The notes below the pieces were generated by a model that ran no database searches, was not told where the DNA came from, and was given only the letters and a program-made list of their open reading frames with translations. From Octopus sinensis (taxonomy: Eukaryota): 64,000 bases of DNA. A program made the translations under genes and the position numbers. Positions 1 to 64,000 of this stretch are shown one piece after another (positions within the stretch are counted from its first letter, which is position 1; every line of letters begins with the position of its first letter). Location: assembly GCF_006345805.1 (NCBI RefSeq), contig NC_043001.1, positions 39,742,001 through 39,806,000 on the forward strand, in the 5' to 3' direction.

Positions 1-790
1 GTGCTAATCACTGACCTGCAATGAACAGTGGTGGATTTGAACAGCTCAAACTGCCATTTAAGGGAAGATGTGAGGGTTCCAGTAGTCATGTTCATCATAT
101 GGAGAGAGACCAGAGGGAAAAGGAATAATCTCTGCCAATTCATAGTGTTGCTGGATAGGCAGATATTCTTCAACAGCTTTGGGACAACACGGGTGAAACA
201 AGTTCGAGCTCCCTTAGAAATTCAATTGATGAGCTTCACCTTGGACAATCTCTGGAGGACGACAGCAAAATCCTCAACAGGGATCTGAACTTCAGAGCAA
301 AGTTTTGTTCTCCTAAGTATGTTGGAGCTGAAGTAGCATTCGTAGCATGTCCAGTTTGAAAATTTAGAAATGAAGGTAGAGGGAGGAGCTGGATGAAGAG
401 CATTAGCACTGGCAGTGGGGTTCAGTGGGGGATGGTGCAGGAGGCAATGGTAGGAAGCTGGCTGCTACAGGACTTGTAAGGTGAATAAACGGATGAGCTG
501 GACTAATTCCAGTTAAACCTGACAATGTTGGCAGCTTGCCTTACTGAAGTGTCAGATGATGCCCTTGAGGGTGCTTGGCTTTTCCAACACATTAGCCTTG
601 TCATCACCCATGATGATGTTGCAAGTGTGTTGATTTGCTTCAGTAAGTTCTGTTGGACCTTGGAGTATGCTATTCCTTTTTCACTGACACTGACACCGTA
701 GTAAACTTGTCAGATGTTGCAGGTAGAAAAACAGTAAAGTGTTATTTATTTCTCTTCTCCCTTTTTTCATTGCACTGCAGTGTCATTGGC
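1..790 (-). mobile_element. Degraded non-LTR retrotransposon N-terminal fragment (CRE/HERO-like, tentative)
   Basis: A minus frame reads VKLIN*ISKGARTCFTRVVPKLLKNICLSSNTMNWQRLFLFPLVSLH, resembling from memory the pre-RT region of animal RLE elements; a ~65-bp piece (608-670) recurs at 51598-51661. Confidence 0.3.
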
Positions 791-1023
791 TTTGTTGTAT
801 TCTTATTGTATGATAATTGTTTTTAATTTCTAAATGAATCACATAATTATAAACAACTGTATTAAGTACTTGGGTGGGTTTGTTGGACTAAACACTTCAA
901 GGTGGTGCCTTAGCATGACTGCATTTCAATGACTGAAAGGACTAAAAGACAAAAGTCATATGTTAAGCTGCTTATACAACTCTAATGAATGTAATTTTAT
1001 TAATGGATTGCTTATATACTTAC

Positions 1024-1065
1024 CACCAGGTTTCTGTGAAATGTTGACATAAACACCTTCCCGAT
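1024..1065 (-). CDS. 42-nt tail repeat exon (DREGVYVNISQKPG)
   Basis: ttttcttaaag|AT CGG GAA GGT GTT TAT GTC AAC ATT TCA CAG AAA CCT GGT G|gtaagt; flanks 983-1200 are homologous to 2441-2700. Confidence 0.72.
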
Positions 1066-1305
1066 CTTTAAGAAAATGAATTATAAACATGGCGATAAAT
1101 AACATTTAAATTATATTAGTATTGTGCTGATACTAGCATAATAAACACAAATGAGATACACCCAAACACACTCACACACATATACATGCATGTACACACA
1201 TATCAACAGACCAAAGTTAGAGTGTGTAAGAGTGTTATATTTCATGGTTGTTCATTGATAATTTCTAAGATCATGCTGTGCACTAAAAATATTAATTGTA
1301 CTTAC

Positions 1306-1365
1306 CAAGTGATTGCATCTCTAAATATACAGGTCCTCTAGTTTTAGCATATTGCTTTTCCATAG
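1306..1365 (-). CDS. 60-nt tail exon (xMEKQYAKTRGPVYLEMQSL)
   Basis: atttcttgaag|...CTT G|gtaagt, phase 1-1, open frame, YxxM motif. Confidence 0.7.
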
Positions 1366-2481
1366 CTTCAAGAAATTAATTAAAAATGGGCATATTTATT
1401 ATTTGAAGAGGATGCTTTAAATATTTTGATGTGGCACAGAAAGTAACTAAAAAAATACTAAAATATATTATATATTTTATATAGATATACACATGCATTT
1501 AGAAACAAATAAATATTTGACTTCCAATGAAACTGAGTGTACAATATAAGTTCTTTATCCCTCATTGGTATGTTGCAGAAAAGAAACAAATTGCCAAATA
1601 AATTCATTCTGTATGAACAAAAGGAAACAAAGAGCAATTTTGGTAAATGACTTTTCAGAACTAGTGCTTGGACAGAAAGTTCTCCAATGAATTGGCCCTC
1701 AAAATTTTATTCCATGATCAAAATGCTAATTTTGTAAGAGAAATTATATAAAACTAGTACTTATAGGTTGGTTCACAGAATAAAATTTACTCCTATACAT
1801 TTTCAATGTTATGAAAATCTCAGAATGCTATGAGATTAAATTAATTAATTTATTATGAAATTCTGCTATTTCTGTAATTCAAAAGTTTTGTTGATATTTA
1901 AAATTAAGTATATTACCATTAAAAGCCATTCCCAAATATGGCTGGAGAACTAAGATATTTTTCTTAATTATTTTCAAGCTAGAAGTATCTAAAAATGGGA
2001 CTGATTGCAGTTATCAACAACAACAACTGATTATGTGACATATTCCCCATTGCAAATCTCTTCCATACTTTATGTGTATTGCTTGAGTAAATATCTAGTG
2101 AATTTAACTTGAATTAGATCTTTGTTTGGTTTATGTGTACAACTAAGGCTTACAAAAATATATATATGGCCTGGATTATTAAGGATTAATAGAGGTGTAA
2201 ATTATGTATAGAATTTTTAACATTTTCTATGTTGTATTAAAGAACATCCATACACATGCTATTAAACCATATATTTTGCACAAAGAAAGAATTTTTTGCT
2301 AACTTCACTTGGACTGATTCCAGAGACAGGGCTTGGAAATGAGTCCAAAACAAACAAGTATTAACTCTAAACGTGGCTCCCAAGTATGGCCATAACCTCT
2401 GATTGAAATTTAAATAAAATAAAAGGATGAACTTGTGTTTTAATGAATGTAATTTTATTAAAGGGTTGTTTATATACTTAC

Positions 2482-2523
2482 TATCAGGTTTCTTGAAAAC
2501 ATTAACACCAGCATTATCCACAT
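2482..2523 (-). CDS. 42-nt tail repeat exon (xVDNAGVNVFKKPD; no Tyr)
   Basis: atttcttaaag|AT GTG GAT AAT GCT GGT GTT AAT GTT TTC AAG AAA CCT GAT A|gtaagt. Confidence 0.7.
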
Positions 2524-2628
2524 CTTTAAGAAATTAAAGTAATGAATATGATACACGGCTTTAAATAATATTTAGAATATATTGTGTTGTGCTGAGACTA
2601 GCATAATAAATACAAGATAGATGCGTGT

Positions 2629-2671
<43 letters not shown>

Positions 2672-3559
2672 AACACATATGCATGCATGCATGTGCACTC
2701 ACACACATACACACCATTATCAGTATAAACATGAGTATCAGGTATTAGTTTTAATTTCTGACTCTTAGATAAGAAATGTTCTTATTCTCTCATGAGAGAC
2801 TTTAATAGACAAGATATTTATTGCCCAATCAATGTTACTTAAACAGAATTACACAGTGGCACCCACACTGGTGGGGTCACCAATTGACTTTGCAAGACAA
2901 AGAGTCTTTGAGTGAGGAGGAGGCGTTGGAGGAGATGAACTTGTGTCAGATGATGAAAGATTAGAATGTGACAGAGAGGTAGAAACAGATGTATTGTTGT
3001 TGAGGAGGACCATGGAGAGAGGGAGAGAAAGAGAGCAAGAGTTAACAAGAATGAGGGCAGAAACAGGTTTGTTGCTGTAGAGGAAATACATGATTACTCA
3101 GCCAGAGGAGAGAGCAAAAGAAAGAGTAGGAGACAGCAAGGGCAGAAGAGGGATGGTGGCAAGTACCAGGGTATACTTGCAATGAACAGGGATCAAGGCA
3201 TGGATGAGATGGTAGAGTAAGAAAGGGGGAGATGAATTGTGACAAGTGCTGGCAGGGTATCACCAAGGAGTCATAAGTCGGGAGTGGAGGAATGCAGTAA
3301 CTGGAGAGAATCTGGGTATATATAGACAGAGATAGGAGATGGGGAGAAGCAGCTATGCAGTGAGCAGGGTAGTGTGGACTGGGTTGGGGAGTGGAGGTGG
3401 GGAATACTGTGACTGGTTAGAATCTGATTGGGGGGAAGGGGAGGGGTACACAACAATACAGTTGGTTTGGTCATGTGATGTGTATGGATGTAGACAATTG
3501 TATACAGAAGAGCTGATTGCTTTAAGTAAACAAAACAGTAAATCCAGGAAAGACATGGG

Positions 3560-3920
3560 ATGAAGTATTGAAGGTAAATCTCAAAACAATGTACCTTACC
3601 AAGGAGATGACAAAGGACTGAGACACCTAGTGATTTTCTGTATTTAAAAAGATGTGTCCACCACAGCAAAATTGATACTGGTGCTAATGCTACATTAAAA
3701 AACCGCTGGCAATGGTGCCATGTAAAAAGCACTGGTGCTGGTGCCATTTAAAAGCACCCATTAAACTCCATGAAGTGGTTGGCATTAGGAAGAGTATACA
3801 GCTGTAGAAATCATGACAGAACAGACAATGAAGCCTGATATAGCTCCTAACCTTGCCAACAACTATCAAACCATCCAACCCATGCCAGCATGGAAAACAG
3901 ATGATGATGATGATGATGAT
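3560..3920 (+). mobile_element. 3' end of RTE LINE with (GAT)n tail
   Basis: SRKTWDEVLK-like C-terminus followed by the recurrent tail ccaacccatgccagcatggaaaac-(gat)n; the same tail occurs at ~24250-24420, 31925-31985, 47810-47985 (+) and ~41270-41500, 52490-52800 (-). Confidence 0.6.
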
Positions 3921-4015
3921 CTCACACACACACTTGAAAGGACAAACGAAAATCAGTATCAGTCATAGTGCAAAGTATCCATTTCAACAGCTATTTCAAT
4001 AATTCTTATGTAACA

Positions 4016-4823
4016 CTAGCAGCATAGCCCGGCGTTGCCCGGGTATGTAAGAGCCCCTAGTAGGCAATGGCTAATCCCAATCTAGTCCTTTCCCTCTTGG
4101 GAACGAAGGCGCATGTGTAGGTTGCAATGTCTTCTCTTCACTCGAATACTTCTGTGTATACGATGTTCCTAGCTGTCCCTTTGGGCGAAAACATGAAAAC
4201 ATCATTGCGCCTCTCAAGAGAGTTTGTGGTTTGTGTTTAATACACAAATCGGTTTGCTATGTGTGCCACATATGATTTAATTAACCGATTTTTTCCAGTA
4301 ATAAAGTATCCTATTGGAATAAAAAGAGCCATATAGCTCCTTGGAGCAGACATGATGCTCGCTGTGAATTTAAAAAAAAATTCCTGCCAATTTGTGAAAG
4401 ATATTGTCGAAAATATGTCATCTTGAATTTAAACGCGATTTCCCAATATGGCATGATATTATCGATTTTTTCTGATGGTAAGGTATTGCATGGAAAACTA
4501 ACGTCAGAATTAAGTTTCTTAGGGTAACATTAAGCTTCACCATGAGTTTGGTGAAAATCGATTACAAGTTGCGAAAACTACAACAGAAAATGTGTTGCAT
4601 ATAAAAAGCTTAGATTCTTGACCCCATGTCGAATTTATCGATTCTTTTCAGAACTGGGGGAACTTTTCAAAATTTTCGCTGCGTTAGTTTTGAATTATGA
4701 CATTGGGCTATGTGTGTGTCAAGTTTCATCAGAATCGGTTGAAAGCCGTGGTCAGGGTGAGGGTACAACCTGACAGACACACAGACACACAGACAGACAA
4801 ACTGCCGTTTATATAGAGAGAGA
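4016..4823 (-). mobile_element. Non-autonomous Helitron
   Basis: Minus strand starts A|TC and ends with hairpin CCCGG-GCAACG-CCGGG then CTAG|T; GTCT-type microsatellite near the 5' end; retains a helicase C-terminus-like VFMFSPKGTARNIVYTEVFE* near 4130-4230. Confidence 0.8.
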
Positions 4824-5099
4824 TTACAAAAACAAATAAGTTTATACAATTATATAGCACAGAGAAATCACACCATCAAGGATTTTAAGAAATATAATTA
4901 CAAAATTCAAATTGACTTTATATAGGTTGAAGAGTCAAAGGTAAAATAAAAGTAAAGAAAAATGAAGAAAAAGAAGAAACATAAAAGAAGGATGGAAGTG
5001 AGAAGTGAAAAGTAAAGAAATAAAGAGTATGAATATAGATTTTATAATTGGTCATTGGATGATTATAGTCTATAAACCAGCTCAGGCAACTGAGCCTAG

Positions 5100-6600
5100 A
5101 GGACTAAGGTAAACAGAAGGGGGCCAAAAACTGAGCCTTGGTGGACTCCTTTTCAATGCTGAATTCATTACTATACTCATTTCCAACCTTCAACTTACTG
5201 GCAGCATCCCTGTACATGGTTTCTACTGCTTTTACTAACCACTCATTTATCCCTAGCTTCCATATTGACCACCAGATAAGGGAGTGGGTTATTTTGTCAA
5301 AAGCTCTCTCCATGTCAACAAAAAACAGGTACAGAGGTTTATTTTTGATTAAATATTTCACCTGCAGTTGCCTAACCAGGAATATAGCATCAGTCATGCT
5401 TCTACCTATCACAAATCCAATCTGCATCTCATCTACACTAACTCACATCCTAATTAATTGAGCTATGACCCATTTTGCAATTTTCATCACACGGTTCAGC
5501 AATTTGATGCTTCTGTAATTATTTCTGTCCCAGGCATCATTGTTGCTTTTGTAGCAGTTGACCATAATGCTGCTACACCAGTCATTGGGTATGACTCCCG
5601 CATGGACAACCTAATTAACTATACAGATGACAAAGCTATATCCTACTCCACCAGATACTTTAAGCATCTCAGCAGTGATTCCTGATGGACCAGGGATTTT
5701 TCCGTCTTCATATCCTTAATTGCTTTATTTACTAAGTTATTGTCGATTCAGATAGCTGGTCCCTCAGTTGGGTCAGCATCTGGCAGACTCTCCTTCTCCC
5801 ATTCCATTTTCCACAGTTATCAGCCGTTCATAACAGTGTTTCCAAACCTCTTTATTTGCAGAGTTGTTAAATGCAAGTGAACCATCATCCATGCAGACAC
5901 ATTTCTCTTCTACGGCATCATAATTTTTTCTCCCACACTGTCTTGCAATCTGCAACAATGAAGTCTCTGGTCCTCACATCACAGAATATTGGCAAACTTC
6001 TTTTCTGTTTCTCCCCTGGCTAAAAACACCTATCTCCTAGCTTACCTTCTGGCTATCTGATACAGTTCCCTTCTACCACCACACTTCTAGTCCTGTTCCT
6101 TTTCTTTAAGGAGACTTTGCCCCAGCTGCAGATTCAGTCAGTAGCATGTAATGTCCTTCATATTATATGTTGCTGTATCCTCCACTTTTTCATCAAATGC
6201 TTCAAGTAACACGTCTCTAAATCTCTGTCCATTCAGGGGATACTTAAGTTTCTAGACCTTTCTTTTCTACACTGGTTTTCTTCTAGGTAGCCATTTAGCC
6301 CTGATCCTGAAGTTGCTAACAACTAACCTATGTTAGAGGGTGCATCGTTCAACTTGGAAAATATACACAGCCAACTTTCCCATTTTCTGGTGAGAATGTA
6401 GTCAACCCACCAGATTGATAGGGGAACAGGTGACTGGTAGGTTTCGTGAATGATTGCAGATTATTTGCATCACAGAAGTCCAGTAGCTTGATTCCCTCCT
6501 CATTACAGGAACAGAATCTGTTGCCACTATGCATACCATGGAAGCCACCCAGATGTCATCCATTATGCCCATTGAAGTTGCCATCTATGAAGAGACAGTC
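5100..6600 (-). mobile_element. Degraded RTE LINE fragment (APE + RT part)
   Basis: EEGIKLLDFCDANNL (APE) and GRSMTDAIFLVRQLQVKY...FVDMERAFD (RT domains 2-3), with stops and frameshifts. Confidence 0.85.
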
Positions 6601-6634
6601 CCTATCATTCATCAATGAGGTAGTTTATTCTTTT

Positions 6635-6945
6635 CTTCTATTCTTTTATTTGTTTCAGTCGTTTTGACTGCGGCCATGCTGGAGCACTGCTTTTTGGTAA
6701 AAGAAATTGACCCTAGGACTTATTGTTTGTTAGCCTGGTACTTATTCTATCAGCCTCTTTTGCCGAACCACTAAGTTATGTGGACATAAACACACCAACA
6801 TCAGTTGTCAAGTGATATATACATATAAGGCTTTGGTCGGTCCAAAGCTATAACAGAAGACACTTGCCCAAGGTATCACTCAGTGGGACTGAACCCAGAA
6901 ACATGCATTTGGGAAGCAAGCGTTTTACCACACAGCCATACCTCT
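6635..6945 (-). mobile_element. tRNA-derived SINE
   Basis: Reverse complement of the SINE at 40545-41170 (ggctgtgtggtaa...gggttc...ttgggcaagtgtcttc head; ccagcatggccgcagtc...gactgaaac tail). Confidence 0.7.
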
Positions 6946-7657
6946 TACTTTTTGGATGCAACACACATCTACATACCTTCGTTGAAGCATCTCAACAATC
7001 TCACTAGACCTACCTTTCAATGTGCCAACTCTGAGGGTGTGAAAGGTGTGTGCTGAGGAGACATAGGGATGGGGGACAGCATTTTACATCTGAAAAAAAA
7101 CTTGCATGAATATTTCGCAGACATATCGTGTAAATACAAAATAGGTCAACATGTATTTACTTCACCAACATTTTATTCGCTTCACAGTCACCACATTTAC
7201 CAGGAGATAGCTACTAGATAGAAATGGAAGTGTAGGAGAGAGTGCTCTGTATTAGTATCCAATAGTGGTATTAAGAGAAAGACTTCTGGTAGAGGTTCAG
7301 AGAGAAAGACTTCTGGTACAGGTGGTGGAGGTGGGTTGGGCAGGTGCACAGCCAACAACCATCCATCATTGACTGCCCAATTCCCTTGATAAAGACCATG
7401 TTAAATATCCTAACAGACATAGCTAAAACCAATGTTTAACATATACCATGGAAAAAGCAGAGATTCAGATGTAATACGAGCAAGATAGAGTAAGGTGAGT
7501 AACAAACAAATGAAGAGATGAAATTTTGAGAATTAGAGCTACAGAAGAAACAGATTTGAACATTTGGATTTCTTAACTTTACTATAACATACAGCATGAG
7601 AACAGACGTAGCTTTATGTAATATAATGCTATTTGCTTCAAGGCATAAATTATACTT

Positions 7658-7694
7658 GGTTCAGATGAAATTTTAATACAAGAACCTTCCATAT
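7658..7694 (-). pseudogene. Dead 42-nt repeat exon (donor deleted)
   Basis: Acceptor ttctttcttaaag| is intact; AT ATG GAA GGT TCT TGT ATT AAA ATT TCA TCT GAA CC runs directly into AAGTAT; restoring 7 nt (TGATAGT, as in the 2482 copy) rebuilds a 42-nt exon plus GTAAGT. Confidence 0.55.
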
Positions 7695-8266
7695 CTTTAA
7701 GAAAGAAAAGAAAAAAATGAATAAATTTATTGTTTGTGTGGGTGTAGTGCATATCGGAAATAAACAGTTTATAGAATCAGAAAGATGGGAAAATATTTAT
7801 GATATGACATTATGATCTCAGTATCTCATTCCTTTGTCATTGTCTGAAAGGTTCAGCATCCTGAAGCTGTCCTTCAGTACCTTGTCCCAAGTCTTCCTCA
7901 GTCTCCCTCTCCCATGAGTTCCATACACTTTGAGCGATTGATACTTCTTTATGGAGCTGTTGAACCACCCAGCCATGCCAGCTTGGGAAACAAATAAAAT
8001 AATGATAATAATGATGTTATATATGTTGTGTGTATGTGTATGTGTCTGCTTGCATGCATGTGTGTGTGTGTGCATAAAATACATATTATATATTATATGT
8101 ATAAATTAGGTGTGGCAAAATTCTGCTCTTCAGCCACACAGTTTTGGATTCAATCCCACTGTGTGACACCTCCAGCATATGCCTTCTATTATATCCCCGT
8201 GTCAATCAAAGACTTGCATGTGGATTTGGCTGACAAAATTTGAAAGAAGCCTGTCATATATTTCTG

Positions 8267-8302
<36 letters not shown>

Positions 8303-8606
8303 TGAATGCATGCACATGTGTTTGTGTGTGTGTATGTATGCATGTCTGTCTTTGTGATTATACTCTCAGCACTTGACAACCAGTGCTGATTAGTTTACCT
8401 CCCCTGAGTAACTGAGTTGTTTAGTAAAAAGATTGATAGAAAAAGCAGCAGAAGGGTTCATTTATTCAACTAAAACTCTTCAAGATGGTACACCACAATG
8501 GATGCAGAGAAGTGACTGAAACAAGTGAAAGGTGAAAGGCAAAATATCATTTTGCGAGTAGCATGAACTATAATTCTTTTTACTTATAGGCATTAATTAT
8601 ACTTAC

Positions 8607-8648
8607 TATCAAATACAAGTGAAATAGTAGCATAAGCATTTTCCTCAT
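8607..8648 (-). CDS. 42-nt tail repeat exon (xEENAYATISLVFD)
   Basis: tttattttcatag|AT GAG GAA AAT GCT TAT GCT ACT ATT TCA CTT GTA TTT GAT A|gtaagt. Confidence 0.7.
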
Positions 8649-9127
8649 CTATGAAAATAAAAATGTAAAAATAAATTTGTTTATTGTCTATATATGTGTG
8701 GTAAATGACATCTGAAATAAACTGTTTCTGGGATCAGATGTATTAAAGAACGTTTATAGCATTATAATAAAATATCAGGTTATACTAAAGTATACTGAAA
8801 AAAAAATAAAACAAAAACAAAATAACATATAAAGAAACACTTACAAAATTTAATTACCAATGTAAGTGTGATAAATCAAGAAAAAGATCACTTTGTCTTT
8901 GACTTTTTATATTCAATATTAACTATGGAAAGATCATCAGTCCTATTGTTGTTGTTATTGTTTACGCCTAAGTCAGACATATGATCGCATGCATTTTCTC
9001 CTTAGCATTGAGACATTGAAATAAGATCTGGTCCTCTAATCTATTGAATCCTGTTGAACAACCCTACTCATGCCAACTTGGGAAACAGAAAAAATAAGGT
9101 TCATGATAATGCAACGTGTGTGTGTGT

Positions 9128-9203
<76 letters not shown>

Positions 9204-9460
9204 GTGTGTACAAATCTGTCTGTGTTTATCTTCCCAACATTTGACCAGTGCTGATTAGTTTAGCACCCCAGAGTAACTGAGTTGTTTAATAAAAAAAATT
9301 GATAGAAAAAGCAGTAGTTAATTTATTCAACTAAAACCCTTAAAGATGGTACACCACTATGGATGTAGAGAAGTGACTGAAACAAGTGAAAGGCAAAATA
9401 TCATTTTGATAGTAACATGAACTATAATGCTATTTACTTATAGGCATTAATTATACTTAC

Positions 9461-9502
9461 TATCAGATGCATGTGAAATAGTAGCACAAGTATTTTCTTG
9501 CT
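9461..9502 (-). CDS. 42-nt tail repeat exon (xQENTCATISHASD; Tyr replaced by Cys)
   Basis: tttattttcatag|AG CAA GAA AAT ACT TGT GCT ACT ATT TCA CAT GCA TCT GAT A|gtaagt. Confidence 0.65.
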
Positions 9503-9962
9503 CTATGAAAATAAAAATGTAAAATAAATATGTTTATTGTCTATATATGTGTGGTATATGACATCTGAAATGAACTGTTTCTAGGATCAGATGTATTAAA
9601 GAACGTTTATAGCATTATAACAAAATATCAGGATATACTAAAGTATACTGAAATAAAATAAAACAAAAACAAAATAACATATAAAGAAACACTTACAAAA
9701 TTCAATTACCAATGTAAGTGTGATAAATCAAGAAAAAGATCACTTTCTCTTTGACTTTTTATATTCAATATTAACTATGGGAAGATGATCGGTCCTATTG
9801 TTGTTGTTACTGTTTACACCCAAGTCAGACATATGATCGCATGCATTTTCTCCTTAGCATTGAGACACTGAAATAAGATCTGGTCCTCCAATTCATTGAA
9901 TCCTGTTGAACCACCTTACACATGCCAGCTTAGAAAACAGAAAAAATAACGATCATAATGAT

Positions 9963-10013
<51 letters not shown>

Positions 10014-10040
10014 ATGTGTGTGCATAAAATACATATTTTA

Positions 10041-11271
10041 TTGGTTCATCCCATAAATAATGCAGTTTTTTCAATTGCATGGACTAAATCTTAGTGGGGA
10101 ATGGGATAAGCTACCTGCGTCAACTTGCTATAAAAGCAGGTAGTAATTTTACCTTGTCCTTACTCTTAGTGCAAGTTTTGAAGAGTGCACTTCAATTCTA
10201 ACAGTTATTTTTTCAAAGTGACAAAGGAACATATTCGGCATATTTTGCTTTATGAGTTCAATAAAGGCAAAAACGCAGCAACAAGTGCAAGGAATATTAA
10301 TGCAGTATATGAGGATCAGACAATAAGCATAAACCAGTGTCAATGGTGGTTCCAGAAATTCCGAGCCGGAAACTGCACCCTTGCAGATGAGCTTTGTCCT
10401 GAAAGATCTGTAAAGCTCAACAAGGATGTTCTGCAAACTCTGGTGGAACAAAATTCCACCGTAACTGTTGAGGAATTAGCAGAGAGACTTGGATTTGGTC
10501 ATTCAACTATTCATTGACAGCTGTGTGCCATTGGAAAAGAGAACAATTTGGGTTAATGGGTTTCTCACAAACTTTCCAAATTTAATTGCATGCAAAGAGT
10601 GAATGTGTGATCTTCTTTGCTGTCATATCTCACAAATGAACCTTTATGGACCGAATTGTGACTGGTGATGAGAAATGGATTCTCTATAAAAATGTCAAGC
10701 ACCAAGGACAGTGAGTAGGGAAATAAGAAACAATGGCACCCCCAGACTAAAGGTCTTCCCCCACATAAGGTGTTGTTATCTGTTTGGAGGGATATGAAAG
10801 GTTTAGTCCACTTTGAACTTTTAAATCCAAAGCAAACAATAACAAAAATCTACTGCAGCTTGATTGTAGAAAAACCACCATCTTTGGTTTCAAGACAAAA
10901 GGTGTTCTTCCATCAGGCCACATACAGCAAGAATAAGATTCCAAAAGCTGGGGCAGTTAAAATGGGAAACCCCCCCCCCCCCCATCATATTCGCTGGACA
11001 TTGCACCATCTCATTATCATTTATTCCGTGGTCTTCAAAATCATTTGGATGGAAAAAATATAAATTCCGTAGATGAAGTCAAAACAGTACTGGGGGATTT
11101 TCTTTGTCACAGACAAGTGAATTTTGGAAGAGGGGCCTTTACCAGATAGATGGAAGAGCATTGTAGAAAATAAAGGAGAGTATATTTTAGATGAAAAAAA
11201 CTTTGTTTCTCTTGATTTTGAAAAATAATAGAAGCATAAAAAAAAACTGCATTATTTATGGAATGACCCTA
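10041..11271 (+). mobile_element. Degenerate mariner transposon
   Basis: TIRs ttggttcatcccataaataatgcag / ctgcattatttatggaatgacccta, TA flanks; HIRHILLYEFNKG...QWWFQKFRAG N-terminus; later frameshifts and stops. Confidence 0.85.
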
Positions 11272-11446
11272 TATATTATATGTATATATTAAATGTTGTA
11301 AAAAGATTGCTCTTCAGCCATGTGGTTTGGGATTTTGTCCCACTGTGTAACACCTCTGGCATATGCTTCCTATTGTATCCCCATGTCAATCAAATCATGT
11401 GGATTTTGTAGACAAAATTTGAAAGAAGCCTGTCATCTCTTTCTTT

Positions 11447-11516
<70 letters not shown>

Positions 11517-11618
11517 TGTTTGTGTGTGCATATCTGTCTTTGTGTATGCATATCTTCCCAACATTTGACAATCAGTGCTGATTACTTTACCTCCCCTGAG
11601 TAACTGAGTTGTTTAGTA

Positions 11619-12103
11619 CCGTTTATCCTCGAGTATAACCCATACTTTTTTTCCAAAATTTAAAGGTCAAAATCCCTAGTGCGTACTATATACAAAGTCA
11701 AAAATGAAAATTATTTTCTAAGCAATGTCCAAGTCCCTATTTGCTGTCCGGCAATGTTTATTCAGACGCATTTTGTGATGTCGGTCGTGAAAATACCTTA
11801 AATCATCCATAACTTTCAGTAAGCAACATTTATTAAACGTTATTACTGTTACTTCTTTATTTTCTGCAAACAAAATGCACAAAAAAGCTACACGTTTGCA
11901 TTATGTTATATATAGAAAATAATAATAATAAAGGATGTTACCATACACATTTTTACAAACCAAGGACGTTATATAGCCCTCCTTGACTCAAGTTAGAGAA
12001 GGGGTGCATATTATACACAAGATTTAGGTTTATCAGAGGTACAGCCCACTAAAAATCCCCTGCATATTATACTCAAGGGCGGACTATACTCGAGGATTTA
12101 CGG
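11619..12103. mobile_element. Tc1/mariner-superfamily MITE (485 bp)
   Basis: TIRs CCGTTTATCCTCGAGTATA / TATACTCGAGGATTTACGG and TA TSD; removing it rejoins the host repeat unit (gtttagta|aaaaa). Confidence 0.85.
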
Positions 12104-12286
12104 TAAAAAAAATTGATAGAAAAAGCAGCAGGAGGGTTCAGTTATTCAACTAAAACTCTTCAAGATTGTACACCACTATGGATGCAGAGAAGTGACTGAA
12201 ACAAGTGAAAGGTGAAAGGCAAAATATCATTTTGAGAGTAACATGAACTATAGTTCTTTTTACTTATAGGCATTAATTATACTTAC

Positions 12287-12328
12287 TATCAAATACAAGT
12301 GACAAAGTAGCATAAGCATTTTCCTCAT
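12287..12328 (-). CDS. 42-nt tail repeat exon (DEENAYATLSLVFD)
   Basis: tttattttcatag|AT GAG GAA AAT GCT TAT GCT ACT TTG TCA CTT GTA TTT GAT A|gtaagt. Confidence 0.7.
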
Positions 12329-12617
12329 CTATGAAAATAAAAATGTAAAAATAAATTTGTTTATTGTCTATATATGTGTGGTAAATGACATCTGAAATAA
12401 ACTGTTTCTAGGATCAGATGTATTAGATAACGTTTATAGCATTATGATAAAATATCAGGATATACTAAAGTATACTGAAATAAAACAAAACAAAAACAAA
12501 ATAACATATAAAGAAACACTTACAAAATTCAATTACCAATGTAAGTGTGATAAATCAAGAAAAAGATCACTTTCTCTTTGACGTTTTAAACTTAATATTA
12601 ACTATGGATAGATGATA

Positions 12618-13225
12618 ATTTTTTATGGAATCCCACATTTTTGGCAATGGAATTTCTGATTCAGAAAAAAATTTTGCAAAAATCGCAACTTCAAAATTTC
12701 AACCCCCACCCCATTTCTTCATTTTTCACTTTTTCTGGAAATTTCTTTTTGCAAAATATATAGAAAAATATGGAGATTATGATTCTAAAAAAAAACCTAC
12801 ACTTTAATGTCAGTTATTAAAGAGAATCATTTGACCAGCAAAGAGCATCATCTGCTAGTGGAATAGTGAAACAGAAAATGGACAGATTGATTACATACTT
12901 CTTTCATAATGCTATCACAGTTTTATGAGATTTGGCTGTTTTTTCTAGCATGTGGATAGCCTGCTTGAAGGCCAAGGCTGCAGAATTGGGAGGGGGTTAG
13001 TTTTTTTTTTTGAAAAATTGAAATTTTACAAACATTTTTTTTTTTTTTCAGAATTGTAATCTTCGTATTTTTCTATGTACTTTGCAAAAAAAAAATTTCC
13101 GGAAAGAGTGAAAAATTAAGAAATGGATGTGGCAGGGAAATTGAAATTTTGAATTTGCGGTTTTTGAAAATCCTGTTCAGAATCAGATTCTCCATAGCCA
13201 AAAACATGGCAGTTCATAAAAAAAA
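12618..13225. mobile_element. Old fold-back/MITE-like element
   Basis: ~175-bp diverged inverted arms (about 12620-12795 vs 13030-13225). Confidence 0.55.
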
Positions 13226-13904
13226 AAAAATCAATATATATTCATTTTCCTGAAAGCTATGAGGGAAAAATTGGATCTTTTGAATTTTCCAAAAGTGCCC
13301 CCCACCCATGTTCGTTTGCGCAAATTTTTTTCATATTTGTTTTCTGCACAGTTGTTAACACCCAGCAGGCTGGATTTTTTTGTTGTTTTTTTTTTTTGTT
13401 TTCAGGTTAGGATCTTTATATTGACCCAACCCTTACCTCACAAAGTGGAAATAAGAAAGATAAACAACTCTTGTTTTCCAACCTGACACACATCTAATCC
13501 TCATTTTATAGCTTTAATTATAATTACTATTATTATTCATTAATTTATCTACCTACCTACACAGTATCATTTATTCCATGCCGTATGTCATAGAAAACTT
13601 AAGAAGTCCTATGTTCAATTCTCTCTCACTTTAACACTCGTTATAATTATTATTGTTATTCATTTATTTATCTATTTAGACACCAAGTTTTGCTTACTTC
13701 AGCTATAGTTATAGTTAAATTAAGAAAGCAAATGTGAAATTCTGTTTCACTCTATAGTGCTCATTATTATGGTTATTCATTTAGCTATCTATTTAGAGGC
13801 ATGTTATAGCAAAGTTAAGAAATCCAATTGTTCAATTCAGTTTATTCTTGCTCTCAATCTTAAAAATTTCATCTCTTCATTTGTTTTGTTTTGTTACCCG
13901 CTAT

Positions 13905-14034
13905 CTTAAGCAAATGTTCCATTGTTTTTTAATAATGATAGAAGGCAAGGTTTACAACATTGGAAGAATCTTAACCAAATGTTCCATTGTTTTTTAATAA
14001 TGATAGAAGGCAAGGTTTACAACATTGGAAGAAT
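13905..14034. repeat. 65-bp tandem duplication
   Basis: cttaa(g/c)caaatgttccattg...ttggaagaat x2, one mismatch. Confidence 0.9.
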
Positions 14035-14849
14035 ATTGTCTTCTCCCATCATCTTTTGTTCTTCGAGTAGTTCAGACTTTCGGCAGACGAAGAGAGAAGG
14101 CTTCAAGTACAAATGCTATTTACATCTGATTTATTTACAGGAGAGGTGAAGTGTGCTGCTCTCAGCTACCATCTTAAGCTCCAATAGTGTGGGTGCAAAT
14201 TGACTCCAGCCAGTGGTGTGTTCAGCAAGCGCTGCTGTGTAGTGGTACAAAGATGAGAGAGATTTGAATCGGATTTTCCCTTTATATAGTTTCCATTGCG
14301 AGCCTCGTTGTGATCTCGCACATAGCAAATGGATGCAGGTGAGGCCTCGCTCCAGTCTTGGAGATGGCAATGGCTGCTGTGAGATCTCATCCAATATGGC
14401 GCTGACTGCTTGTGCCGCTACAGTTTCCTCTACTGTGGAGGTAATTCTGTAAAATTTCACTGCTCTCTCTGTTTTGTTACCCACTTGCTTTCCCATGTTG
14501 ATAGTTAAATAGTGGCTCACTTTGTCGCTTTAGTTAGGAAATAGGGCAGCCATAGTGTTTTGCCCTTTGTGGTGCTCCCTTCTAACACACTTCCTTGATC
14601 TATACTGGAAGTTTTTCTCCCCTAACCTCTACTAGATGTCTTTGTCCTGCACACCTCTAATGGCTACCTGTACAGAATGCTTTCCCCCTCCCTTCGCCTC
14701 CATTCCTATCTATTGTCTATCTCCCATTGAACGTAGTGTTTATGAAGTGAATATAAAGATGGTGAAGTGTATGCAGGTTGAAACCTATTTCTATGTTTAC
14801 GAGGTCTGCCAAATGCATGTGCAAACTTTCTTTCCAGATGCATAATGCT

Positions 14850-15720
14850 GCTGTCCCCCCATCTTGCTGGCCCACACCTACCACACCCTCAGAGTTGGCA
14901 CACTGAAAAGCAGGTCTGGTGAGATTGTTGAGATGCTTAAATAGAGATATGTAGATTTATGTTGCATCCAGGAAGTAAGGTGGAGAGGAAGTTCAGCTAG
15001 GTTCCTCACAGGCAAAAGAACATAAGTATAAGATTTTCTGGGTAGGGAACAGTGATAGGATTGTTGGTGTGGGTATACTCTTTGCTGAGAAATCGGTTGA
15101 TAAGGTAATCGAGGTAGTCAGAGTCTGTGATAGAATACTTAAGGTTAGACTAGTGCTGCAACATGGAATAGCAACCATTATCTTGGCATATGCCCCTCAG
15201 CCAGGGCTACGTGATAAACAGCAAGACTGATTAATGACATCCTCTTGCAGACTACCTTATCGACAAATGTCAGAGACCTTCTCTTTGTGACTGGTGACTT
15301 CAATGGGCATGTTGAACAACATTCAGGGAGCTTCTATGGTGTGTGAGGTGGCAACAGATTTGGTTCCCGCAATGAGGAGGGAACCAAGCTACTAGAGTTT
15401 TGTGATGCAAGTGATCTTATGATCTGTAATACTAACTTCAGGAAACATGCAAGTCACCTGCTCACCTACCAGTCTGGTGGATACCCTAGTCAGATTGACT
15501 ACATTCTCACCAGGAAAGATGGCTACTTATAAATACCAAAACTTTCCCAGGTAAAAATGCACCCCACAACATCAGTTAGTAGTTAGTAACTTCAGGAACA
15601 GGACTAAATGGCTGCCCAGAAGATGACTAGAGTGGAAAAGAAGGGTCTGGAAGCTTAAGGATCCTTTGAATGGACAGAGATTAAAGGCTGGACAATGGCA
15701 GAGTGGGTACAGTAGCAGTG
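14850..15720 (+). mobile_element. Degraded RTE LINE 5' (APE) fragment
   Basis: TLRVGTL..GRSGEIVEML...DLCCIQEVRWRG; VTGDFNGHV; EEGTKLLEFCDASDL. Confidence 0.75.
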
Positions 15721-16250
15721 GTCCAGCAAGTGTATAGACATAAACACAATGCTTTTAGAACTTCACTTCCATCACAATTGACAGATCTTCTCAAGCACTG
15801 AATCACCAATCATTTCAGTCCTTTGTCATCTCCTCCATGAGGCATAGTATCCTAACCAGAACCTCTCCAGGATATTGAGCAACATAATGCAATCAATACA
15901 TCTTTATACTCATCCACACTTACCACATGACCATACCAATGCAGTCTGCTCTTTTGCTTATTTCATCTAATTTCAGTGAGTAACAGGTTCGACTAAATAA
16001 TATTTTATTGTCTACATTGCTTATCATGCTTCTTTTCTGAAGGTATAGCAATATAATCTGTTGATATGTAGCACTGACAGGAGTGCTTTCCAACTGCTAC
16101 CAACACAGGTGCTTTATACATGGTACCAGTATTGGAGCATTTTATGTGGATCAGAATGGATACACCTGCATAGGTGCTTTTAAGTAACACCAACACTCAT
16201 GAGCCCTCAGGATAAGGATCTCTCAACTGACAAAATGATGTACCTGTATG

Positions 16251-17935
16251 TATAACGGGAAGCTTTATGAAAATAAACAAAAGACGAAGGCAGGTGGAAT
16301 ACAAACAAACAATTGTATTAGTATGGCACTCAGGAATATAAATAAAACAAGTCTTTTACGTTTCGAGCCTACGCTCTTCAACAGAAAGATACACAGAAAA
16401 GAAACACGGAAAGAAACAAGGAGAGAAAAAAAATGCGTGCAGAAGCTAGCAAATCAACATGGCGATCTGATTCTGGCCAGAAGTCAAAGATCAAACGTGT
16501 GACGCAAGAGCGAAAATAGGGGAGATAACAGGGTCAAATGACCAACGCCCCAACATAAGGGTGTGTGTGTGTATGAGAGAGTATGTAGTGCGTATGAGAG
16601 GTCTGGATGTGTGTATGTATGTATGTATGATGTGATGTGTAATGTCGTATGGTGTAGTGTAGAGAGAGGAGATGAGGGGGAGGGGAGAGGGGGAGAGGGG
16701 AGAGGAGAGGTGAGGGGGCTGGGAGAGAGGAAAGAATGAAGAAGAGAGGAATAGGGGGAGGGGAGGAGGAGGGGGAGGGGAGGAGGAGGGGGAGGGGAGG
16801 AGGAGGGGGAGAGGGGGGTTAGATGAGGAGGGGGGGAGTTGAGACCAAATGGCGTGAAAGAGCGAAGAGAGAAGATTAATTCCTGTTCACGGTGCAAATG
16901 GGAATCCGGATGGCCTCTGTGCAAGGACAAACCGAACACAGACAGGTGTTGCAAGGAGTGACCGGTGGAGCGGAAATGGCGTGAAACCAGTGTGTCGTTG
17001 GCAAGGCGTATGTCACGGAGGTGTTCCGCGAACCGGTCAGCCAAGCGGCGTCCCGTTTGTCCGATGTACAGGGAATGGCAGAGAGAGCAAGAGATGCAAT
17101 AGATGATATTGCTGGAGGTGCAGGTGAAGGAGTTGATGATGCGATAGGGTCGATGATGGGTGCCAGTGAGGAGGGTGGTGTTGGAGAGGTAAGGGCAAGT
17201 GCGGCAATATGGGCGGGAGCAGGGGAACGAGCCAGGTTGGGAGGTAGGGTCAGGGAAGGAGCTGTGAACCAAAAGGTCTCGTAGGTTATGGGCTCATTTG
17301 AAGGAGGAGGGGTCGGTTAGTGAAGAGGTGTGAAGTGGACGGGTCGGACTGGAGATGCCGGAAAGCTCGAAGAATGGTGCATTGGAGAGGTAGGGTCGTG
17401 GGGTGGTAAGTGAGGGGAAAAGGGAGGCAGGAGACTACAGGGCGGGTTCGGGGGAAGAGAGCAGATGCACGATCTACGGAACGTGCTCTGGCAAGGGCGG
17501 TGTTGATAGTGGTGAGGGGGTATCCACGTAGGATGAAGTGGTGAGCCATGCATTGAGACTGAGCCTCAAAGTCATGGTCGTCACTACAGAGCCTACGTAG
17601 ACAGAGGAATTGGGAATAGGGGATGGAAAGCTTGGTGTGTTTTGGGTGGGAGAAAGAGAAGTTTAGGTATGAGTGTGAGTCTGTGTGTTTGTAGTGAATG
17701 GAGGTGGTAAGAGTGGAGTGATGAATGCTGACTGAAATGTCGAGGAAGGAGACAAAGGTGTTGGAGATAGTGGAGGTGAAGTGGAAGGCTGGATGGAAGG
17801 TTTGAACGAAAGAGAGGAAGGAATCTAGATGTTCATGGGAGAGTGAGGTGGCACCGATAATGTCGTCAATATAACGACTGTATAGTTCAGGAGTGGGACC
17901 AGTGAAATTAGAGAATATTTGGGCCTCAAGGCCGC
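16251..17935 (-). mobile_element. 5'-truncated Penelope-like element (RT C-terminal half + GIY-YIG + pLTR)
   Basis: RYIDDI (RT domain 5), LILRGYP, CSRPYCRTC, NIIYCISCSLCHSLYIGQTGRRLADRFAEH (GIY-YIG); the terminal ~200 bp recurs as a solo copy at 40741-40935. Confidence 0.92.
16352..16389 (-). ncRNA. Minimal type I hammerhead-like motif in the Penelope pLTR
   Basis: UCUUU CUGUUGA A GAGC-GUAG-GCUC GAAA CG UA^ AAAGA: 5-bp stem I, 4-bp stem II, palindromic ACGU in place of stem III; core deviates at A6 (U). Confidence 0.6.
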
Positions 17936-18324
17936 AATTTTACTAAGCTTGACATGTTTTCTTAAGCACAACAAATCACCAGAAGTCTTGGTCTCTTGTC
18001 AGATCTTAAGTGGGGCCTAGCAACTTATATGAGAATATTTTAGATATTACACAACTGTTGATTGGTGTCCTTATTTATATCATAGTTTCTCATTCAGCTT
18101 TCTACACAATTGGTATTTTCTTGTATGTTGATCCAATTTTAGATCTAAGAAGATGTACTATGCTGAGGTTAGTGGTTACTGTAAATTTAAGGCAAAGTGT
18201 CTTAAAAGTGTTAGCCAGGTCTCCCTATATCTATCATATTTAAGGTCATGCTATTAATTTACAAATGGATATAGAAGCAAGAAGTGAGATTAGTCAAAAT
18301 GCATTTTTGGAAAATGAAACTTAC

Positions 18325-18341
18325 CTTCTGTTGACGAAGTG
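18325..18341 (-). CDS. 17-nt micro-exon (phase 2-1)
   Basis: ttttatgaatttaatag|CACTTCGTCAACAGAAG|gtaagt; restores phase 1 after the 19-nt exon. Confidence 0.65.
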
Positions 18342-18532
18342 CTATTAAATTCATAAAATAATTACAAAATTAAGTATTTACAATATTTTCAAAATAAAAT
18401 AGTAAGAATCCTAAAAATTATAATAGTGCTTATTATCATTATTATTGTTATTCTTATTCCTTCATTTTCAGAGTGATGATCTTATTAACACAAGATCATT
18501 TAACTGACATCCTGTTGAATTATGTAACCTCA

Positions 18533-18679
<147 letters not shown>

Positions 18680-19473
18680 AGAGAGCAGTGCACACCATTA
18701 CAGTGACACCGGGTTGCAAAAATATGAAGCCCAATATATCTATCGTGACTACCCATCTGATAAGGGTACACCATACTCATGCATCACAACCACATGTGCA
18801 TGACACGGTGATCTCATATCATGATAAACAGCACATGGCCTTGCAGGCAGGGCCCAGTTAGAATGTAGCTTGACAATTTCTCCACTTCTTCTTGGGCAAT
18901 ATTTTGGCCAGGAAGGACTTCCAAAAAATAGATTTGTTAGTTCTCACTCTTGTCTTAATATATATACCAAAAAACAATGAAAAGTTCTTAAAGCAGAAGC
19001 TGTATTGAAAAAGCAGCTAAAGTAAATTTTAAACTAAATAAGAGCTTTTCTAATATAATATAAGACATAGTAGACGAATTACTGACTCATTAAATTCAAA
19101 CCAAATGCCATCCAGTTGATAATTAAATAAACAAATAATTGTTAAATAAATTATTATAAGATAATAAGTAAATGAATTTGTAGTTGAAAGCATATTTGAT
19201 TATTAAAACATTGAAATGCATAAGTGTTTTTAGTCAAGCACTAAGAAACAAAATATTATTGGTTGATAGCTAATATCATTTTCAGCAACATGTATGGAAG
19301 AAAATTTCTGATGCATTTTAACCTCAGCTAAGCTGCAACCTTTCTGTAAATTGCCAAAGTAGGTATATTACAAGGTAAAATCACTAATTGATGAATGGTA
19401 AAAGTTAATCTTTTGATAAAAATTTTCTCTCTACTTTTCAAATAAACAACAAATAAAAATGTTATATACTTAC

Positions 19474-19492
19474 TCTTTATTGTTTTTGACAC
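19474..19492 (-). CDS. 19-nt micro-exon (phase 1-2), juxtamembrane tail
   Basis: cttttttcttttatcag|GTGTCAAAAACAATAAAGA|gtaagt; phases fit the TM exon upstream and the 17-nt exon downstream. Confidence 0.7.
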
Positions 19493-19891
19493 CTGATAAA
19501 AGAAAAAAGTAATGTGTATAGAAATGTTATTCAATATCAAACATTTCTTGTAAGAGTAGTAATAGTGTGGTGTTGGTGAGAGAGTATGACGGATAGGGGA
19601 GAGCGGAAGTAGGGCTCGCAGGGCGGAAGCAGGGCTTGCAGGGCGCATGCGCGGGAGGAAGTGGAAGCGACAGGCAGAACGCACGTGTGGGATCGAGCAG
19701 TTGCGGCAGACACGACGAAGGCACCAGACGCATCGAGTTGGCTAAGAGGTATCCGAATTCATCTCCGACAAGGTAAGACCCAATTACATTTCCATTCTCC
19801 CTTTTTCTGTTGTACTCTTTTCATCGTCCACACCACAAGCTATTTCAGCAAATAAACACTCGGTTTTATAAAAAATAAAAATAAAAAAATT

Positions 19892-20650
19892 ATGCAGAGT
19901 GCTTGGGTTTCGCGCGAACCTATAACACTGTTTTGCGGCGACACTGATGTGGTCGCTTGGTTGAAGAGAGTGAAGTTGGTGGCGAAGCTCTATTGTATAG
20001 GTGACCTGGTGAGCTTCATGCCGCTGTACTTGGATGGCCCGGCGTTGGCGTTATATTTAGAGATGGAGGAGACGGACCAACTTAGCGCAGATAAAGTAGA
20101 AATCCGACTGATGGAGGCCTTTGCGGAAGGTATGTTCGAGGCATACGCTCGCCTGGGTAGAATGAGATGGACTGGGCAACAGATGGACGTGTTTGCCAAT
20201 GAGCTTAGAAGACTGGCTAAATTGGCGGGTTATGAGGGAGAGTCGCTAGAACGGACGGTTAGGTTGGCGTTCGTGACTGGCTTTCCCAACATCATGTCGG
20301 TCGAGCTACAGAAGCTCCCGAACGTGCGTTCAATGCCGATGGCCGACATCATATCTCGGGCATGTGTACTAGTTTCATGCAGCAGGATGACGTCGGTAGC
20401 AGCGACTGCAATGTCGAAAAGTGGCCCAGCTAGGAGCAGCGGAGAGGGGCTGAGGAAAGAACGTGTGCGACCGTTCAAAGGACAGTGTTTCCGGTGCCAA
20501 GGTCCACACATGGTGCGTGACTGTGGGTCGCCCAAGACTGAAGTGATTTGCTACCGGTGTCAAGAGCCGGGGCATGTAGCCAGCGAGTGTCTGCGGGGAA
20601 ATGGACTGCGGGAGACTACTGCGCCGGTAGTTGTCCCTTTGGATCAGTAG
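19892..20650 (+). CDS. gag: Gypsy Gag with two zinc knuckles
   Basis: CFRCQGPHMVRDC and CYRCQEPGHVASEC; 252-aa open frame. Confidence 0.9.
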   Translation: MQSAWVSREPITLFCGDTDVVAWLKRVKLVAKLYCIGDLVSFMPLYLDGPALALYLEMEETDQLSADKVEIRLMEAFAEGMFEAYARLGRMRWTGQQMDVFANELRRLAKLAGYEGESLERTVRLAFVTGFPNIMSVELQKLPNVRSMPMADIISRACVLVSCSRMTSVAATAMSKSGPARSSGEGLRKERVRPFKGQCFRCQGPHMVRDCGSPKTEVICYRCQEPGHVASECLRGNGLRETTAPVVVPLDQ

Positions 20651-23508
20651 CGGCGCGTTTATCATCGCTACCTGTGGTCGACATTCTGGTGAAGGGGAAG
20701 ATGTCGCGAGCCCTGGTGGACACGGGCTGTACAACGACCCTGATGACTACAGAAGTGGCAGAGACGTGGAGTGGAGGAAGCAGTGTTAGGGAAGTCGACG
20801 GAAGAGAAGTACACTGCGAAGGGGTTACGGATGCGCAGATTGTGGTGCAGGGACTACAGCTGACGTTGCGAGTGATTGTGGTTGGTCACTTGGTGGACGA
20901 GATTGATGTGGTGATGGGGATGGATGCAACCACCCGCTTGGGAGGTGTCACCGTCAACGAGGCTGGCGTAACGTTTGGGTTAGCGGGGAAACCGTGTAGG
21001 GCGAGACCGTGCACCGGTGACAACTGTGAGGAAAAGGATGCGGCGCACACCATTGAAGACCAGGATTTTCGGGCTGTCTTTGATGGCAAGAGGTGGACAG
21101 TGGAGTGGCTCTGGAAGGGAGAGCCCCCGATGTTAAAGAATAAAGTGGGCTGCTATCAGCATACTCTAAAAGGAGATGCCAGAAGTGAGTTCGAGGGGGA
21201 GGTGGAGCGGTGGATTAAGGAGGGCATACTGATCCCTTGGGAAAAAGAAGAGAGCGGAGTCCTGCCACTGATGGCGGTGATACAGCCCACAAAGCATAAG
21301 GTCAGGCCAGTGCTTGACTTCCGAGAGCTGAATGACCACATGTCGTGTCATACAGGCAGCGAGGCCACGGATGTCTGCGGAGACACCTTGCGAGAGTGGA
21401 GGCAGACGACGGGGGCCTCCACGATTGTTGATTTGAAGTCGACATACCTACAGGCGCATGTGGCTGAGAAATTATGGAAGTACCAGCTCGTCAGGTATAG
21501 GGGCCGGACGTACTGTCTGACCAGGTTGGGATTCGGGCTGAATTCAGCGCCAAAGATTATGGCAACAATTCTCAAGGCCATCCTGGGGAAGGTGGACAGA
21601 GTAAAAAGGGCCACCAATTCATACATCGATGACATTCTGGTGGATGAAACCGTGATACCAGCAACGGAGGTCATAGGCCACCTGAAGAGTTTTGGACTGA
21701 TCGCCAAGCCGCCAGAGGCTATGGAGGGAGGTGCTGCACTGGGCCTCAAGCTATGGAGAGACAAGGCCGGCGCCTTGGTGTTCCGGCGAGGGAATGAGAT
21801 CCCTGAACTGGGCGCCAGCATGAGTAGACGGGAACTGTTCTCTGTGTGTGGGAAGCTGGTGGGACACTACCCGATTGCAGGTTGGCTCCGGACAGCATGT
21901 AGCTTCATCAAGAGACGAGCCGAAGGAGTGAAGTGGAATGATAAAGTGGGGGAGAGGACGATCGACATGATGCAGGAAGTCTTGGTCAGAGTAGGAGCAG
22001 AGGACCCAGTGAGGGGCAGCTGGTATGCTCCCAGATCAAAGAGCGGGATTGTATGGTGTGACGCCAGTAGCATCGCAATATGGGTTGTCTTGGAAGTGGG
22101 AGGTGTCACGGTGGAAGATGCAGCCTGGCTCAGGAAGATGGATGACTGCAATCATATCAACGTGGCGGAGTTGGATGCCGTGCTGAAGGGGGTGAACCTA
22201 GCCTTGAAGTGGGGGTTGCACACCATAGAAATCAGGACTGATTCGGCCACTGTACTTGGTTGGGCGACAGCAGTCATCACCGATGAGCGGAGGGTGCGGA
22301 CCAAAGGGGCTGCAGAGATGCTGGTAAAACGTCGATTAGGAATGCTGCGTGAACTAACCACTGAGTTCAATCTGAAGCTGAACGTGATCTTTGTGCCTTC
22401 CAAGAAGAACAGGTCAGACGTCCTGACTAGGGTAAAGCGAGCCTGGTTGCAGGTGTCAGAGGATGCGAAGCAGGCTGTAGCTGCAGTATGCTGTCTGAGC
22501 AACTCGGAGTTACGGAGACTGCACACCATGCATCACATGGGTGTGGACAGGACATTGTTCCTAGCCAGAAAAGTTGACTCCGACGTAACAAGACAGAGCG
22601 TGCAGAGAGTGGTTAGTAGTTGTGACAGGTGCCAGTCCATCGACCCTGCTCCGGTCGTGCATGAAACGGGAAGTATTCCAGTGGACCAGGACTGGAAACG
22701 ACTGGCGGTGGACATAACACACTACCAGCAGGGGACATACCTCTCAATGGTTGACTGCAGACCGGGGCGGTTGGCCATATGGAGGGAGATGAAGTCGGGG
22801 ACCGCAGAAGAAATTGTGAAAGTGTTGAATGAGATATTCCTGGAACGAGGCCCCGTGGATGAACTGCTTCTGGACAACGGCACTGCATTTTGCTCGGATG
22901 TGCTGAGAGAAATGCTTGATGAGTGGAAGGTCAACTGCTTCTTCAGGGCGGCATACCAGCCAAGTGGAAACGGGGTGGTGGAAAGGCATCATCGTACCAT
23001 CAAGGCCATGGCAGAGAGGGGTCACATTTCACCAGTTGAGGCCGTGTTTTGGTACAATATGTCGCCCAGATCAGGACAGGCTGAGGAGTCAGTGCCACAC
23101 AGGGCAATATTCAGGTACGAGTGGAGGCATCCGTGTACTACATCAATGCGACCCGGGGCAGAGGAAGAGCACGCCTTCGTGCAGGTCGGGGAGGAAGTCT
23201 GGGTAAAACCCCCAAACGCACAGTGTACATCGCAATGGGGAAAGGGGACAATAACCGATGTAAATTCAAAAAATAACATCTTGGTCGATGGTATGCCATG
23301 CCACGTTTTGGACATACGGAGGATTGTCCATGCCCCAGAGGATGGGACCAGCAGCAGTGGGCAAGACGAAAACAACAGACAGGATGACGAGGCCGGCAGC
23401 AACACACCAGGAACAAGTCCTAGAGTCGCACTGCGACCACAGAGGGAGCGGCACCCTCCTCCCTGGTTAGCTGATTATAAAACCAGTTTCAGGTGCGGGA
23501 GCGAGTGA
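20548..23508 (+). CDS. pol: Gypsy Pol (PR-RT-RNase H-IN), probably expressed by -1 frameshift
   Basis: LVDTGC, YIDD, CDAS/AEL/RTDS, HH-CC zinc finger and D-D-E core (AVDI, LDNG, VERH); uninterrupted; in the -1 frame relative to gag. Confidence 0.93.
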   Translation: MLPVSRAGACSQRVSAGKWTAGDYCAGSCPFGSVAARLSSLPVVDILVKGKMSRALVDTGCTTTLMTTEVAETWSGGSSVREVDGREVHCEGVTDAQIVVQGLQLTLRVIVVGHLVDEIDVVMGMDATTRLGGVTVNEAGVTFGLAGKPCRARPCTGDNCEEKDAAHTIEDQDFRAVFDGKRWTVEWLWKGEPPMLKNKVGCYQHTLKGDARSEFEGEVERWIKEGILIPWEKEESGVLPLMAVIQPTKHKVRPVLDFRELNDHMSCHTGSEATDVCGDTLREWRQTTGASTIVDLKSTYLQAHVAEKLWKYQLVRYRGRTYCLTRLGFGLNSAPKIMATILKAILGKVDRVKRATNSYIDDILVDETVIPATEVIGHLKSFGLIAKPPEAMEGGAALGLKLWRDKAGALVFRRGNEIPELGASMSRRELFSVCGKLVGHYPIAGWLRTACSFIKRRAEGVKWNDKVGERTIDMMQEVLVRVGAEDPVRGSWYAPRSKSGIVWCDASSIAIWVVLEVGGVTVEDAAWLRKMDDCNHINVAELDAVLKGVNLALKWGLHTIEIRTDSATVLGWATAVITDERRVRTKGAAEMLVKRRLGMLRELTTEFNLKLNVIFVPSKKNRSDVLTRVKRAWLQVSEDAKQAVAAVCCLSNSELRRLHTMHHMGVDRTLFLARKVDSDVTRQSVQRVVSSCDRCQSIDPAPVVHETGSIPVDQDWKRLAVDITHYQQGTYLSMVDCRPGRLAIWREMKSGTAEEIVKVLNEIFLERGPVDELLLDNGTAFCSDVLREMLDEWKVNCFFRAAYQPSGNGVVERHHRTIKAMAERGHISPVEAVFWYNMSPRSGQAEESVPHRAIFRYEWRHPCTTSMRPGAEEEHAFVQVGEEVWVKPPNAQCTSQWGKGTITDVNSKNNILVDGMPCHVLDIRRIVHAPEDGTSSSGQDENNRQDDEAGSNTPGTSPRVALRPQRERHPPPWLADYKTSFRCGSE
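20596..20637 (+). promoter_or_regulatory. -1 programmed ribosomal frameshift signal
   Basis: G GGA AAU heptamer in gag phase (20596-20602), 7-nt spacer, stem-loop GGGAGACUACUG-CGC-CGGUAGUUGUCCC (20610-20637). Confidence 0.75.
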
Positions 23509-24751
23509 GAAAGCCGGTTCAGTGATCTGTAGATCAGGGGGGCGTGTGGTGTTGGTGAGAGAGTATGATGGATAGGGGAGAGCGGAAGTAGGGCTCGCAG
23601 GGTGGAAGCAGGGCTTGCAGGGCACATGCGCGGAAGGAAGTGGAAGCGACAGGCAGAACGCACGTGTGGGATCGAGCAGTTGCGGCAGACACGACGAAGG
23701 CACCAGACGCATCGAGTTGGCTAAGAGGTATCCGAATTCATCTCCGACGAGGTAAGACCCAATTACATTTCCATTCTCCCTTTTTCTGTTGTACTCTTTT
23801 CATCGTTCACACCACAAATAGTAATAATTTTCTAGATCAAACAAGACTACCATTAGTTACAGCAGTAATTTTATCAGAAGCAATTTTCCATGATGTTGAT
23901 GTTTAGAAACACCTCATCCACTCTCCCTTCACACCCTCATGAAATACAGTTCTTCCCTTCCATCTCCAACTTACCTTCTGCCTTCTCGTGAACTTACCTA
24001 CCCACTTGCCCAATCCAACCCTTGGTTCCATGTCACTTAGACACACCTCCTTCTACTTTGGGTGGCCCCCACCATCACATCTTCAACATGTCTCTCTAAC
24101 TGAGTTACCCAATGTATCTCCTCTACTACAAAACACCTATTTCTGTAACACCATTCATACTCTAACCTCTCATCACCTGGCACAAAGCTACCTCCCTCAA
24201 TATTACTCCTCCCCACAGCAGAAGGGGTCTTGTCTTGCCAGCTACTTGGTGATCTCACTGTTGCTAGAAAGGACTCAGTACACTCTGTAAAGTGGTTGGC
24301 ATTAGGAAGGGCATCCAGCCATAGAAACCATGTCAAAGCAGATAGTGGGGCTTGGTGTAGTCTTCTGACTTTCCAGCTCCTGTCAAACCATCCAATCCAT
24401 GCCAGCATGATGATGATGAACTTAATATATGAAGGACAATATAATATTCTATCAGAAGATTGTTTTAATAATTAGATTTCTTATTTGTCAATGTTGCACT
24501 CACAATCTCCAGATTATGGGTTCAATTTCTGGACCAGGTGACACGTTATGCTCTAGAACAAAACACTTCATTTCACATTGTTTTAGCGCTGTGTTGGGAC
24601 TAGCATGTCAAGGAATAGACCCAACATTTCCTCTGTGTAGGATTTGCAAAACCCTCACCAGTAACTACAGCCCAAATAGACTCATTGATTAGAGGGTTGT
24701 TGTACAGCAAATTGTGAATGTTGTGATGTGCTATTAAAGTCCATGCCCCTA

Positions 24752-25072
<321 letters not shown>

Positions 25073-25430
25073 CTCCTCATGTGTGCATGTGTGTGTGTGT
25101 GTAAATGTGATGAACCAAAAAAAGAAAGAAAAAAAGAGTCACTTACTGTAATGTGTCTTTTTGCATGACATTATTGCCTGAGGTTACTGTGGTCTTTTCC
25201 ATAAGCTTTTCTTTCCATGGATAAACCTAATCTGTTTCCCCTTTCTACATTATGACATTTCTGTGATACATGATCCCTACTGATCGGCCTTTTTTTCCCC
25301 AATCCCTTTTGATCAAATTTCTACTCACCCCACCCCCATTTTTTCTTCCCAAAAAGAAAAGCTCTACTTTGTATTTTGTTCCCTCTGTGTTCAGCCCTGT
25401 GTGGCCAATAAAGAATCATATCAATCAATC

Positions 25431-25494
<64 letters not shown>

Positions 25495-25714
25495 TCAATA
25501 TAGGGTGGCAAAAAAAATTTTGTAGAATTTTTTTGCCACCAGCGGCCTAGTGGGAAAAAATTAAATAGTCATAGACCATTTATAAGTTCAACATCACAAT
25601 CAAGGAACGGCCATAATAGGCCATTCACCCACTAGAAATAACAGCCAAAGCTTCAACCGCAAAATAACATTAATTCCGCAAACCAGGAGAAAATTAAAAA
25701 ACATTTACCCTGTA

Positions 25715-25821
25715 ATTTCTTATACGATGCACCGTTTCATCTACTGTTTAATGGTAAACTAACCTGATTAAATTAAATCAAGCCAATCTTCCATAGGCCC
25801 TTAGATTCGTCAGTAAGAAAT
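25715..25821 (-). ncRNA. Type I hammerhead ribozyme, copy D
   Basis: Reverse complement of the copy A motif; predicted cleavage after 25723. Confidence 0.85.
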
Positions 25822-26126
25822 AGCCAGAACGGAACAGATATTTTCACGAGGCATTTCTGTCCCTGCCTCGGCAATATCTGACCTAAAATTTTCAAATCAT
25901 CGCACTCGCGCCAAATTTATCGGCAGCAAATAAATATAAGCCGCCGATTCCATTACGGAATCAACCAGAAAATTCATAATTAATCAATATAGGGTGGCAA
26001 AAAAAATTTTGTAGAATTTTTTTGCCACCAACGGCCTAGTGGGAAAAAATTAAATAGTCATAGACCATTTATAAGTTCAAGGCAGGGACAGAAATGCCTC
26101 GTGAAAATATCTGTTCCGTTCTGGCT

Positions 26127-26233
26127 ATTTCTTACTGACGAATCTAAGGGCCTATGGAAGATTGGCTTGATTTAATTTAATCAGGTTAGTTTACCATTAA
26201 ACAGTAGATGAAACGGTGCATCGTATAAGAAAT
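26127..26233 (+). ncRNA. Type I hammerhead ribozyme, copy A
   Basis: AUUUCUUA CUGACGA AUCUA[58 nt]UAGAU GAA ACGG-UGCA-UCGU A^ UAAGAAAU: 8-bp stem I, 5-bp stem II, 4-bp stem III, intact core, GUA triplet (cut after 26225). Confidence 0.85.
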
Positions 26234-26614
26234 TACAGGGTAAATGTTTTTTAATTTTTTCCTGGTTTGCGGAATTAATGTTATTTTGCAGTTGAAGCTT
26301 TGGCTGTTATTTCTAGTGGGTGAATGGCCTATTATGGCCGTTCCTTGATTGTGATGTTGAACTTATAAATGGTCTATGCCTATTTAACTTTTTCCCACTA
26401 GGCCGCTGGTGGCAAAAAAATTCTACAAAATTTTTTTGCCACCCTATATTGATTAATTATGAATTTTCTGGTTGATTCCGTAATGGAATCGGCGGCTTAT
26501 ATTTATTTGCTGCCGATAAATTTGGCGCGAGTGCGATGATTTGAAAATTTTAGGTCAGATATTGCCGAGGCAGGGACAGAAATGCCTCGTGAAAATATCT
26601 GTTCCGTTCTGGCT

Positions 26615-26721
26615 ATTTCTTACTGACGAATCTAAGGGCCTATGGAAGATTGGCTTGATATAATTTAATCAGGTTAGTTTACCATTAAACAGTAGATGAA
26701 ACGGTGCATCGTATAAGAAAT
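26615..26721 (+). ncRNA. Type I hammerhead ribozyme, copy B
   Basis: Same motif with one substitution in loop II; cut after 26713. Confidence 0.85.
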
Positions 26722-27103
26722 TACAGGGTAAATGTTTTTTAATTTTCTCCTGGTTTGCGGAATTAATGTTATTTTGCGGTTGAAGCTTTGGCTGTTATTT
26801 CTAGTGGGTGAATGGCCTATTATGGCCGTTCCTTGATTGTGATGTTGGACTTATAAATGGTCTATGACTATTTAATTTTTTCCCACTAGGCCGCTGGTGG
26901 CAAAAAAATTCTACAAAATTTTTTTTGCCACCCTATATTAATTAATTATGAATTTTCTGGTTGATTCCGTAATGGAATCGGCGGCTTATATTTATTTGCT
27001 GCCGATAAATTTGGCGCGAGTGCGATGATTTGAAAATTTTAGGTCAGATATTGCCGAGGCAGGGACAGAAATGCCTCGTGAAAATATCTGTTCCGTTCTG
27101 GCT

Positions 27104-27210
27104 ATTTCTTACTGACGAATCTAAGGGCCTATGGAAGATTGGCTTGATTTAATTTAATCAGGTTAGTTTACCATTAAACAGTAGATGAAACGGTGCATCG
27201 TATAAGAAAT
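27104..27210 (+). ncRNA. Type I hammerhead ribozyme, copy C
   Basis: Identical to copy A; cut after 27202. Confidence 0.85.
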
Positions 27211-27327
27211 TACAGGGTAAATGTTTTTTAATTTTCTCCTGGTTTGCAGAATTAATGTTATTTTGCAGTTGAAGCTTTGGCTGTTATTTCTAGTGGGTGA
27301 ATGGCCTATTATGGCCGTTCCTTGATT

Positions 27328-27377
<50 letters not shown>

Positions 27378-27393
27378 CATACATACATATATA

Positions 27394-27625
27394 TCTACAT
27401 ATATAAAACTGAGAATGTGTGTGTGTCTGTCTGTCTGTGTGAATCCCTAAAACTTGAGAACTACGCAACCAATTTCATTCAAATTTTACACATGCCTTAC
27501 TTAGTGTCAATGTAGTGTCATGGGCAAAAAAATGTTTAACTTCTTGCCAAGGGCGAACCCACAGCAATATCATATCTTCTCCACTACTTCAGTATTATGT
27601 GTTAAAAGTGAAACAAAAACATCTC
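27394..27625 (+). mobile_element. Helitron 5' end fragment
   Basis: A|TCTACATATATAAAA start followed by a GTCT microsatellite and accaatttcattcaaattttacac, similar to the 5' end of the 4016-4823 element. Confidence 0.55.
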
Positions 27626-27646
27626 TCTATTCTATGTATATGGATG

Positions 27647-27724
<78 letters not shown>

Positions 27725-27939
27725 TATATGGATGTATATATATAGCTGTATCTCTATACATGTATATGTATAGATGTATTTCTATAGATATACATGTATG
27801 TGTATACATGTATGTCTAGATGTATATATATATATAGATGTGCATGTAATATGTACACATATATATACACATATATACATGCATACATATATATACACCC
27901 ATACACACATACACCCACCCACACACACACACATATATA

Positions 27940-28330
27940 GGTGCAGGTGTGGCTGTGTGGAAACAAACTTGGTTCCAAAACACATGGTCCTCAGTTTAGT
28001 CCCACTGTGTGGTAACTTGGCATGTGTCTTCTGCTATAGCCTCAGACCAACCAAAGCCTTATCAGTGGATTTTGTAGACAGAAACTGAAAGAAATCAATT
28101 GTTTGCATATGTATGTATATATGTAAGTCTTTGTGTGTGTCTTTGTGTTTCTCCCTCATCACTGCCTCACAACGGCTGTTCGTTTATTTACATCCCCAAA
28201 ACTTACTGGTTTCACAAGAAGAAACTGATAGAATAAGTAGTAGGCTTATCAAAATATAAAAAAGCACTACGCAGTGTCTCATATTTTTGTTTGCCCACTC
28301 AGTTGTATCTATCAATTTATCTTTGTGTGT
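27940..28330 (+). mobile_element. tRNA-derived SINE (its 3' half is duplicated at 28410-28484 plus 30347-30620)
   Basis: gtggctgtgtgg...agtcccactgtgtggtaacttggcatgtgtcttc head; 28070-28330 is homologous to 30350-30620. Confidence 0.7.
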
Positions 28331-28483
28331 GTGTGTGTGCGTGTGTGTGTGTGTGTGTGTGCATGTGCGTGTGTGTGTGTGTGTGTGTATACATATATAT
28401 ATATATATATATATATGGATTTCGTAGACAGGAACTGAAACATATCAATCGTATATATGTATGTATATATGTAAGTGCATGTG

Positions 28484-30346
28484 TTTTAGTATTGGCAACA
28501 TGAATGACAATGGTCAGATGCTACTTGAATTTTGCACATACCATAACCTGTGCATCATTAACACATTCTTTGCCAACAAGACATCCCACAAGGCATCTTG
28601 GAGACATCGAAGATCTCACCACTGGCAACAGCTGGATATCATCATTACATGACGATCCTTTCTGAATTCTGTTCAACTGACCCAGAGTTACCAAAGCACA
28701 GATTGTGACACAGATCATTCACTAATAAGAAGCAGGGTGAGGATTCTGCCTAAAAAAGTCTATCACTCCAAGAAAATGGGCTAACCACACATTAACACTG
28801 CCAGAACCTCAGACCCTACACTGCGAAAATGTTTTGCTGCTTCTATCAAGGTTGCCCTCAGTAGCTGCTCAACCTCCTCTGCTGAAAGTAGGTGAAATTA
28901 TATCAGGGAAGCTTTGTATACCACATCAACAGATACTTTCAGCATGAGAGAAAGGCAAAACCCAGATTGGTTCAGTGTTGGGATCTCAGAGCTGGAGCCA
29001 GTTATCGAAGCAAAGTGTGCAGCTCTGATGCAATACAAGAGTGATTCTTCTACAAAGTCACTCGAAGAACTCAGAAAGGCAAGAAGTAAAACCCAACTGA
29101 CAGCCAGACGCTGTGCAAATAGGTATTGGCAGGAAATCTGTCAGAGCATCCAGTCAGCTGCTGACAGGGGCGACACCCGTGGGATGTATGCCAGTTTGAA
29201 GAAGGCCCTCGGTCCATCTGCAACCAAGTCAGCCCCTCTGAAATCAACTACAGGAGATCTCATCAAGGACCAAAGGAAGTAAATGGATAGATGGGTGGAG
29301 TACTACCAGGATCTCTACTCATGGGAGACCACGGTAGCTGAGGCTGCAATCGAGGGTGTCAAAATCTTGCCAGTCATGTGCAAACTTGACAATCTATCTT
29401 TTATAGCAGAGCTCACCAAGGCTATTGACTCCCTAGGAAGTAACAAGGCTCCGGGAAAAGATGGCATCTCCTTAGAGATCATCAAAACCGGCAAAAACAC
29501 CGTCCAGCTTCGGCACCTTCATGAGCTTCTCTGTCAGCGCTGGGAAGAGGGTACAGTCCCTCAGGATATGTGGGATGCTAAATTCATTACGCTTTACAAA
29601 AACAAAGGTGACCGTGGTGATTGTAACAATTACTGTGGAATATCTCTTCTAAGCACTGTTGGAAAGGCTCACATTATCCTGTCCAGGCTACAACTGCTTG
29701 CTTCTCAAATTTATCCAGAATTGCAGTGTGGCTTTAGAAGAAGCAGATCAACTATTCACATGATATTCTCCATGTGCCAACTTCAGAAGTCCAGAAAGCA
29801 GAAAATGCCATTATATATGGCCTTCATTGATCTGACAAAGGCCTTTGACTTGGTAAGCAGAAAAGGCCTCTTCATCCTGCTCCAAAAAATCAGATGTCCA
29901 CCAAAGCTGCTGAGGATCATCAAATCTTTCCATGATGATATGCTTGCTAGGGGCACTAGGTCTGTGGGAAGACCATTTTTATGATACAAAGATGTTTGCA
30001 AAGGGGACATGCATGCCAGCAACATCAATATTACCAATTGGAAAGCAGTTGCCAGCAGCCGTGGAGATTGGCGCCATACCATAAAAGAGGGAACACAAAG
30101 GAGTGACATAGAGAGAGAGGAGAAATGGAAAGACAAGAAAAGATATCAACAGGAAACTATGACATTACAACCAGCCAGGCAAAGTCTTCGCTACATTTGC
30201 AACACCTGCCAGAGGGAGCGTTTGTCCAGGATAGAACTACACAGCCACAGCAGGAGATGTATTAGGACATGAAATGTAAAAGCCAGACTAGATTATTTTA
30301 TGCGCAACACCATTGTCTCCCGAGACAAAAAAGGATGCCAAAAACA
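28484..30346 (+). mobile_element. BovB-like RTE LINE, 5'-truncated and internally deleted
   Basis: Closely similar to 42193-45040; lacks the equivalent of 43929-44640 (junction 29943/29944, GC microhomology); C-terminal CNTCQRERLSRIELHSHSRRC. Confidence 0.9.
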
Positions 30347-30647
30347 ATATATATGGATTTCATAGACAGGAACTGAAACAAATCAATCGCATATATATGT
30401 ATGTATATGTGTAAGTGTATGTGTGTGTCTTTGTCTCTGTGTTTCTCCCTCATCACTGCTTCACAATTGCTGTTCATTTATTTACATCCACATAACTTAC
30501 TGGTTTCACAATAACAAACTAATAGAATAAGTACCAGGCTTATCAACATAAAAAAAGCACTAGGCTGTGTCTCATATTTTTGTTTGCCCACTCAGTTGTA
30601 TCTATCATTTTATCTTTGTATGTGTATGTGTGTGTATATCTATATCT

Positions 30648-30712
<65 letters not shown>

Positions 30713-31983
30713 AAACACCCTAATGGGAGCCTTAACTCCCAAACTTTAGTCATTTCTTTTATGATCCAAAACTAGGCCAAAAGTACTGAATGGATCTTTA
30801 TGAAATTTGGAAATTATATTCTATGCATAAGGGCCATAACCCCCATGACAATTCATATATTTTTTCTGCTGATGAAATTTTAACCATAGATATTAGACAC
30901 AAATGAAGTAATATTTATAAAATTTCATCTTCTTACAAGTTAGAAAGACCCCTCCATGGGGACTTAACACCCACAATTTTGTCATTTTATCTAAGCAAAA
31001 ACGAATACAATTGTGCTCTTGGAAGCTGCAGGGTTACCCGAGCATAAAAGTTGAGCATTATTTCTAATTCAATGGTACAACAGTGTAACAGTTTGCTTTG
31101 ACATACACTTACATTGTGATTTCTGCAATGTGGTGCATAAATTGTCAAATAAATGAGAGGCATCTTTGCCTCCACTAATTCAGTTGCAAAGTGTTGAGTA
31201 AAGTTATATGATTGCAGACCTTCCTTCAGTCTTTTTATTATCACTCGGTCAGACATAGTCCCCAGATGGTAACATTGATTTCAAGGCCTTCCCAGATGAG
31301 TGACTGGTTATTCAAAGACATTTATAGATTGTAAATTTATTCTGTCCAGTTACGTATCAATATAGTGGTCATTTGCAAACTCCAGAGGTGACACTTTAAT
31401 TCCTCCTTAGCCGTCATGTCACACAGTTGTTAATGTTTATTTCAGTTGGGTCACGCCATTCCAATTGCTATAGATTCGTAATGCATCTTACAGCTGTGCC
31501 TGTCACCTGGATGGTGAGGAATCCTACATTGGGAGTGGTGACGACTAGGGTAGGGTAACTGACTGCTTATAGTGATCATTCGTCTTTTGCTTTCCTGTAG
31601 CTTTGCTCTCTTTTATAAACCCAGTGAACATATATTTCCTATTTCAAAGAAATTCAAATAATAGATATAAGATCCAAGTTAAAAAGATTCTCAACAATTC
31701 AACTTCTCTGGTTGATATTAAGATGCCCACCCCCAACAGGGGCCTTAACTCTCACATTTTAGAGCTCCATGACCTTCATTTTTCAGGAGCAAAATAGTTT
31801 TAACAGGTTCAATAAGACTGGAATTTTGGAATATGTGCATAAAATTCAGTAGTATGGGATACATGTGGCACGATTACAATTTTGTTAGAGTGTGTAAAGA
31901 GTAAAATAACCCTCATCTTTCAGTCAAACCGTCCAACCCATGCCAGCATGGAAAACGGACACTAAACGATGATGATGATGATA

Positions 31984-32034
<51 letters not shown>

Positions 32035-32400
32035 ACATATACACACACATTTTTTTCCTTATTTAGTAATGAAAAATTATTTTGATGATTTCTAGTTGTA
32101 TAATTTTGATTGTCATGTCTTTATAGGATGTAAATAGTAAAATAATTTTATATAATCCAGACCTGAAGATTGGCAGTATAGTCGGATTTATATGGTATTG
32201 AATTTTGAGATTTATTTCTGCGATACTGATAGATATATTGTCATAAAATGCGCATAGTCTATATAATTTAATATAGGATTCAGAATAAAAATTGTAGATA
32301 TTAATTTTGAAAATTTTAATTTTATATATCTCTATCACAGATAATGTCATTCAATGTTGATTGAGTTGCTTGAAGGTGGCTCTGTCTCTTAAACCTATGC

Positions 32401-32450
<50 letters not shown>

Positions 32451-32995
32451 GTATATATAAAACATTAAAAGTCAGTTTCAATCTTGCTTGCTTGCAATGT
32501 TACTCAGCAAAACTGGTGCATAATAGGACAATACCATGAATTAACTTTACTCTCAAATGTTAATACAAATAAAACAAAACAAGTTTCGCATAAATTAGTA
32601 AAGTAGTTTTCAAGATATTAGAGATTTTCATGGTATAAATACCCAAAACGGTGCACAAAGGGGAAAATGTTCCAAATATAATCTTCATCCTGAAAGGGAA
32701 GAAACTCTTATCTTTCTATTAGACAGTAAGTTGACAACGAAAATATATTTTTTTTTTCTATAATTTCTATTTTCACTTTTGTTAAACACAATATTTTAAT
32801 CATTTTGAAATATTTTAAATTGAATTTGTATTTCAAAAACCTAAGTTGTTTGTACAGTAAATATCTATATCTTAGTTTTCTTTAAACAGACAATATTTCT
32901 ATGTTTTTAAAATTATTTTCAAGTGAATATCATTAAAAATTTTTTTTGCATATTTAAAAAATATTCTAAATTGAAAATGACTTTAGAAATACGAT

Positions 32996-33102
32996 TTGGT
33001 TGCTATTTCTACCATGCCCTGCTACCATGTAACAGTTATTTGCAATAAAGGATCTGAAATACCTGTTACATGGTAGCAGGGCATGCAAGAAATAGCAGCC
33101 AA
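32996..33102. repeat. 107-bp near-perfect palindrome
   Basis: ttggttgctatttct-ac-catgccctgctaccatgtaacag / ctgttacatggtagcagggcatg-ca-agaaatagcagccaa, 27-nt spacer. Confidence 0.9.
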
Positions 33103-33375
33103 CCCACAAAACAAAACTCTATTCCTGAGAAACTCAGAGTTTCCTGGTGACCCAGTGGGTCATGGGTATATAAAATTCTTTTACAATAAATTTGCTGATT
33201 AAAATGTACGTGTATTAATTTAGAGTTAACATTTTAATAATAATTACAATTAAATAAAAGGACTTTTCTTCTGAGCCCATCTAGCCATGTGGTGCGTAGA
33301 CTTAGTTTACGCGTATATATGCGTAGGTATCTGTGTATAGATATGTATATATGTATGAGCGAGTTTGGGTGTGTC

Positions 33376-33423
<48 letters not shown>

Positions 33424-33466
33424 TGTGTGTGTGTGCGTGTGTGTATGTGGTGTGTGTATATATTTA

Positions 33467-33503
<37 letters not shown>

Positions 33504-35109
33504 GGGTGTATGTATATATATATAAAATGGTTATGTGATAAATTTGCCGATTAAAATGTACATGTGTATTAATTTAGTTTAATATTTTAATAATAATGAT
33601 AATAATAATTAAATACTATGACTTTTCTTCTAAGTCCGTCTAGCTATGTGGTGCATAATCTTAGTTTGCACAAGGTCTGTGCCCAGCGTTCATTTTCACA
33701 CCTGTTATACCCAACACCACCATTTTAATTTATGCATTAACCTTTTCACCTGGTGACTCATATATTCTCCCTGTGCTGTGTGTGTGAGTACATATTTTGA
33801 TTATACCCTTATACCCTACCCTCATACAGGTGCCCAGATAAGTGCCATACACAGTTAAAGCTATCTCATATATAAATATTTAGACATGTAATACTTAAAC
33901 TGTCCAATGTAGCCACCCTAATCCTCTCTTCCAGGTCAACTTACATTCCCTTTTCTCATACCCACTTCATCTCTTGTTGGTTCTTGCTCTGAATATTAGA
34001 TGCAATGGGGGGAAACTGTGATTCATTGTAATTCACAGAGCAAAATATGTACCAGAGCCCAATGTCAGCTGACAAGTGTTTGCACAGATCTTTTCAAATG
34101 ATGAAAAATTTCCAGAATTACCTTCCCACCAACACTCCCAAATACTCAATCTCAGAGCCACTAGCATCAATGCTGACATAATAAAATGTTGGAGCGATGC
34201 CATGTTCATGTGTGGTATGCAAAAAGTAAGATGGAGGTGAGTCTCAGCTAGATTCCTCATGGGGAAAAGACAGAGATCCAAATTCTTCTGGGTTGGCAAG
34301 AGGGATGGAGTGGGTGGTGTAGGCATACTGTTAGCAGAAAAGTGGGTAGATAAAGGTAATTGAAGTAGTCAGAGTATGTGATAGGGTAATTATGAGACTT
34401 AGCATATATAAATGAGTAGTTACATCTATCTCTGCCTATCCTCCTCAGTCTGGGTTGACTGATGAACAGAAGGACCAATTCTATGAGGTCCTTTTGCAGT
34501 CTACCTCAAACACAATTGACAGAGACTTCATTATTGTGGCTGGTGACTTCAATGGACATGTTGGACAGCATCCCCATGGATTCAAGGGAGTGCATGGGAG
34601 CTATGACTTTGGACCTAGAAATGAGCAGGGAACAAGACTGCTGGAGTTCTGTGATTCAAATGATCTCGTGATCTGCAATACTAACTTCAGAAAACCAACC
34701 AGCCACCTAATCACTTATCAGTCTGGTGGGCACATATGCCAGATTGACTACCTTCTCACCAAGCAACAAGATAGATGGATGTTTAAAAGTACAAAGTCTT
34801 TCCAAGGTGAAGAGTATACAACCCAACATAGGTTACTAGTTAATGCCTTCGGAATTAGAGCTAGAAAGATTTGGAGAAATAAACCAATCTGGAAAAGAAG
34901 ATTATGGATACTCAAAGACCCAGCAAACAGACAAAAATTCAGAGATTTCCTAACAGAAGCTTCTGACGAAAGGGAAGAGTTGGAGACATATAGCTTAGAG
35001 GAGAGTTGAAAGTTCCTGTGGAACAATCTACTGAAGGTTACACAAATCTGTGGTTGGAGCAGAGTCCTAGCTAGACCAAGGATAGAAAAACAGTGGAAGC
35101 AGAAAATTA

Positions 35110-36402
35110 CGAGGGGCGTTCAATAAGTAATGCTCCTGACCCACTTCCCATAGCAGTAGAGCAACGAAACTTGGCACAGTTATTAGTCTTTTTCTACATA
35201 GGAACCACCCAGAGTTACGCATTTCTCCCCTCGTTTGATGCAGCTCTGGAGACCGTTTTTGTAGAAGACCCCAGCTTGGTCCTCCAACCACGACGTAACT
35301 TCAGAAACCAAGGCTGCATCATCTGGGAAACGCTTTCCTTTCAAAAACAACTTCATGACTGGGAAGAGATGAAAATCAGAGGGTGCAAGGTCAGGAGAGT
35401 AGGGAGGATGGGGGAGGAGTTCATAGCCATACGTCTGTGCTTCTGATCTGGTGACACGCGAGTTGTGGACCGGAGCGTTGTCCTGCAGGAGGAGGATGCC
35501 TTTGCTGATCTTGCCCCGCAACTTGATTTTGATAGCTTCTCTTAATTTCCTCAAAAGTGAAGTATAATAGGCTCCTGTAATTGTGGTACCCTTTGCCAGG
35601 AAATCTGTCATCACTACTCCGTCCTGGTCCCAGAAGATTGTGAGCATGATCTTGCCAGTGGAGGGCTGCACACTTGCCTTCTTTGGAGGAGGTGAGTCAT
35701 GGTGCTTCCACTGCATTGACTGGGCTTTGGTCTCTGGATCATAGTGATGGACCCAGGTTTCATCCTGTGTAATCAGTCTTTTGAAAAAGTTTGACTCATC
35801 TTCTTGGCACATCTCCAAATTCATCCTCGAGCACTCGACGCGTTCTTGCTTCTGGAAAGGTGTGAGCAACCTGGGAATCCATCTGGCAGACACCTTTTGC
35901 ATATGCAAATGGTCATGAATGATAGTTTCCACAGACCCGGTACTAATCTTGACCTCATGGACTATTTGGCGAATAGTTATGCGTCGATCTTCCAAAATGG
36001 CAGCCTCGACTTGACGGACAGATACCTCATCAATGGCAGAAGTGGGGCGACCAGATCTGGGAGCTGTTTCCACAGAGTTCCGACCATGTTTGAATTCACG
36101 ATGCCAGCATTTTACAAGGTCATATGATGGGGCATCATCACCATAAGTTACTTTCATTTCATCAAAAGTCTCCCGTGGTGTGCGTCCTTTCAAATACAAA
36201 AACCGGATCACTGTTCGACACTCAACAGGCTCCATTTCACACTTGACTCAGTTCAAACACCTGTAAATCAGAAACCACTATTAGTTCAGAGCTGTAATTT
36301 TCCACTTAATCTATAGAAATATCAATAATTGCACATGCAAAATTTCAGCTAGATCAAAAAACTGCAAGTGGGCCAGAGGCATTACTTATTGAACGCCTCT
36401 CG
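35110..36402 (-). mobile_element. Mariner transposon (1293 bp), apparently intact
   Basis: 24-bp TIRs CGAGGGGCGTTCAATAAGTAATGC (1 mismatch), TA TSD. Confidence 0.95.
35183..36235 (-). CDS. Mariner D,D34D transposase, 350 aa
   Basis: WIPRLL, QDETW, QDNAPVH, YSPDLAPSDF with 34 residues between the second and third Asp; no stops. Confidence 0.95.
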   Translation of the reverse strand: MEPVECRTVIRFLYLKGRTPRETFDEMKVTYGDDAPSYDLVKCWHREFKHGRNSVETAPRSGRPTSAIDEVSVRQVEAAILEDRRITIRQIVHEVKISTGSVETIIHDHLHMQKVSARWIPRLLTPFQKQERVECSRMNLEMCQEDESNFFKRLITQDETWVHHYDPETKAQSMQWKHHDSPPPKKASVQPSTGKIMLTIFWDQDGVVMTDFLAKGTTITGAYYTSLLRKLREAIKIKLRGKISKGILLLQDNAPVHNSRVTRSEAQTYGYELLPHPPYSPDLAPSDFHLFPVMKLFLKGKRFPDDAALVSEVTSWLEDQAGVFYKNGLQSCIKRGEKCVTLGGSYVEKD

Positions 36403-39400
36403 TATATCAGGTAGCTAAAAGGGCAGCCAGGCATCAGGTTTACATAGCAAAAAGAATAGCTGAAGTTAAGAGATATGCAAATACTCGACAGAGTGAGGAT
36501 CAGATGCATGAAGTATTTAGGATTACAAAGCAGTGTATCAGAGAGAATAGAGATGTGATGAGTGAGAAATGTATGTGAATGGATAATGGTATGCTTCCAT
36601 GTAGTGACTCAGAGAAGAAAGATGCATGAAAATGTTATGAAAGGTTACTAAATGTGGAAAATGAATGGGAGAAGGAGAGTCTACCAAATATTGAACCAAT
36701 TGAGGGACCAGCCATCACACTTGATAGCAGCATAATAGATGAGGTAATTAAGGATATGAAGACAGGCAAAGTCCCTAGGCCATCAGGAATTACTGCCGAG
36801 ATGATTAAAATTTCCAGTGGCGTAGGATACAGCTTAGTCACCTGTATAGTTAATCAAATTATTCAGGAAGGTACCCTCCCTGATGACTGGTGTAGTAGTA
36901 TTATAGTTAGCTGCTACAAGGCTAAATGTGATGCTCTAGATAGAAACAACTACAGAGATATTAAACTGCTAGACCAAGTCATGAAAGTTACTGAGAGGGT
37001 TATAGCTCAATTGATTAGTAACAGAATTAAACTACTTGAGATGCAGTTTGGTTTTATACCTGGGAAGTGTACCACAGATACCATCTTCCTAGTGACATAG
37101 CTGCAGGAAAAGTACTTGGCCAAAAGTAAGCCATTGTACTTAGCTTCATTGACCTGGAGAAAGCTTTTGACAGAGTTACCTATTCTGTTATATGGTGGTC
37201 TCTAAGGATGTTAGGAGCAGAGGAGTGGCCTGTTCTACAAGCCATGTACAGTGGTGCTGTCAGTAAATGAGAGCCGGCCTTGAATATGCTGATGAATTTA
37301 GTGTACAAGTAGAGGTTCAACATGGCTCAGTTCTTAGCCCATTCTTATTCATTATAGTTCTCCAGGCCATAACAGAGGAATTCAAAACTGGATGCCCATG
37401 AGAACTGCTATATGCTGATGACTTTGCTCTTATTGCAGAATCTTTAGCAGAATTAGAGAAGAAGTTCCAGGTTTGGAAACAAAACCTGGAATCAAAGGAC
37501 CTTAAAGTTAAACCTAGCAAAGACTAAAGTTGTTAGTAAGAAAGAAGATAAAACTCTCTTTCTGTAAGGTAAATGGCCCTGCTCAGTATGTAGGAAAGGA
37601 GTTGGAAGAAATTCTATTTTCCACACCCAGTGTAAACTATGGATACATAAGAGTTGCAATGGAATCACAATGTAGAATAACAGATGAAGTCATCTTTGTA
37701 TGTGGCGGGTGTGCAATAAGCACTAACAACACATGAAACTTAGATTCTCTCAAATGCCCAGGAGGATCTCTTGTAGATAGTTTCTGTTACCTAGGTGACC
37801 AAATTAGCAATGGTGGAAGATGGTCTAAAAGTATTGTTTCTAGAATAATAATAGGGTGAAGAAAGTTCAGAGAACTATTACCTCTGTTGGCAACAAAAGG
37901 ACTCTCTCTCAGAGTGAAAGATATACTGTGTGGTACTTATGTGCGAACAGCTTTACTCTATGGTTGTGAGACATGGGCTCTGAATGCAGATGACATGCAT
38001 CAACTGGAGAGAAATGAAGGTAGTATGCTCCATTGGATGTGCAACATTAGGACACATAGAGGACATAGTACAAATGTGTTGAGAGAAATGTTGGGCATAA
38101 GAGGAATCAAATGTAGCATGCAAAAGAGAAGACTACGTTGGTTTGGACTTGTGATGTGTATGAATGAGGACAGCTGCATAAAGAAGTTCTGATTACAGAA
38201 AGTGGATGGTATCTATGGAAGGGGAAACCCAGGAAGATGTAGGATGAAATGGCAAGGACTGATCTCAGGATGTTGGGCCGCACGGAGAAAATTACAATAA
38301 ACTGAGATGTCTAACAATATGACATTCTTCACAAGACCTGCTCACGTGAGCAAAACTGAGTTCTTGAAGTGTTGTGTGTCCCACCCACAAAACTTCTCAC
38401 ACTCCCTACCACAATAAACTAAACTACATCTCTCCGTCTCTTCTCTTCCTCACATTGCCACTTCATGCATTATGCTTACCTCCTACTCTCCAATCTTGTT
38501 CTCTTGACCTGTCTTACTGCATCATTGCTATCTGCTAGCCCCCAACCTGTGTGTTCCACCCACATGTAACAAGAAAACTTTTCACACACCCTACCCCATC
38601 AAACCAATCTACATCTCTACATCTCTTCTCTTCCTCCCATTTCCTCCTTCATGCACTATGCCAACCTCTCACTCCCAAATCCTGTTCTCATGGCCCTGCT
38701 TCTCTGTACCATTGCTTTCCAGTAGACCCCCTCCAACTCTATATATACCCAGGTTTTCACCACTCACTTCCCATCCACACTTCCTAATCACATTTCTTTG
38801 GCAGTATCCTGCCACTTATATTATGACCTTCAAACCTCAAAGGTATGCTCTAACACTTGGTAGAGTGTGGAGGACTGTTTTTAGTCATCAACACACAGGT
38901 TTGGGGCTAGAAGATAGCAATGATGCAGTGAGACAGGCCAAGAGGACAGGATAGGAGAGTAGGAGGTAAGCATAGTGCATGAAGTGGTGATGTGAGGAAG
39001 AGAAGAGATGTAGAAATGTAGTTTAGTTGTTTGATGACAAAGAACAGTCCTCCATACTCTACCAACATGCCAAGAACCTAGATGGAGGCAATTTGGGTCA
39101 ATTTGACATCTGCATTTTATCCAAGCACCCAAAATAACCAATCCTCAGACAAATACAGGAGTACGTCCTTATAAATGAAACATCCCCAGTACTAAATAGG
39201 AAATATACATAGTAGGTAATCATACCCCCGTATGCACAGTTTATATTTATATACAGGTAGAATAGTTAGTGGGCTGTTATGTAGATGTATATATGTGGGT
39301 GTGTGTGTGTATGTATATGTATATGCACATGTATGTAGGCAAATGAAAGTAAACAGACATACAGATGGATAGATACAGAGGTAATATGAACAGACAAGCA

Positions 39401-40231
39401 CACATACACAAATGAAGACTGAAACACATGACCATATACACACACTCTTCACTTCACACAAGGACACATGGACTCACACACACACACACACACAAGCACA
39501 CAAACAAACAAAAAGAACGCAGCTCGGATAAGGGACAAAATTAACAACTATTGGAAAGGTTGCTAGAAACAACAGCTAAATCGCCCTTAAATCACTCACT
39601 TTTCCCTCTGAAAATATTAGCAATGTATTTTTTTTGTAAAAAATGCTCTTCCCATGATTTTGAAGTGCAAAAAATAGTTGGTCAGTGGGATAATGAGGAA
39701 GGGGTGTAACGAAAAAGAGTTTTCAAAACTTTTTTCATACAAAGATACCTCTCCCCATCCACACACACACCAAAAAAAAAACCCTCATTTCAAAGGCTGT
39801 GGTTTAAAAAAGATGGGAAAATCCTTGAAAAACTTTTTCCCTACAAATTTCTTTATAATCGTAATGTATGCCACTTGAAAGGTATTTGTATAAATTTTCC
39901 TTAAAAGATACTCATGTTCCTGAAAGTTATGAGGGAAAAAGTCAGATTGTGTGTATTTTCTGAAACTCCTCTCTCTACCCCTTCAGAAAAATTTTTTGTC
40001 ATGAATCCCAATATACTCTGAAGCCACATCTAAGCGGTATTTGTAGAACATTTTATTAAAAAATATCTATTTTTCTGGATGCTATGAGGCAGCAAATTCG
40101 GGGGCATATACATCTGTAGTAATGTTCTTTTATTTATACAATATTTTCACTTCATGTTTATGTCATTCATTGTTTACAATATTCTCTCTCACTCACTCCC
40201 TCTCTCTGTCTCCCTCTCTCTCTTTCTCTCT

Positions 40232-40294
<63 letters not shown>

Positions 40295-40544
40295 TGCAAA
40301 GCTTACAGATGGGCTACTGAATTGAAATCTCGGTGTTGCTTTGAGGGAAAGTAAAGCTTGACAAACTGCTTCTCCCTATGTTGTTGGACTACAATGATGT
40401 TTGTTTAAAAAAGAGTGATTATGACTGATAAAATAATGAAAGCAATATTTACTAAGCAAGTGATCACTATTATACAAAGAAATAATTAGATGTAGAATAT
40501 AAAAATTATTAGAATTGAGAATCAAATGTGAAAATATTTTAGGC

Positions 40545-41170
40545 ATAGGAGTGGCTGTGTGGTAAGTAACTTGCTTACCAACCACATAGTTCTGGGTTCA
40601 GTCCCACTGTGTGGCACCTAGGGCAAGTGTCTTCTACTATAGCCTCGGGCCAACCAAAGCCTTTGTAGTGGATTAGGTAGTCGGAAACTGAAAGAAGCCC
40701 GTCATATATATGTATTTATATGTATATATATATATATATATATAACGGGAAGCTTTATGAAAATAGACAAAAGACGAAGGCAGGTTTACGGAAATAAACA
40801 AAAGATGAAGGCAGGTGGAATACAAGCAAACAATTGTATTAGTATGGCGCTCAGGAAATATAAATAAAACAAGTCTTTAACGTTTTGAGCCTACGCTCTT
40901 CAACAGAAAGATACACAGAGAAAAAACACAGAAATATATATGTAAGTGTGTGTATGTGTATATGTTTGTGCGTCTGTGTTTGTCCCCCACTAACATCGCT
41001 TGACAACTGATGCTGGTGTGTTTATGACCCCCGTAACTTAACAGATCAGCAAAAAAGACTGATAGAATAAGTACTAGGCTTACAAAGAATAAGTCCTGGG
41101 GTCAATTTGCTCGACTAAAGGTGGTGCTCCAGCATGGCCACAGTCAAATGACTGAAACAAGTAAAAGAAT
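40545..41170 (+). mobile_element. tRNA-derived SINE with a nested solo Penelope pLTR (40741-40935)
   Basis: SINE head and tail as in other copies; the central (TA)n carries a copy of 16251-16400. Confidence 0.8.
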
Positions 41171-41600
41171 AAAAGGGTAAAAAGAGTATGGGGCTAGTAG
41201 AAAACCTCCTGGTGGGTGGTCTTTTTCACAATTTTTAGCTCATGTGGTGAAAGAAATAACATCATTTAACATGCATTTTTCATGCTGGCATAGGTTGGAC
41301 AATTTGACAGGAGATAACCAGCCAGAGAGCTGCACCAGGCTTCAATTGTTTCTTTTGGCATGGTTTTGATAGCTGGATGCCCTTCCTAATGCCAACCACT
41401 TTAAAGAGTCTACTTACGTGGTTCTAGCTTTATACATGGCACTAGCATGGGTGCTTTTTACAAGGCACCAACATGGGTGTTTTTTACATGGTAACAGCAC
41501 CCATGAGCCCACAAAACTTCAAACTAATACGCCCCATTTGTTGTTCTTTCCCTTTGGCTTTGGGTTTTCCTTATTTTTTTTACTATCTATCTATCTATCT

Positions 41601-41667
<67 letters not shown>

Positions 41668-41669
41668 TA

Positions 41670-42177
41670 CATGGAAAAATGCAAGCATGTAAAGTATTAT
41701 TCTTAAGATTACAAACCTGGAAAAGTACAGGGCAAGTTATAACACCTGTAAAAGTACAGGACAAACTATTACTTCAAGTAAAGTAAAGAATAAGAAACTT
41801 TTTACTTAAAATATTGCAGCAAAGAATGCCAGTTCTTCTAATTTATCACTCTTTACAGTTCTCATCCTTTAAATTTATTGTACAAAACTGTTCAGCTAAT
41901 TTGTAAGTTTATCTAGTTAGTCATTTTTGTCTGTATTTAAGGTAGTAAATTAGCCAAATTCTACTTAAATAAGTATAGTGTTGTTTGTAAACTATAATAA
42001 AATAATTTTTAATATTCAAATTTTAATTTTAGCTGCAATATTTTAAATAAAAGTTTCTTATTCCTTACTTTACTTGAATAGTTTGTCCTATACTTTTACA
42101 GGTGTAATAACTTGTCCTGTACTTTTCCAGGTTTATAATCTTAAGAATATTACTTTTCATGCTTGCCTTTTTCCATG
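41670..42177. mobile_element. MITE with ~150-bp TIRs
   Basis: TA|CATGGAAAAATGCAAGCATG...CATGCTTGCCTTTTTCCATG|TA; arms about 41670-41820 and 42030-42177. Confidence 0.85.
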
Positions 42178-42192
42178 TAATCCATTACATGG

Positions 42193-45040
42193 AAAACTCA
42201 TTACTCTCCTCAATAGAACCACCATCAGGAGGCACTGAGCGTATCCTCTCACTGCGCCTCTCAACTTCTTCTGGCTCAGTAAATCTACTGAGCATCTATG
42301 CTCCCACTCTCTACAGCTCAGAGGAGACCAAGGACCAGTCCTACAAAGATCTCAACTGTGTCATAAAAAATATACCAACAACTGAAAATATCTACCTTCT
42401 AGGGGATTTTAACGCTCGCGTGGCATCTGACCATGATTCGTGGCCCATTTGTGTTGGACACTTTGATATTGGCAATATGAATGACAATGGTCAGAGACTA
42501 CTCAAATTCTGCACATACCATAACCTGTGCATCACAAACACATTCTTTACCAAAAAGCCATCCCACAAGGCATCTTGGAGACATCCAAGATCTCACCACT
42601 GGCATCATCTGGATCTCATCATTACACGGAGATCCTTTCTGAATTCTGTTCTATTGACCCACAGTTACCACAGCGCGGATTGTGACACAGATCATTCACT
42701 AATAAGAAGTAGAGTGAGGATTCTGCCTAAAAAGTCCATCGCTCCAAGAAAGTGGACTGACCATGCATTAACACTGCCAGAACCTCGGACCCTACACCGC
42801 AAAAATGTTTTGCTGCTTCTATCAAGGTTGCCCTCAGTAGCTGCCCAACCTCCTCTACTGAAAGTAGGTGGAATTATATCGGGGAAGCTTTGTATACCAC
42901 ATCAATAGATGCTTTCAGCATGAGAGAAAGGCAAAACCCAGATTGGTTCAATGCTGGGCTCTCAGAGCTGGAAACAGTTATCGAAGCAAAGTGTGCAGCT
43001 CTGATGCAATACAAGAGTGATTCTTCTACAAAGTCACTCGAAGAACTCAGAAAGGCAAGAAATAAAACCCAACTGACAGCCAGACGCTGTGCAAATAGGT
43101 ATTGGCAGGAAATCTGACAGAGTATCCAGTCAGCTGCTGACAGCGGTGACACCCGTGGGATGTATGCCAGTTTGAAGAAGGCTCTCGGTCCATCCGCAAC
43201 CAAGTCAGAACCTCTGAAATCAACTACAGGAGATCTCATCAAGGATCAAAGCAAGCAAATGGATAGATGGGTGGAGCACTACCAGGATCTCTACTCACGG
43301 GAGACTACAGTAGCTGAGGCTGCAATCGAGAATGTCAAGATCTTGCCAGTCATGTGCAAACTTGATAGTCCGCCATCTATAGCAGAGCTCACCAAGACTA
43401 TTGACTCCCTAGCAAGAAACGAGGCTCCGGGAAAAGATGGCATCTCCTCAGAGATCATCAAAGCCAGCAAAAACACCATCCTGCTTCGGCACCTTCATGA
43501 GCTTCTGTGTCAGTGCTGGGAAGAGGGTACAGTCCCTCAGGATATGCGGGATGCTAACATCATTACGCTTTACAAAAACAAAGGTGACCGTGGTGATTGT
43601 AACAATTACTGTGGAATATCTCTTCTAAGCACTGTTGGAAAGACCTTTGCTCACATTATCCTGGCCAGGCTACAACTACTTGCTTCTCGAATCTATCTGA
43701 AATCGCAGTGTGGCTTTAGAAGAAGCAGATCAACTATTGATATGATATTCTCCATACGCCAACTTCAGGAGAAGTCCAGAGAGCAGAAAATGCCATTATA
43801 TATGGCCTTCATTGAACTAACAAAGGCCTTTGACTCGGTAAGTAGAAAAGGCCTCTTCATCCTGCTCCAAAAAATCGGATGTCCACCAAAGCTGCTGAGG
43901 ATCATCAAGTCTTTCCATGATGATATGCAAGGGACCATACAGCACAATGGTTCAACATCAGCCGCCTTCCAAATAAAAAACGGGGTAAAGTAAGGTTGTG
44001 TCCTCGCTCCTACATTATTTGGCATTTTCTTCTCGCTCTTGCTCTCACATGCCTTTCAGACATCAGATGATGGAGTGTTTCTGCACAGTAGAAGTGAAGG
44101 GAAACTGTTCAATCTCTCGCGCCTGCATGCCAAGACCAAAATCAGAAACGTCCTGATCAAGGAGATGCTATTTGCTGATGATGCCGCTCTGGTATCACAC
44201 ACAGAAGAAGCCCTCCAAAGGCTCATTAACTGTTTTGAGCAAGCATGTAACGACTTTGGCTTAGCTATCAGCCTTAAGAAGACCAACATCATGGGTCAGG
44301 CTACATCGGACATCCCAAACATACATATTGGAGACCACAGATTACAGGAGGTGGAGAAGTTTACCTATCTTGGCTCTACCGTCACCTACAACCCATCCCT
44401 TGATGCTGAGCTCAATATACGCATTAGCAAGGCAGCTGCTGTGATGGCCCAACTCTCCAAACGGGCATGGGACAACAATAAGCTGACCAAGACCACGAAA
44501 ATGAAGATCTACCAGGCATGTGTACTTAGCACTCTACTGTATGGAAGTGAGACTTGGACGCTATACACACACCAAGAGCGTCGCCTAAACATCCTCCACA
44601 TCAAATGGCAGAAGCCCCAAGGACATACTCTACAGAGAGCTTGCTAGGGGTACTAAGTCTGTGGGTAGACCGTTCTTACTTTACAAGGATGTTTGCAAAA
44701 GGGACGTGAAGGCCTGCAATATCAATATTAGCAGTTGGGAAGCAATTGCCAGCAACCGTGGAGATTGGCGACGTACCGTAAAAGAGGGAATACAAAGGAG
44801 TGACAGAGAGAGTGAGGAGAAATGGAAAGACAAGAAAAGACGTCAACAAGAAACTATGACATTACAACCAGCCAGGAACAGACTTTGCTACATATGTGGC
44901 ACCTGCCAGAGGGAGTGTTTGTCCAGGATAGGACTACACAGCCACAGCAGGAAATGTATCAGGACATGAAATGTAAAAGCCGGACTAGACTATTTTATGC
45001 GCAACTCCATTGACTCCCGAGACAAAAATGATGCCAACAA
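42193..45040 (+). mobile_element. BovB-like RTE LINE, 5'-truncated
   Basis: LLGDFNARV, SADCDTDH (APE), FADD (RT), CGTCQRECLSRIGLHSHSRKC; a few stops and one internal gap near 44600. Confidence 0.93.
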
Positions 45041-45188
45041 TATATTTATACATTATTCTTTAACAAGAATAGTACTGACTGTGACTTCAAAGTCTTATTA
45101 AAGTATAATAAATTTATACTTTATCAAATGTATTGTGTAATCCTTCAATTGAATGCAAAATTGCTTTTATTATACTAAAAAACATCAT

Positions 45189-45263
<75 letters not shown>

Positions 45264-45532
45264 ATATGTGTATATATACATACATACATACATACATATA
45301 TATGTATATATATATATATATATCATGTATGTTGGTTGAGTCCATCTCCAGCTATTCTACAGTTTCATCAATGTATATACACATTCATCATACCTGATGA
45401 CCCGGTGAACACAGGGGTAAAACTCCAGAATAGCACGTGACTGATTTGACTAAAATAAAAGCATATTCAATTTCTACTACAGTACCTCCAACAGTCAACA
45501 CTGAGTGTGTAGGTTTACATATTCACATGCAT

Positions 45533-45625
<93 letters not shown>

Positions 45626-45733
45626 TAAGCACAAATTTCAGTATCTATTTTACAGTACCTGGTCAAGCAGGAGAGTTTTAAGAATATATATCTCAATGTA
45701 ATTAACAAATCTTAATGTGTAAAATATACCAAC

Positions 45734-45832
45734 CTCTTATTATGTGGAATTTATAAGCAAGAAACCCCAAAGTTATTAATAATAATACACTTCCTACAGT
45801 ACAACCAATAACTGCATCCAAAGAGACATTTT
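45734..45832 (-). CDS. Transmembrane exon (99 nt, phase 1-1)
   Basis: Acceptor atatcgtttcag|, donor AGAG|GTTGGT; translates ENVSLDAVIGCTVGSVLLLITLGFLAYKFHIIR (21-residue hydrophobic run followed by basic residues). Confidence 0.8.
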
Positions 45833-45938
45833 CTGAAACGATATATTAAAAAGACCCTGCATTAATATATTAAAAAGATAAAGGGCTATAAAGAATTTTT
45901 CACTAATTATCTGTCCTATTTTCAGTAGATACTGGAGT

Positions 45939-46266
45939 GTGAGGGCACGTGGCTTAGTGGTTAGGGCATTCGGCTCATGATCGTAAGGTTGTGAGTTCGA
46001 TTCCCGGCGACGCGTTGTGTCCTTGAGCAAGACACTTTATTTCACGTTGCTCCAGTCCATTCAGCTGGCAAAAATGAGTTGTACTTGTATTTCAAAGGGT
46101 CAGCCTTGTCACTCTCTGTGTCACGCTGATTATCCCCGAGAACTACGTTAAGGGTACACGTGTCTGTGGAATGCTCAGCCATTTGCACGTTAATTTCACA
46201 AGCAAGCTGTTCCGTTGATTGTATCAGCTGGGACCCTCGTCGTCGTAACCGGCGGAGTAATAAAGA
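45939..46266 (+). mobile_element. Young tRNA-derived SINE with a 12-bp TSD
   Basis: A box TGGCTTAGTGG, B box GTTCGATTC, perfect AGATACTGGAGT TSD (45927-45938 and 46267-46278). Confidence 0.9.
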
Positions 46267-48962
46267 AGATACTGGAGTACACAGTTGCTGCTGAAGACTT
46301 CAAAAAACAAAAATGCACACAGAGTTGTACACCCTTTTTATATCAGCACAGCTATTGTACAGACAATTTGTTTACAGTCATTGTAACACAAAGTGTTAGC
46401 TAAAAAACCCTATAATATGTTCTATATTACATTAGAGTAATACATTATAGGGCTCAGTGTTTTCAGATCATACCTAAAAGCTTATATTTTTCCTTGGGGT
46501 GTCTTTATTATACCGTCATTTCATTCCATTTCCATTTCCCTCTATTACACATCTAATCCAACAAGAATGCCTTTTCATTATACATATACTAAAAAAATCA
46601 ATTTCTCAGCATCCACTCAGTCATGATACATGTTAGTATTGCATATCCATCAAATGATATTAATTCCATTTCTAACTCATGTTCATTTCATTCTTCCATG
46701 CATCATTTCAACTCCTCGCAAATGCACTGTGTATTCTACCTTTCATATGAAGCTACAAATTCTTTTGTTTTTAATAAGAGAAGAACTTCTTGTATTCCAA
46801 AGTTATAATTCAAGATCTAATTCTACTTGCACTAATCATTTTAACTACTTGGCTACTGCTTCTAGCGAGCCGACCAAAAACCTAAGGATATTGAATTCAT
46901 CACTACTTATGTTTCTACTGTGTGGATACTGTTCAGTGCACCAAAGGCCCTACTTTTCAAATTACTCTTCTCTGTGATTGCACAGACTTAACTGCAATTA
47001 TATAATGCAATGTTGAATGGTTCAGCATTATAAACAGAGATGACACAGTAAGATTGATAGGTTTTTTGATTTCAAACCCCCGAACCGATGTGGCGACTTT
47101 TTTATTTCTGAGGAATGTAGGATTTCATGTTGGAATTTTGTATACATGCAGTTGTTTGCTAGGGTCCTATTACCTGCACCTTCTATAGTTATTGAATTTT
47201 AACACGATATCAGAACTATTTTCCTTAAAAAAATTGGCTGAGTTCTTATAGTAGAATCTGTTAAAGAATTGTGATAAATGTTTCACATCTGAAAGACAGA
47301 TCTGGAAAGTAAAAACCTAAAAGCCAATTTGACAGCTGCAGATTGTTCAAGACAGTGAGCAACTGCATCACATCTCCCTGCTTTCTGATCTAACCAAAAA
47401 TATATGATATTGCTGTTCTCCACACTTCCTGTGTTGCTGCTGGTCATCTCCATCTTCCTGAGCTACTTTTATCTCTCTCACCACCTCCTCCATACTGATA
47501 TGTACCATCAATCACACCTTTTTAATTTTCATCACTCTACCTCTAGTCCAATCTCAAATCATCTATCATTCTCTTCACACAGGCTTACAAAATTATTCAC
47601 CTATTCCTCCCCTCCTGATCTATGGTCTGTATTCTTCTTTGTAGTACGACACCTGTATCTGTCCCTGTATCATAATTTACCTTTCAACACCTCACATAAA
47701 GCTACTTCCCCTTCCCTGAAATAGACCCCTAGTCAGCTGAGGGAGCTTTTTCTTTTTTCTTTCTTTACTTTGTCTTGAATGTTACTTGGTAACCTCACTC
47801 ATGGTGGTATCATGAAAAAAGCATCCAGGGCACACTATAAAGTGATGGGTATTAGGAAGGACATCCAGCTGTAGAAACTATGCCAAAGCTGATGCTGGAG
47901 TCTGACACAGATCTGCAGGTTGGCAGAATCTGTTAACCTGTCCAACCCATGCAAGTATCAAAAATGGACACTAAAGTATGATGTTCTAGACTGGGTTAGG
48001 GAACTCTTTACCATCATTCAATTTTGAAATTACTCTGTAGCAAAGTTTATAAACGCCTATATAGAAAAAAATTAGCTTAAGCTTAAGACCAAAAAGTTAA
48101 TTTAATATACGTAGTACATTTATCAATTTGTAAATTTAAAGATTCATTATTTTACTCAGTATAGGTGTCCCCCACAGATTCTTTACACCTCAATTCATTC
48201 TTCATACTGAATGGTTCCCCCAATTCTGCTCTCAACAACCTTGTTCTTTAACTAATGAAACCACAGATGAACCATAATCTTCAAGTAATCTACTCTAATA
48301 CAATTGTTTCTAACTTACTGTGATCAATGTTATCCTGTCTCAGACTGGTTCTAATGGAATTTTTGTAACTTTTCCTCCTTAGTGTTGCTTTGCAGTCACT
48401 TGGTTTCATTTAACTCACTATACTACAGCAATCCAAATATATGTCTACAACTGTCATATTTATTAAATATTCTTTAAGGAAGTAATGGGAATCTTATAAG
48501 AAAATAACTTAATAGACTGAACCAATTTGGACCCGTAAAGGGCCCCAAAAAGTATAAAATCAGTTCATCAGTTCATTGTTTCCATATTTCAGCTGGAAAT
48601 CAACTCCACTCTAATTATGTATAAAATATTTAAATAAGCTAAAAATAAATAGTTAATTGACCAGAAAACTTCATTACCAGAGTTCATGGAATGGTTCTCC
48701 AGTAAAAGTTTTGCTAGGAGCAATTTTCTAGAATAGTTGAGAAAAGAAAATTATGTCTACTTACAAATGTGAAACTATTTAAATGAGAAACAAAGCTTAA
48801 ATCAACCCTCCATTTTTATAACATAAAGCTAATTTGAACACATAAACAAATAGCAGAACCTTAAGTACTTTATAATGAATTAATCAAATCTAAATACTTC
48901 TATATAACATGAAACAATATTTTAAATGATTAAAGAATAATGACAAGCATGTAACAACTTAC

Positions 48963-49271
48963 CCTTATATCTCAAAGTAAAAACAGCAGTTTTTTTTCCT
49001 ATGGAGTTTTCCACTGTTAAGGTATAAGTACCAATATCATCATCTTTGATGTCTTCTCTCTTTAAACTAGTACAGCTTCCTTTGAAAGGAAACTCATCTT
49101 GTAAATAATCAGTTATTAAATATTTGTTTGAGTCAATTAATTCCTCATTTTTCTGCCATTTTACATCAGATTTTGGATGTGAATAAAAACACTGTTTGAA
49201 AATTACAGTTTCTTTCTTTGAAACATTTCTAATTTTTGAACCATTTGATAATGAACTGAAAGTAGGTTTCA
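48963..49271 (-). CDS. Ig-like (I-set-like) domain exon (309 nt, phase 1-1)
   Basis: Acceptor ttttttccaccag|, donor AAGG|GTAAGT; VKPTF...QCFYSHPKSDVKW...DDDIGTYTLTVENSIGKKTAVFTLRYK; matches ORF track 48922..49272; the F-strand Cys is replaced by Leu. Confidence 0.9.
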
Positions 49272-51205
49272 CTGGTGGAAAAAAAATATATTAAATGAGA
49301 AAAATAACAATATATATTATAAATTTGAAATAGAAGATTTCTAAGTTTTCAAAAAAAAAATAAGATGAAATAATAAAACAAACTATGTAATTTGATAACA
49401 AAAATTTACTTTCAGACTAATTCAGCTAGTATTTAATGCTAAATACTACATTGAAAATTCTAAACATCTGCATTGAAAATTCTAAACATCCCTAGATTTC
49501 AAACAAACTCAGCTAATCATCCCATCCAATGACAACCTCTACAGCAACTATAACATATTTTGCAGTGTATAGTTCCAGAAGATCTTCTAACATTGTTGTC
49601 TCATCACATTCCACTTGATCAAGTCACCTAACTGCCAGCATTTCTCTAAATCTTACACTCACAATCTGTTGTAGTAAGTATGTAAAATATCTGAATAACC
49701 TGCCAAATGCCAAATACATTTTTAATTCTTGTGTAAGACCCTCTCAATTTTACATATCACTAAATCATGTGGATTAACTACCAGTGAGTAATTTACAGGA
49801 ATCTGTTCTATAAATAATAATACATTACCTGAAAGAAATTCATTCATACATACAAGTCTTCATTATCAAGATTAATAATAGAGTAAAATACACCTTTATG
49901 TAATATTAGATTTTATCACTCTTAATTCCAAATCCACAAATTTTTGCTTATTAGACATCTGGCAACTTTGTGAAAGAGTCTTATTCACCACTTTTTAACC
50001 AGTCCAATCATATGGACATATGCATATGGCAGTCAATTCTGTGATATTAGCTACCTATATTATATTCCTATACATGACAAACGCTCAGTCAGTTACTTGT
50101 TTTCAACACTACTCATTATTTAAGATGTGACCATTTTGGCTTTTAAGTACAAAAAAGCCTTTGATCACTTAAAACTAGCAAGTCAAGTTAATAATTTCAA
50201 ATGTTATCTAAAAATAGATAACACTTACTGATTATTTTCATATATTTGATCAAAAGCAAGTGGCCAATGTGTAACATAAAAGAAATATTTTCAAAGGAAC
50301 TGTATTAGATTTCACTTGAGAGATTTTGAGATTTATGATAATGTAGGAAGCAATTTACATTATCTGATATTGTCCTAGATATCACACTGAAATTGTTCCT
50401 GAAAATTGACTAATTCCTTACAAGTTTTGAAATTTATCATTCTCAAATATCACTTAATCCAAAATGTGTATCATCTCCATTAAAGACAATCTCTCCAATG
50501 CAGCTCAGAAACAATCAGTATTTCTAAGATTATACTGATAATCTTGATTCATCGGTTCTTATATTACCTTAAGTCTCAAGACATCAGAAGTAGCAGACAT
50601 TCTATAAACCATCCCGTTTATGTTACACAGTGTCTTTCATACAGACCTAAACATGATATAGATATTTCTTTTCTCTCTAAAGCTAACAAATATAACATAA
50701 TATAAAATTTAAATGAAAATTACTAACTATTAAAAGTTTTAGGAATGTTTTTGGAAAGATCTATTGTAACATTTAGAAAACAAATAATTTATTTGCCAAA
50801 ATTGTATATCTTTATAAACTAAATTACTGTAACAAGAAATATTTGATGACCTTGCCTGATAAGTTAATTTGCTGTATATTCATTATACAGGTATACAATA
50901 GACGGTTGAAATGGAACAAACTAAATAATAAGAAAATTCAATAGGGAAACTATTTCACTGAATAATATGAATGTATAAAATTTTTTTGAAAACAGCTTCA
51001 CTTCTTTTGGAGAAAATCAGATGAATTGAATTCTTAACTATTTACATATCAAACCATTCCTAAAACTTTATAGTTACAAATTGTCAGTTTTATTGATATG
51101 CATAAAAAAACACAGTCCAACAATCTTCTAATAGGATAAAATCAAATAAATAACTGATTGTAAATATGTTTTTAAAATTAAATTGTGACTTTGTAAAATA
51201 CTTGC

Positions 51206-51457
51206 CTTGAATTTTGTAGTTTGATGATTTACTCACGTTAAAATATTCATTGCTTACATGACACTTCCATGTACCAGTATCATTTAAAGTAGGATTGTTT
51301 ATAGGTAATACTCTCATATCATAAGTATTCTTAGTGACATTTCCCCATTTTTGCTCCAGTTTGTATGTATGATTGTCTGGGTTTCCATCAAATGCAGAGC
51401 AATTAATTGTTATATTATTTGTCTTATTTGAAATATGTAAGTTTACTTGAGGAGGAT
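51206..51457 (-). CDS. Ig-like domain exon (252 nt, phase 1-1)
   Basis: Acceptor ttatttcttttaag|; translates xPPQVNLHISNKTNNITINCSAFDGNPDNHTYKLEQKWGNVTKNTYDMRVLPINNPTLNDTGTWKCHVSNEYFNVSKSSNYKIQ, with a B-strand Cys, a DGNP turn and a DTGTWKC F-strand; donor CAAG|GCAAGT. Confidence 0.9.
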
Positions 51458-52189
51458 CTTAAAAGAAATAACAAAAACAAAATCAGAAAGCAGTTTCAGT
51501 TTAGAAAATATAATAAAAATTAATACAAAATTTCAGTTCCATACACATTTCAAAAATAAATTTATAAATAATATGGTTATAGTAATACATGAATGTGCCC
51601 ATGGTAATGCCACAAGAGTGCTGGTTTGCTTCAGTAGGTTCCACTGAACCTTGTGGTATGCAACCAATTGAAGCACTTGCTACTGCATTGAGGTTTGTTT
51701 TTTCTTTCTCCCATTTTTTTATGCTTTTATTTTGTAAAATATATTCTTGTTCATACCCTGTAAGTCTCCATATTCTAAGATTGTCATTGAATTCGTTTTC
51801 TTATTAAGAAAATCACAGCAAGACACAGTTAGGGATCTAAACCACTACAAATCCATAATCTTAGAGCAGCATGAACTTGACCTTATAGCTAATGAAACAT
51901 CATATTTTCAAGGGCTACTACAGTGGGATGCACTTTCAGTGAGTACACTGCATCAAATTTCCACCCAATTCTATTTTACATATCAAACAATGCAACTTTC
52001 CAGATGGCGAAAGAGTCTTGTATGTTTTCTGATTTATTAAAACTTTAATGTTGTCAAGTTAACGTTGAGGCCCTTTGATTTCAAGATTTGCTTTCACACC
52101 AGTAACTTTTTCTCCTCCTACTAGCTTAAGCAAAGCAATAAGGAAAACTACAAAAAAGGGATATCATCATAAAAGAATTCCCACGGACA

Positions 52190-52360
52190 CTCAGTCTTAA
52201 GCACTCCTGGACACCTTTGATAAGTATAAAGGAATTAAGCATTGATGGTATCCTACCTACACACTAACTTCATCACTCATTGCTAATTCTCATCATGTTG
52301 ATAGCACTCCTGTATATGTCTTGTATGGCTTTCACAAGCCATTCATCTACTCCTTCATCT
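52190..52360 (-). mobile_element. Short RTE RT fragment
   Basis: EWLVKAIQDIYRSAINMMRISNE-like. Confidence 0.5.
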
Positions 52361-53199
52361 GTAATCACTGATCAGTGGGCGCATTTTAATGTGGCACTAA
52401 CACTAGAGAAGTTTTTATATTCTAGGCTAGACAACATTAAAGATTCCTCTTAATCCTATATTTTCTCTGCTCATTTACCAATCTTTTCATCATCATCATC
52501 ATCATCATCATCATTTAATGTCTACTTTCTATGCTGGCATGTGTTAGACTGTTTGACTGGAATTAGTAAGCTAGAGGGCTTACATCAAGTTCCAGTCTAA
52601 TTTGGCATGGTTTCTATGGCTGGATGCTCTTCTTAATACCAACTACTCCAAGAGTGTAATGAGTGCTTTTACATGCCACCAGCACAGGTGCCATTTACAT
52701 GACATCAGTAATAGCTATGACTTAGATTTCACTAGGCTTGATGAGACTTTCCAAGCACAGCATATCACCAAAGGTCTCAGTCCTTTGTTATCGTCTCCGT
52801 GAGGCTCAACATTCGAAGATCATGATACCAGCAAAGGGCTACAATTACAATTTCCCAGGTGTCATTGACACTGCAATTTCACTTTGTGTGATGAGTCTTT
52901 TCAAGCACTGCATATTGCCAATTGTCTCAATCACTTGTTATCATCTCCATTAGGCCCAACATTCAAAGATCAGGCTTCACCACCCATGTCTTTCTGGATT
53001 TACCTCTTCCACAGGTTCCCTCCACAGTTAGCAATCAGTATTTCTTTTCACAATTCTTTTCTATCCTTGCTTATGCACATCACTGAATTCTTCACTATAC
53101 TCATTACCAACACTCACAGTTAGCAATCAGCATTTCTTTTCACAATTCTTTTCTATCCTTGCCTATGCACATCACTGAATTCTGCACTATACTCATTAC

Positions 53200-53750
53200 C
53201 AACCCTCACCTTACTGACAGCATCCCTGTACAGGGCTTGTACAGCTCTCACCAACCACTCTTATACCCCTAGTTTTCGTATTGATCACCAGATAAGGAAT
53301 CAGGTGATCCTGCCAAAGACTTTCTCCATGTCAACAAAAGCCAAGTACAGAGGTTTATCTTTAGCTACGTATTTCCCCTGCAGTTGCCTTACCAGAATTA
53401 CAGAATCAGTGGTGCTTCTGCCTGGCACAAAACCAAACTGCATCTCATTTAGACTAACCCTCTCCCTAATTAGTTGGGCTAAGGCCCTTTGCATAACCTT
53501 CATCAATTAATCCAACAATATGATACCTCTGTAATTATTTCTGTCTCAGGTGTCACCTTTACTTTGTTGCAGTTGACTATGATGCAGTTACACCGGTCAC
53601 TGCGTATGACTCCCTCATGTACAACCTAGTTAACTTATATAGGTGACTAAACCATAATCCACACAACCTGATATTTTAAGCATATCAGTGGCGATTCCTG
53701 ATGGGCCAGGGGCTTTCCTGGTCTTCATATCCTTCATGGTTTTATCTACC
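53200..53750 (-). mobile_element. RTE RT fragment
   Basis: QFGFVPGRSTTDSVILVRQLQGKYVAKDKPLYLAFVDMEKVF. Confidence 0.85.
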
Positions 53751-53949
53751 ATGCTTGTGTATTGTAAATATTTTTTCTTATCCCTATACAAGTGATGAAA
53801 CTCAAACTGAGGCAGATTCTAGTGGAAGCTGATATATTTTTCAGCTGTAAATATCTCTTCCTAGTTACTCTGAAAATGGAATAATGATGTTGCCAACCAT
53901 GTAACCTAAGCACAACAGCACATTTTATTGCCACATTCTTCAGAGATTT

Positions 53950-54174
53950 AACCCTTTAACATTTAAACTAGTCATATCTGGCCCAAATGATTTATATGTT
54001 TTATGTTCAAACTGACCACATCAAGCCTCTCACACCAACCCAACAATGTCTCTCTAAAAATAAAGTCACATCATTGAAATCTTGAAACTACAAGATAATA
54101 CATGATTAATTCAAAAGAATGTGAATAATTCAGCATTATATTTGACAGTGTAATCTAAAAGCTAAAACGTTAAA
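53950..54174. mobile_element. Short MITE-like repeat
   Basis: Ends ttaaccctttaacattta / taaaagctaaaacgttaa are degenerate inverted termini. Confidence 0.45.
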
Positions 54175-54811
54175 GTGTTCCATTTCTAACAGTAAAATTA
54201 TCTTCCACTTTTTTAATTCGATGAGTAAATGTTTTTACAGATTATGCATTCAGACATCTAATTTCTCAAGTTTCTGTTCTAAGGAGAGATGTTTCAATTA
54301 AAGATGTCTCTGTAAAACATTAATTTGACAACTATTTCTCTATCAGTAACTCTATCAATAGTTATAGGAGAAATTAAATTTTCCCATTTAAAACCTATCA
54401 AAAGATATGTCAATATGCAGAAATAGGGCAGTTAAAGATATTTACAGAATATACTAATAGAAACAAGGTGGTTTTAAAGATCAGAACAACCACAAATACT
54501 GAAATCATCAGAACTGGATAAATTGATATGAAGGTTGTTCACAATAACTCTATCAGTAAAATAAAGTATCAACAATCCCAAACCATTTATTAATTCATTT
54601 GTTCATTCACAGAAGATCATTTTCCTAATCTTAGGAAGTTCTGAATCTGAACAGCAAAAATATTGCAAAGTATGGGTGTCATGAATATTATTCTCAGAGT
54701 AAATACAATGGATATGGTAGCAACAGCATGTTAGATGGAAGCATTATATGATTACTTAGAGTTAAGTCAACTACAAGTAGCTTCAGTTTTTGCTTTTTCT
54801 AAAATTTTCTA

Positions 54812-56309
54812 CACTGGCAAAAATAAATTTAAGGCAAAAATAAATTTAAGACTGATGATAAAAGTTCTATTTCTTACAAAATATTTTGTTACTAACACCA
54901 TACAAATTATTTTTATATTTTACACCTTATGCAGAATTTATTTCTCTTTCGAATGGTGCAGACAATAACTATTTTTATACAACTTGAAGAATTCTAATGC
55001 TAAATTAATATAAACATTTCAAATTTACTGGCAAAATTAGTTTAAGACCGTATCATTATAATTTTATTTAAAGCTGAGCAACAAGAACGAAATACACATT
55101 AGTACTTTGTGCCGTAGCCTTTATTCTTAATAATGGCTGAACAACGCCTCGGCATTGAATTCACTAAGTGATTACAAAATTCTATGGGAATGTTTTGCCA
55201 TATTTCATTGATACAATAGAATAATTGTTTTAGATTAGATGGTTTTTTGGCATGGACGTTTTTGGAAACATAATTCCACAAGTTCTCGATTGGATTCAGG
55301 TCTGGGCTCTGGGGAGGTCATTCAATTACGTCAATATTATGGTGATCAAAAAATTCCATAACCTTTTTGGCTTTGTGCACAGGACTAATCCTGCTGATAA
55401 ATAGCCCCCGGAGGCATTTGTTGAGTCAAATATGGCACAACATTATCCTTTAGTAGATTCATATAACCTATACTATTTAGCTTTCCATCAACTTTAACTA
55501 GAGGGCTAACACCAAAGCTACTAAATGCCGCTCACACCATCACACCCCCACCCTCACTTGCGCCGTCTTTTTCATGCATTTTGGATGGAATTTCTCGGTT
55601 GGGCGATGTCTGACGTATGTTTTACCATCTGATCCAAATATACAGAAGCATGACTCATGACTCCAAAGGACCCTTCACCAATCTTCAGCAGTCCATTGAG
55701 CGTGGCTTTTTGTGAAATTAAGGTGTTTGAGTCGATTTCTTTCGGATATTATTGGCTTTTTCCTAGCAATTCGTCCATGTAGTCCAAATTCTCTCAAACG
55801 GTTGTGGACGGTTTGTGGTGTAAAAATAACACCATTCTCGTTGGACAATTGTTTACAAATGTCAATGGCTGTCAGCATTCGGTTGCCTTCTGAAAGTCAG
55901 TGGATTCGACAGGCCAACTGCGCCGTCGTTTTTCATGGGGTGTCAGTCCTTTGCCGATCTTTATATTGACCAGTCTCCGAGTATAACTTCCACACTTGCA
56001 CGCAAGCTGTTTTACTGAACTTTAGTTGCATGCTGATGATCGAAAAGGAAACTTTTTGCTGGTGAAGTAATACGATTTTTGCTATCGTGACTGGACTGAG
56101 GTTACATTGTTTTCCCATTATTAATCAATTGTATAAAAACGTTAAATTATAACAGTATATAGTGCAGTTAGGCTAGTTGTATAACCACGCATTTTGGCAA
56201 AAAATTTTGCATACATATTACATGGTCTTAAACTAATTTTGCCGGTAAATTTGAAACGTTTATATTAATTTAGCATTAGAAGTTGTATAAAAATAGTTAT
56301 TGTCTGCAT
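54812..56309 (-). mobile_element. Degenerate Tc1 (DD34E) transposon with IR/DR-type TIRs; right TIR truncated
   Basis: RIARKKPII, PQSPDLNPIENLW, SMPRRCSAIIKNKGYGTKY; 54957-55050 is inverted at 56224-56308; outer and inner DRs actggcaaaa...tttaagac. Confidence 0.9.
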
Positions 56310-57607
56310 CGGCAGAATTCTTGTGTTTCCGTGCTGTGGAGAAGGATAGCCTCACGCCAATGGGTGTAGTGGTCTACCAAGGTCAGTAGATACAAGCAAC
56401 CCTGTGAAGGTGGTAGGGGGCCAACAAGATCGATGTTGACATGGCTGAATCAGGCCTGAGGTGGTTCATAGTTGTCGAGAGGTGCTTTGGTGTGTTGACG
56501 GACCTTGGCTTGTTGACAGGGATGCAGGTCCTGATCTAGTTTCCGATTTGCTTGGCCATACCATGCCAGATAAATTTGCTTGACAGCAGCTACTGTGTGG
56601 CTTTAGTACCTGGGTGGGAAAGTCTGTGAATTACATCAAAAACTTTCTTGCGCCAGGCTGATGGGACAATCGGTCATGGCTTCCCAGTGGATATGTCACA
56701 CATTAGGGTTGTGCCGTTAGAGCCAAAGTGTACATCCTGCAAAAAAGGTGATGTGATGGCAGTGTGGTAGGCCCTGATCTCATCATTTGTCTGTTGGGTT
56801 GCAGCCATAGCTTCATAATCTACGCCTTCCATTATTGGGGCTAGGAAGGTGTGAGAGCAAGTTGGAACATGAGAGAGTGCATTGGTAACTGGGTTGCCCA
56901 TGCCAGCTATGTGTTGGATGTCTGTGGTGTACTAAAAAATGGCCAATAGCTGTCATTGCTGGCGTGCAGACCAAGTCTCCAAGAGCTTGCTCATAACAAA
57001 GGTGAGTGGTTTATGGGCTGTGAACCCTGTAAACGTGCAGCATTCAAGGAAATAGCGAAAGTGGCAGACACCTAGACGGGCAGCCAGTAGCTCCCTGTCA
57101 AAAGCACTGTATTTCTGTTCAGGGCGTTGTAATTGTCGACTGGAGAAGGCAAATGGTTGCTACTGGCTGTTGATGTGTTGTTCCAAAACACTCCCAAAGG
57201 CTGTGTCAGATGCGTCAACTGCGAGTGCAGTTCAAGATGACATATGGGGATGGGACAAAATGGTTGCTTTAGCCAGGACTTCTTTTATGGATTTGAAGGC
57301 TGAAGTCATTGTACTATCCCACTCCACCTGTCTTTTTGAACCCTCTTTTGACAGTGCCTTGTATAGGGGTCTCATCATTATTACTGCAGAAGGCATGAAG
57401 CGATGGTAAAAGTTTACCATGCCCACAAATTGGTGTAGAGCCTTGCTTGTGGTGGGGCATGGAAAGGATAGGATAGCTTTCACTTTTTCTGGCAGGGGTG
57501 TAGTGCCGTCACCTGTGATTCAATGTCCCAAGAAGTTGATTTTTGTAACACCAAAAACGCACTTGACAGGGTTGATTACTAATCCATACTGTTCCAGCAT
57601 GTTGTTG

Positions 57608-57668
<61 letters not shown>

Positions 57669-60600
57669 GTATTGAGTATTAAAGGAAGTAGTGAGTACTT
57701 AGTATGAAAGATTAAGAAAGTGAGAGAGACTGAAAAAACGTGTTAACGATACGAGATACTTTATTAGACTGCGCGTTGTTGTACAAGGTATTTCTTTGTT
57801 GTGGCGGGAAACTTACTGATTGTCCTTGTATCAAGGGAGACAATGGGCAACGTTAATTGTTCATGTTTGTTGTGATGATTACATAACATCTTCCCTTTTT
57901 TTAATTTTTTTTTTATCTGTATCTACAGGGAATAATTATTCGTCGTCCACTTTTTGTTGTTTTATTATTTCGTAGTGTTGAATTCTGTAGTTATGCTGTT
58001 TTTGTTTTTTCATGCGTGTTTGTTGACTTTGGAAATATATTTTCATAATCTAATTCTTCTGTTATGCGAACGTGTTCGTTTGTTTTAAGAATATGTCGTC
58101 TATTTCGTTTGACTGTATTACCTTCCTCTGTTATTATTAAGTATGAACGAGGTTGCTCTAGTTTTTTAATTATTTTGCCCCTTCTAAACCAATTGTTGTT
58201 AAACTTAATTCTAACCGTGTCGTGTGGTTTTAACTCTGGGAGTTCTGTTGTAATGTTTGATTTCTTCTTTTCGTGAGGCCTGATACCAATTTTGTCGTGT
58301 AGTATGTTTGGGAGATTTGTTCGCAATGTTCTATTCATTATTTGATTTGCAGGGGATGGTGCACCATTTTGTAATTTAGTCGTGCGTAATGCTAAGAGCG
58401 CTAACTGAGGTTCTTCGCCACTTTTGAATGCCTTTTTTAGCGTCTTTTTTATTGTCTGTATATTTCTCTCAACCATGCCATTCGCTTGATGATAATGCAG
58501 GTTTGTCTTCGTGTGATGAAAATGCAAATTTTTTGCAAATTTTTTGAATTCAGCCGAATTGAATTCTGGACCGTTGTCACTTACAACTGTTCGCGGAATT
58601 CCGAATTTAGCAAAAGTTTCTTTTAATTTTTTGATTACGGTTTTTGACTGGCAATCATTTATTTCGTGTAGATCAAAAAATCTTGTTGTATAGTCAATAA
58701 TTGTGACATACGAATTTCCAGACAGGTGAAATACGTCTGTACCCACTTTGGTCCATGGTATAGTAGGTATTTCATGATTTATTAGTGGTTCGGCTGGTTG
58801 TTGGTTTTTGTAGTCGATGCAGTATGAGCATGTGTTAATCATGTCTTTGATTTGAGCGTTAATGCCGGGCCAGTATATACATTCCTTCGCTCTCTCTATG
58901 CATTTTTCGATACCCATGTGTCCGGTATGTATTTCCTGTAGAGCTTCTCTACGTAATGACTTAGGTACAATTATTCTTGAACCTTTTAGAACGAGACTAT
59001 TGACGATTGATATTTCATCACGAACGGAGACGAATGGTTTGATGTTTATTGGTATTTTGTCTTTTGGGGGCCATTCTGTTCTTTTATATGTGATGAGTGT
59101 CTGTAGTGACGGGTCGTCTGTAGTGACGGGTCGTCTGCAGTGGCTTCTTTGTACTCGTTTAATTTAGTGTCGGTTATGGGGTAATTTTTTATTACTGCAT
59201 GTATGTGCGATTTCATATCTTCGTCTGATACTTCTGGAGTATTTTGCTCAAGGTATGCACGTGATAGGGTATCTGCAACAACTGATTCTTCACATTTTTC
59301 TATTATGTCGTTTGTGTTCGACGAATTTATTTTTGAAATTCTCTGAATTAGGTTCAGATCTTTAGCTGTCTTTGCATCTATAACTGCGTGCGGGTTTGTT
59401 TTTGCAACAATGAATTTTATTTGTTTTGATAATTCTTTGTATTTAATGACTGCTGTGCATTTTCCTAGCACTTTTATAGCTGTGTTATTGTAAGCTGATA
59501 ACCGAGTTGAGGTTTTTTGCAGTTGTAGTTTTGGAATTATAGTTTTATATTCTCTGAATGGCAGTACGGTTACGTCTGCTCCAGTATCAATTTTGAATGT
59601 TACATTCGAGTTATTCACTTTTAGTTCGACCGTCCAAATGTCTTTTGGAGTCTTGAACTTTTCGATTTTGTGCACGCGGGAATTATTTGAAGTGATCATT
59701 TCGAGTGCATGTGTATCGTCATCTGATTCATCGTCGGTATGTATCTCTACTTTATGTACAAATTTTCTTGATTTGCACATTTTTGCATAGTGTCCTTTTT
59801 TCTTGCATTTTTCACGTCTTGTGAAATGCTGGGCATTTATTTCTTTTGTGATTATAACCACAATAGTGACAGTTAGTGACGTAGTGTTGACTTGGCGCTT
59901 GAAACTTCGCGGGCTTTCTGTCACATCCGCCTTGTTCGTTTTGATGTCTGGATTGCATATGGCTAGTTATTTGAGTTTTGGCGCCTTTTCTGTCGTGTTG
60001 ACTATATACCCTCGAGATTTCGTTATCTCTTGTTTCGGATGTGGCATTTAGCATCCTTGATTGGAGTCGTGTTTGCTCTGCACTCTGACCTGCTTGAATT
60101 GTGTTTTGTAAGTCTAAATTTGGTTCTCTCAATAATCTTTCTCTTAGTCTCATGTCTCTGATTCCACATATCAGAATATCTCTGGTGAGACTGTCTGTGA
60201 GGTTGCCGAATTCGCACTGTTGTGCCTTTTGGCGCAACTCTACCACGTACTCATCGAATTTTTGATGTTCCGCTTGTTCACATGTGAAGAATTTGTGTCT
60301 CAGGAAAGTTATGTTTTTCCTGAGTTCACAATATGTATCGAATTTTTCGATTACTGTTTGAAGGTTCATTTCTTCGTCGGGTGAATCGAAATCCAGAGTG
60401 GAATGGATGTCTCGGCCTTTGGAACCGATGCAAGTTAAAAACATTGAAGTTTTTACTTTGTCTGGCTTTATGTCACTTTCTGTTGCTATCAAAAAGAGAT
60501 TGAATTCTTTTTCCCACTTTTTCCATGCTGCGGCTAGATTTTCCTGATTAAAGTCTAGGTCTTTTGGATGCGGTAAATTTTCCATTTCGTCTTTGAAGTA

Positions 60601-62200
60601 TGATTTCAATTTCTTTTTTCTTTTGGTTTCTGTATTTTGGGTTCTTTTAGTATTCTGACACCATGTTGTTGTTATATATATATATAATGTATTGAGTATT
60701 AAAGGAAGTAGTGAGTACTTAGTATGAAAGATTAAGAAAGTGAGAGAGACTGAAAAAACGTGTTAACGATACGAGATACTTTATTAGACTGCGCGTTGTT
60801 GTACAAGGTATTTCTTTGTTGTGGCGGGAAACTTACTGATTGTCCTTGTATCAAGGGAGACAATGGACAACGTTAATTGTTCATGTTTGTTGTGATGATT
60901 ACATAACACAGCCTATCAAAAAGAGTCACTAGGTGCTTTTTATGTAGCTCCGTATTTTGGCTTGAATATCATCTAAGTATGCAAAAACAAAATTGAGACC
61001 TCTTCACACAGTATCCATCAAGCATTTTTCAGCCCAAAGGGTGTCCGTAGGAATTTGTACAGACTGAAAGGAGTCATCACAGCAGTTTTCAGTACATCGT
61101 CGTGGTATCCTCGGATAAGGTCAACCTTCGAGAAAACTGAGCACCCAGCTAGCTGGGCTGAGAAATCCTGTATAAGTGGAATAGGGTAGCAGTCAGGTGT
61201 CGTACCTACGTTGAGACAGTGGTAATTTCCACAGGGTCGATAACATCCATTGGATTGGGGGGCCACATGCAGGGGTGACGATCAGGGACTGCTTGATCAG
61301 TGAACTATGCCCATATTGTTGAACTCGGCCTTTGCAATTACAAGTTTGTCTGGTGATAGACTGCGTGTGCGGTTATGCACTGGGGGCGGTGGTGGAGATG
61401 TGGTGTGTCACCTCATGGTGGACTGTAGGTTTGGAGAATGTCAGAGTAGTGAGATTGAGGTGACTTGCAAGAAGCTTCGAGAATTCATCCTCGGTCTGCG
61501 AAACGGTTACTACGCGGTGGGGGGCAGCATGTGCAGATGTTGCCAGAGACACAGAACCATATGTATTGTTGTCAATGAGTCATCATTGGGGAGGGGGACT
61601 AGTGTTCTGAAGGCTTAGAATCGCTTAATTCCTCCTCCAGTATCTTGGCTGCCACTTCTCATTCACTGCGTTGGAATATATCCACTAGTCTGTTTTTCAA
61701 TATGGCGTATTTGTGCATTGGTTGGGGCTGGGTTAAAATGTCCAGCACCCTCGTTGCTGTATCTTCATCCAGTGCCACTACTACGTACAAATATTTCGTT
61801 AGGTCAGCCGTTACCTTGTTTGTATTGAATTGGGCTTCCACCAGTGTGAACCATATTTCAGCCCTCTTAGGCCAGAATTGCGGTAGCCTCAGTGTTGTTT
61901 TGTCACTTGCTATGTTTGTTTCGATAGCAAGGACTGTTGTTCTATCGCCCGGGTCACCAGTTATAGCTTTGTTAAGTTATACACAACTAAACAGATATTT
62001 ATCAAAGGTTTATTACTCAACGTACATCAGGGCTTATGTCACCAATTATTTCTGTTTAGTTAAACATTTAACACTCACTGCTTACATTATGGTGTTTCTC
62101 TTCTCTCTCCAGAATACCACTTCGCTGCAGACCAAACTCCCTAGCTAGCTCACAGTGAATTTCCTGCCTACAGTTTGTCTGTCATGAATTCTGCCCTACA
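56310..62200 (-). mobile_element. Old 3'-truncated Gypsy element (host of the nested element)
   Basis: LTR about 61960-62200 starting TGTAG; PBS TGGTGACCC (tRNA-Trp-type); gag LPQFWP...EAQF; RT FSKVDLIRGY/PFGLKNA; RNase H VDASD; integrase broken at TQEFC. Confidence 0.88.
57600..60908 (-). mobile_element. Nested non-autonomous Gypsy element lacking RT/RNase H
   Basis: LTRs 57600-57888 and 60664-60908, PBS TGGTGTCAGAA (tRNA-Leu-type), PPT AAAAAAGGGAAGA, TSD CAGCA/CAGCC; gag 59812-60609, protease KIDTGAD, integrase 57991-58917. Confidence 0.93.
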
Positions 62201-63126
62201 TTAGAGCCATTGTTGAGACAAGTAAAGAAGTTCGGTGTCATTAAAACTGATAGTTGTGTAAAGAAAGAAAAACTTAAAGAGGAAAAGAATGCAAAAAAAA
62301 AAAAGAAACAACCTGGCAGGAGGAAAAGAAAATCTACGGTCAGTTTGCAAGAGATACGAATGCCAAGACAGATACAGAAGATCAATGGCTATGGATAAGG
62401 AGGAGTGATCTGAAAATAGACAGAAGCACTTATATGTGCAGCACAAGAACAAGTGTTAAGGACAAACTATGTGAAGTACAGAATCAACAACACTATCAAC
62501 AGTGACAAATGCAGAATGTGTGGTGAGAGGGATGAAATAGTATGACGCATCAATAGTGAATGCCCAAAATTGGCATAATGCAAACACAAAAGACATGACA
62601 ATGTGGCAAAAATGATACATTGGGATCTCTGTGTAAATCACAGCCTACAAAGAGCAAGAAAAATTGAAAAATCCTGAGATGCAATGATTCTGTGTGATCA
62701 TCTGACCAAATAACAGAAACTAGACATTGTCGTGGTGAACAAAAAAGAAAGAACATGCATGATAATTGACATAGCATGTCCCAGTGACAACAGGGTCAAA
62801 GAGTAAGAAAAAAGTATTGAACAAGTACAATGATTTGAAGTGGGAAATATGAAGGTTGTGGTCAATGAGGAGAGTAGACACGATACCAATAGTAACTGGT
62901 GCATTTGAGGTATTGGTAACATGACTCAAAAAGATTGGTACAAATGTAAAGGTAGAACATCTACAAAAATTAGCATTGCCTGGAACTGCAAGAAATCTTC
63001 ACAAGTTTTTTTAAGCATGACCAGTAAACAAGTGTCACCTTAGTCTGCTGGTTGTGGACAGCTGACATTTTCCATCACACCCAACAAAATAAGTTGAGAG
63101 TTTTCATCAAATAAAAATACTATGAT
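62201..63126 (+). mobile_element. R4/Dong-clade non-LTR element, degraded 3' part
   Basis: ALICAAQEQVLRTN, CRMCGERDE...ECPKLA (CCHC), LDIVVVNKKERTCMIIDIACP (RLE), LQKLALPGTARNL. Confidence 0.85.
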
Positions 63127-64000
63127 AAGAGCCACATCCATCTGTCTGTCTCTCTATCCATCCGTCAGTCACACTTTTCTTCAATATTAAGATAGAAAGA
63201 AATTCAAGTAGTTTTTGGAAGAAATTCAAGCAGTTAACTTGAAAGAATGGTATCACATATACTAAAATTAAATAATTCTGTTTAAATGGGAGAGAAAGAG
63301 AACGAGTGAGAGAGAGAGAGAGAGAGAGTGAGTGGTGACTGAAAGGAAGAGAGGAAGAATTTTTATCAGTATTTTCAGAGTAGACTGATACATACAAAGA
63401 AAATAGATACATAGATAATAAAAAAAGTAGATACATACACACATTGTTAAATTAAAAGTAAGAGAGAGGAGGGACACAGAGAAAGTGAGAGAGAAAGAGG
63501 GAACGTGAGAGAGAAAGTGAGAGAGACAGTAGATACATAGATGACATGAAAAAAATAGTTGGTACACAGATACATAGAGTCAGATTGCAGTATTTTAACT
63601 GTGGGGGACATTGGGGACTCTTTTCTCTTATCTGTTGCTCTTTCAGCAATTGATACTCCAACAAAATATCTATGCAGTCGCCCGACTTGCGACAAAAAAC
63701 AACCAAATCTCCCCTCCTGTGTTAGTGTATCTCAGGCAACGTGATTGAATTTTAATAAGACAGCAGGGTAACGCCATTGGTAGGAAAGGAAGGAAGATGA
63801 GAGAAAATGAAATAAAATAACTATTTAAAATACGATAAAGCTAGGAGTACAAGGAGGTGGATAGGTATTAAATATTTTTGAGATCCACAGATACGAAAGC
63901 TTTAAAGGTTCATGGATATCAAAGTCTGAAAGTTAAAGGACATTTGGAAGGTAATTCTATTTAATTTTATTATTACCTGTAGGTTTTAAAAAACATTTGC

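What the first reader, a model, noticed from the sequence alone, without database searches (positions are those of the whole stretch)
1024..51457. Hidden Ig-superfamily receptor whose cytoplasmic tail is a string of tyrosine-motif mini-exons
Seen: eleven exons, nine of them under 100 nt and not recognisable from the ORF track, splice in frame to give Ig-Ig-TM plus a ~105-aa tail with NAYATL, NAYATI, QYAK, PVYLEM and GVYVNI, and no catalytic domain in the window. Established: YxxM and YxN are consensus sites for PI3K p85 and Grb2 SH2 domains, and YATI recalls the EPIYA(T/I) class of Src-family sites. Inference: a lineage-specific, non-catalytic signalling receptor (immune-like or neural adhesion-like) with an evolvable tail.
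Basis: partly seen in the sequence, partly recalled or inferred. Interest (0 to 1): 0.8.

Follow-up and report, generated by a model that had tools for sequence, protein, structure and literature searches.

The report
Octopus Ig receptor with modular tyrosine tail
The predicted gene is real: it is the middle part of an already annotated but unstudied octopus gene for a kinase-less Ig-domain membrane receptor whose intracellular tail is a duplicating string of tiny exons, most carrying tyrosine docking motifs.

Summary
Observation confirmed. All eleven exons are on the minus strand with acceptor and donor sites, and they splice in frame. The spliced product equals residues 234-531 of a public Octopus vulgaris protein, CAI9722592.1 (709 aa, "uncharacterized"). 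It differs by one substitution and by 23 residues of the first Ig domain, which the annotation drops. So the gene is not hidden, and the window holds only the middle of a 144-kb gene. Two more Ig-like domains lie upstream, and eleven more tail mini-exons lie downstream (tail 286 aa, 19 Tyr).

The gene belongs to a multigene family found only in Octopus (bimaculoides, sinensis, vulgaris). Members have 4-8 Ig domains, a transmembrane helix and no catalytic domain. Their tails run from 110 to 430 aa and are built from 14-aa and 20-aa modules. The 14-aa module is one 42-nt exon with consensus D.D.AYVNVS.KP. The 20-aa module is one 60-nt exon with consensus ..QYAE....YL.M. All are phase 1-1 exons that multiply by local tandem duplication.

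YxN, YxxM and YxxL/I are the conserved features, which fits a receptor with a built-in SH2-docking scaffold. Phosphorylation, partners and tissue are untested. A YxxΦ endocytic role is the main rival.

Moderate interest: a new, uncharacterised member of a known kind of receptor.

The parts
51206..51457 (-). Ig-like domain exon 1 of the window (third Ig-like domain of the annotated protein). 252 nt, phase 1-1, GC donor at 51205-51204.
   Evidence: Pfam Ig_3, Ig_2 and ig score above their cut-offs. The exon is 98% identical to P0028 residues 234-293. The full exon and its GC donor are conserved in paralogous loci L001, L002 and L003.
48963..49271 (-). Ig I-set domain exon 2. 309 nt, phase 1-1.
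   Evidence: Pfam I-set scores 46.5 bits against a cut-off of 23.7. The exon is 100% identical to P0028 residues 294-396.
45734..45832 (-). Transmembrane exon. 99 nt, phase 1-1. Encodes ENVSLDAVIGCTVGSVLLLITLGFLAYKFHIIR.
   Evidence: Mean Kyte-Doolittle hydropathy is 2.33 over 19 residues, followed by basic residues. The exon is 100% identical to P0028 residues 397-430.
19474..19492 (-). 19-nt micro-exon (GVKNNK + 2 nt). It shifts the phase from 1 to 2.
   Evidence: Exon and splice sites are conserved in O. vulgaris paralogue L002 at 28459-28477. It is present in annotated models P0028, P0010, P0022, P0017 and P0020.
18325..18341 (-). 17-nt micro-exon (D-TSSTE). It restores phase 1; 19 + 17 = 36 nt.
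   Evidence: Its homologue is at L002 32818-32834. It is in frame only when paired with the 19-nt exon.
12287..12328 (-). 42-nt mini-exon DEENAYATLSLVF (YxxL).
   Evidence: Found by the pattern scan. It equals P0028 residues 442-455. It lies in a duplicated unit at 12104-12616.
9461..9502 (-). 42-nt mini-exon KQENTCATISHAS. The tyrosine codon is replaced by TGT (Cys).
   Evidence: The unit is 88-91% identical to the two NAYAT units.
8607..8648 (-). 42-nt mini-exon NEENAYATISLVF (YxxI).
   Evidence: The unit at 8426-8937 is 95% identical to 12106-12616.
7656..7694 (-). Degenerate extra copy of a mini-exon (DMEGSCIKISSEP). 39 nt, weak GTATAA donor, Tyr replaced by Cys.
   Evidence: blastn shows similarity to the other units; sequence read. 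It resembles DVEDVYATISSEPS of O. bimaculoides P0023.
2482..2523 (-). 42-nt mini-exon NVDNAGVNVFKKP. This is a 14-aa module with Tyr replaced by Gly.
   Evidence: It is 86% identical in nucleotides to the L001 exon DMDNAYVNVSKKLN.
1306..1365 (-). 60-nt mini-exon TMEKQYAKTRGPVYLEMQSL. This is a 20-aa module carrying YxxM.
   Evidence: It is homologous to L002 46372-46431.
1024..1065 (-). 42-nt mini-exon DREGVYVNISQKPG (YxN). It ends at a GT donor with no stop, so the gene continues beyond the window.
   Evidence: P0028 continues for 178 more residues.
8271..12616 (-). Region of tandem duplication that produced the three NAYAT-type exon units: 8271-9172, 9137-10022 and 12104-12616. A TE fragment is inserted between the second and third units.
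   Evidence: Self-comparison gives 88%, 95% and 91% identity.

Best explanation
**What it is.** The window carries the central 50 kb of a 144-kb Octopus gene. It matches O. vulgaris CAI9722592.1, or the same locus in a very close relative. The product is a type I membrane protein of the immunoglobulin superfamily with no enzymatic domain.

**Gene layout.** Each Ig domain and the transmembrane helix is one phase-1-1 exon. After a conserved pair of micro-exons (19 + 17 nt), the cytoplasmic tail is an array of 42-nt and 60-nt phase-1-1 mini-exons. Most of these encode one or two tyrosine motifs. The array grows and shrinks by local tandem duplication. Because every unit is frame-neutral, it can also be varied by exon skipping.

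**Most likely mechanism.** Ligand binding or clustering of the Ig ectodomain leads to tyrosine phosphorylation of the tail by cytoplasmic Src-type kinases. The phosphorylated modules then recruit SH2 proteins:
- Grb2/Drk-type adaptors at YxN
- the PI3K regulatory subunit at YxxM
- other SH2 proteins at YxxL/I

The receptor would therefore carry its own multi-site docking scaffold. This combines what vertebrates split between a receptor such as CD28, CD19 or Fc-gamma-RIIA and an adaptor such as LAT.

**Shown here:** gene structure, domain content, topology, absence of a catalytic domain, module conservation, duplication and lineage restriction.

**Inferred:** phosphorylation, SH2 partners, and cell type (immune or neural).
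For: **Gene model.** The splice product is identical to an independent public annotation. That annotation was built from Iso-Seq, RNA-seq, protein alignments and ab initio predictions (PMC10700109). RefSeq models of paralogues have the same layout. Examples are XP_036359229.1, mapped exon by exon on L001, and XP_036355409.1, which reads TM|GVKRNKE|TSSAKG|....

**Domains and topology.** Ig domains pass the Pfam cut-offs. Topology is supported. Only Ig families are found in the full-length proteins.

**Module conservation.**
- Among 39 distinct 14-aa modules, Tyr is kept in 36 and Asn at +2 in 35.
- Among 31 distinct 20-aa modules, the second Tyr is kept in 29, with Met (21) or Leu (8) at +3.

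**Enrichment over shuffled tails.**

| Protein | YxN (observed / expected) | YxxM (observed / expected) | YxxΦ |
|---|---|---|---|
| P0017 | 9 / 1.3 | 10 / 1.4 | - |
| P0028 (this gene) | 3 / 1.0 | 3 / 0.7 | 14 of 19 Tyr / 4.4 expected |

**Established knowledge.** pYxN is the Grb2 SH2 consensus and pYxxM is the p85 SH2 consensus.

**Evolvability.** Tandem duplicates are shown. Tail lengths vary from 110 to 430 aa.
Against: - No expression, phosphorylation or binding data were available here.
- The 11-exon in-window model has only five tyrosines, with one YxN and one YxxM, which is not significant on its own.
- Three of the seven in-window motif-module copies carry Cys or Gly where the Tyr should be. 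These seven are the six annotated mini-exons plus the unannotated remnant at 7694-7656.
- dN/dS of the Ig and TM exons against the closest paralogous locus is about 1 (1.05, 1.52, 1.4). That fits diversifying selection, but equally relaxed constraint.
- The annotated protein has no obvious signal peptide, so the 5' end of the model is unverified.
- Module statistics come from an HMM seeded with Tyr-containing modules. Recent duplicates also inflate the enrichment.
Confidence: 0.6

Rival explanations
1. The tyrosine modules are mainly YxxΦ sorting signals bound unphosphorylated by the AP-2 mu2 subunit. On this reading the protein is an endocytic, phagocytic or scavenger-type Ig receptor whose tail drives internalisation rather than SH2 signalling.
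For: 14 of the 19 tail tyrosines of P0028, and 4 of the 5 in the window, fit Yxx[LIMVF]. Shuffled tails give 4.4 and 1.2. YATL, YATI, YVNI and YLEM all fit the textbook YxxΦ signal.
Against: Asn at +2 is conserved in 35 of 39 modules and Met at +3 in 21 of 31. AP-2 binding does not require either. Both are the defining positions for the Grb2 and p85 SH2 domains. Acidic residues before the Tyr (D.D.AY, EEEQY) are typical of kinase substrates. Dozens of repeats are not needed for sorting.
Confidence: 0.2
2. This particular copy is a decaying or functionless paralogue. The family may be functional, but the window's gene is drifting: its tail modules are losing tyrosines, and its transcripts are annotation-level noise.
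For: - dN/dS is about 1 or more against L002 in Ig1, Ig2 and TM.
- Tyr is replaced by Cys or Gly in exons 9502 and 2523 and in the remnant at 7694.
- The introns are full of young TEs, including a full-length LTR element about 70 nt upstream of the 19-nt exon.
- The annotated N-terminus lacks a signal peptide.
Against: - All eleven exons are open, with intact splice sites.
- The frame-critical 19 + 17-nt pair is intact.
- The annotated open reading frame continues for 709 aa to a stop codon.
- dN/dS near 1 is also usual for fast-evolving recognition receptors.
Confidence: 0.12
3. The membrane-proximal pair of DNYxT[IL] exons works as an ITAM-like unit that recruits a tandem-SH2 kinase (Syk or Shark), as in oyster CgIgR or Drosophila Draper. 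The distal modules would be secondary.
For: Paralogues P0010 and P0022 read EDNY[VA]TI-x10-YATI. This fits [DE]xxYxx[LI]x(6-12)Yxx[LI] (consensus as quoted in PMC6994640). The window has ENAYATL and ENAYATI. They would be 10 residues apart if the frame-neutral exon 9502 were skipped.
Against: In the annotated isoform and in the 11-exon model the spacing is 24 residues, so the consensus is not met. A spacing of 10 also fails the stricter x(6-9) definition (PMC9546547). Several paralogues have lost one of the two tyrosines (P0018, P0023, P0024).
Confidence: 0.1

Closest known systems
Vertebrate non-catalytic, tyrosine-phosphorylated IgSF receptors (PECAM-1/CD31, Fc-gamma-RIIA, CD28, CD19, SIRP-alpha)
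   Same: - Tandem Ig ectodomain with one domain per phase-1 exon, a single TM helix and no enzyme domain.
- A tail whose only recognisable features are tyrosine motifs (YxxM, YxN, YxxL/I).
- In PECAM-1 the tail is likewise split over many short, alternatively spliced exons (own knowledge, not tested here).
   Different: - No sequence relationship beyond the generic Ig fold. The PDB search gives only titin, contactin and Robo-type I-set matches.
- The tail is a long array of two repeating modules, with up to about 25 modules in P0017. Vertebrate tails carry a few unique motifs.
- ITIM and ITAM consensus motifs are not a family feature.
Transmembrane adaptor LAT/NTAL and multi-site docking proteins (IRS, Gab)
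   Same: Many repeated YxN and/or YxxM sites preceded by acidic residues. The predicted role is a phosphotyrosine scaffold for Grb2 and PI3K (own knowledge for these families; motif counts).
   Different: Those proteins have no ligand-binding ectodomain, or are cytosolic. Here the scaffold is fused to a multi-Ig receptor. There is no homology.
Oyster CgIgR (five Ig, TM, ITAM tail; binds bacteria, recruits Syk) - PMC6994640
   Same: A molluscan IgSF type I receptor with a tyrosine-motif tail and no kinase domain.
   Different: CgIgR has one classical ITAM. It did not appear among the hits of any search here. The octopus tail modules have no counterpart outside Octopus.
Hydractinia Alr family (clustered, fast-evolving IgSF genes with ITAM/ITIM tails) - PMC9546547
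   Same: - A lineage-restricted, tandemly clustered IgSF multigene family.
- One Ig domain or TM helix per exon.
- Highly divergent cytoplasmic tails with tyrosine motifs.
- Alternative splicing alters the tails.
   Different: A different phylum and no detectable homology. Alr tails are not built from repeated mini-exon modules.
Repeated EPIYA-type tyrosine-phosphorylation segments of bacterial injected effectors
   Same: A variable number of short repeated segments, each carrying one phosphorylatable tyrosine. Copy number changes by recombination or duplication.
   Different: This is an analogy only. The window has no EPIYA motif (it reads E-N-A-Y-A-T-[LI]), the family consensus differs, and this is a host membrane receptor.

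Membership tests
Immunoglobulin superfamily, type I membrane protein | Ig-like domains recognised by curated profiles above threshold | tested here: met
   Scores against cut-offs: I-set 46.5 / 23.7 bits, Ig_3 42.2 / 30, Ig_2 36.1 / 27, ig 27.4 / 21.8.
Immunoglobulin superfamily, type I membrane protein | Single TM helix after the Ig domains, with the ectodomain outside | tested here: met
   The 19-residue helix has a mean hydropathy of 2.33 and is followed by K, H, R and K. There are 10 N-x-S/T sequons before it and 1 after. A signal peptide is seen in family members P0016, P0017 and P0018 but not in the annotated P0028.
Immunoglobulin superfamily, type I membrane protein | One domain per exon with phase 1-1 borders | tested here: met
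   Ig1 is 252 nt, Ig2 309 nt and TM 99 nt, all phase 1-1.
Receptor tyrosine kinases or other catalytic receptors | Cytoplasmic kinase, phosphatase or cyclase domain | tested here: not met
   Pfam finds only Ig families in full-length P0028, P0016, P0023 and P0024. P0017 adds one spurious repeat hit in its tail. The only enzymatic domains in the window belong to transposable elements.
ITAM-bearing activating immunoreceptors | [DE]xxYxx[LI]-x(6-12)-Yxx[LI] in the tail | tested here: not met
   There are 0 matches in the window model and in P0028, where YATL and YATI are 24 residues apart. The consensus is met in paralogues P0010, P0022 (x10) and P0016.
ITAM-bearing activating immunoreceptors | Recruitment of a tandem-SH2 kinase (Syk, ZAP-70 or Shark) | not testable with these tools
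   Needs binding assays.
ITIM-bearing inhibitory immunoreceptors | [SIVL]xYxx[IVL] in the tail | tested here: not met
   There are 0 matches in the window part. P0028 has one (SKYFEL, outside the window), which is no more than shuffled tails give (expected 0.8).
Multi-site phosphotyrosine docking receptors and adaptors (CD28, CD19 and LAT-like function) | Conserved YxN and YxxM motifs in excess of chance | tested here: met
   At family level, Tyr is kept in 36 of 39 modules and Asn at +2 in 35 of 39. The second Tyr is kept in 29 of 31 modules, with Met or Leu at +3 in 29 of 31. P0017 has 9 YxN and 10 YxxM against 1.3 and 1.4 expected. This gene has 3 and 3 against 1.0 and 0.7 (p = 0.07 and 0.03). 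The window part alone has 1 and 1, which is not significant.
Multi-site phosphotyrosine docking receptors and adaptors (CD28, CD19 and LAT-like function) | Tyrosines are phosphorylated and bind SH2 domains | not testable with these tools
   Needs experiments.
EPIYA-repeat proteins | E-P-I-Y-A core motif | tested here: not met
   Direct reading of the spliced tail shows that only E-N-A-Y-A-T-[LI] occurs.

The most novel reading that the evidence does not exclude
The Octopus-only family could be a cephalopod counterpart of the vertebrate paired immune-receptor families. It would be tandemly clustered, with fast-evolving Ig ectodomains (dN/dS about 0.4-1.5). Signalling strength and quality would be set by an exon 'barcode' of SH2-docking modules that changes over evolution by exon duplication and within an animal by cassette splicing. 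The conserved 19 + 17-nt micro-exon pair would act as a frameshift switch. Including the 19-nt exon alone yields a tail-less ...GVKNNKE* decoy. One annotated paralogue model ends exactly that way (P0005).
Probability: 0.15. Interest if true: 0.7.

Novelty: new member of a known kind. Interest (0 to 1): 0.4.

Why it matters
Cephalopods have large brains and a cellular immune system, but almost no characterised surface receptors that signal through phosphotyrosine docking. This family is restricted to Octopus, clustered, fast-evolving and structurally simple to test. It offers concrete candidates for non-self or cell-cell recognition receptors. It is also a clean natural example of how a signalling tail can be built and tuned by duplicating frame-neutral mini-exons. 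For annotation practice, it shows that 17-60-nt exons in TE-rich 100-kb genes can be recognised from sequence. It also shows that the public model of this gene probably truncates one Ig domain by missing a conserved GC donor.

Tried and rejected
1. **The 19-nt exon as a frame-breaking false exon.** I first concluded this. I rejected it after finding the conserved 17-nt partner exon and annotated models that contain both.
2. **Cys repeatedly replacing the phosphotyrosine as hard-wired A-to-I editing.** I rejected this as a pattern. Proper module alignment shows two of the supposed cases are Tyr-to-Asp/Asn next to a conserved Cys. The variable first Tyr of the 20-aa module is replaced by H (6), C (5), D (2) and N (1), which is ordinary single-base decay.
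3. **Further Ig or signal-peptide exons in 51458-64000.** Neither tblastn with all family proteins nor blastn with the upstream part of L003 found any. Collinearity with paralogous loci stops at about 54.7 kb, where TE sequence begins.
4. **Exact look-up of window TE ORFs to identify the species.** Nothing was found. The species was identified instead through P0028.
5. **A specific named relative of the ectodomain.** PDB sequence searches gave only generic I-set matches.
6. **Literature on the family or its LOC identifiers.** None was found.
7. **The P0028 locus DNA.** It could not be fetched because the gene range exceeds 100 kb.


Full report
**1. What the window is**

The window is 38% G+C and packed with transposable elements and microsatellites. 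It is octopod nuclear DNA. The gene in question lies on the minus strand.

**2. Checking the observation**

All five quoted motifs are present in minus-strand frames.

- **The three large exons.** Reading the DNA around them gives Ig1 (51457-51206, GC donor AAG|GCAAGT), Ig2 (49271-48963) and the TM exon (45832-45734, 99 nt). All three are phase 1-1.
- **The tail exons.** The tail exons share near-identical flanks: ttcttaAAG or tttcatAG acceptors and GTAAGTAT donors.
- **Content-blind scan.** I scanned for a pyrimidine tract plus AG, an open phase-1-1 segment of 36-66 nt, and a GTRAGY donor. The scan returned the six tail mini-exons plus one microsatellite false hit on the gene strand. It returned nothing on the opposite strand.
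- **The 19-nt exon.** That was wrong. It is conserved with both splice sites in a paralogous O. vulgaris locus. It is followed by a 17-nt exon (18341-18325) that restores the phase.
- **The joined product.** With both micro-exons, the eleven exons (252, 309, 99, 19, 17, 42, 42, 42, 42, 60 and 42 nt) join into one open frame of 321 residues.

**3. Independent confirmation and identity**

- **Homologues.** Homology searches found only Octopus proteins.
- **The matching protein.** One of them, P0028, is O. vulgaris CAI9722592.1 (UniProt A0AA36AWL0, 709 aa, named after LOC115212114). It matches the window at 98-100%.
- **Differences.** The spliced window model equals its residues 234-531, with two differences. 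One is a single Pro/Ser substitution. The other is 23 residues of Ig1 (GTWKC...YKIQ), which the annotation removes by using an internal GT donor.
- **Which Ig1 version is right.** Paralogue RefSeq models keep these residues, which include the F-strand cysteine. They do so through the GC donor, which is conserved in L001, L002 and L003.
- **Extent of the gene.** The annotated gene spans 144.4 kb on a 147.5-Mb chromosome. Residues 1-233 (two more Ig-like domains) and 532-709 (eleven more tail mini-exons) have no match in the window. The window therefore holds only the middle of the gene.
- **How the annotation was made.** It combined Iso-Seq, RNA-seq, protein alignments and ab initio predictions (PMC10700109). 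Which evidence supports this particular model could not be checked.

**4. The family**

- **Members.** Full-length members occur in O. bimaculoides, O. sinensis and O. vulgaris. They are 700-1220 aa long, with a signal peptide, 4-8 Ig domains, a TM helix and a tail.
- **Clustering.** Accession numbers and contigs indicate tandem clusters. CAI9722591, CAI9722592 and CAI9722594 are consecutive. Several O. sinensis genes lie on CM016863.1.
- **Paralogue exon map.** I mapped XP_036359229.1 on its locus, L001. It shows Ig, Ig and TM exons, then twelve exons of 42-63 nt with the same splice-site flanks, spread over 47 kb.
- **Relation to the window.** The window is collinear with L001 and L002, including the introns, at 70-90% identity. 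These are paralogues.
- **Restriction to Octopus.** An exhaustive phmmer search of 1.84 billion representatives with the 108-aa tail found eight proteins. Six are from Octopus. The other two are low-complexity repeat proteins from a spider and a bacterium. The tail-only word-indexed search also gave Octopus only.
- **Ectodomain relatives.** PDB sequence searches gave only generic I-set neighbours such as titin, contactin, Robo and DSCAM.
- **Catalytic domains.** Pfam finds no catalytic domain in any full-length member.

**5. Anatomy of the tail**

Tails are built from two modules.

| Module | Exon | Consensus | Best-kept positions |
|---|---|---|---|
| 14-aa | one 42-nt exon | D-M-D-[DG]-[AV]-Y-V-N-[VI]-S-x-K-P-x | Of 39 distinct copies: Tyr 36, Asn +2 35, Pro 34, Asp 34 |
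| 20-aa | one 60-nt exon | x-V-E-[ED]-Q-Y-A-E-x-S-x-P-x-Y-L-[CE]-M-K-x-P | Of 31 distinct copies: second Tyr 29, Met (21) or Leu (8) at +3 |

In the 20-aa module the first Tyr is kept in only 17 of 31 copies. It is otherwise H, C, D or N.

A third, membrane-proximal module, [DE][DN]xY[AEV]TI, follows the micro-exon pair. The window's NAYATL and NAYATI exons belong to this type.

Motif counts compared with shuffled tails:

| Protein | YxN (observed / expected) | YxxM (observed / expected) | YxxΦ (observed / expected) |
|---|---|---|---|
| P0017 | 9 / 1.3 | 10 / 1.4 | 23 / 5.8 |
| P0028 (this gene) | 3 / 1.0 | 3 / 0.7 | 14 of 19 Tyr / 4.4 |
| Window part only | 1 / 0.5 | 1 / 0.1 | 4 of 5 Tyr / 1.2 |

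There are two caveats. The modules were collected with an HMM seeded from Tyr-containing copies. Recent duplicates also inflate the enrichment.

Three in-window module copies have lost the tyrosine: TGT in exon 9502, GGT in exon 2523, and TGT in the unannotated remnant at 7694-7656.

**6. Evolvability**

- **Tandem units.** Three copies of a 0.5-0.9-kb unit carrying the NAYAT-type exon lie at 8271-9172, 9137-10022 and 12104-12616. They are 88-95% identical.
- **A conserved exon pair.** The 60 + 42-nt pair at 1365 and 1065 is homologous to pairs in L001 and L002.
- **Frame neutrality.** All exons except the micro-exon pair are phase 1-1, so any of them can be duplicated or skipped without breaking the frame.
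- **The micro-exon pair.** These two exons must be used together. The 19-nt exon alone gives ...GVKNNKE followed by a stop. The 17-nt exon alone gives a frameshifted tail. Skipping both stays in frame. One annotated paralogue model (P0005) ends ...VKRNKE-stop, but its TM exon is also frameshifted, so its quality is doubtful.
- **Selection.** dN/dS of Ig1, Ig2 and TM is 1.05, 1.52 and 1.4 against L002. It is 0.83, 0.53 and 6.35 against L001; the TM value there rests on half a synonymous difference. Counts are small. The values fit either fast evolution of a recognition receptor or relaxed constraint.

**7. How it most likely works**

- **Shown.** It is a type I IgSF membrane protein without an enzyme domain. 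Its cytoplasmic tail has, as its only conserved features, tyrosines in YxN, YxxM and YxxL/I contexts preceded by acidic residues.
- **Inferred from textbook SH2 specificity** (pYxN for Grb2, pYxxM for PI3K p85). Ligand-driven clustering leads to phosphorylation by Src-type kinases and then to recruitment of adaptor and PI3K-type SH2 proteins. The receptor would carry its own multi-site docking scaffold. I put this at about 0.6.
- **Main rival: YxxΦ endocytic signals (0.2).** The conservation of Asn +2 and Met +3 argues against it, because AP-2 binding does not need either.
- **Decaying copy (0.12).** This cannot be excluded without expression data.
- **ITAM reading (0.1).** It fails for the annotated isoform, where the spacing is 24 residues. 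It holds for paralogues P0010 and P0022, where the spacing is 10 (consensus definitions from PMC6994640 and PMC9546547).

**8. Comparison with known systems**

- **Function.** It resembles the vertebrate non-catalytic tyrosine-phosphorylated IgSF receptors combined with a LAT-like scaffold.
- **Gene organisation.** It resembles PECAM-1, whose tail is also split into many short exons (own knowledge).
- **Evolutionary style.** It resembles clustered invertebrate IgSF families such as Hydractinia Alr (PMC9546547). Oyster CgIgR (PMC6994640) is a molluscan precedent for an Ig receptor with a tyrosine-motif tail.
- **Homology.** None of these is a homologue beyond the Ig fold.
- **The EPIYA comparison.** It is an analogy only.

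**9. Verdict**

- **Observation:** confirmed in full.
- **Interpretation:** partly supported. The structure, non-catalytic nature, lineage restriction and evolvable tail all hold. 'Hidden' is wrong, the window shows only part of the gene, and signalling is untested.
- **Novelty:** a new, uncharacterised member of a known kind of receptor. I found no literature on the family.
- **Interest:** 0.4.

Noticed in passing
window 19565-23817 (+): A full-length, apparently young LTR retrotransposon sits in the intron about 70 nt upstream of the 19-nt micro-exon. It has 274-nt LTRs that are 98% identical, TG...CA ends and a 5-bp target duplication (AATAG). Its gag (252 aa, zinc knuckle) and pol (986 aa; protease, RT/RNase H, integrase) ORFs are open. 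The insertion is absent at the corresponding site of paralogous locus L002.
   Followed up: partly
window 51205-51276 (-): The public model CAI9722592.1 drops 23 residues of the Ig domain, including the F-strand Cys (GTWKC...). It does so by using an internal GT donor. The full exon with a GC donor (AAG|GCAAGT) is open here and conserved in three paralogous loci and their RefSeq models. This is probably an annotation error.
   Followed up: partly
window 7656-7694 (-): An unannotated, degenerate extra copy of a tail mini-exon (DMEGSCIKISSEP). It is 39 nt long, has a weak GTATAA donor, and has Cys in place of the tyrosine. It is probably a dying exon.
   Followed up: partly
window 9461-9502, 7656-7694 and 2482-2523 (-): Three module copies have lost the motif tyrosine, through TGT, TGT and GGT codons. 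Across the family, the first Tyr of the 20-aa module is also often replaced: H 6, C 5, D 2, N 1 of 31 copies. The second Tyr is almost invariant.
   Followed up: partly
window 48963-49271 (-): The second Ig domain lacks the canonical F-strand cysteine. It reads D-I-G-T-Y-T-L-T-V where Y-x-C is usual. It has a cysteine in G-S-C-T-S-L instead. The same holds in all family members seen, which suggests a non-canonical disulfide.
   Followed up: no
window 35183-36235 (-): An intact 350-aa mariner/Mos1-type transposase ORF (Transposase_1, HTH_48). It is 94.6% identical in nucleotides to a copy in L003.
   Followed up: partly
window 28914-30272 and 42159-44969 (+): Two copies of one LINE family, with endonuclease and reverse-transcriptase ORF fragments, lie inside the 26-kb intron between the TM exon and the 19-nt exon.
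   Followed up: no
window 26080-27332: A 489-nt unit is tandemly repeated 2.6 times at 98% identity.
   Followed up: no
window about 55900-61300 (-): LTR-element gag, protease and integrase ORFs and RT fragments sit upstream of Ig1. Collinearity with the paralogous loci ends at about 54.7 kb. No further Ig exon is detectable up to 64000.
   Followed up: partly
L003 (O. vulgaris CATOCA020000001.1) versus L002 (OX597841.1): L003 looks like a near-identical duplicate or haplotig of L002 that lacks the segment carrying the TM exon. This explains the TM-less models P0006 and P0011. A model on the same contig, named 'adhesion GPCR G6-like' (P0033), ends in tail modules of this family and is probably a chimeric annotation.
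   Followed up: partly
L002 18306-18371 and 28459-28477 (model P0005): An annotated paralogue model uses the 19-nt micro-exon without the 17-nt one and so ends ...VKRNKE-stop. This is a possible tail-less isoform or a faulty model.
   Followed up: partly

What the first reader, a model, noticed from the sequence alone, without database searches (positions are those of the whole stretch)
1024..12328. Six homologous 42-nt symmetric exons: motif gain and loss by tandem exon duplication
Seen: exons at 12328, 9502, 8648, 2523 and 1065, plus a dead one at 7694, share length, phase 1-1 and a loose pattern x-x-E/D-(N/G)-x-Y-x-x-I-S-x-x-x-D. Two intact copies have lost the Tyr (TGT Cys; GGT Gly), and the Tyr-bearing copies diverged into YAT(I/L) versus YVNI. 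Flanking introns record duplications of different ages (recent 8-12 kb triplet; older 983-1200/2441-2700 pair). Inference: any subset can be skipped in frame, so splicing or copy-number variation could tune the number and type of phosphosites.
Basis: partly seen in the sequence, partly recalled or inferred. Interest (0 to 1): 0.75.

Follow-up and report, generated by a model that had tools for sequence, protein, structure and literature searches.

The report
Duplicated tyrosine-motif mini-exons, octopus receptor
The six 42-base exons are real: they form the start of a long array of tandemly duplicated mini-exons encoding the tyrosine-rich intracellular tail of an octopus-specific immunoglobulin-type membrane receptor, an already annotated but undescribed gene that shows signalling motifs being gained and lost by exon duplication.

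Summary
On the minus strand lie five intact 42-nt, phase 1-1, AG/GTAAGTATA exons (12328, 9502, 8648, 2523, 1065) and one dead copy (7694), whose donor was removed by a 7-nt deletion.

- a 60-nt two-tyrosine exon (1365-1306);
- two micro-exons (19 and 17 nt);
- the upstream TM and Ig exons.

Spliced together, these exons reproduce residues 397-531 of an annotated Octopus vulgaris protein exactly (CAI9722592.1, 709 aa). That protein's tail continues beyond the window with at least 9 more such exons.

Homologous tails were found only in clustered Octopus paralogues, one with about 27 mini-exons.

Duplication history is supported by several results:
- an ~853-bp unit repeated three times;
- an older B-type pair;
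- separate A/A' and B clades.

Exon 9502 (Tyr to Cys) carries 8 substitutions against 1.3 expected from its flanks, so it is not a neutral relic.

Splicing control is untested in this gene. In a sister-species paralogue, however, RefSeq isoforms X2 and X3 differ by exactly one 42-nt YVN exon.

The motifs are YxxL/I, YxN (Grb2-type) and YxxM. None is a canonical ITIM or ITAM.

Verdict: a real, ordinary-in-kind but undescribed case. Moderate interest.

The parts
12287..12328 (-). Mini-exon A1, 42 nt, phase 1-1, EENAYATLSLVFD (YATL)
   Evidence: AG/GTAAGTATA, open in phase 1. Present in gene model P0015.
9461..9502 (-). Mini-exon A2, 42 nt, QENTCATISHASD. Tyr replaced by Cys (TGT).
   Evidence: It has 8 lineage-specific substitutions against 1.29 expected from 456 nt of flank (Poisson 6e-5), and 7 of the 8 change the protein. 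Included in P0015.
8607..8648 (-). Mini-exon A3, 42 nt, EENAYATISLVFD (YATI)
   Evidence: 40/42 identical to A1. Included in P0015.
7653..7694 (-). Dead mini-exon A' (MEGSCIKISSEPS): Tyr to Cys, and donor lost through a 7-nt deletion
   Evidence: Its flanks align to the A units at 67-70% over 176 nt. It is the counterpart of the O. bimaculoides exon VERAYGISSKPS, which lies 853 nt (start to start) after that locus's A exon. Absent from P0015.
2482..2523 (-). Mini-exon B0, 42 nt, VDNAGVNVFKKPD. Tyr replaced by Gly (GGT).
   Evidence: Flank homology to the 1065 unit. Included in P0015. By synteny it corresponds to the paralogue's MKISYVNVSRKPD exon; this orthology is tentative.
1306..1365 (-). 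60-nt phase 1-1 exon, MEKQYAKTRGPVYLEMQSL (YAKT and YLEM).
   Evidence: tblastn to paralogue tails. AG/GTAAGT. Included in P0015.
1024..1065 (-). Mini-exon B, 42 nt, REGVYVNISQKPG (YVNI, a YxN motif)
18325..18341 (-). 17-nt micro-exon ((D)TSSTE), phase 2 to 1
   Evidence: Regex hit with AG/GTAAGT. Needed to reproduce P0015.
19474..19492 (-). 19-nt micro-exon (GVKNNK), phase 1 to 2
45734..45832 (-). Transmembrane exon, 99 nt, phase 1-1 (ENVSLDAVIGCTVGSVLLLITLGFLAYKFHIIR)
48963..49271 (-). Ig (I-set) domain exon, 309 nt, phase 1-1
51206..51457 (-). Ig domain exon, 252 nt, phase 1-1, with a GC donor (GCAAGT)
   Evidence: The same GC donor is present in the paralogous loci.
8271..10022 (.). Two adjacent copies of the ~853-bp A duplication unit (A3 and A2), bounded by (TG)n tracts
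   Evidence: 8271-9172 against 9137-10022, 88% including the microsatellite and ~95% outside it.
12104..12616 (.). Third copy of the A unit (A1)
   Evidence: 95% to the A3 unit and 91% to the A2 unit over ~512 bp.
10182..11060 (+). Decayed mariner (Mos1-type) element between A1 and A2. It accounts for part of the 2.8-kb spacing there, against 0.85 kb elsewhere.
   Evidence: ORFs. HTH_48 domain hit, E=1.6e-22.
983..1200 (.). B-unit flank, older duplicate of 2441-2700
   Evidence: 78% over 101 nt and 74% over 82 nt. Alignment.
2441..2700 (.). B0-unit flank, older duplicate of 983-1200

Best explanation
The region is the membrane-proximal part of the cytoplasmic-tail exon array of a multi-Ig, single-pass receptor gene. 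It matches O. vulgaris CAI9722592.1, which carries the lift-over name LOC115212114. The gene lies on the minus strand and spans more than 50 kb of transposon-filled introns in the window.

The tail is built from 42-nt and 60-nt phase 1-1 mini-exons. Each encodes one or two short tyrosine motifs preceded by acidic residues: YATL/I, YVNI, and YAKT...YLEM.

Shown:
- The exons exist, are in frame with the TM and Ig exons, and are used in a public gene model.
- They arose by repeated local tandem duplication of exon-plus-intron units, with (TG)n tracts at the unit edges.
- Copies have since lost the tyrosine (9502, 2523), lost a splice site (7694), or changed rapidly (9502).
- Paralogues differ widely in copy number.

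Inferred:
- The tyrosines are phosphorylated after receptor engagement and dock SH2 proteins. By the motif rules, YxN would bind Grb2/Drk-type adaptors, YxxM would bind PI3K p85-type proteins, and YxxL/I would bind Src/Syk/SHP-type proteins.
- Exon number and type therefore set the docking capacity of the tail. This is fixed partly in the genome and partly by in-frame cassette skipping.
For: - Exon anatomy and frame.
- Conceptual splicing reproduces P0015 residues 397-531 exactly. P0015 is CAI9722592.1 from O. vulgaris GCA_951406725.2.
- Pfam I-set, Ig_3 and Ig_2 domains on the ectodomain exons.
- The pattern is strand-specific and non-random.
- Duplication units and their ages. Exon-plus-flank tree with A/A' and B clades at bootstrap 100.
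- A2 exon: 8 substitutions against 1.29 expected (P=6e-5), while A1 has 2 and A3 has 0.
- Paralogous loci carry the same exon types in different numbers, including dead copies.
- Family tails have up to ~27 alternating 60/42 units, and members come only from Octopus species.
- Annotated cassette use of a 42-nt YVN exon: isoforms X2 and X3 differ by exactly 14 residues.
- YxN as the Grb2 motif, YVNV as the Gads/Grb2 motif and YxxM as the p85 motif are stated in PMC3342071.
Against: - No transcript data for this gene could be examined. The O. vulgaris annotation merges Iso-Seq, RNA-seq, protein and ab initio evidence (PMC10700109), so P0015 may be partly ab initio. It also truncates the Ig4 exon at an internal GT.
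- P0015 includes all five intact copies, which suggests constitutive use rather than skipping.
- A search of 5.8 billion proteins with the spliced tail found nothing.
- None of the motifs is a canonical ITIM, ITSM or ITAM.
- Phosphorylation and SH2 binding are untested.
- In comparisons between paralogous modules, synonymous sites in the exons are as diverged as non-synonymous ones. Outside A2 there is therefore no clean signal of positive selection.
Confidence: 0.72

Rival explanations
1. Constitutive repetitive tail. All intact mini-exons are always included. Motif dosage is set only by genomic duplication and loss, and alternative splicing plays no role in this gene.
For: The only public model of this gene includes every intact exon in order. 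All five keep strong, near-identical splice signals. No competing RNA structure was detected around the units (z about 0).
Against: In a close paralogue, a 42-nt YVN exon is annotated as present or absent between isoforms X2 and X3. It is also included or omitted between O. vulgaris models. The intron inside the 60+42 module is better conserved between paralogues (80-82%) than the exons (62-70%), and it contains an invariant UG-rich block. This pattern is typical of regulated cassette exons.
Confidence: 0.35
2. The Tyr-less copies (9502, 2523) are decaying pseudo-exons. Gene predictors thread them in only because they are in frame. The functional set would then be just the Tyr-bearing exons.
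For: Both lost the one residue that defines the motif. A genuinely dead copy (7694) sits in the same array.
Against: Both keep a perfect AG...GTAAGTATA and an open frame, unlike 7694. Neutral decay cannot exceed the flank rate, yet 9502 has about six times the substitutions of its flanks, and they are confined to the exon. Tyr-less units are also retained in frame in paralogues, for example five EREQD(A/S)EDSEPRYL units in P0013.
Confidence: 0.2
3. The excess divergence of exon 9502 is not due to selection. It would be a single multi-nucleotide event, such as a conversion patch from an unseen diverged paralogue or error-prone repair. Alternatively it could be an old sequence left behind when gene conversion homogenised the flanks.
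For: A1 and A3 are 95% identical over 512 bp, but only 73% identical in the adjoining block. That adjoining block may, however, be independent SINE insertions rather than part of the ancestral unit. The exon's 19-24% divergence resembles this older level.
Against: The diverged patch coincides with the exon (positions 2-37), and both flanks are at background level. No donor with a QENTCATISHASD-like exon was found in any retrieved paralogue. If the flanks were homogenised while the exon escaped, that still implies selection to keep the exon distinct.
Confidence: 0.25
4. The 'exons' are chance open frames, or pieces of a repeat or transposon, and not coding sequence.
For: Between-class exon identity (22-27/42) is at chance level when the 42 nt are taken alone. 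The region is rich in SINEs and microsatellites.
Against: The pattern is strand-specific. Splicing the exons matches an annotated protein exactly. The same exon types occur in spliced RefSeq proteins of three Octopus species. The frame is continuous with the TM and Ig exons.
Confidence: 0.02

Closest known systems
PECAM-1 (CD31) cytoplasmic tail
   Same: A multi-Ig type I receptor whose tail is encoded by many short exons that are alternatively spliced. Skipping one exon (exon 14) removes a tyrosine docking site and changes signalling (PMC5664058).
   Different: No sequence relationship was found; PECAM was not among the PDB hits. PECAM's tyrosines are canonical ITIMs, and these are not. PECAM's tail exons are not a recently duplicated homologous array, and here the array reaches about 16-27 units.
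Transmembrane adaptor scaffolds LAT, NTAL (LAT2) and LAX
   Same: Tails carrying multiple YxN (Grb2) motifs, including YVNV, and a YxxM p85 motif in LAX (PMC3342071). The window has YVNI and YLEM, and paralogues have many YVNV motifs.
   Different: Those adaptors have almost no ectodomain and (LAT, NTAL) a juxtamembrane CxxC palmitoylation site. This protein has several Ig domains and no CxxC after the TM segment. The motif resemblance is short and probably convergent.
Tandem exon duplication arrays (for example mutually exclusive exon clusters such as Dscam)
   Same: Same-length, same-phase homologous exons side by side with homologous flanking introns. This is a recognised route to isoform diversity (PMC9013439, PMC9741552).
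   Different: Classical cases are mutually exclusive substitutions of a folded segment. Here the models string the copies in series. The units are short linear motifs in a probably disordered tail, and no competing RNA structure was detected.
Botryllus fester co-receptors (FcoR)
   Same: An invertebrate, lineage-restricted, clustered receptor family whose tails carry variable tyrosine motifs (ITIM, hemITAM, other SH2 motifs). These are swapped between alleles and by alternative splicing (PMC11507803).
   Different: The ectodomain architecture is different and no homology was found. A role in allorecognition or immunity is not shown for the octopus family.

Membership tests
Tandemly duplicated symmetric exon array | Adjacent exons of equal length and phase in one gene and on one strand | tested here: met
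   Five intact 42-nt phase 1-1 exons and one dead copy on the minus strand.
Tandemly duplicated symmetric exon array | Homology extends into the flanking introns, so a unit was duplicated rather than an exon converging | tested here: met
   About 470 nt of flank at ~5% divergence in the triplet. 7694 against the A units, E=1e-14. 2523 against 1065 flanks, ~84%. Tree.
Tandemly duplicated symmetric exon array | Copies are used in mRNA | tested here: inconclusive
   The public model CAI9722592.1 contains all five, but its transcript support is unknown. No transcript-derived protein was found.
Mutually exclusive exon cluster | Only one copy is included per transcript, often through competing RNA structures | tested here: not met
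   Gene models include the copies in series. Folding of the units gives z of 0.34 and 0.01.
Immunoglobulin-superfamily type I membrane receptor | Ig domains followed by one TM helix and a cytoplasmic tail | tested here: met
   I-set E=4.5e-12 and Ig_3 E=1.4e-10. The hydrophobic stretch AVIGCTVGSVLLLITLGFLAY is followed by basic residues. The signal peptide lies outside the window and was not tested.
ITIM/ITSM inhibitory receptors | (I/V/L/S)xYxx(I/V/L) or TxYxx(V/I) | tested here: not met
   Position -2 is N (ENAYATL/I), G (EGVYVNI), K (EKQYAKT) or P (GPVYLEM).
ITAM / hemITAM | YxxL/I-x6-8-YxxL/I, or an acidic triad followed by G then YxxL | tested here: not met
   In the 60-nt exon the tyrosines are 8 residues apart and the first is YAKT. 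A-type exons read D-E-E-N-A-Y-A-T-L, so the acidic triad is one residue further from the Tyr than in DEDGYxxL. The motif is hemITAM-like only.
Multi-YxN Grb2-docking tails (LAT/NTAL/LAX-like in function) | Several YxN motifs in the cytoplasmic tail | tested here: met
   YVNI in the window. Two YANV further along the same protein, and many YVNV/YVNI/YVNA motifs in paralogues. Binding was not tested.
Multi-YxN Grb2-docking tails (LAT/NTAL/LAX-like in function) | Short ectodomain and juxtamembrane CxxC palmitoylation site | tested here: not met
   The protein has a multi-Ig ectodomain, and the sequence after the TM segment is KFHIIRGVKNNK, with no Cys.
PECAM-1-like alternatively spliced tail | Tail exons skipped in frame in different isoforms | tested here: inconclusive
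   Not observable for this gene. In the paralogue LOC115229375, isoforms X2 and X3 differ by one 42-nt exon.

The most novel reading that the evidence does not exclude
The array may be an evolvable phosphotyrosine 'barcode' in a clustered, Octopus-restricted, fast-evolving Ig receptor family. That would make it a cephalopod counterpart of vertebrate LRC/FCRL-type or Botryllus FcoR-type recognition receptors.

In this reading, exon duplication, tyrosine loss and cassette skipping together set signalling strength and type. Tyr-less copies such as 9502 would be selected spacers. Without 9502, A1 and A3 would read YATL-x10-YATI, an ITAM-like pair. With it, the two tyrosines are 28 residues apart.
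Probability: 0.2. Interest if true: 0.75.

Novelty: new member of a known kind. Interest (0 to 1): 0.45.

Why it matters
Tandem exon duplication and alternatively spliced tyrosine-motif tails are both well known. What is new here is a clear, datable example in a cephalopod. A lineage-restricted, clustered Ig receptor family builds its signalling tail from interchangeable 42- and 60-nt units, and copy number ranges from a few to about 27.

The array shows several stages side by side:
- birth of new copies (the triplet);
- rapid change (9502);
- loss of the tyrosine (9502, 2523);
- death of an exon (7694).

If expression data confirm cassette use, the locus would be a tractable system for studying how short linear signalling motifs evolve by exon duplication. 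It would also be a candidate recognition-receptor family in animals whose immune and neuronal recognition receptors are poorly known.

Tried and rejected
- **Word-indexed protein searches.** Searches of the 5.8-billion-protein database with the window's Ig-plus-tail sequence and with the spliced tail did not return the window's own gene. It was found only by the exhaustive representative search.
- **Further copies in the window.** I looked for more mini-exon copies with a splice-site scan and an nhmmer profile and found none.
- **RNA structure.** I tested whether the units fold into unusual RNA structure, as docking or selector sites or as editing substrates would. They do not (z 0.34 and 0.01).
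- **Orthology of L001/L002.** I first read these loci as orthologues from another species. I rejected this once P0015 showed that the window's gene is itself in the O. vulgaris assembly, so they are paralogues.
- **'Exons faster than introns' as positive selection.** I considered this reading for the paralogue comparisons and weakened it, because synonymous sites are equally diverged and other alignable introns are 66-77% identical. The safer reading is that the intron inside the module is conserved while the exons are close to neutral outside the motif residues. Only exon 9502 keeps a clean excess.
- **Spurious hits.** Twelve of the 25 hits in the representative search are microbial FSGSYxDLTNKP-repeat proteins and are spurious.
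- **Structure search.** A PDB sequence search gave only generic Ig hits such as Robo, Dscam and IgLONs.
- **Motif membership.** ITIM, ITSM and ITAM membership fails on the motif rules.
- **B-type orthology.** The tree does not resolve B-type orthology (bootstraps 9-33). The 2523 to M1-42 correspondence rests on synteny alone.
- **Literature.** I found no paper on this family.

Full report
**Where the window comes from**

The window is octopod DNA. Its two large minus-strand open frames are Ig-domain exons that hit only uncharacterised Octopus proteins. The rest is mostly transposons and microsatellites.

**The observation**

- Five have an AG acceptor behind a pyrimidine tract, the identical donor GTAAGTATA, and no stop in phase 1.
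- Their peptides are EENAYATLSLVFD (12328), QENTCATISHASD (9502), EENAYATISLVFD (8648), VDNAGVNVFKKPD (2523) and REGVYVNISQKPG (1065).
- 7694 (MEGSCIKISSEPS) has TA where the donor GT should be.
- The Cys (TGT) and Gly (GGT) replacements are as described.

The loose motif hits 5 of 93 AG-42-GT open candidates on the gene strand and none of 106 on the other strand. A profile built from such exons finds exactly these six in the window.

Taken alone, the 42 nt of different classes match at only 22-27/42, which is what the best random 42-mers in the window reach. Common ancestry therefore has to be argued from the flanks, and the flanks support it:
- The three copies at 8-12 kb share about 470 nt of flank at ~5% divergence.
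- The 7694 unit aligns to those units over 176 nt (E about 1e-14).
- 2523 and 1065 share flanks at about 84%.
- All classes share the cttaaag/catag acceptor context and the gtaagtata donor.

**The gene**

- The Ig exons (51457-51206 and 49271-48963) and a TM exon (45832-45734) are all phase 1-1.
- A 60-nt phase 1-1 exon at 1365-1306 (MEKQYAKTRGPVYLEMQSL) lies between 2523 and 1065.
- An exhaustive HMMER search with a paralogue's tail returned P0015, which is CAI9722592.1 of the O. vulgaris assembly GCA_951406725.2 (709 aa, gene range 144 kb).
- P0015 revealed two further micro-exons, at 19492-19474 and 18341-18325.

Splicing the TM exon, the two micro-exons, the four 42-nt exons 12328, 9502, 8648 and 2523, then the 60-nt exon and 1065, reproduces P0015 residues 397-531 exactly.

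One residue differs in the Ig4 exon, so the window comes from another assembly or haplotype of the same species complex. P0015 also cuts Ig4 short at an internal GT. The full domain needs a GC donor, which is conserved in the paralogues and used by RefSeq models there.

After 1065, P0015 continues with at least nine more 60- and 42-type units and ends in SYQ. The window therefore holds only the first part of the array.

**The family**

Spliced tails of the same build occur in RefSeq and ENA proteins of O. sinensis, O. vulgaris and O. bimaculoides. Accession numbers and contig sizes indicate that the genes are clustered on one chromosome.
- XP_036359227.1 has about 27 alternating 60/42 units, including five near-identical modules.
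- No genuine hit came from outside Octopus. The remaining hits are microbial repeat proteins.
- Paralogous loci L001/L002 (O. vulgaris) and L003 (O. bimaculoides) carry the same exon classes in other numbers.
- These include dead copies. In L001/L002 the 60-nt exons of modules 2 and 3 read TG at the acceptor. Module 3 in L001 also lacks the donor GT.
- In L003 the A exon is followed 853 nt later (start to start) by a 39-nt exon, VERAYGISSKPS. That spacing matches the period of the window's triplet (853-854 nt), and this exon is the counterpart of 7694 (ISSEPS against ISSKPS).
- 7694 lost its donor through a 7-nt deletion.

**History**

An NJ tree of exon plus or minus 80 nt gives an A/A' clade and a B clade, both with bootstrap 100. 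The window's three A copies are monophyletic and sit next to the A' units.

Flank substitutions are split 12, 14 and 10 among A1, A2 and A3, so the three are about equally old.

The A1-A2 spacing is larger than the others in part because a decayed mariner element lies between them. A1 also carries a 488-bp insertion. Beyond it, similarity to A3 drops to 73%, which could mean an older duplication later homogenised near the exon.

B-type relationships are not resolved by the tree. Synteny suggests that 2523 corresponds to the paralogue's MKISYVNVSRKPD exon, which keeps its tyrosine: the segment 2184-1463 matches the sequence that follows module 1 and module 2 in L001.

**Selection**

A2 (9502) fails that test clearly. 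It has 8 lineage-specific substitutions in 42 nt against 1.29 expected from 456 nt of its own flanks (Poisson 6e-5). All fall between exon positions 2 and 37, and 7 change the protein. A1 has 2 and A3 has 0. Neutral decay cannot produce this. Either the exon changed under selection, or it was protected from homogenisation, or a conversion or mutation patch hit it. No donor for such a patch was seen.

For the older modules, exons are 30-38% diverged against 17-20% for the intron inside the module. However, synonymous sites are as diverged as non-synonymous ones, and other alignable introns between the paralogues are 66-77% identical. I read this as near-neutral exons apart from the conserved Y-V-N and K-P codons, plus an unusually conserved internal intron with an invariant UG-rich block. 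I do not read it as positive selection.

**Splicing**

No transcript data for this gene were within reach, and its one public model includes all five intact copies. Indirect support for cassette use comes from two sources.
- O. sinensis LOC115229375 isoforms X2 (173 aa) and X3 (159 aa) are identical except for DMKISYVNVSRKPD, which is exactly one 42-nt YVN exon.
- O. vulgaris models of the paralogous locus either include that exon (P0008, P0016) or skip it (P0004).

The two copies of that paralogous locus (L001 and L002) are 98-99.5% identical. They differ by a 4.6-kb segment that carries the NYATI exon. This could be a haplotype difference or an assembly artefact.

**Function**

Function is inferred only.
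- The tail has acidic residues before each tyrosine.
- Its motifs fit known SH2 rules: YxN for Grb2-type adaptors, YVNV as in LAT and LAX, and YxxM for p85 (PMC3342071).
- It has no canonical ITIM, ITSM or ITAM.
- In function it resembles PECAM-1's multi-exon, alternatively spliced tail (PMC5664058) and multi-YxN scaffolds. It is not a sequence relative of either.

**Verdict**

This is a real feature, correctly seen. It is part of a larger, annotated but undescribed Octopus receptor family. The duplication and motif-loss story is well supported. Splice or copy-number tuning is plausible but unproven for this gene.

Noticed in passing
window 19856-23505 (+), with repeated ends near 19530-19820 and 23470-23799: An LTR retrotransposon sits in the intron just upstream of the 19-nt micro-exon. 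It has long open gag (zinc knuckle) and pol frames (protease, RT-like/RNase H, integrase), and the 988-aa pol frame is uninterrupted.
   Followed up: partly
window 35186-36247 (-): A mariner/Mos1-type transposase ORF of 354 aa appears intact (Transposase_1, HTH_48). A decayed relative at 10182-11060 (+) separates exons A1 and A2.
   Followed up: partly
window 51205-51204 (-), donor of the Ig4 exon: The full Ig4 exon ends in a GC-AG intron donor (G|GCAAGT). The same GC donor is present in the paralogous loci. The public model CAI9722592.1 instead uses an internal GT and so truncates the Ig domain, which is probably an annotation error.
   Followed up: partly
L001 44461-44992 vs L002 75535-80117; L001 18185-29969 vs L002 58878-61098: Two O. 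vulgaris copies of the paralogous locus are 98-99.5% identical. They differ by a 4.6-kb segment holding the NYATI mini-exon (only in L002) and by the segment holding the TM exon (only in L001). This is either haplotype structural variation or an assembly artefact.
   Followed up: partly
window 1170-1240 and 2620-2690 (-); alignment A3 columns 239-255: A UG-rich tract about 100-170 nt upstream of every B-type 42-nt exon is invariant across five paralogous units. The intron between the 60- and 42-nt exons is better conserved than the exons themselves. This may be a splicing-regulatory element.
   Followed up: no
L002, model P0016 (CAJ1099246.1): A public O. vulgaris model fuses an adhesion-GPCR-like gene to the mini-exon tail of the paralogous locus. 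It is probably a chimeric annotation, arising where the TM exon segment is missing.
   Followed up: no
window 57994-60762 (-): A second LTR-type element is present (integrase zinc-binding and core domains, aspartyl protease, gag-like frame). It sits where the next upstream Ig exon would be expected, and no such exon was found in the window.
   Followed up: partly
window 13903-14032 (+): A perfect-register tandem duplication of a 65-nt unit (98% identical) lies in the intron upstream of A1.
   Followed up: no
window 42111-44966 and 28896-30269 (+): Two related non-LTR retrotransposon copies (RVT_1) lie in the TM-to-tail intron. Fragments of the same element family are read as protein tails in several public models (P0004, P0008, P0024, P0027).
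   Followed up: partly
Proteins P0019-P0023, P0026, P0028-P0030, P0032-P0035: Microbial proteins with long FSGSYxDLTNKP-type repeats score against the octopus DGTYVNVSKKP units. This is a chance resemblance between repeats and a trap for profile searches with this tail.
   Followed up: yes
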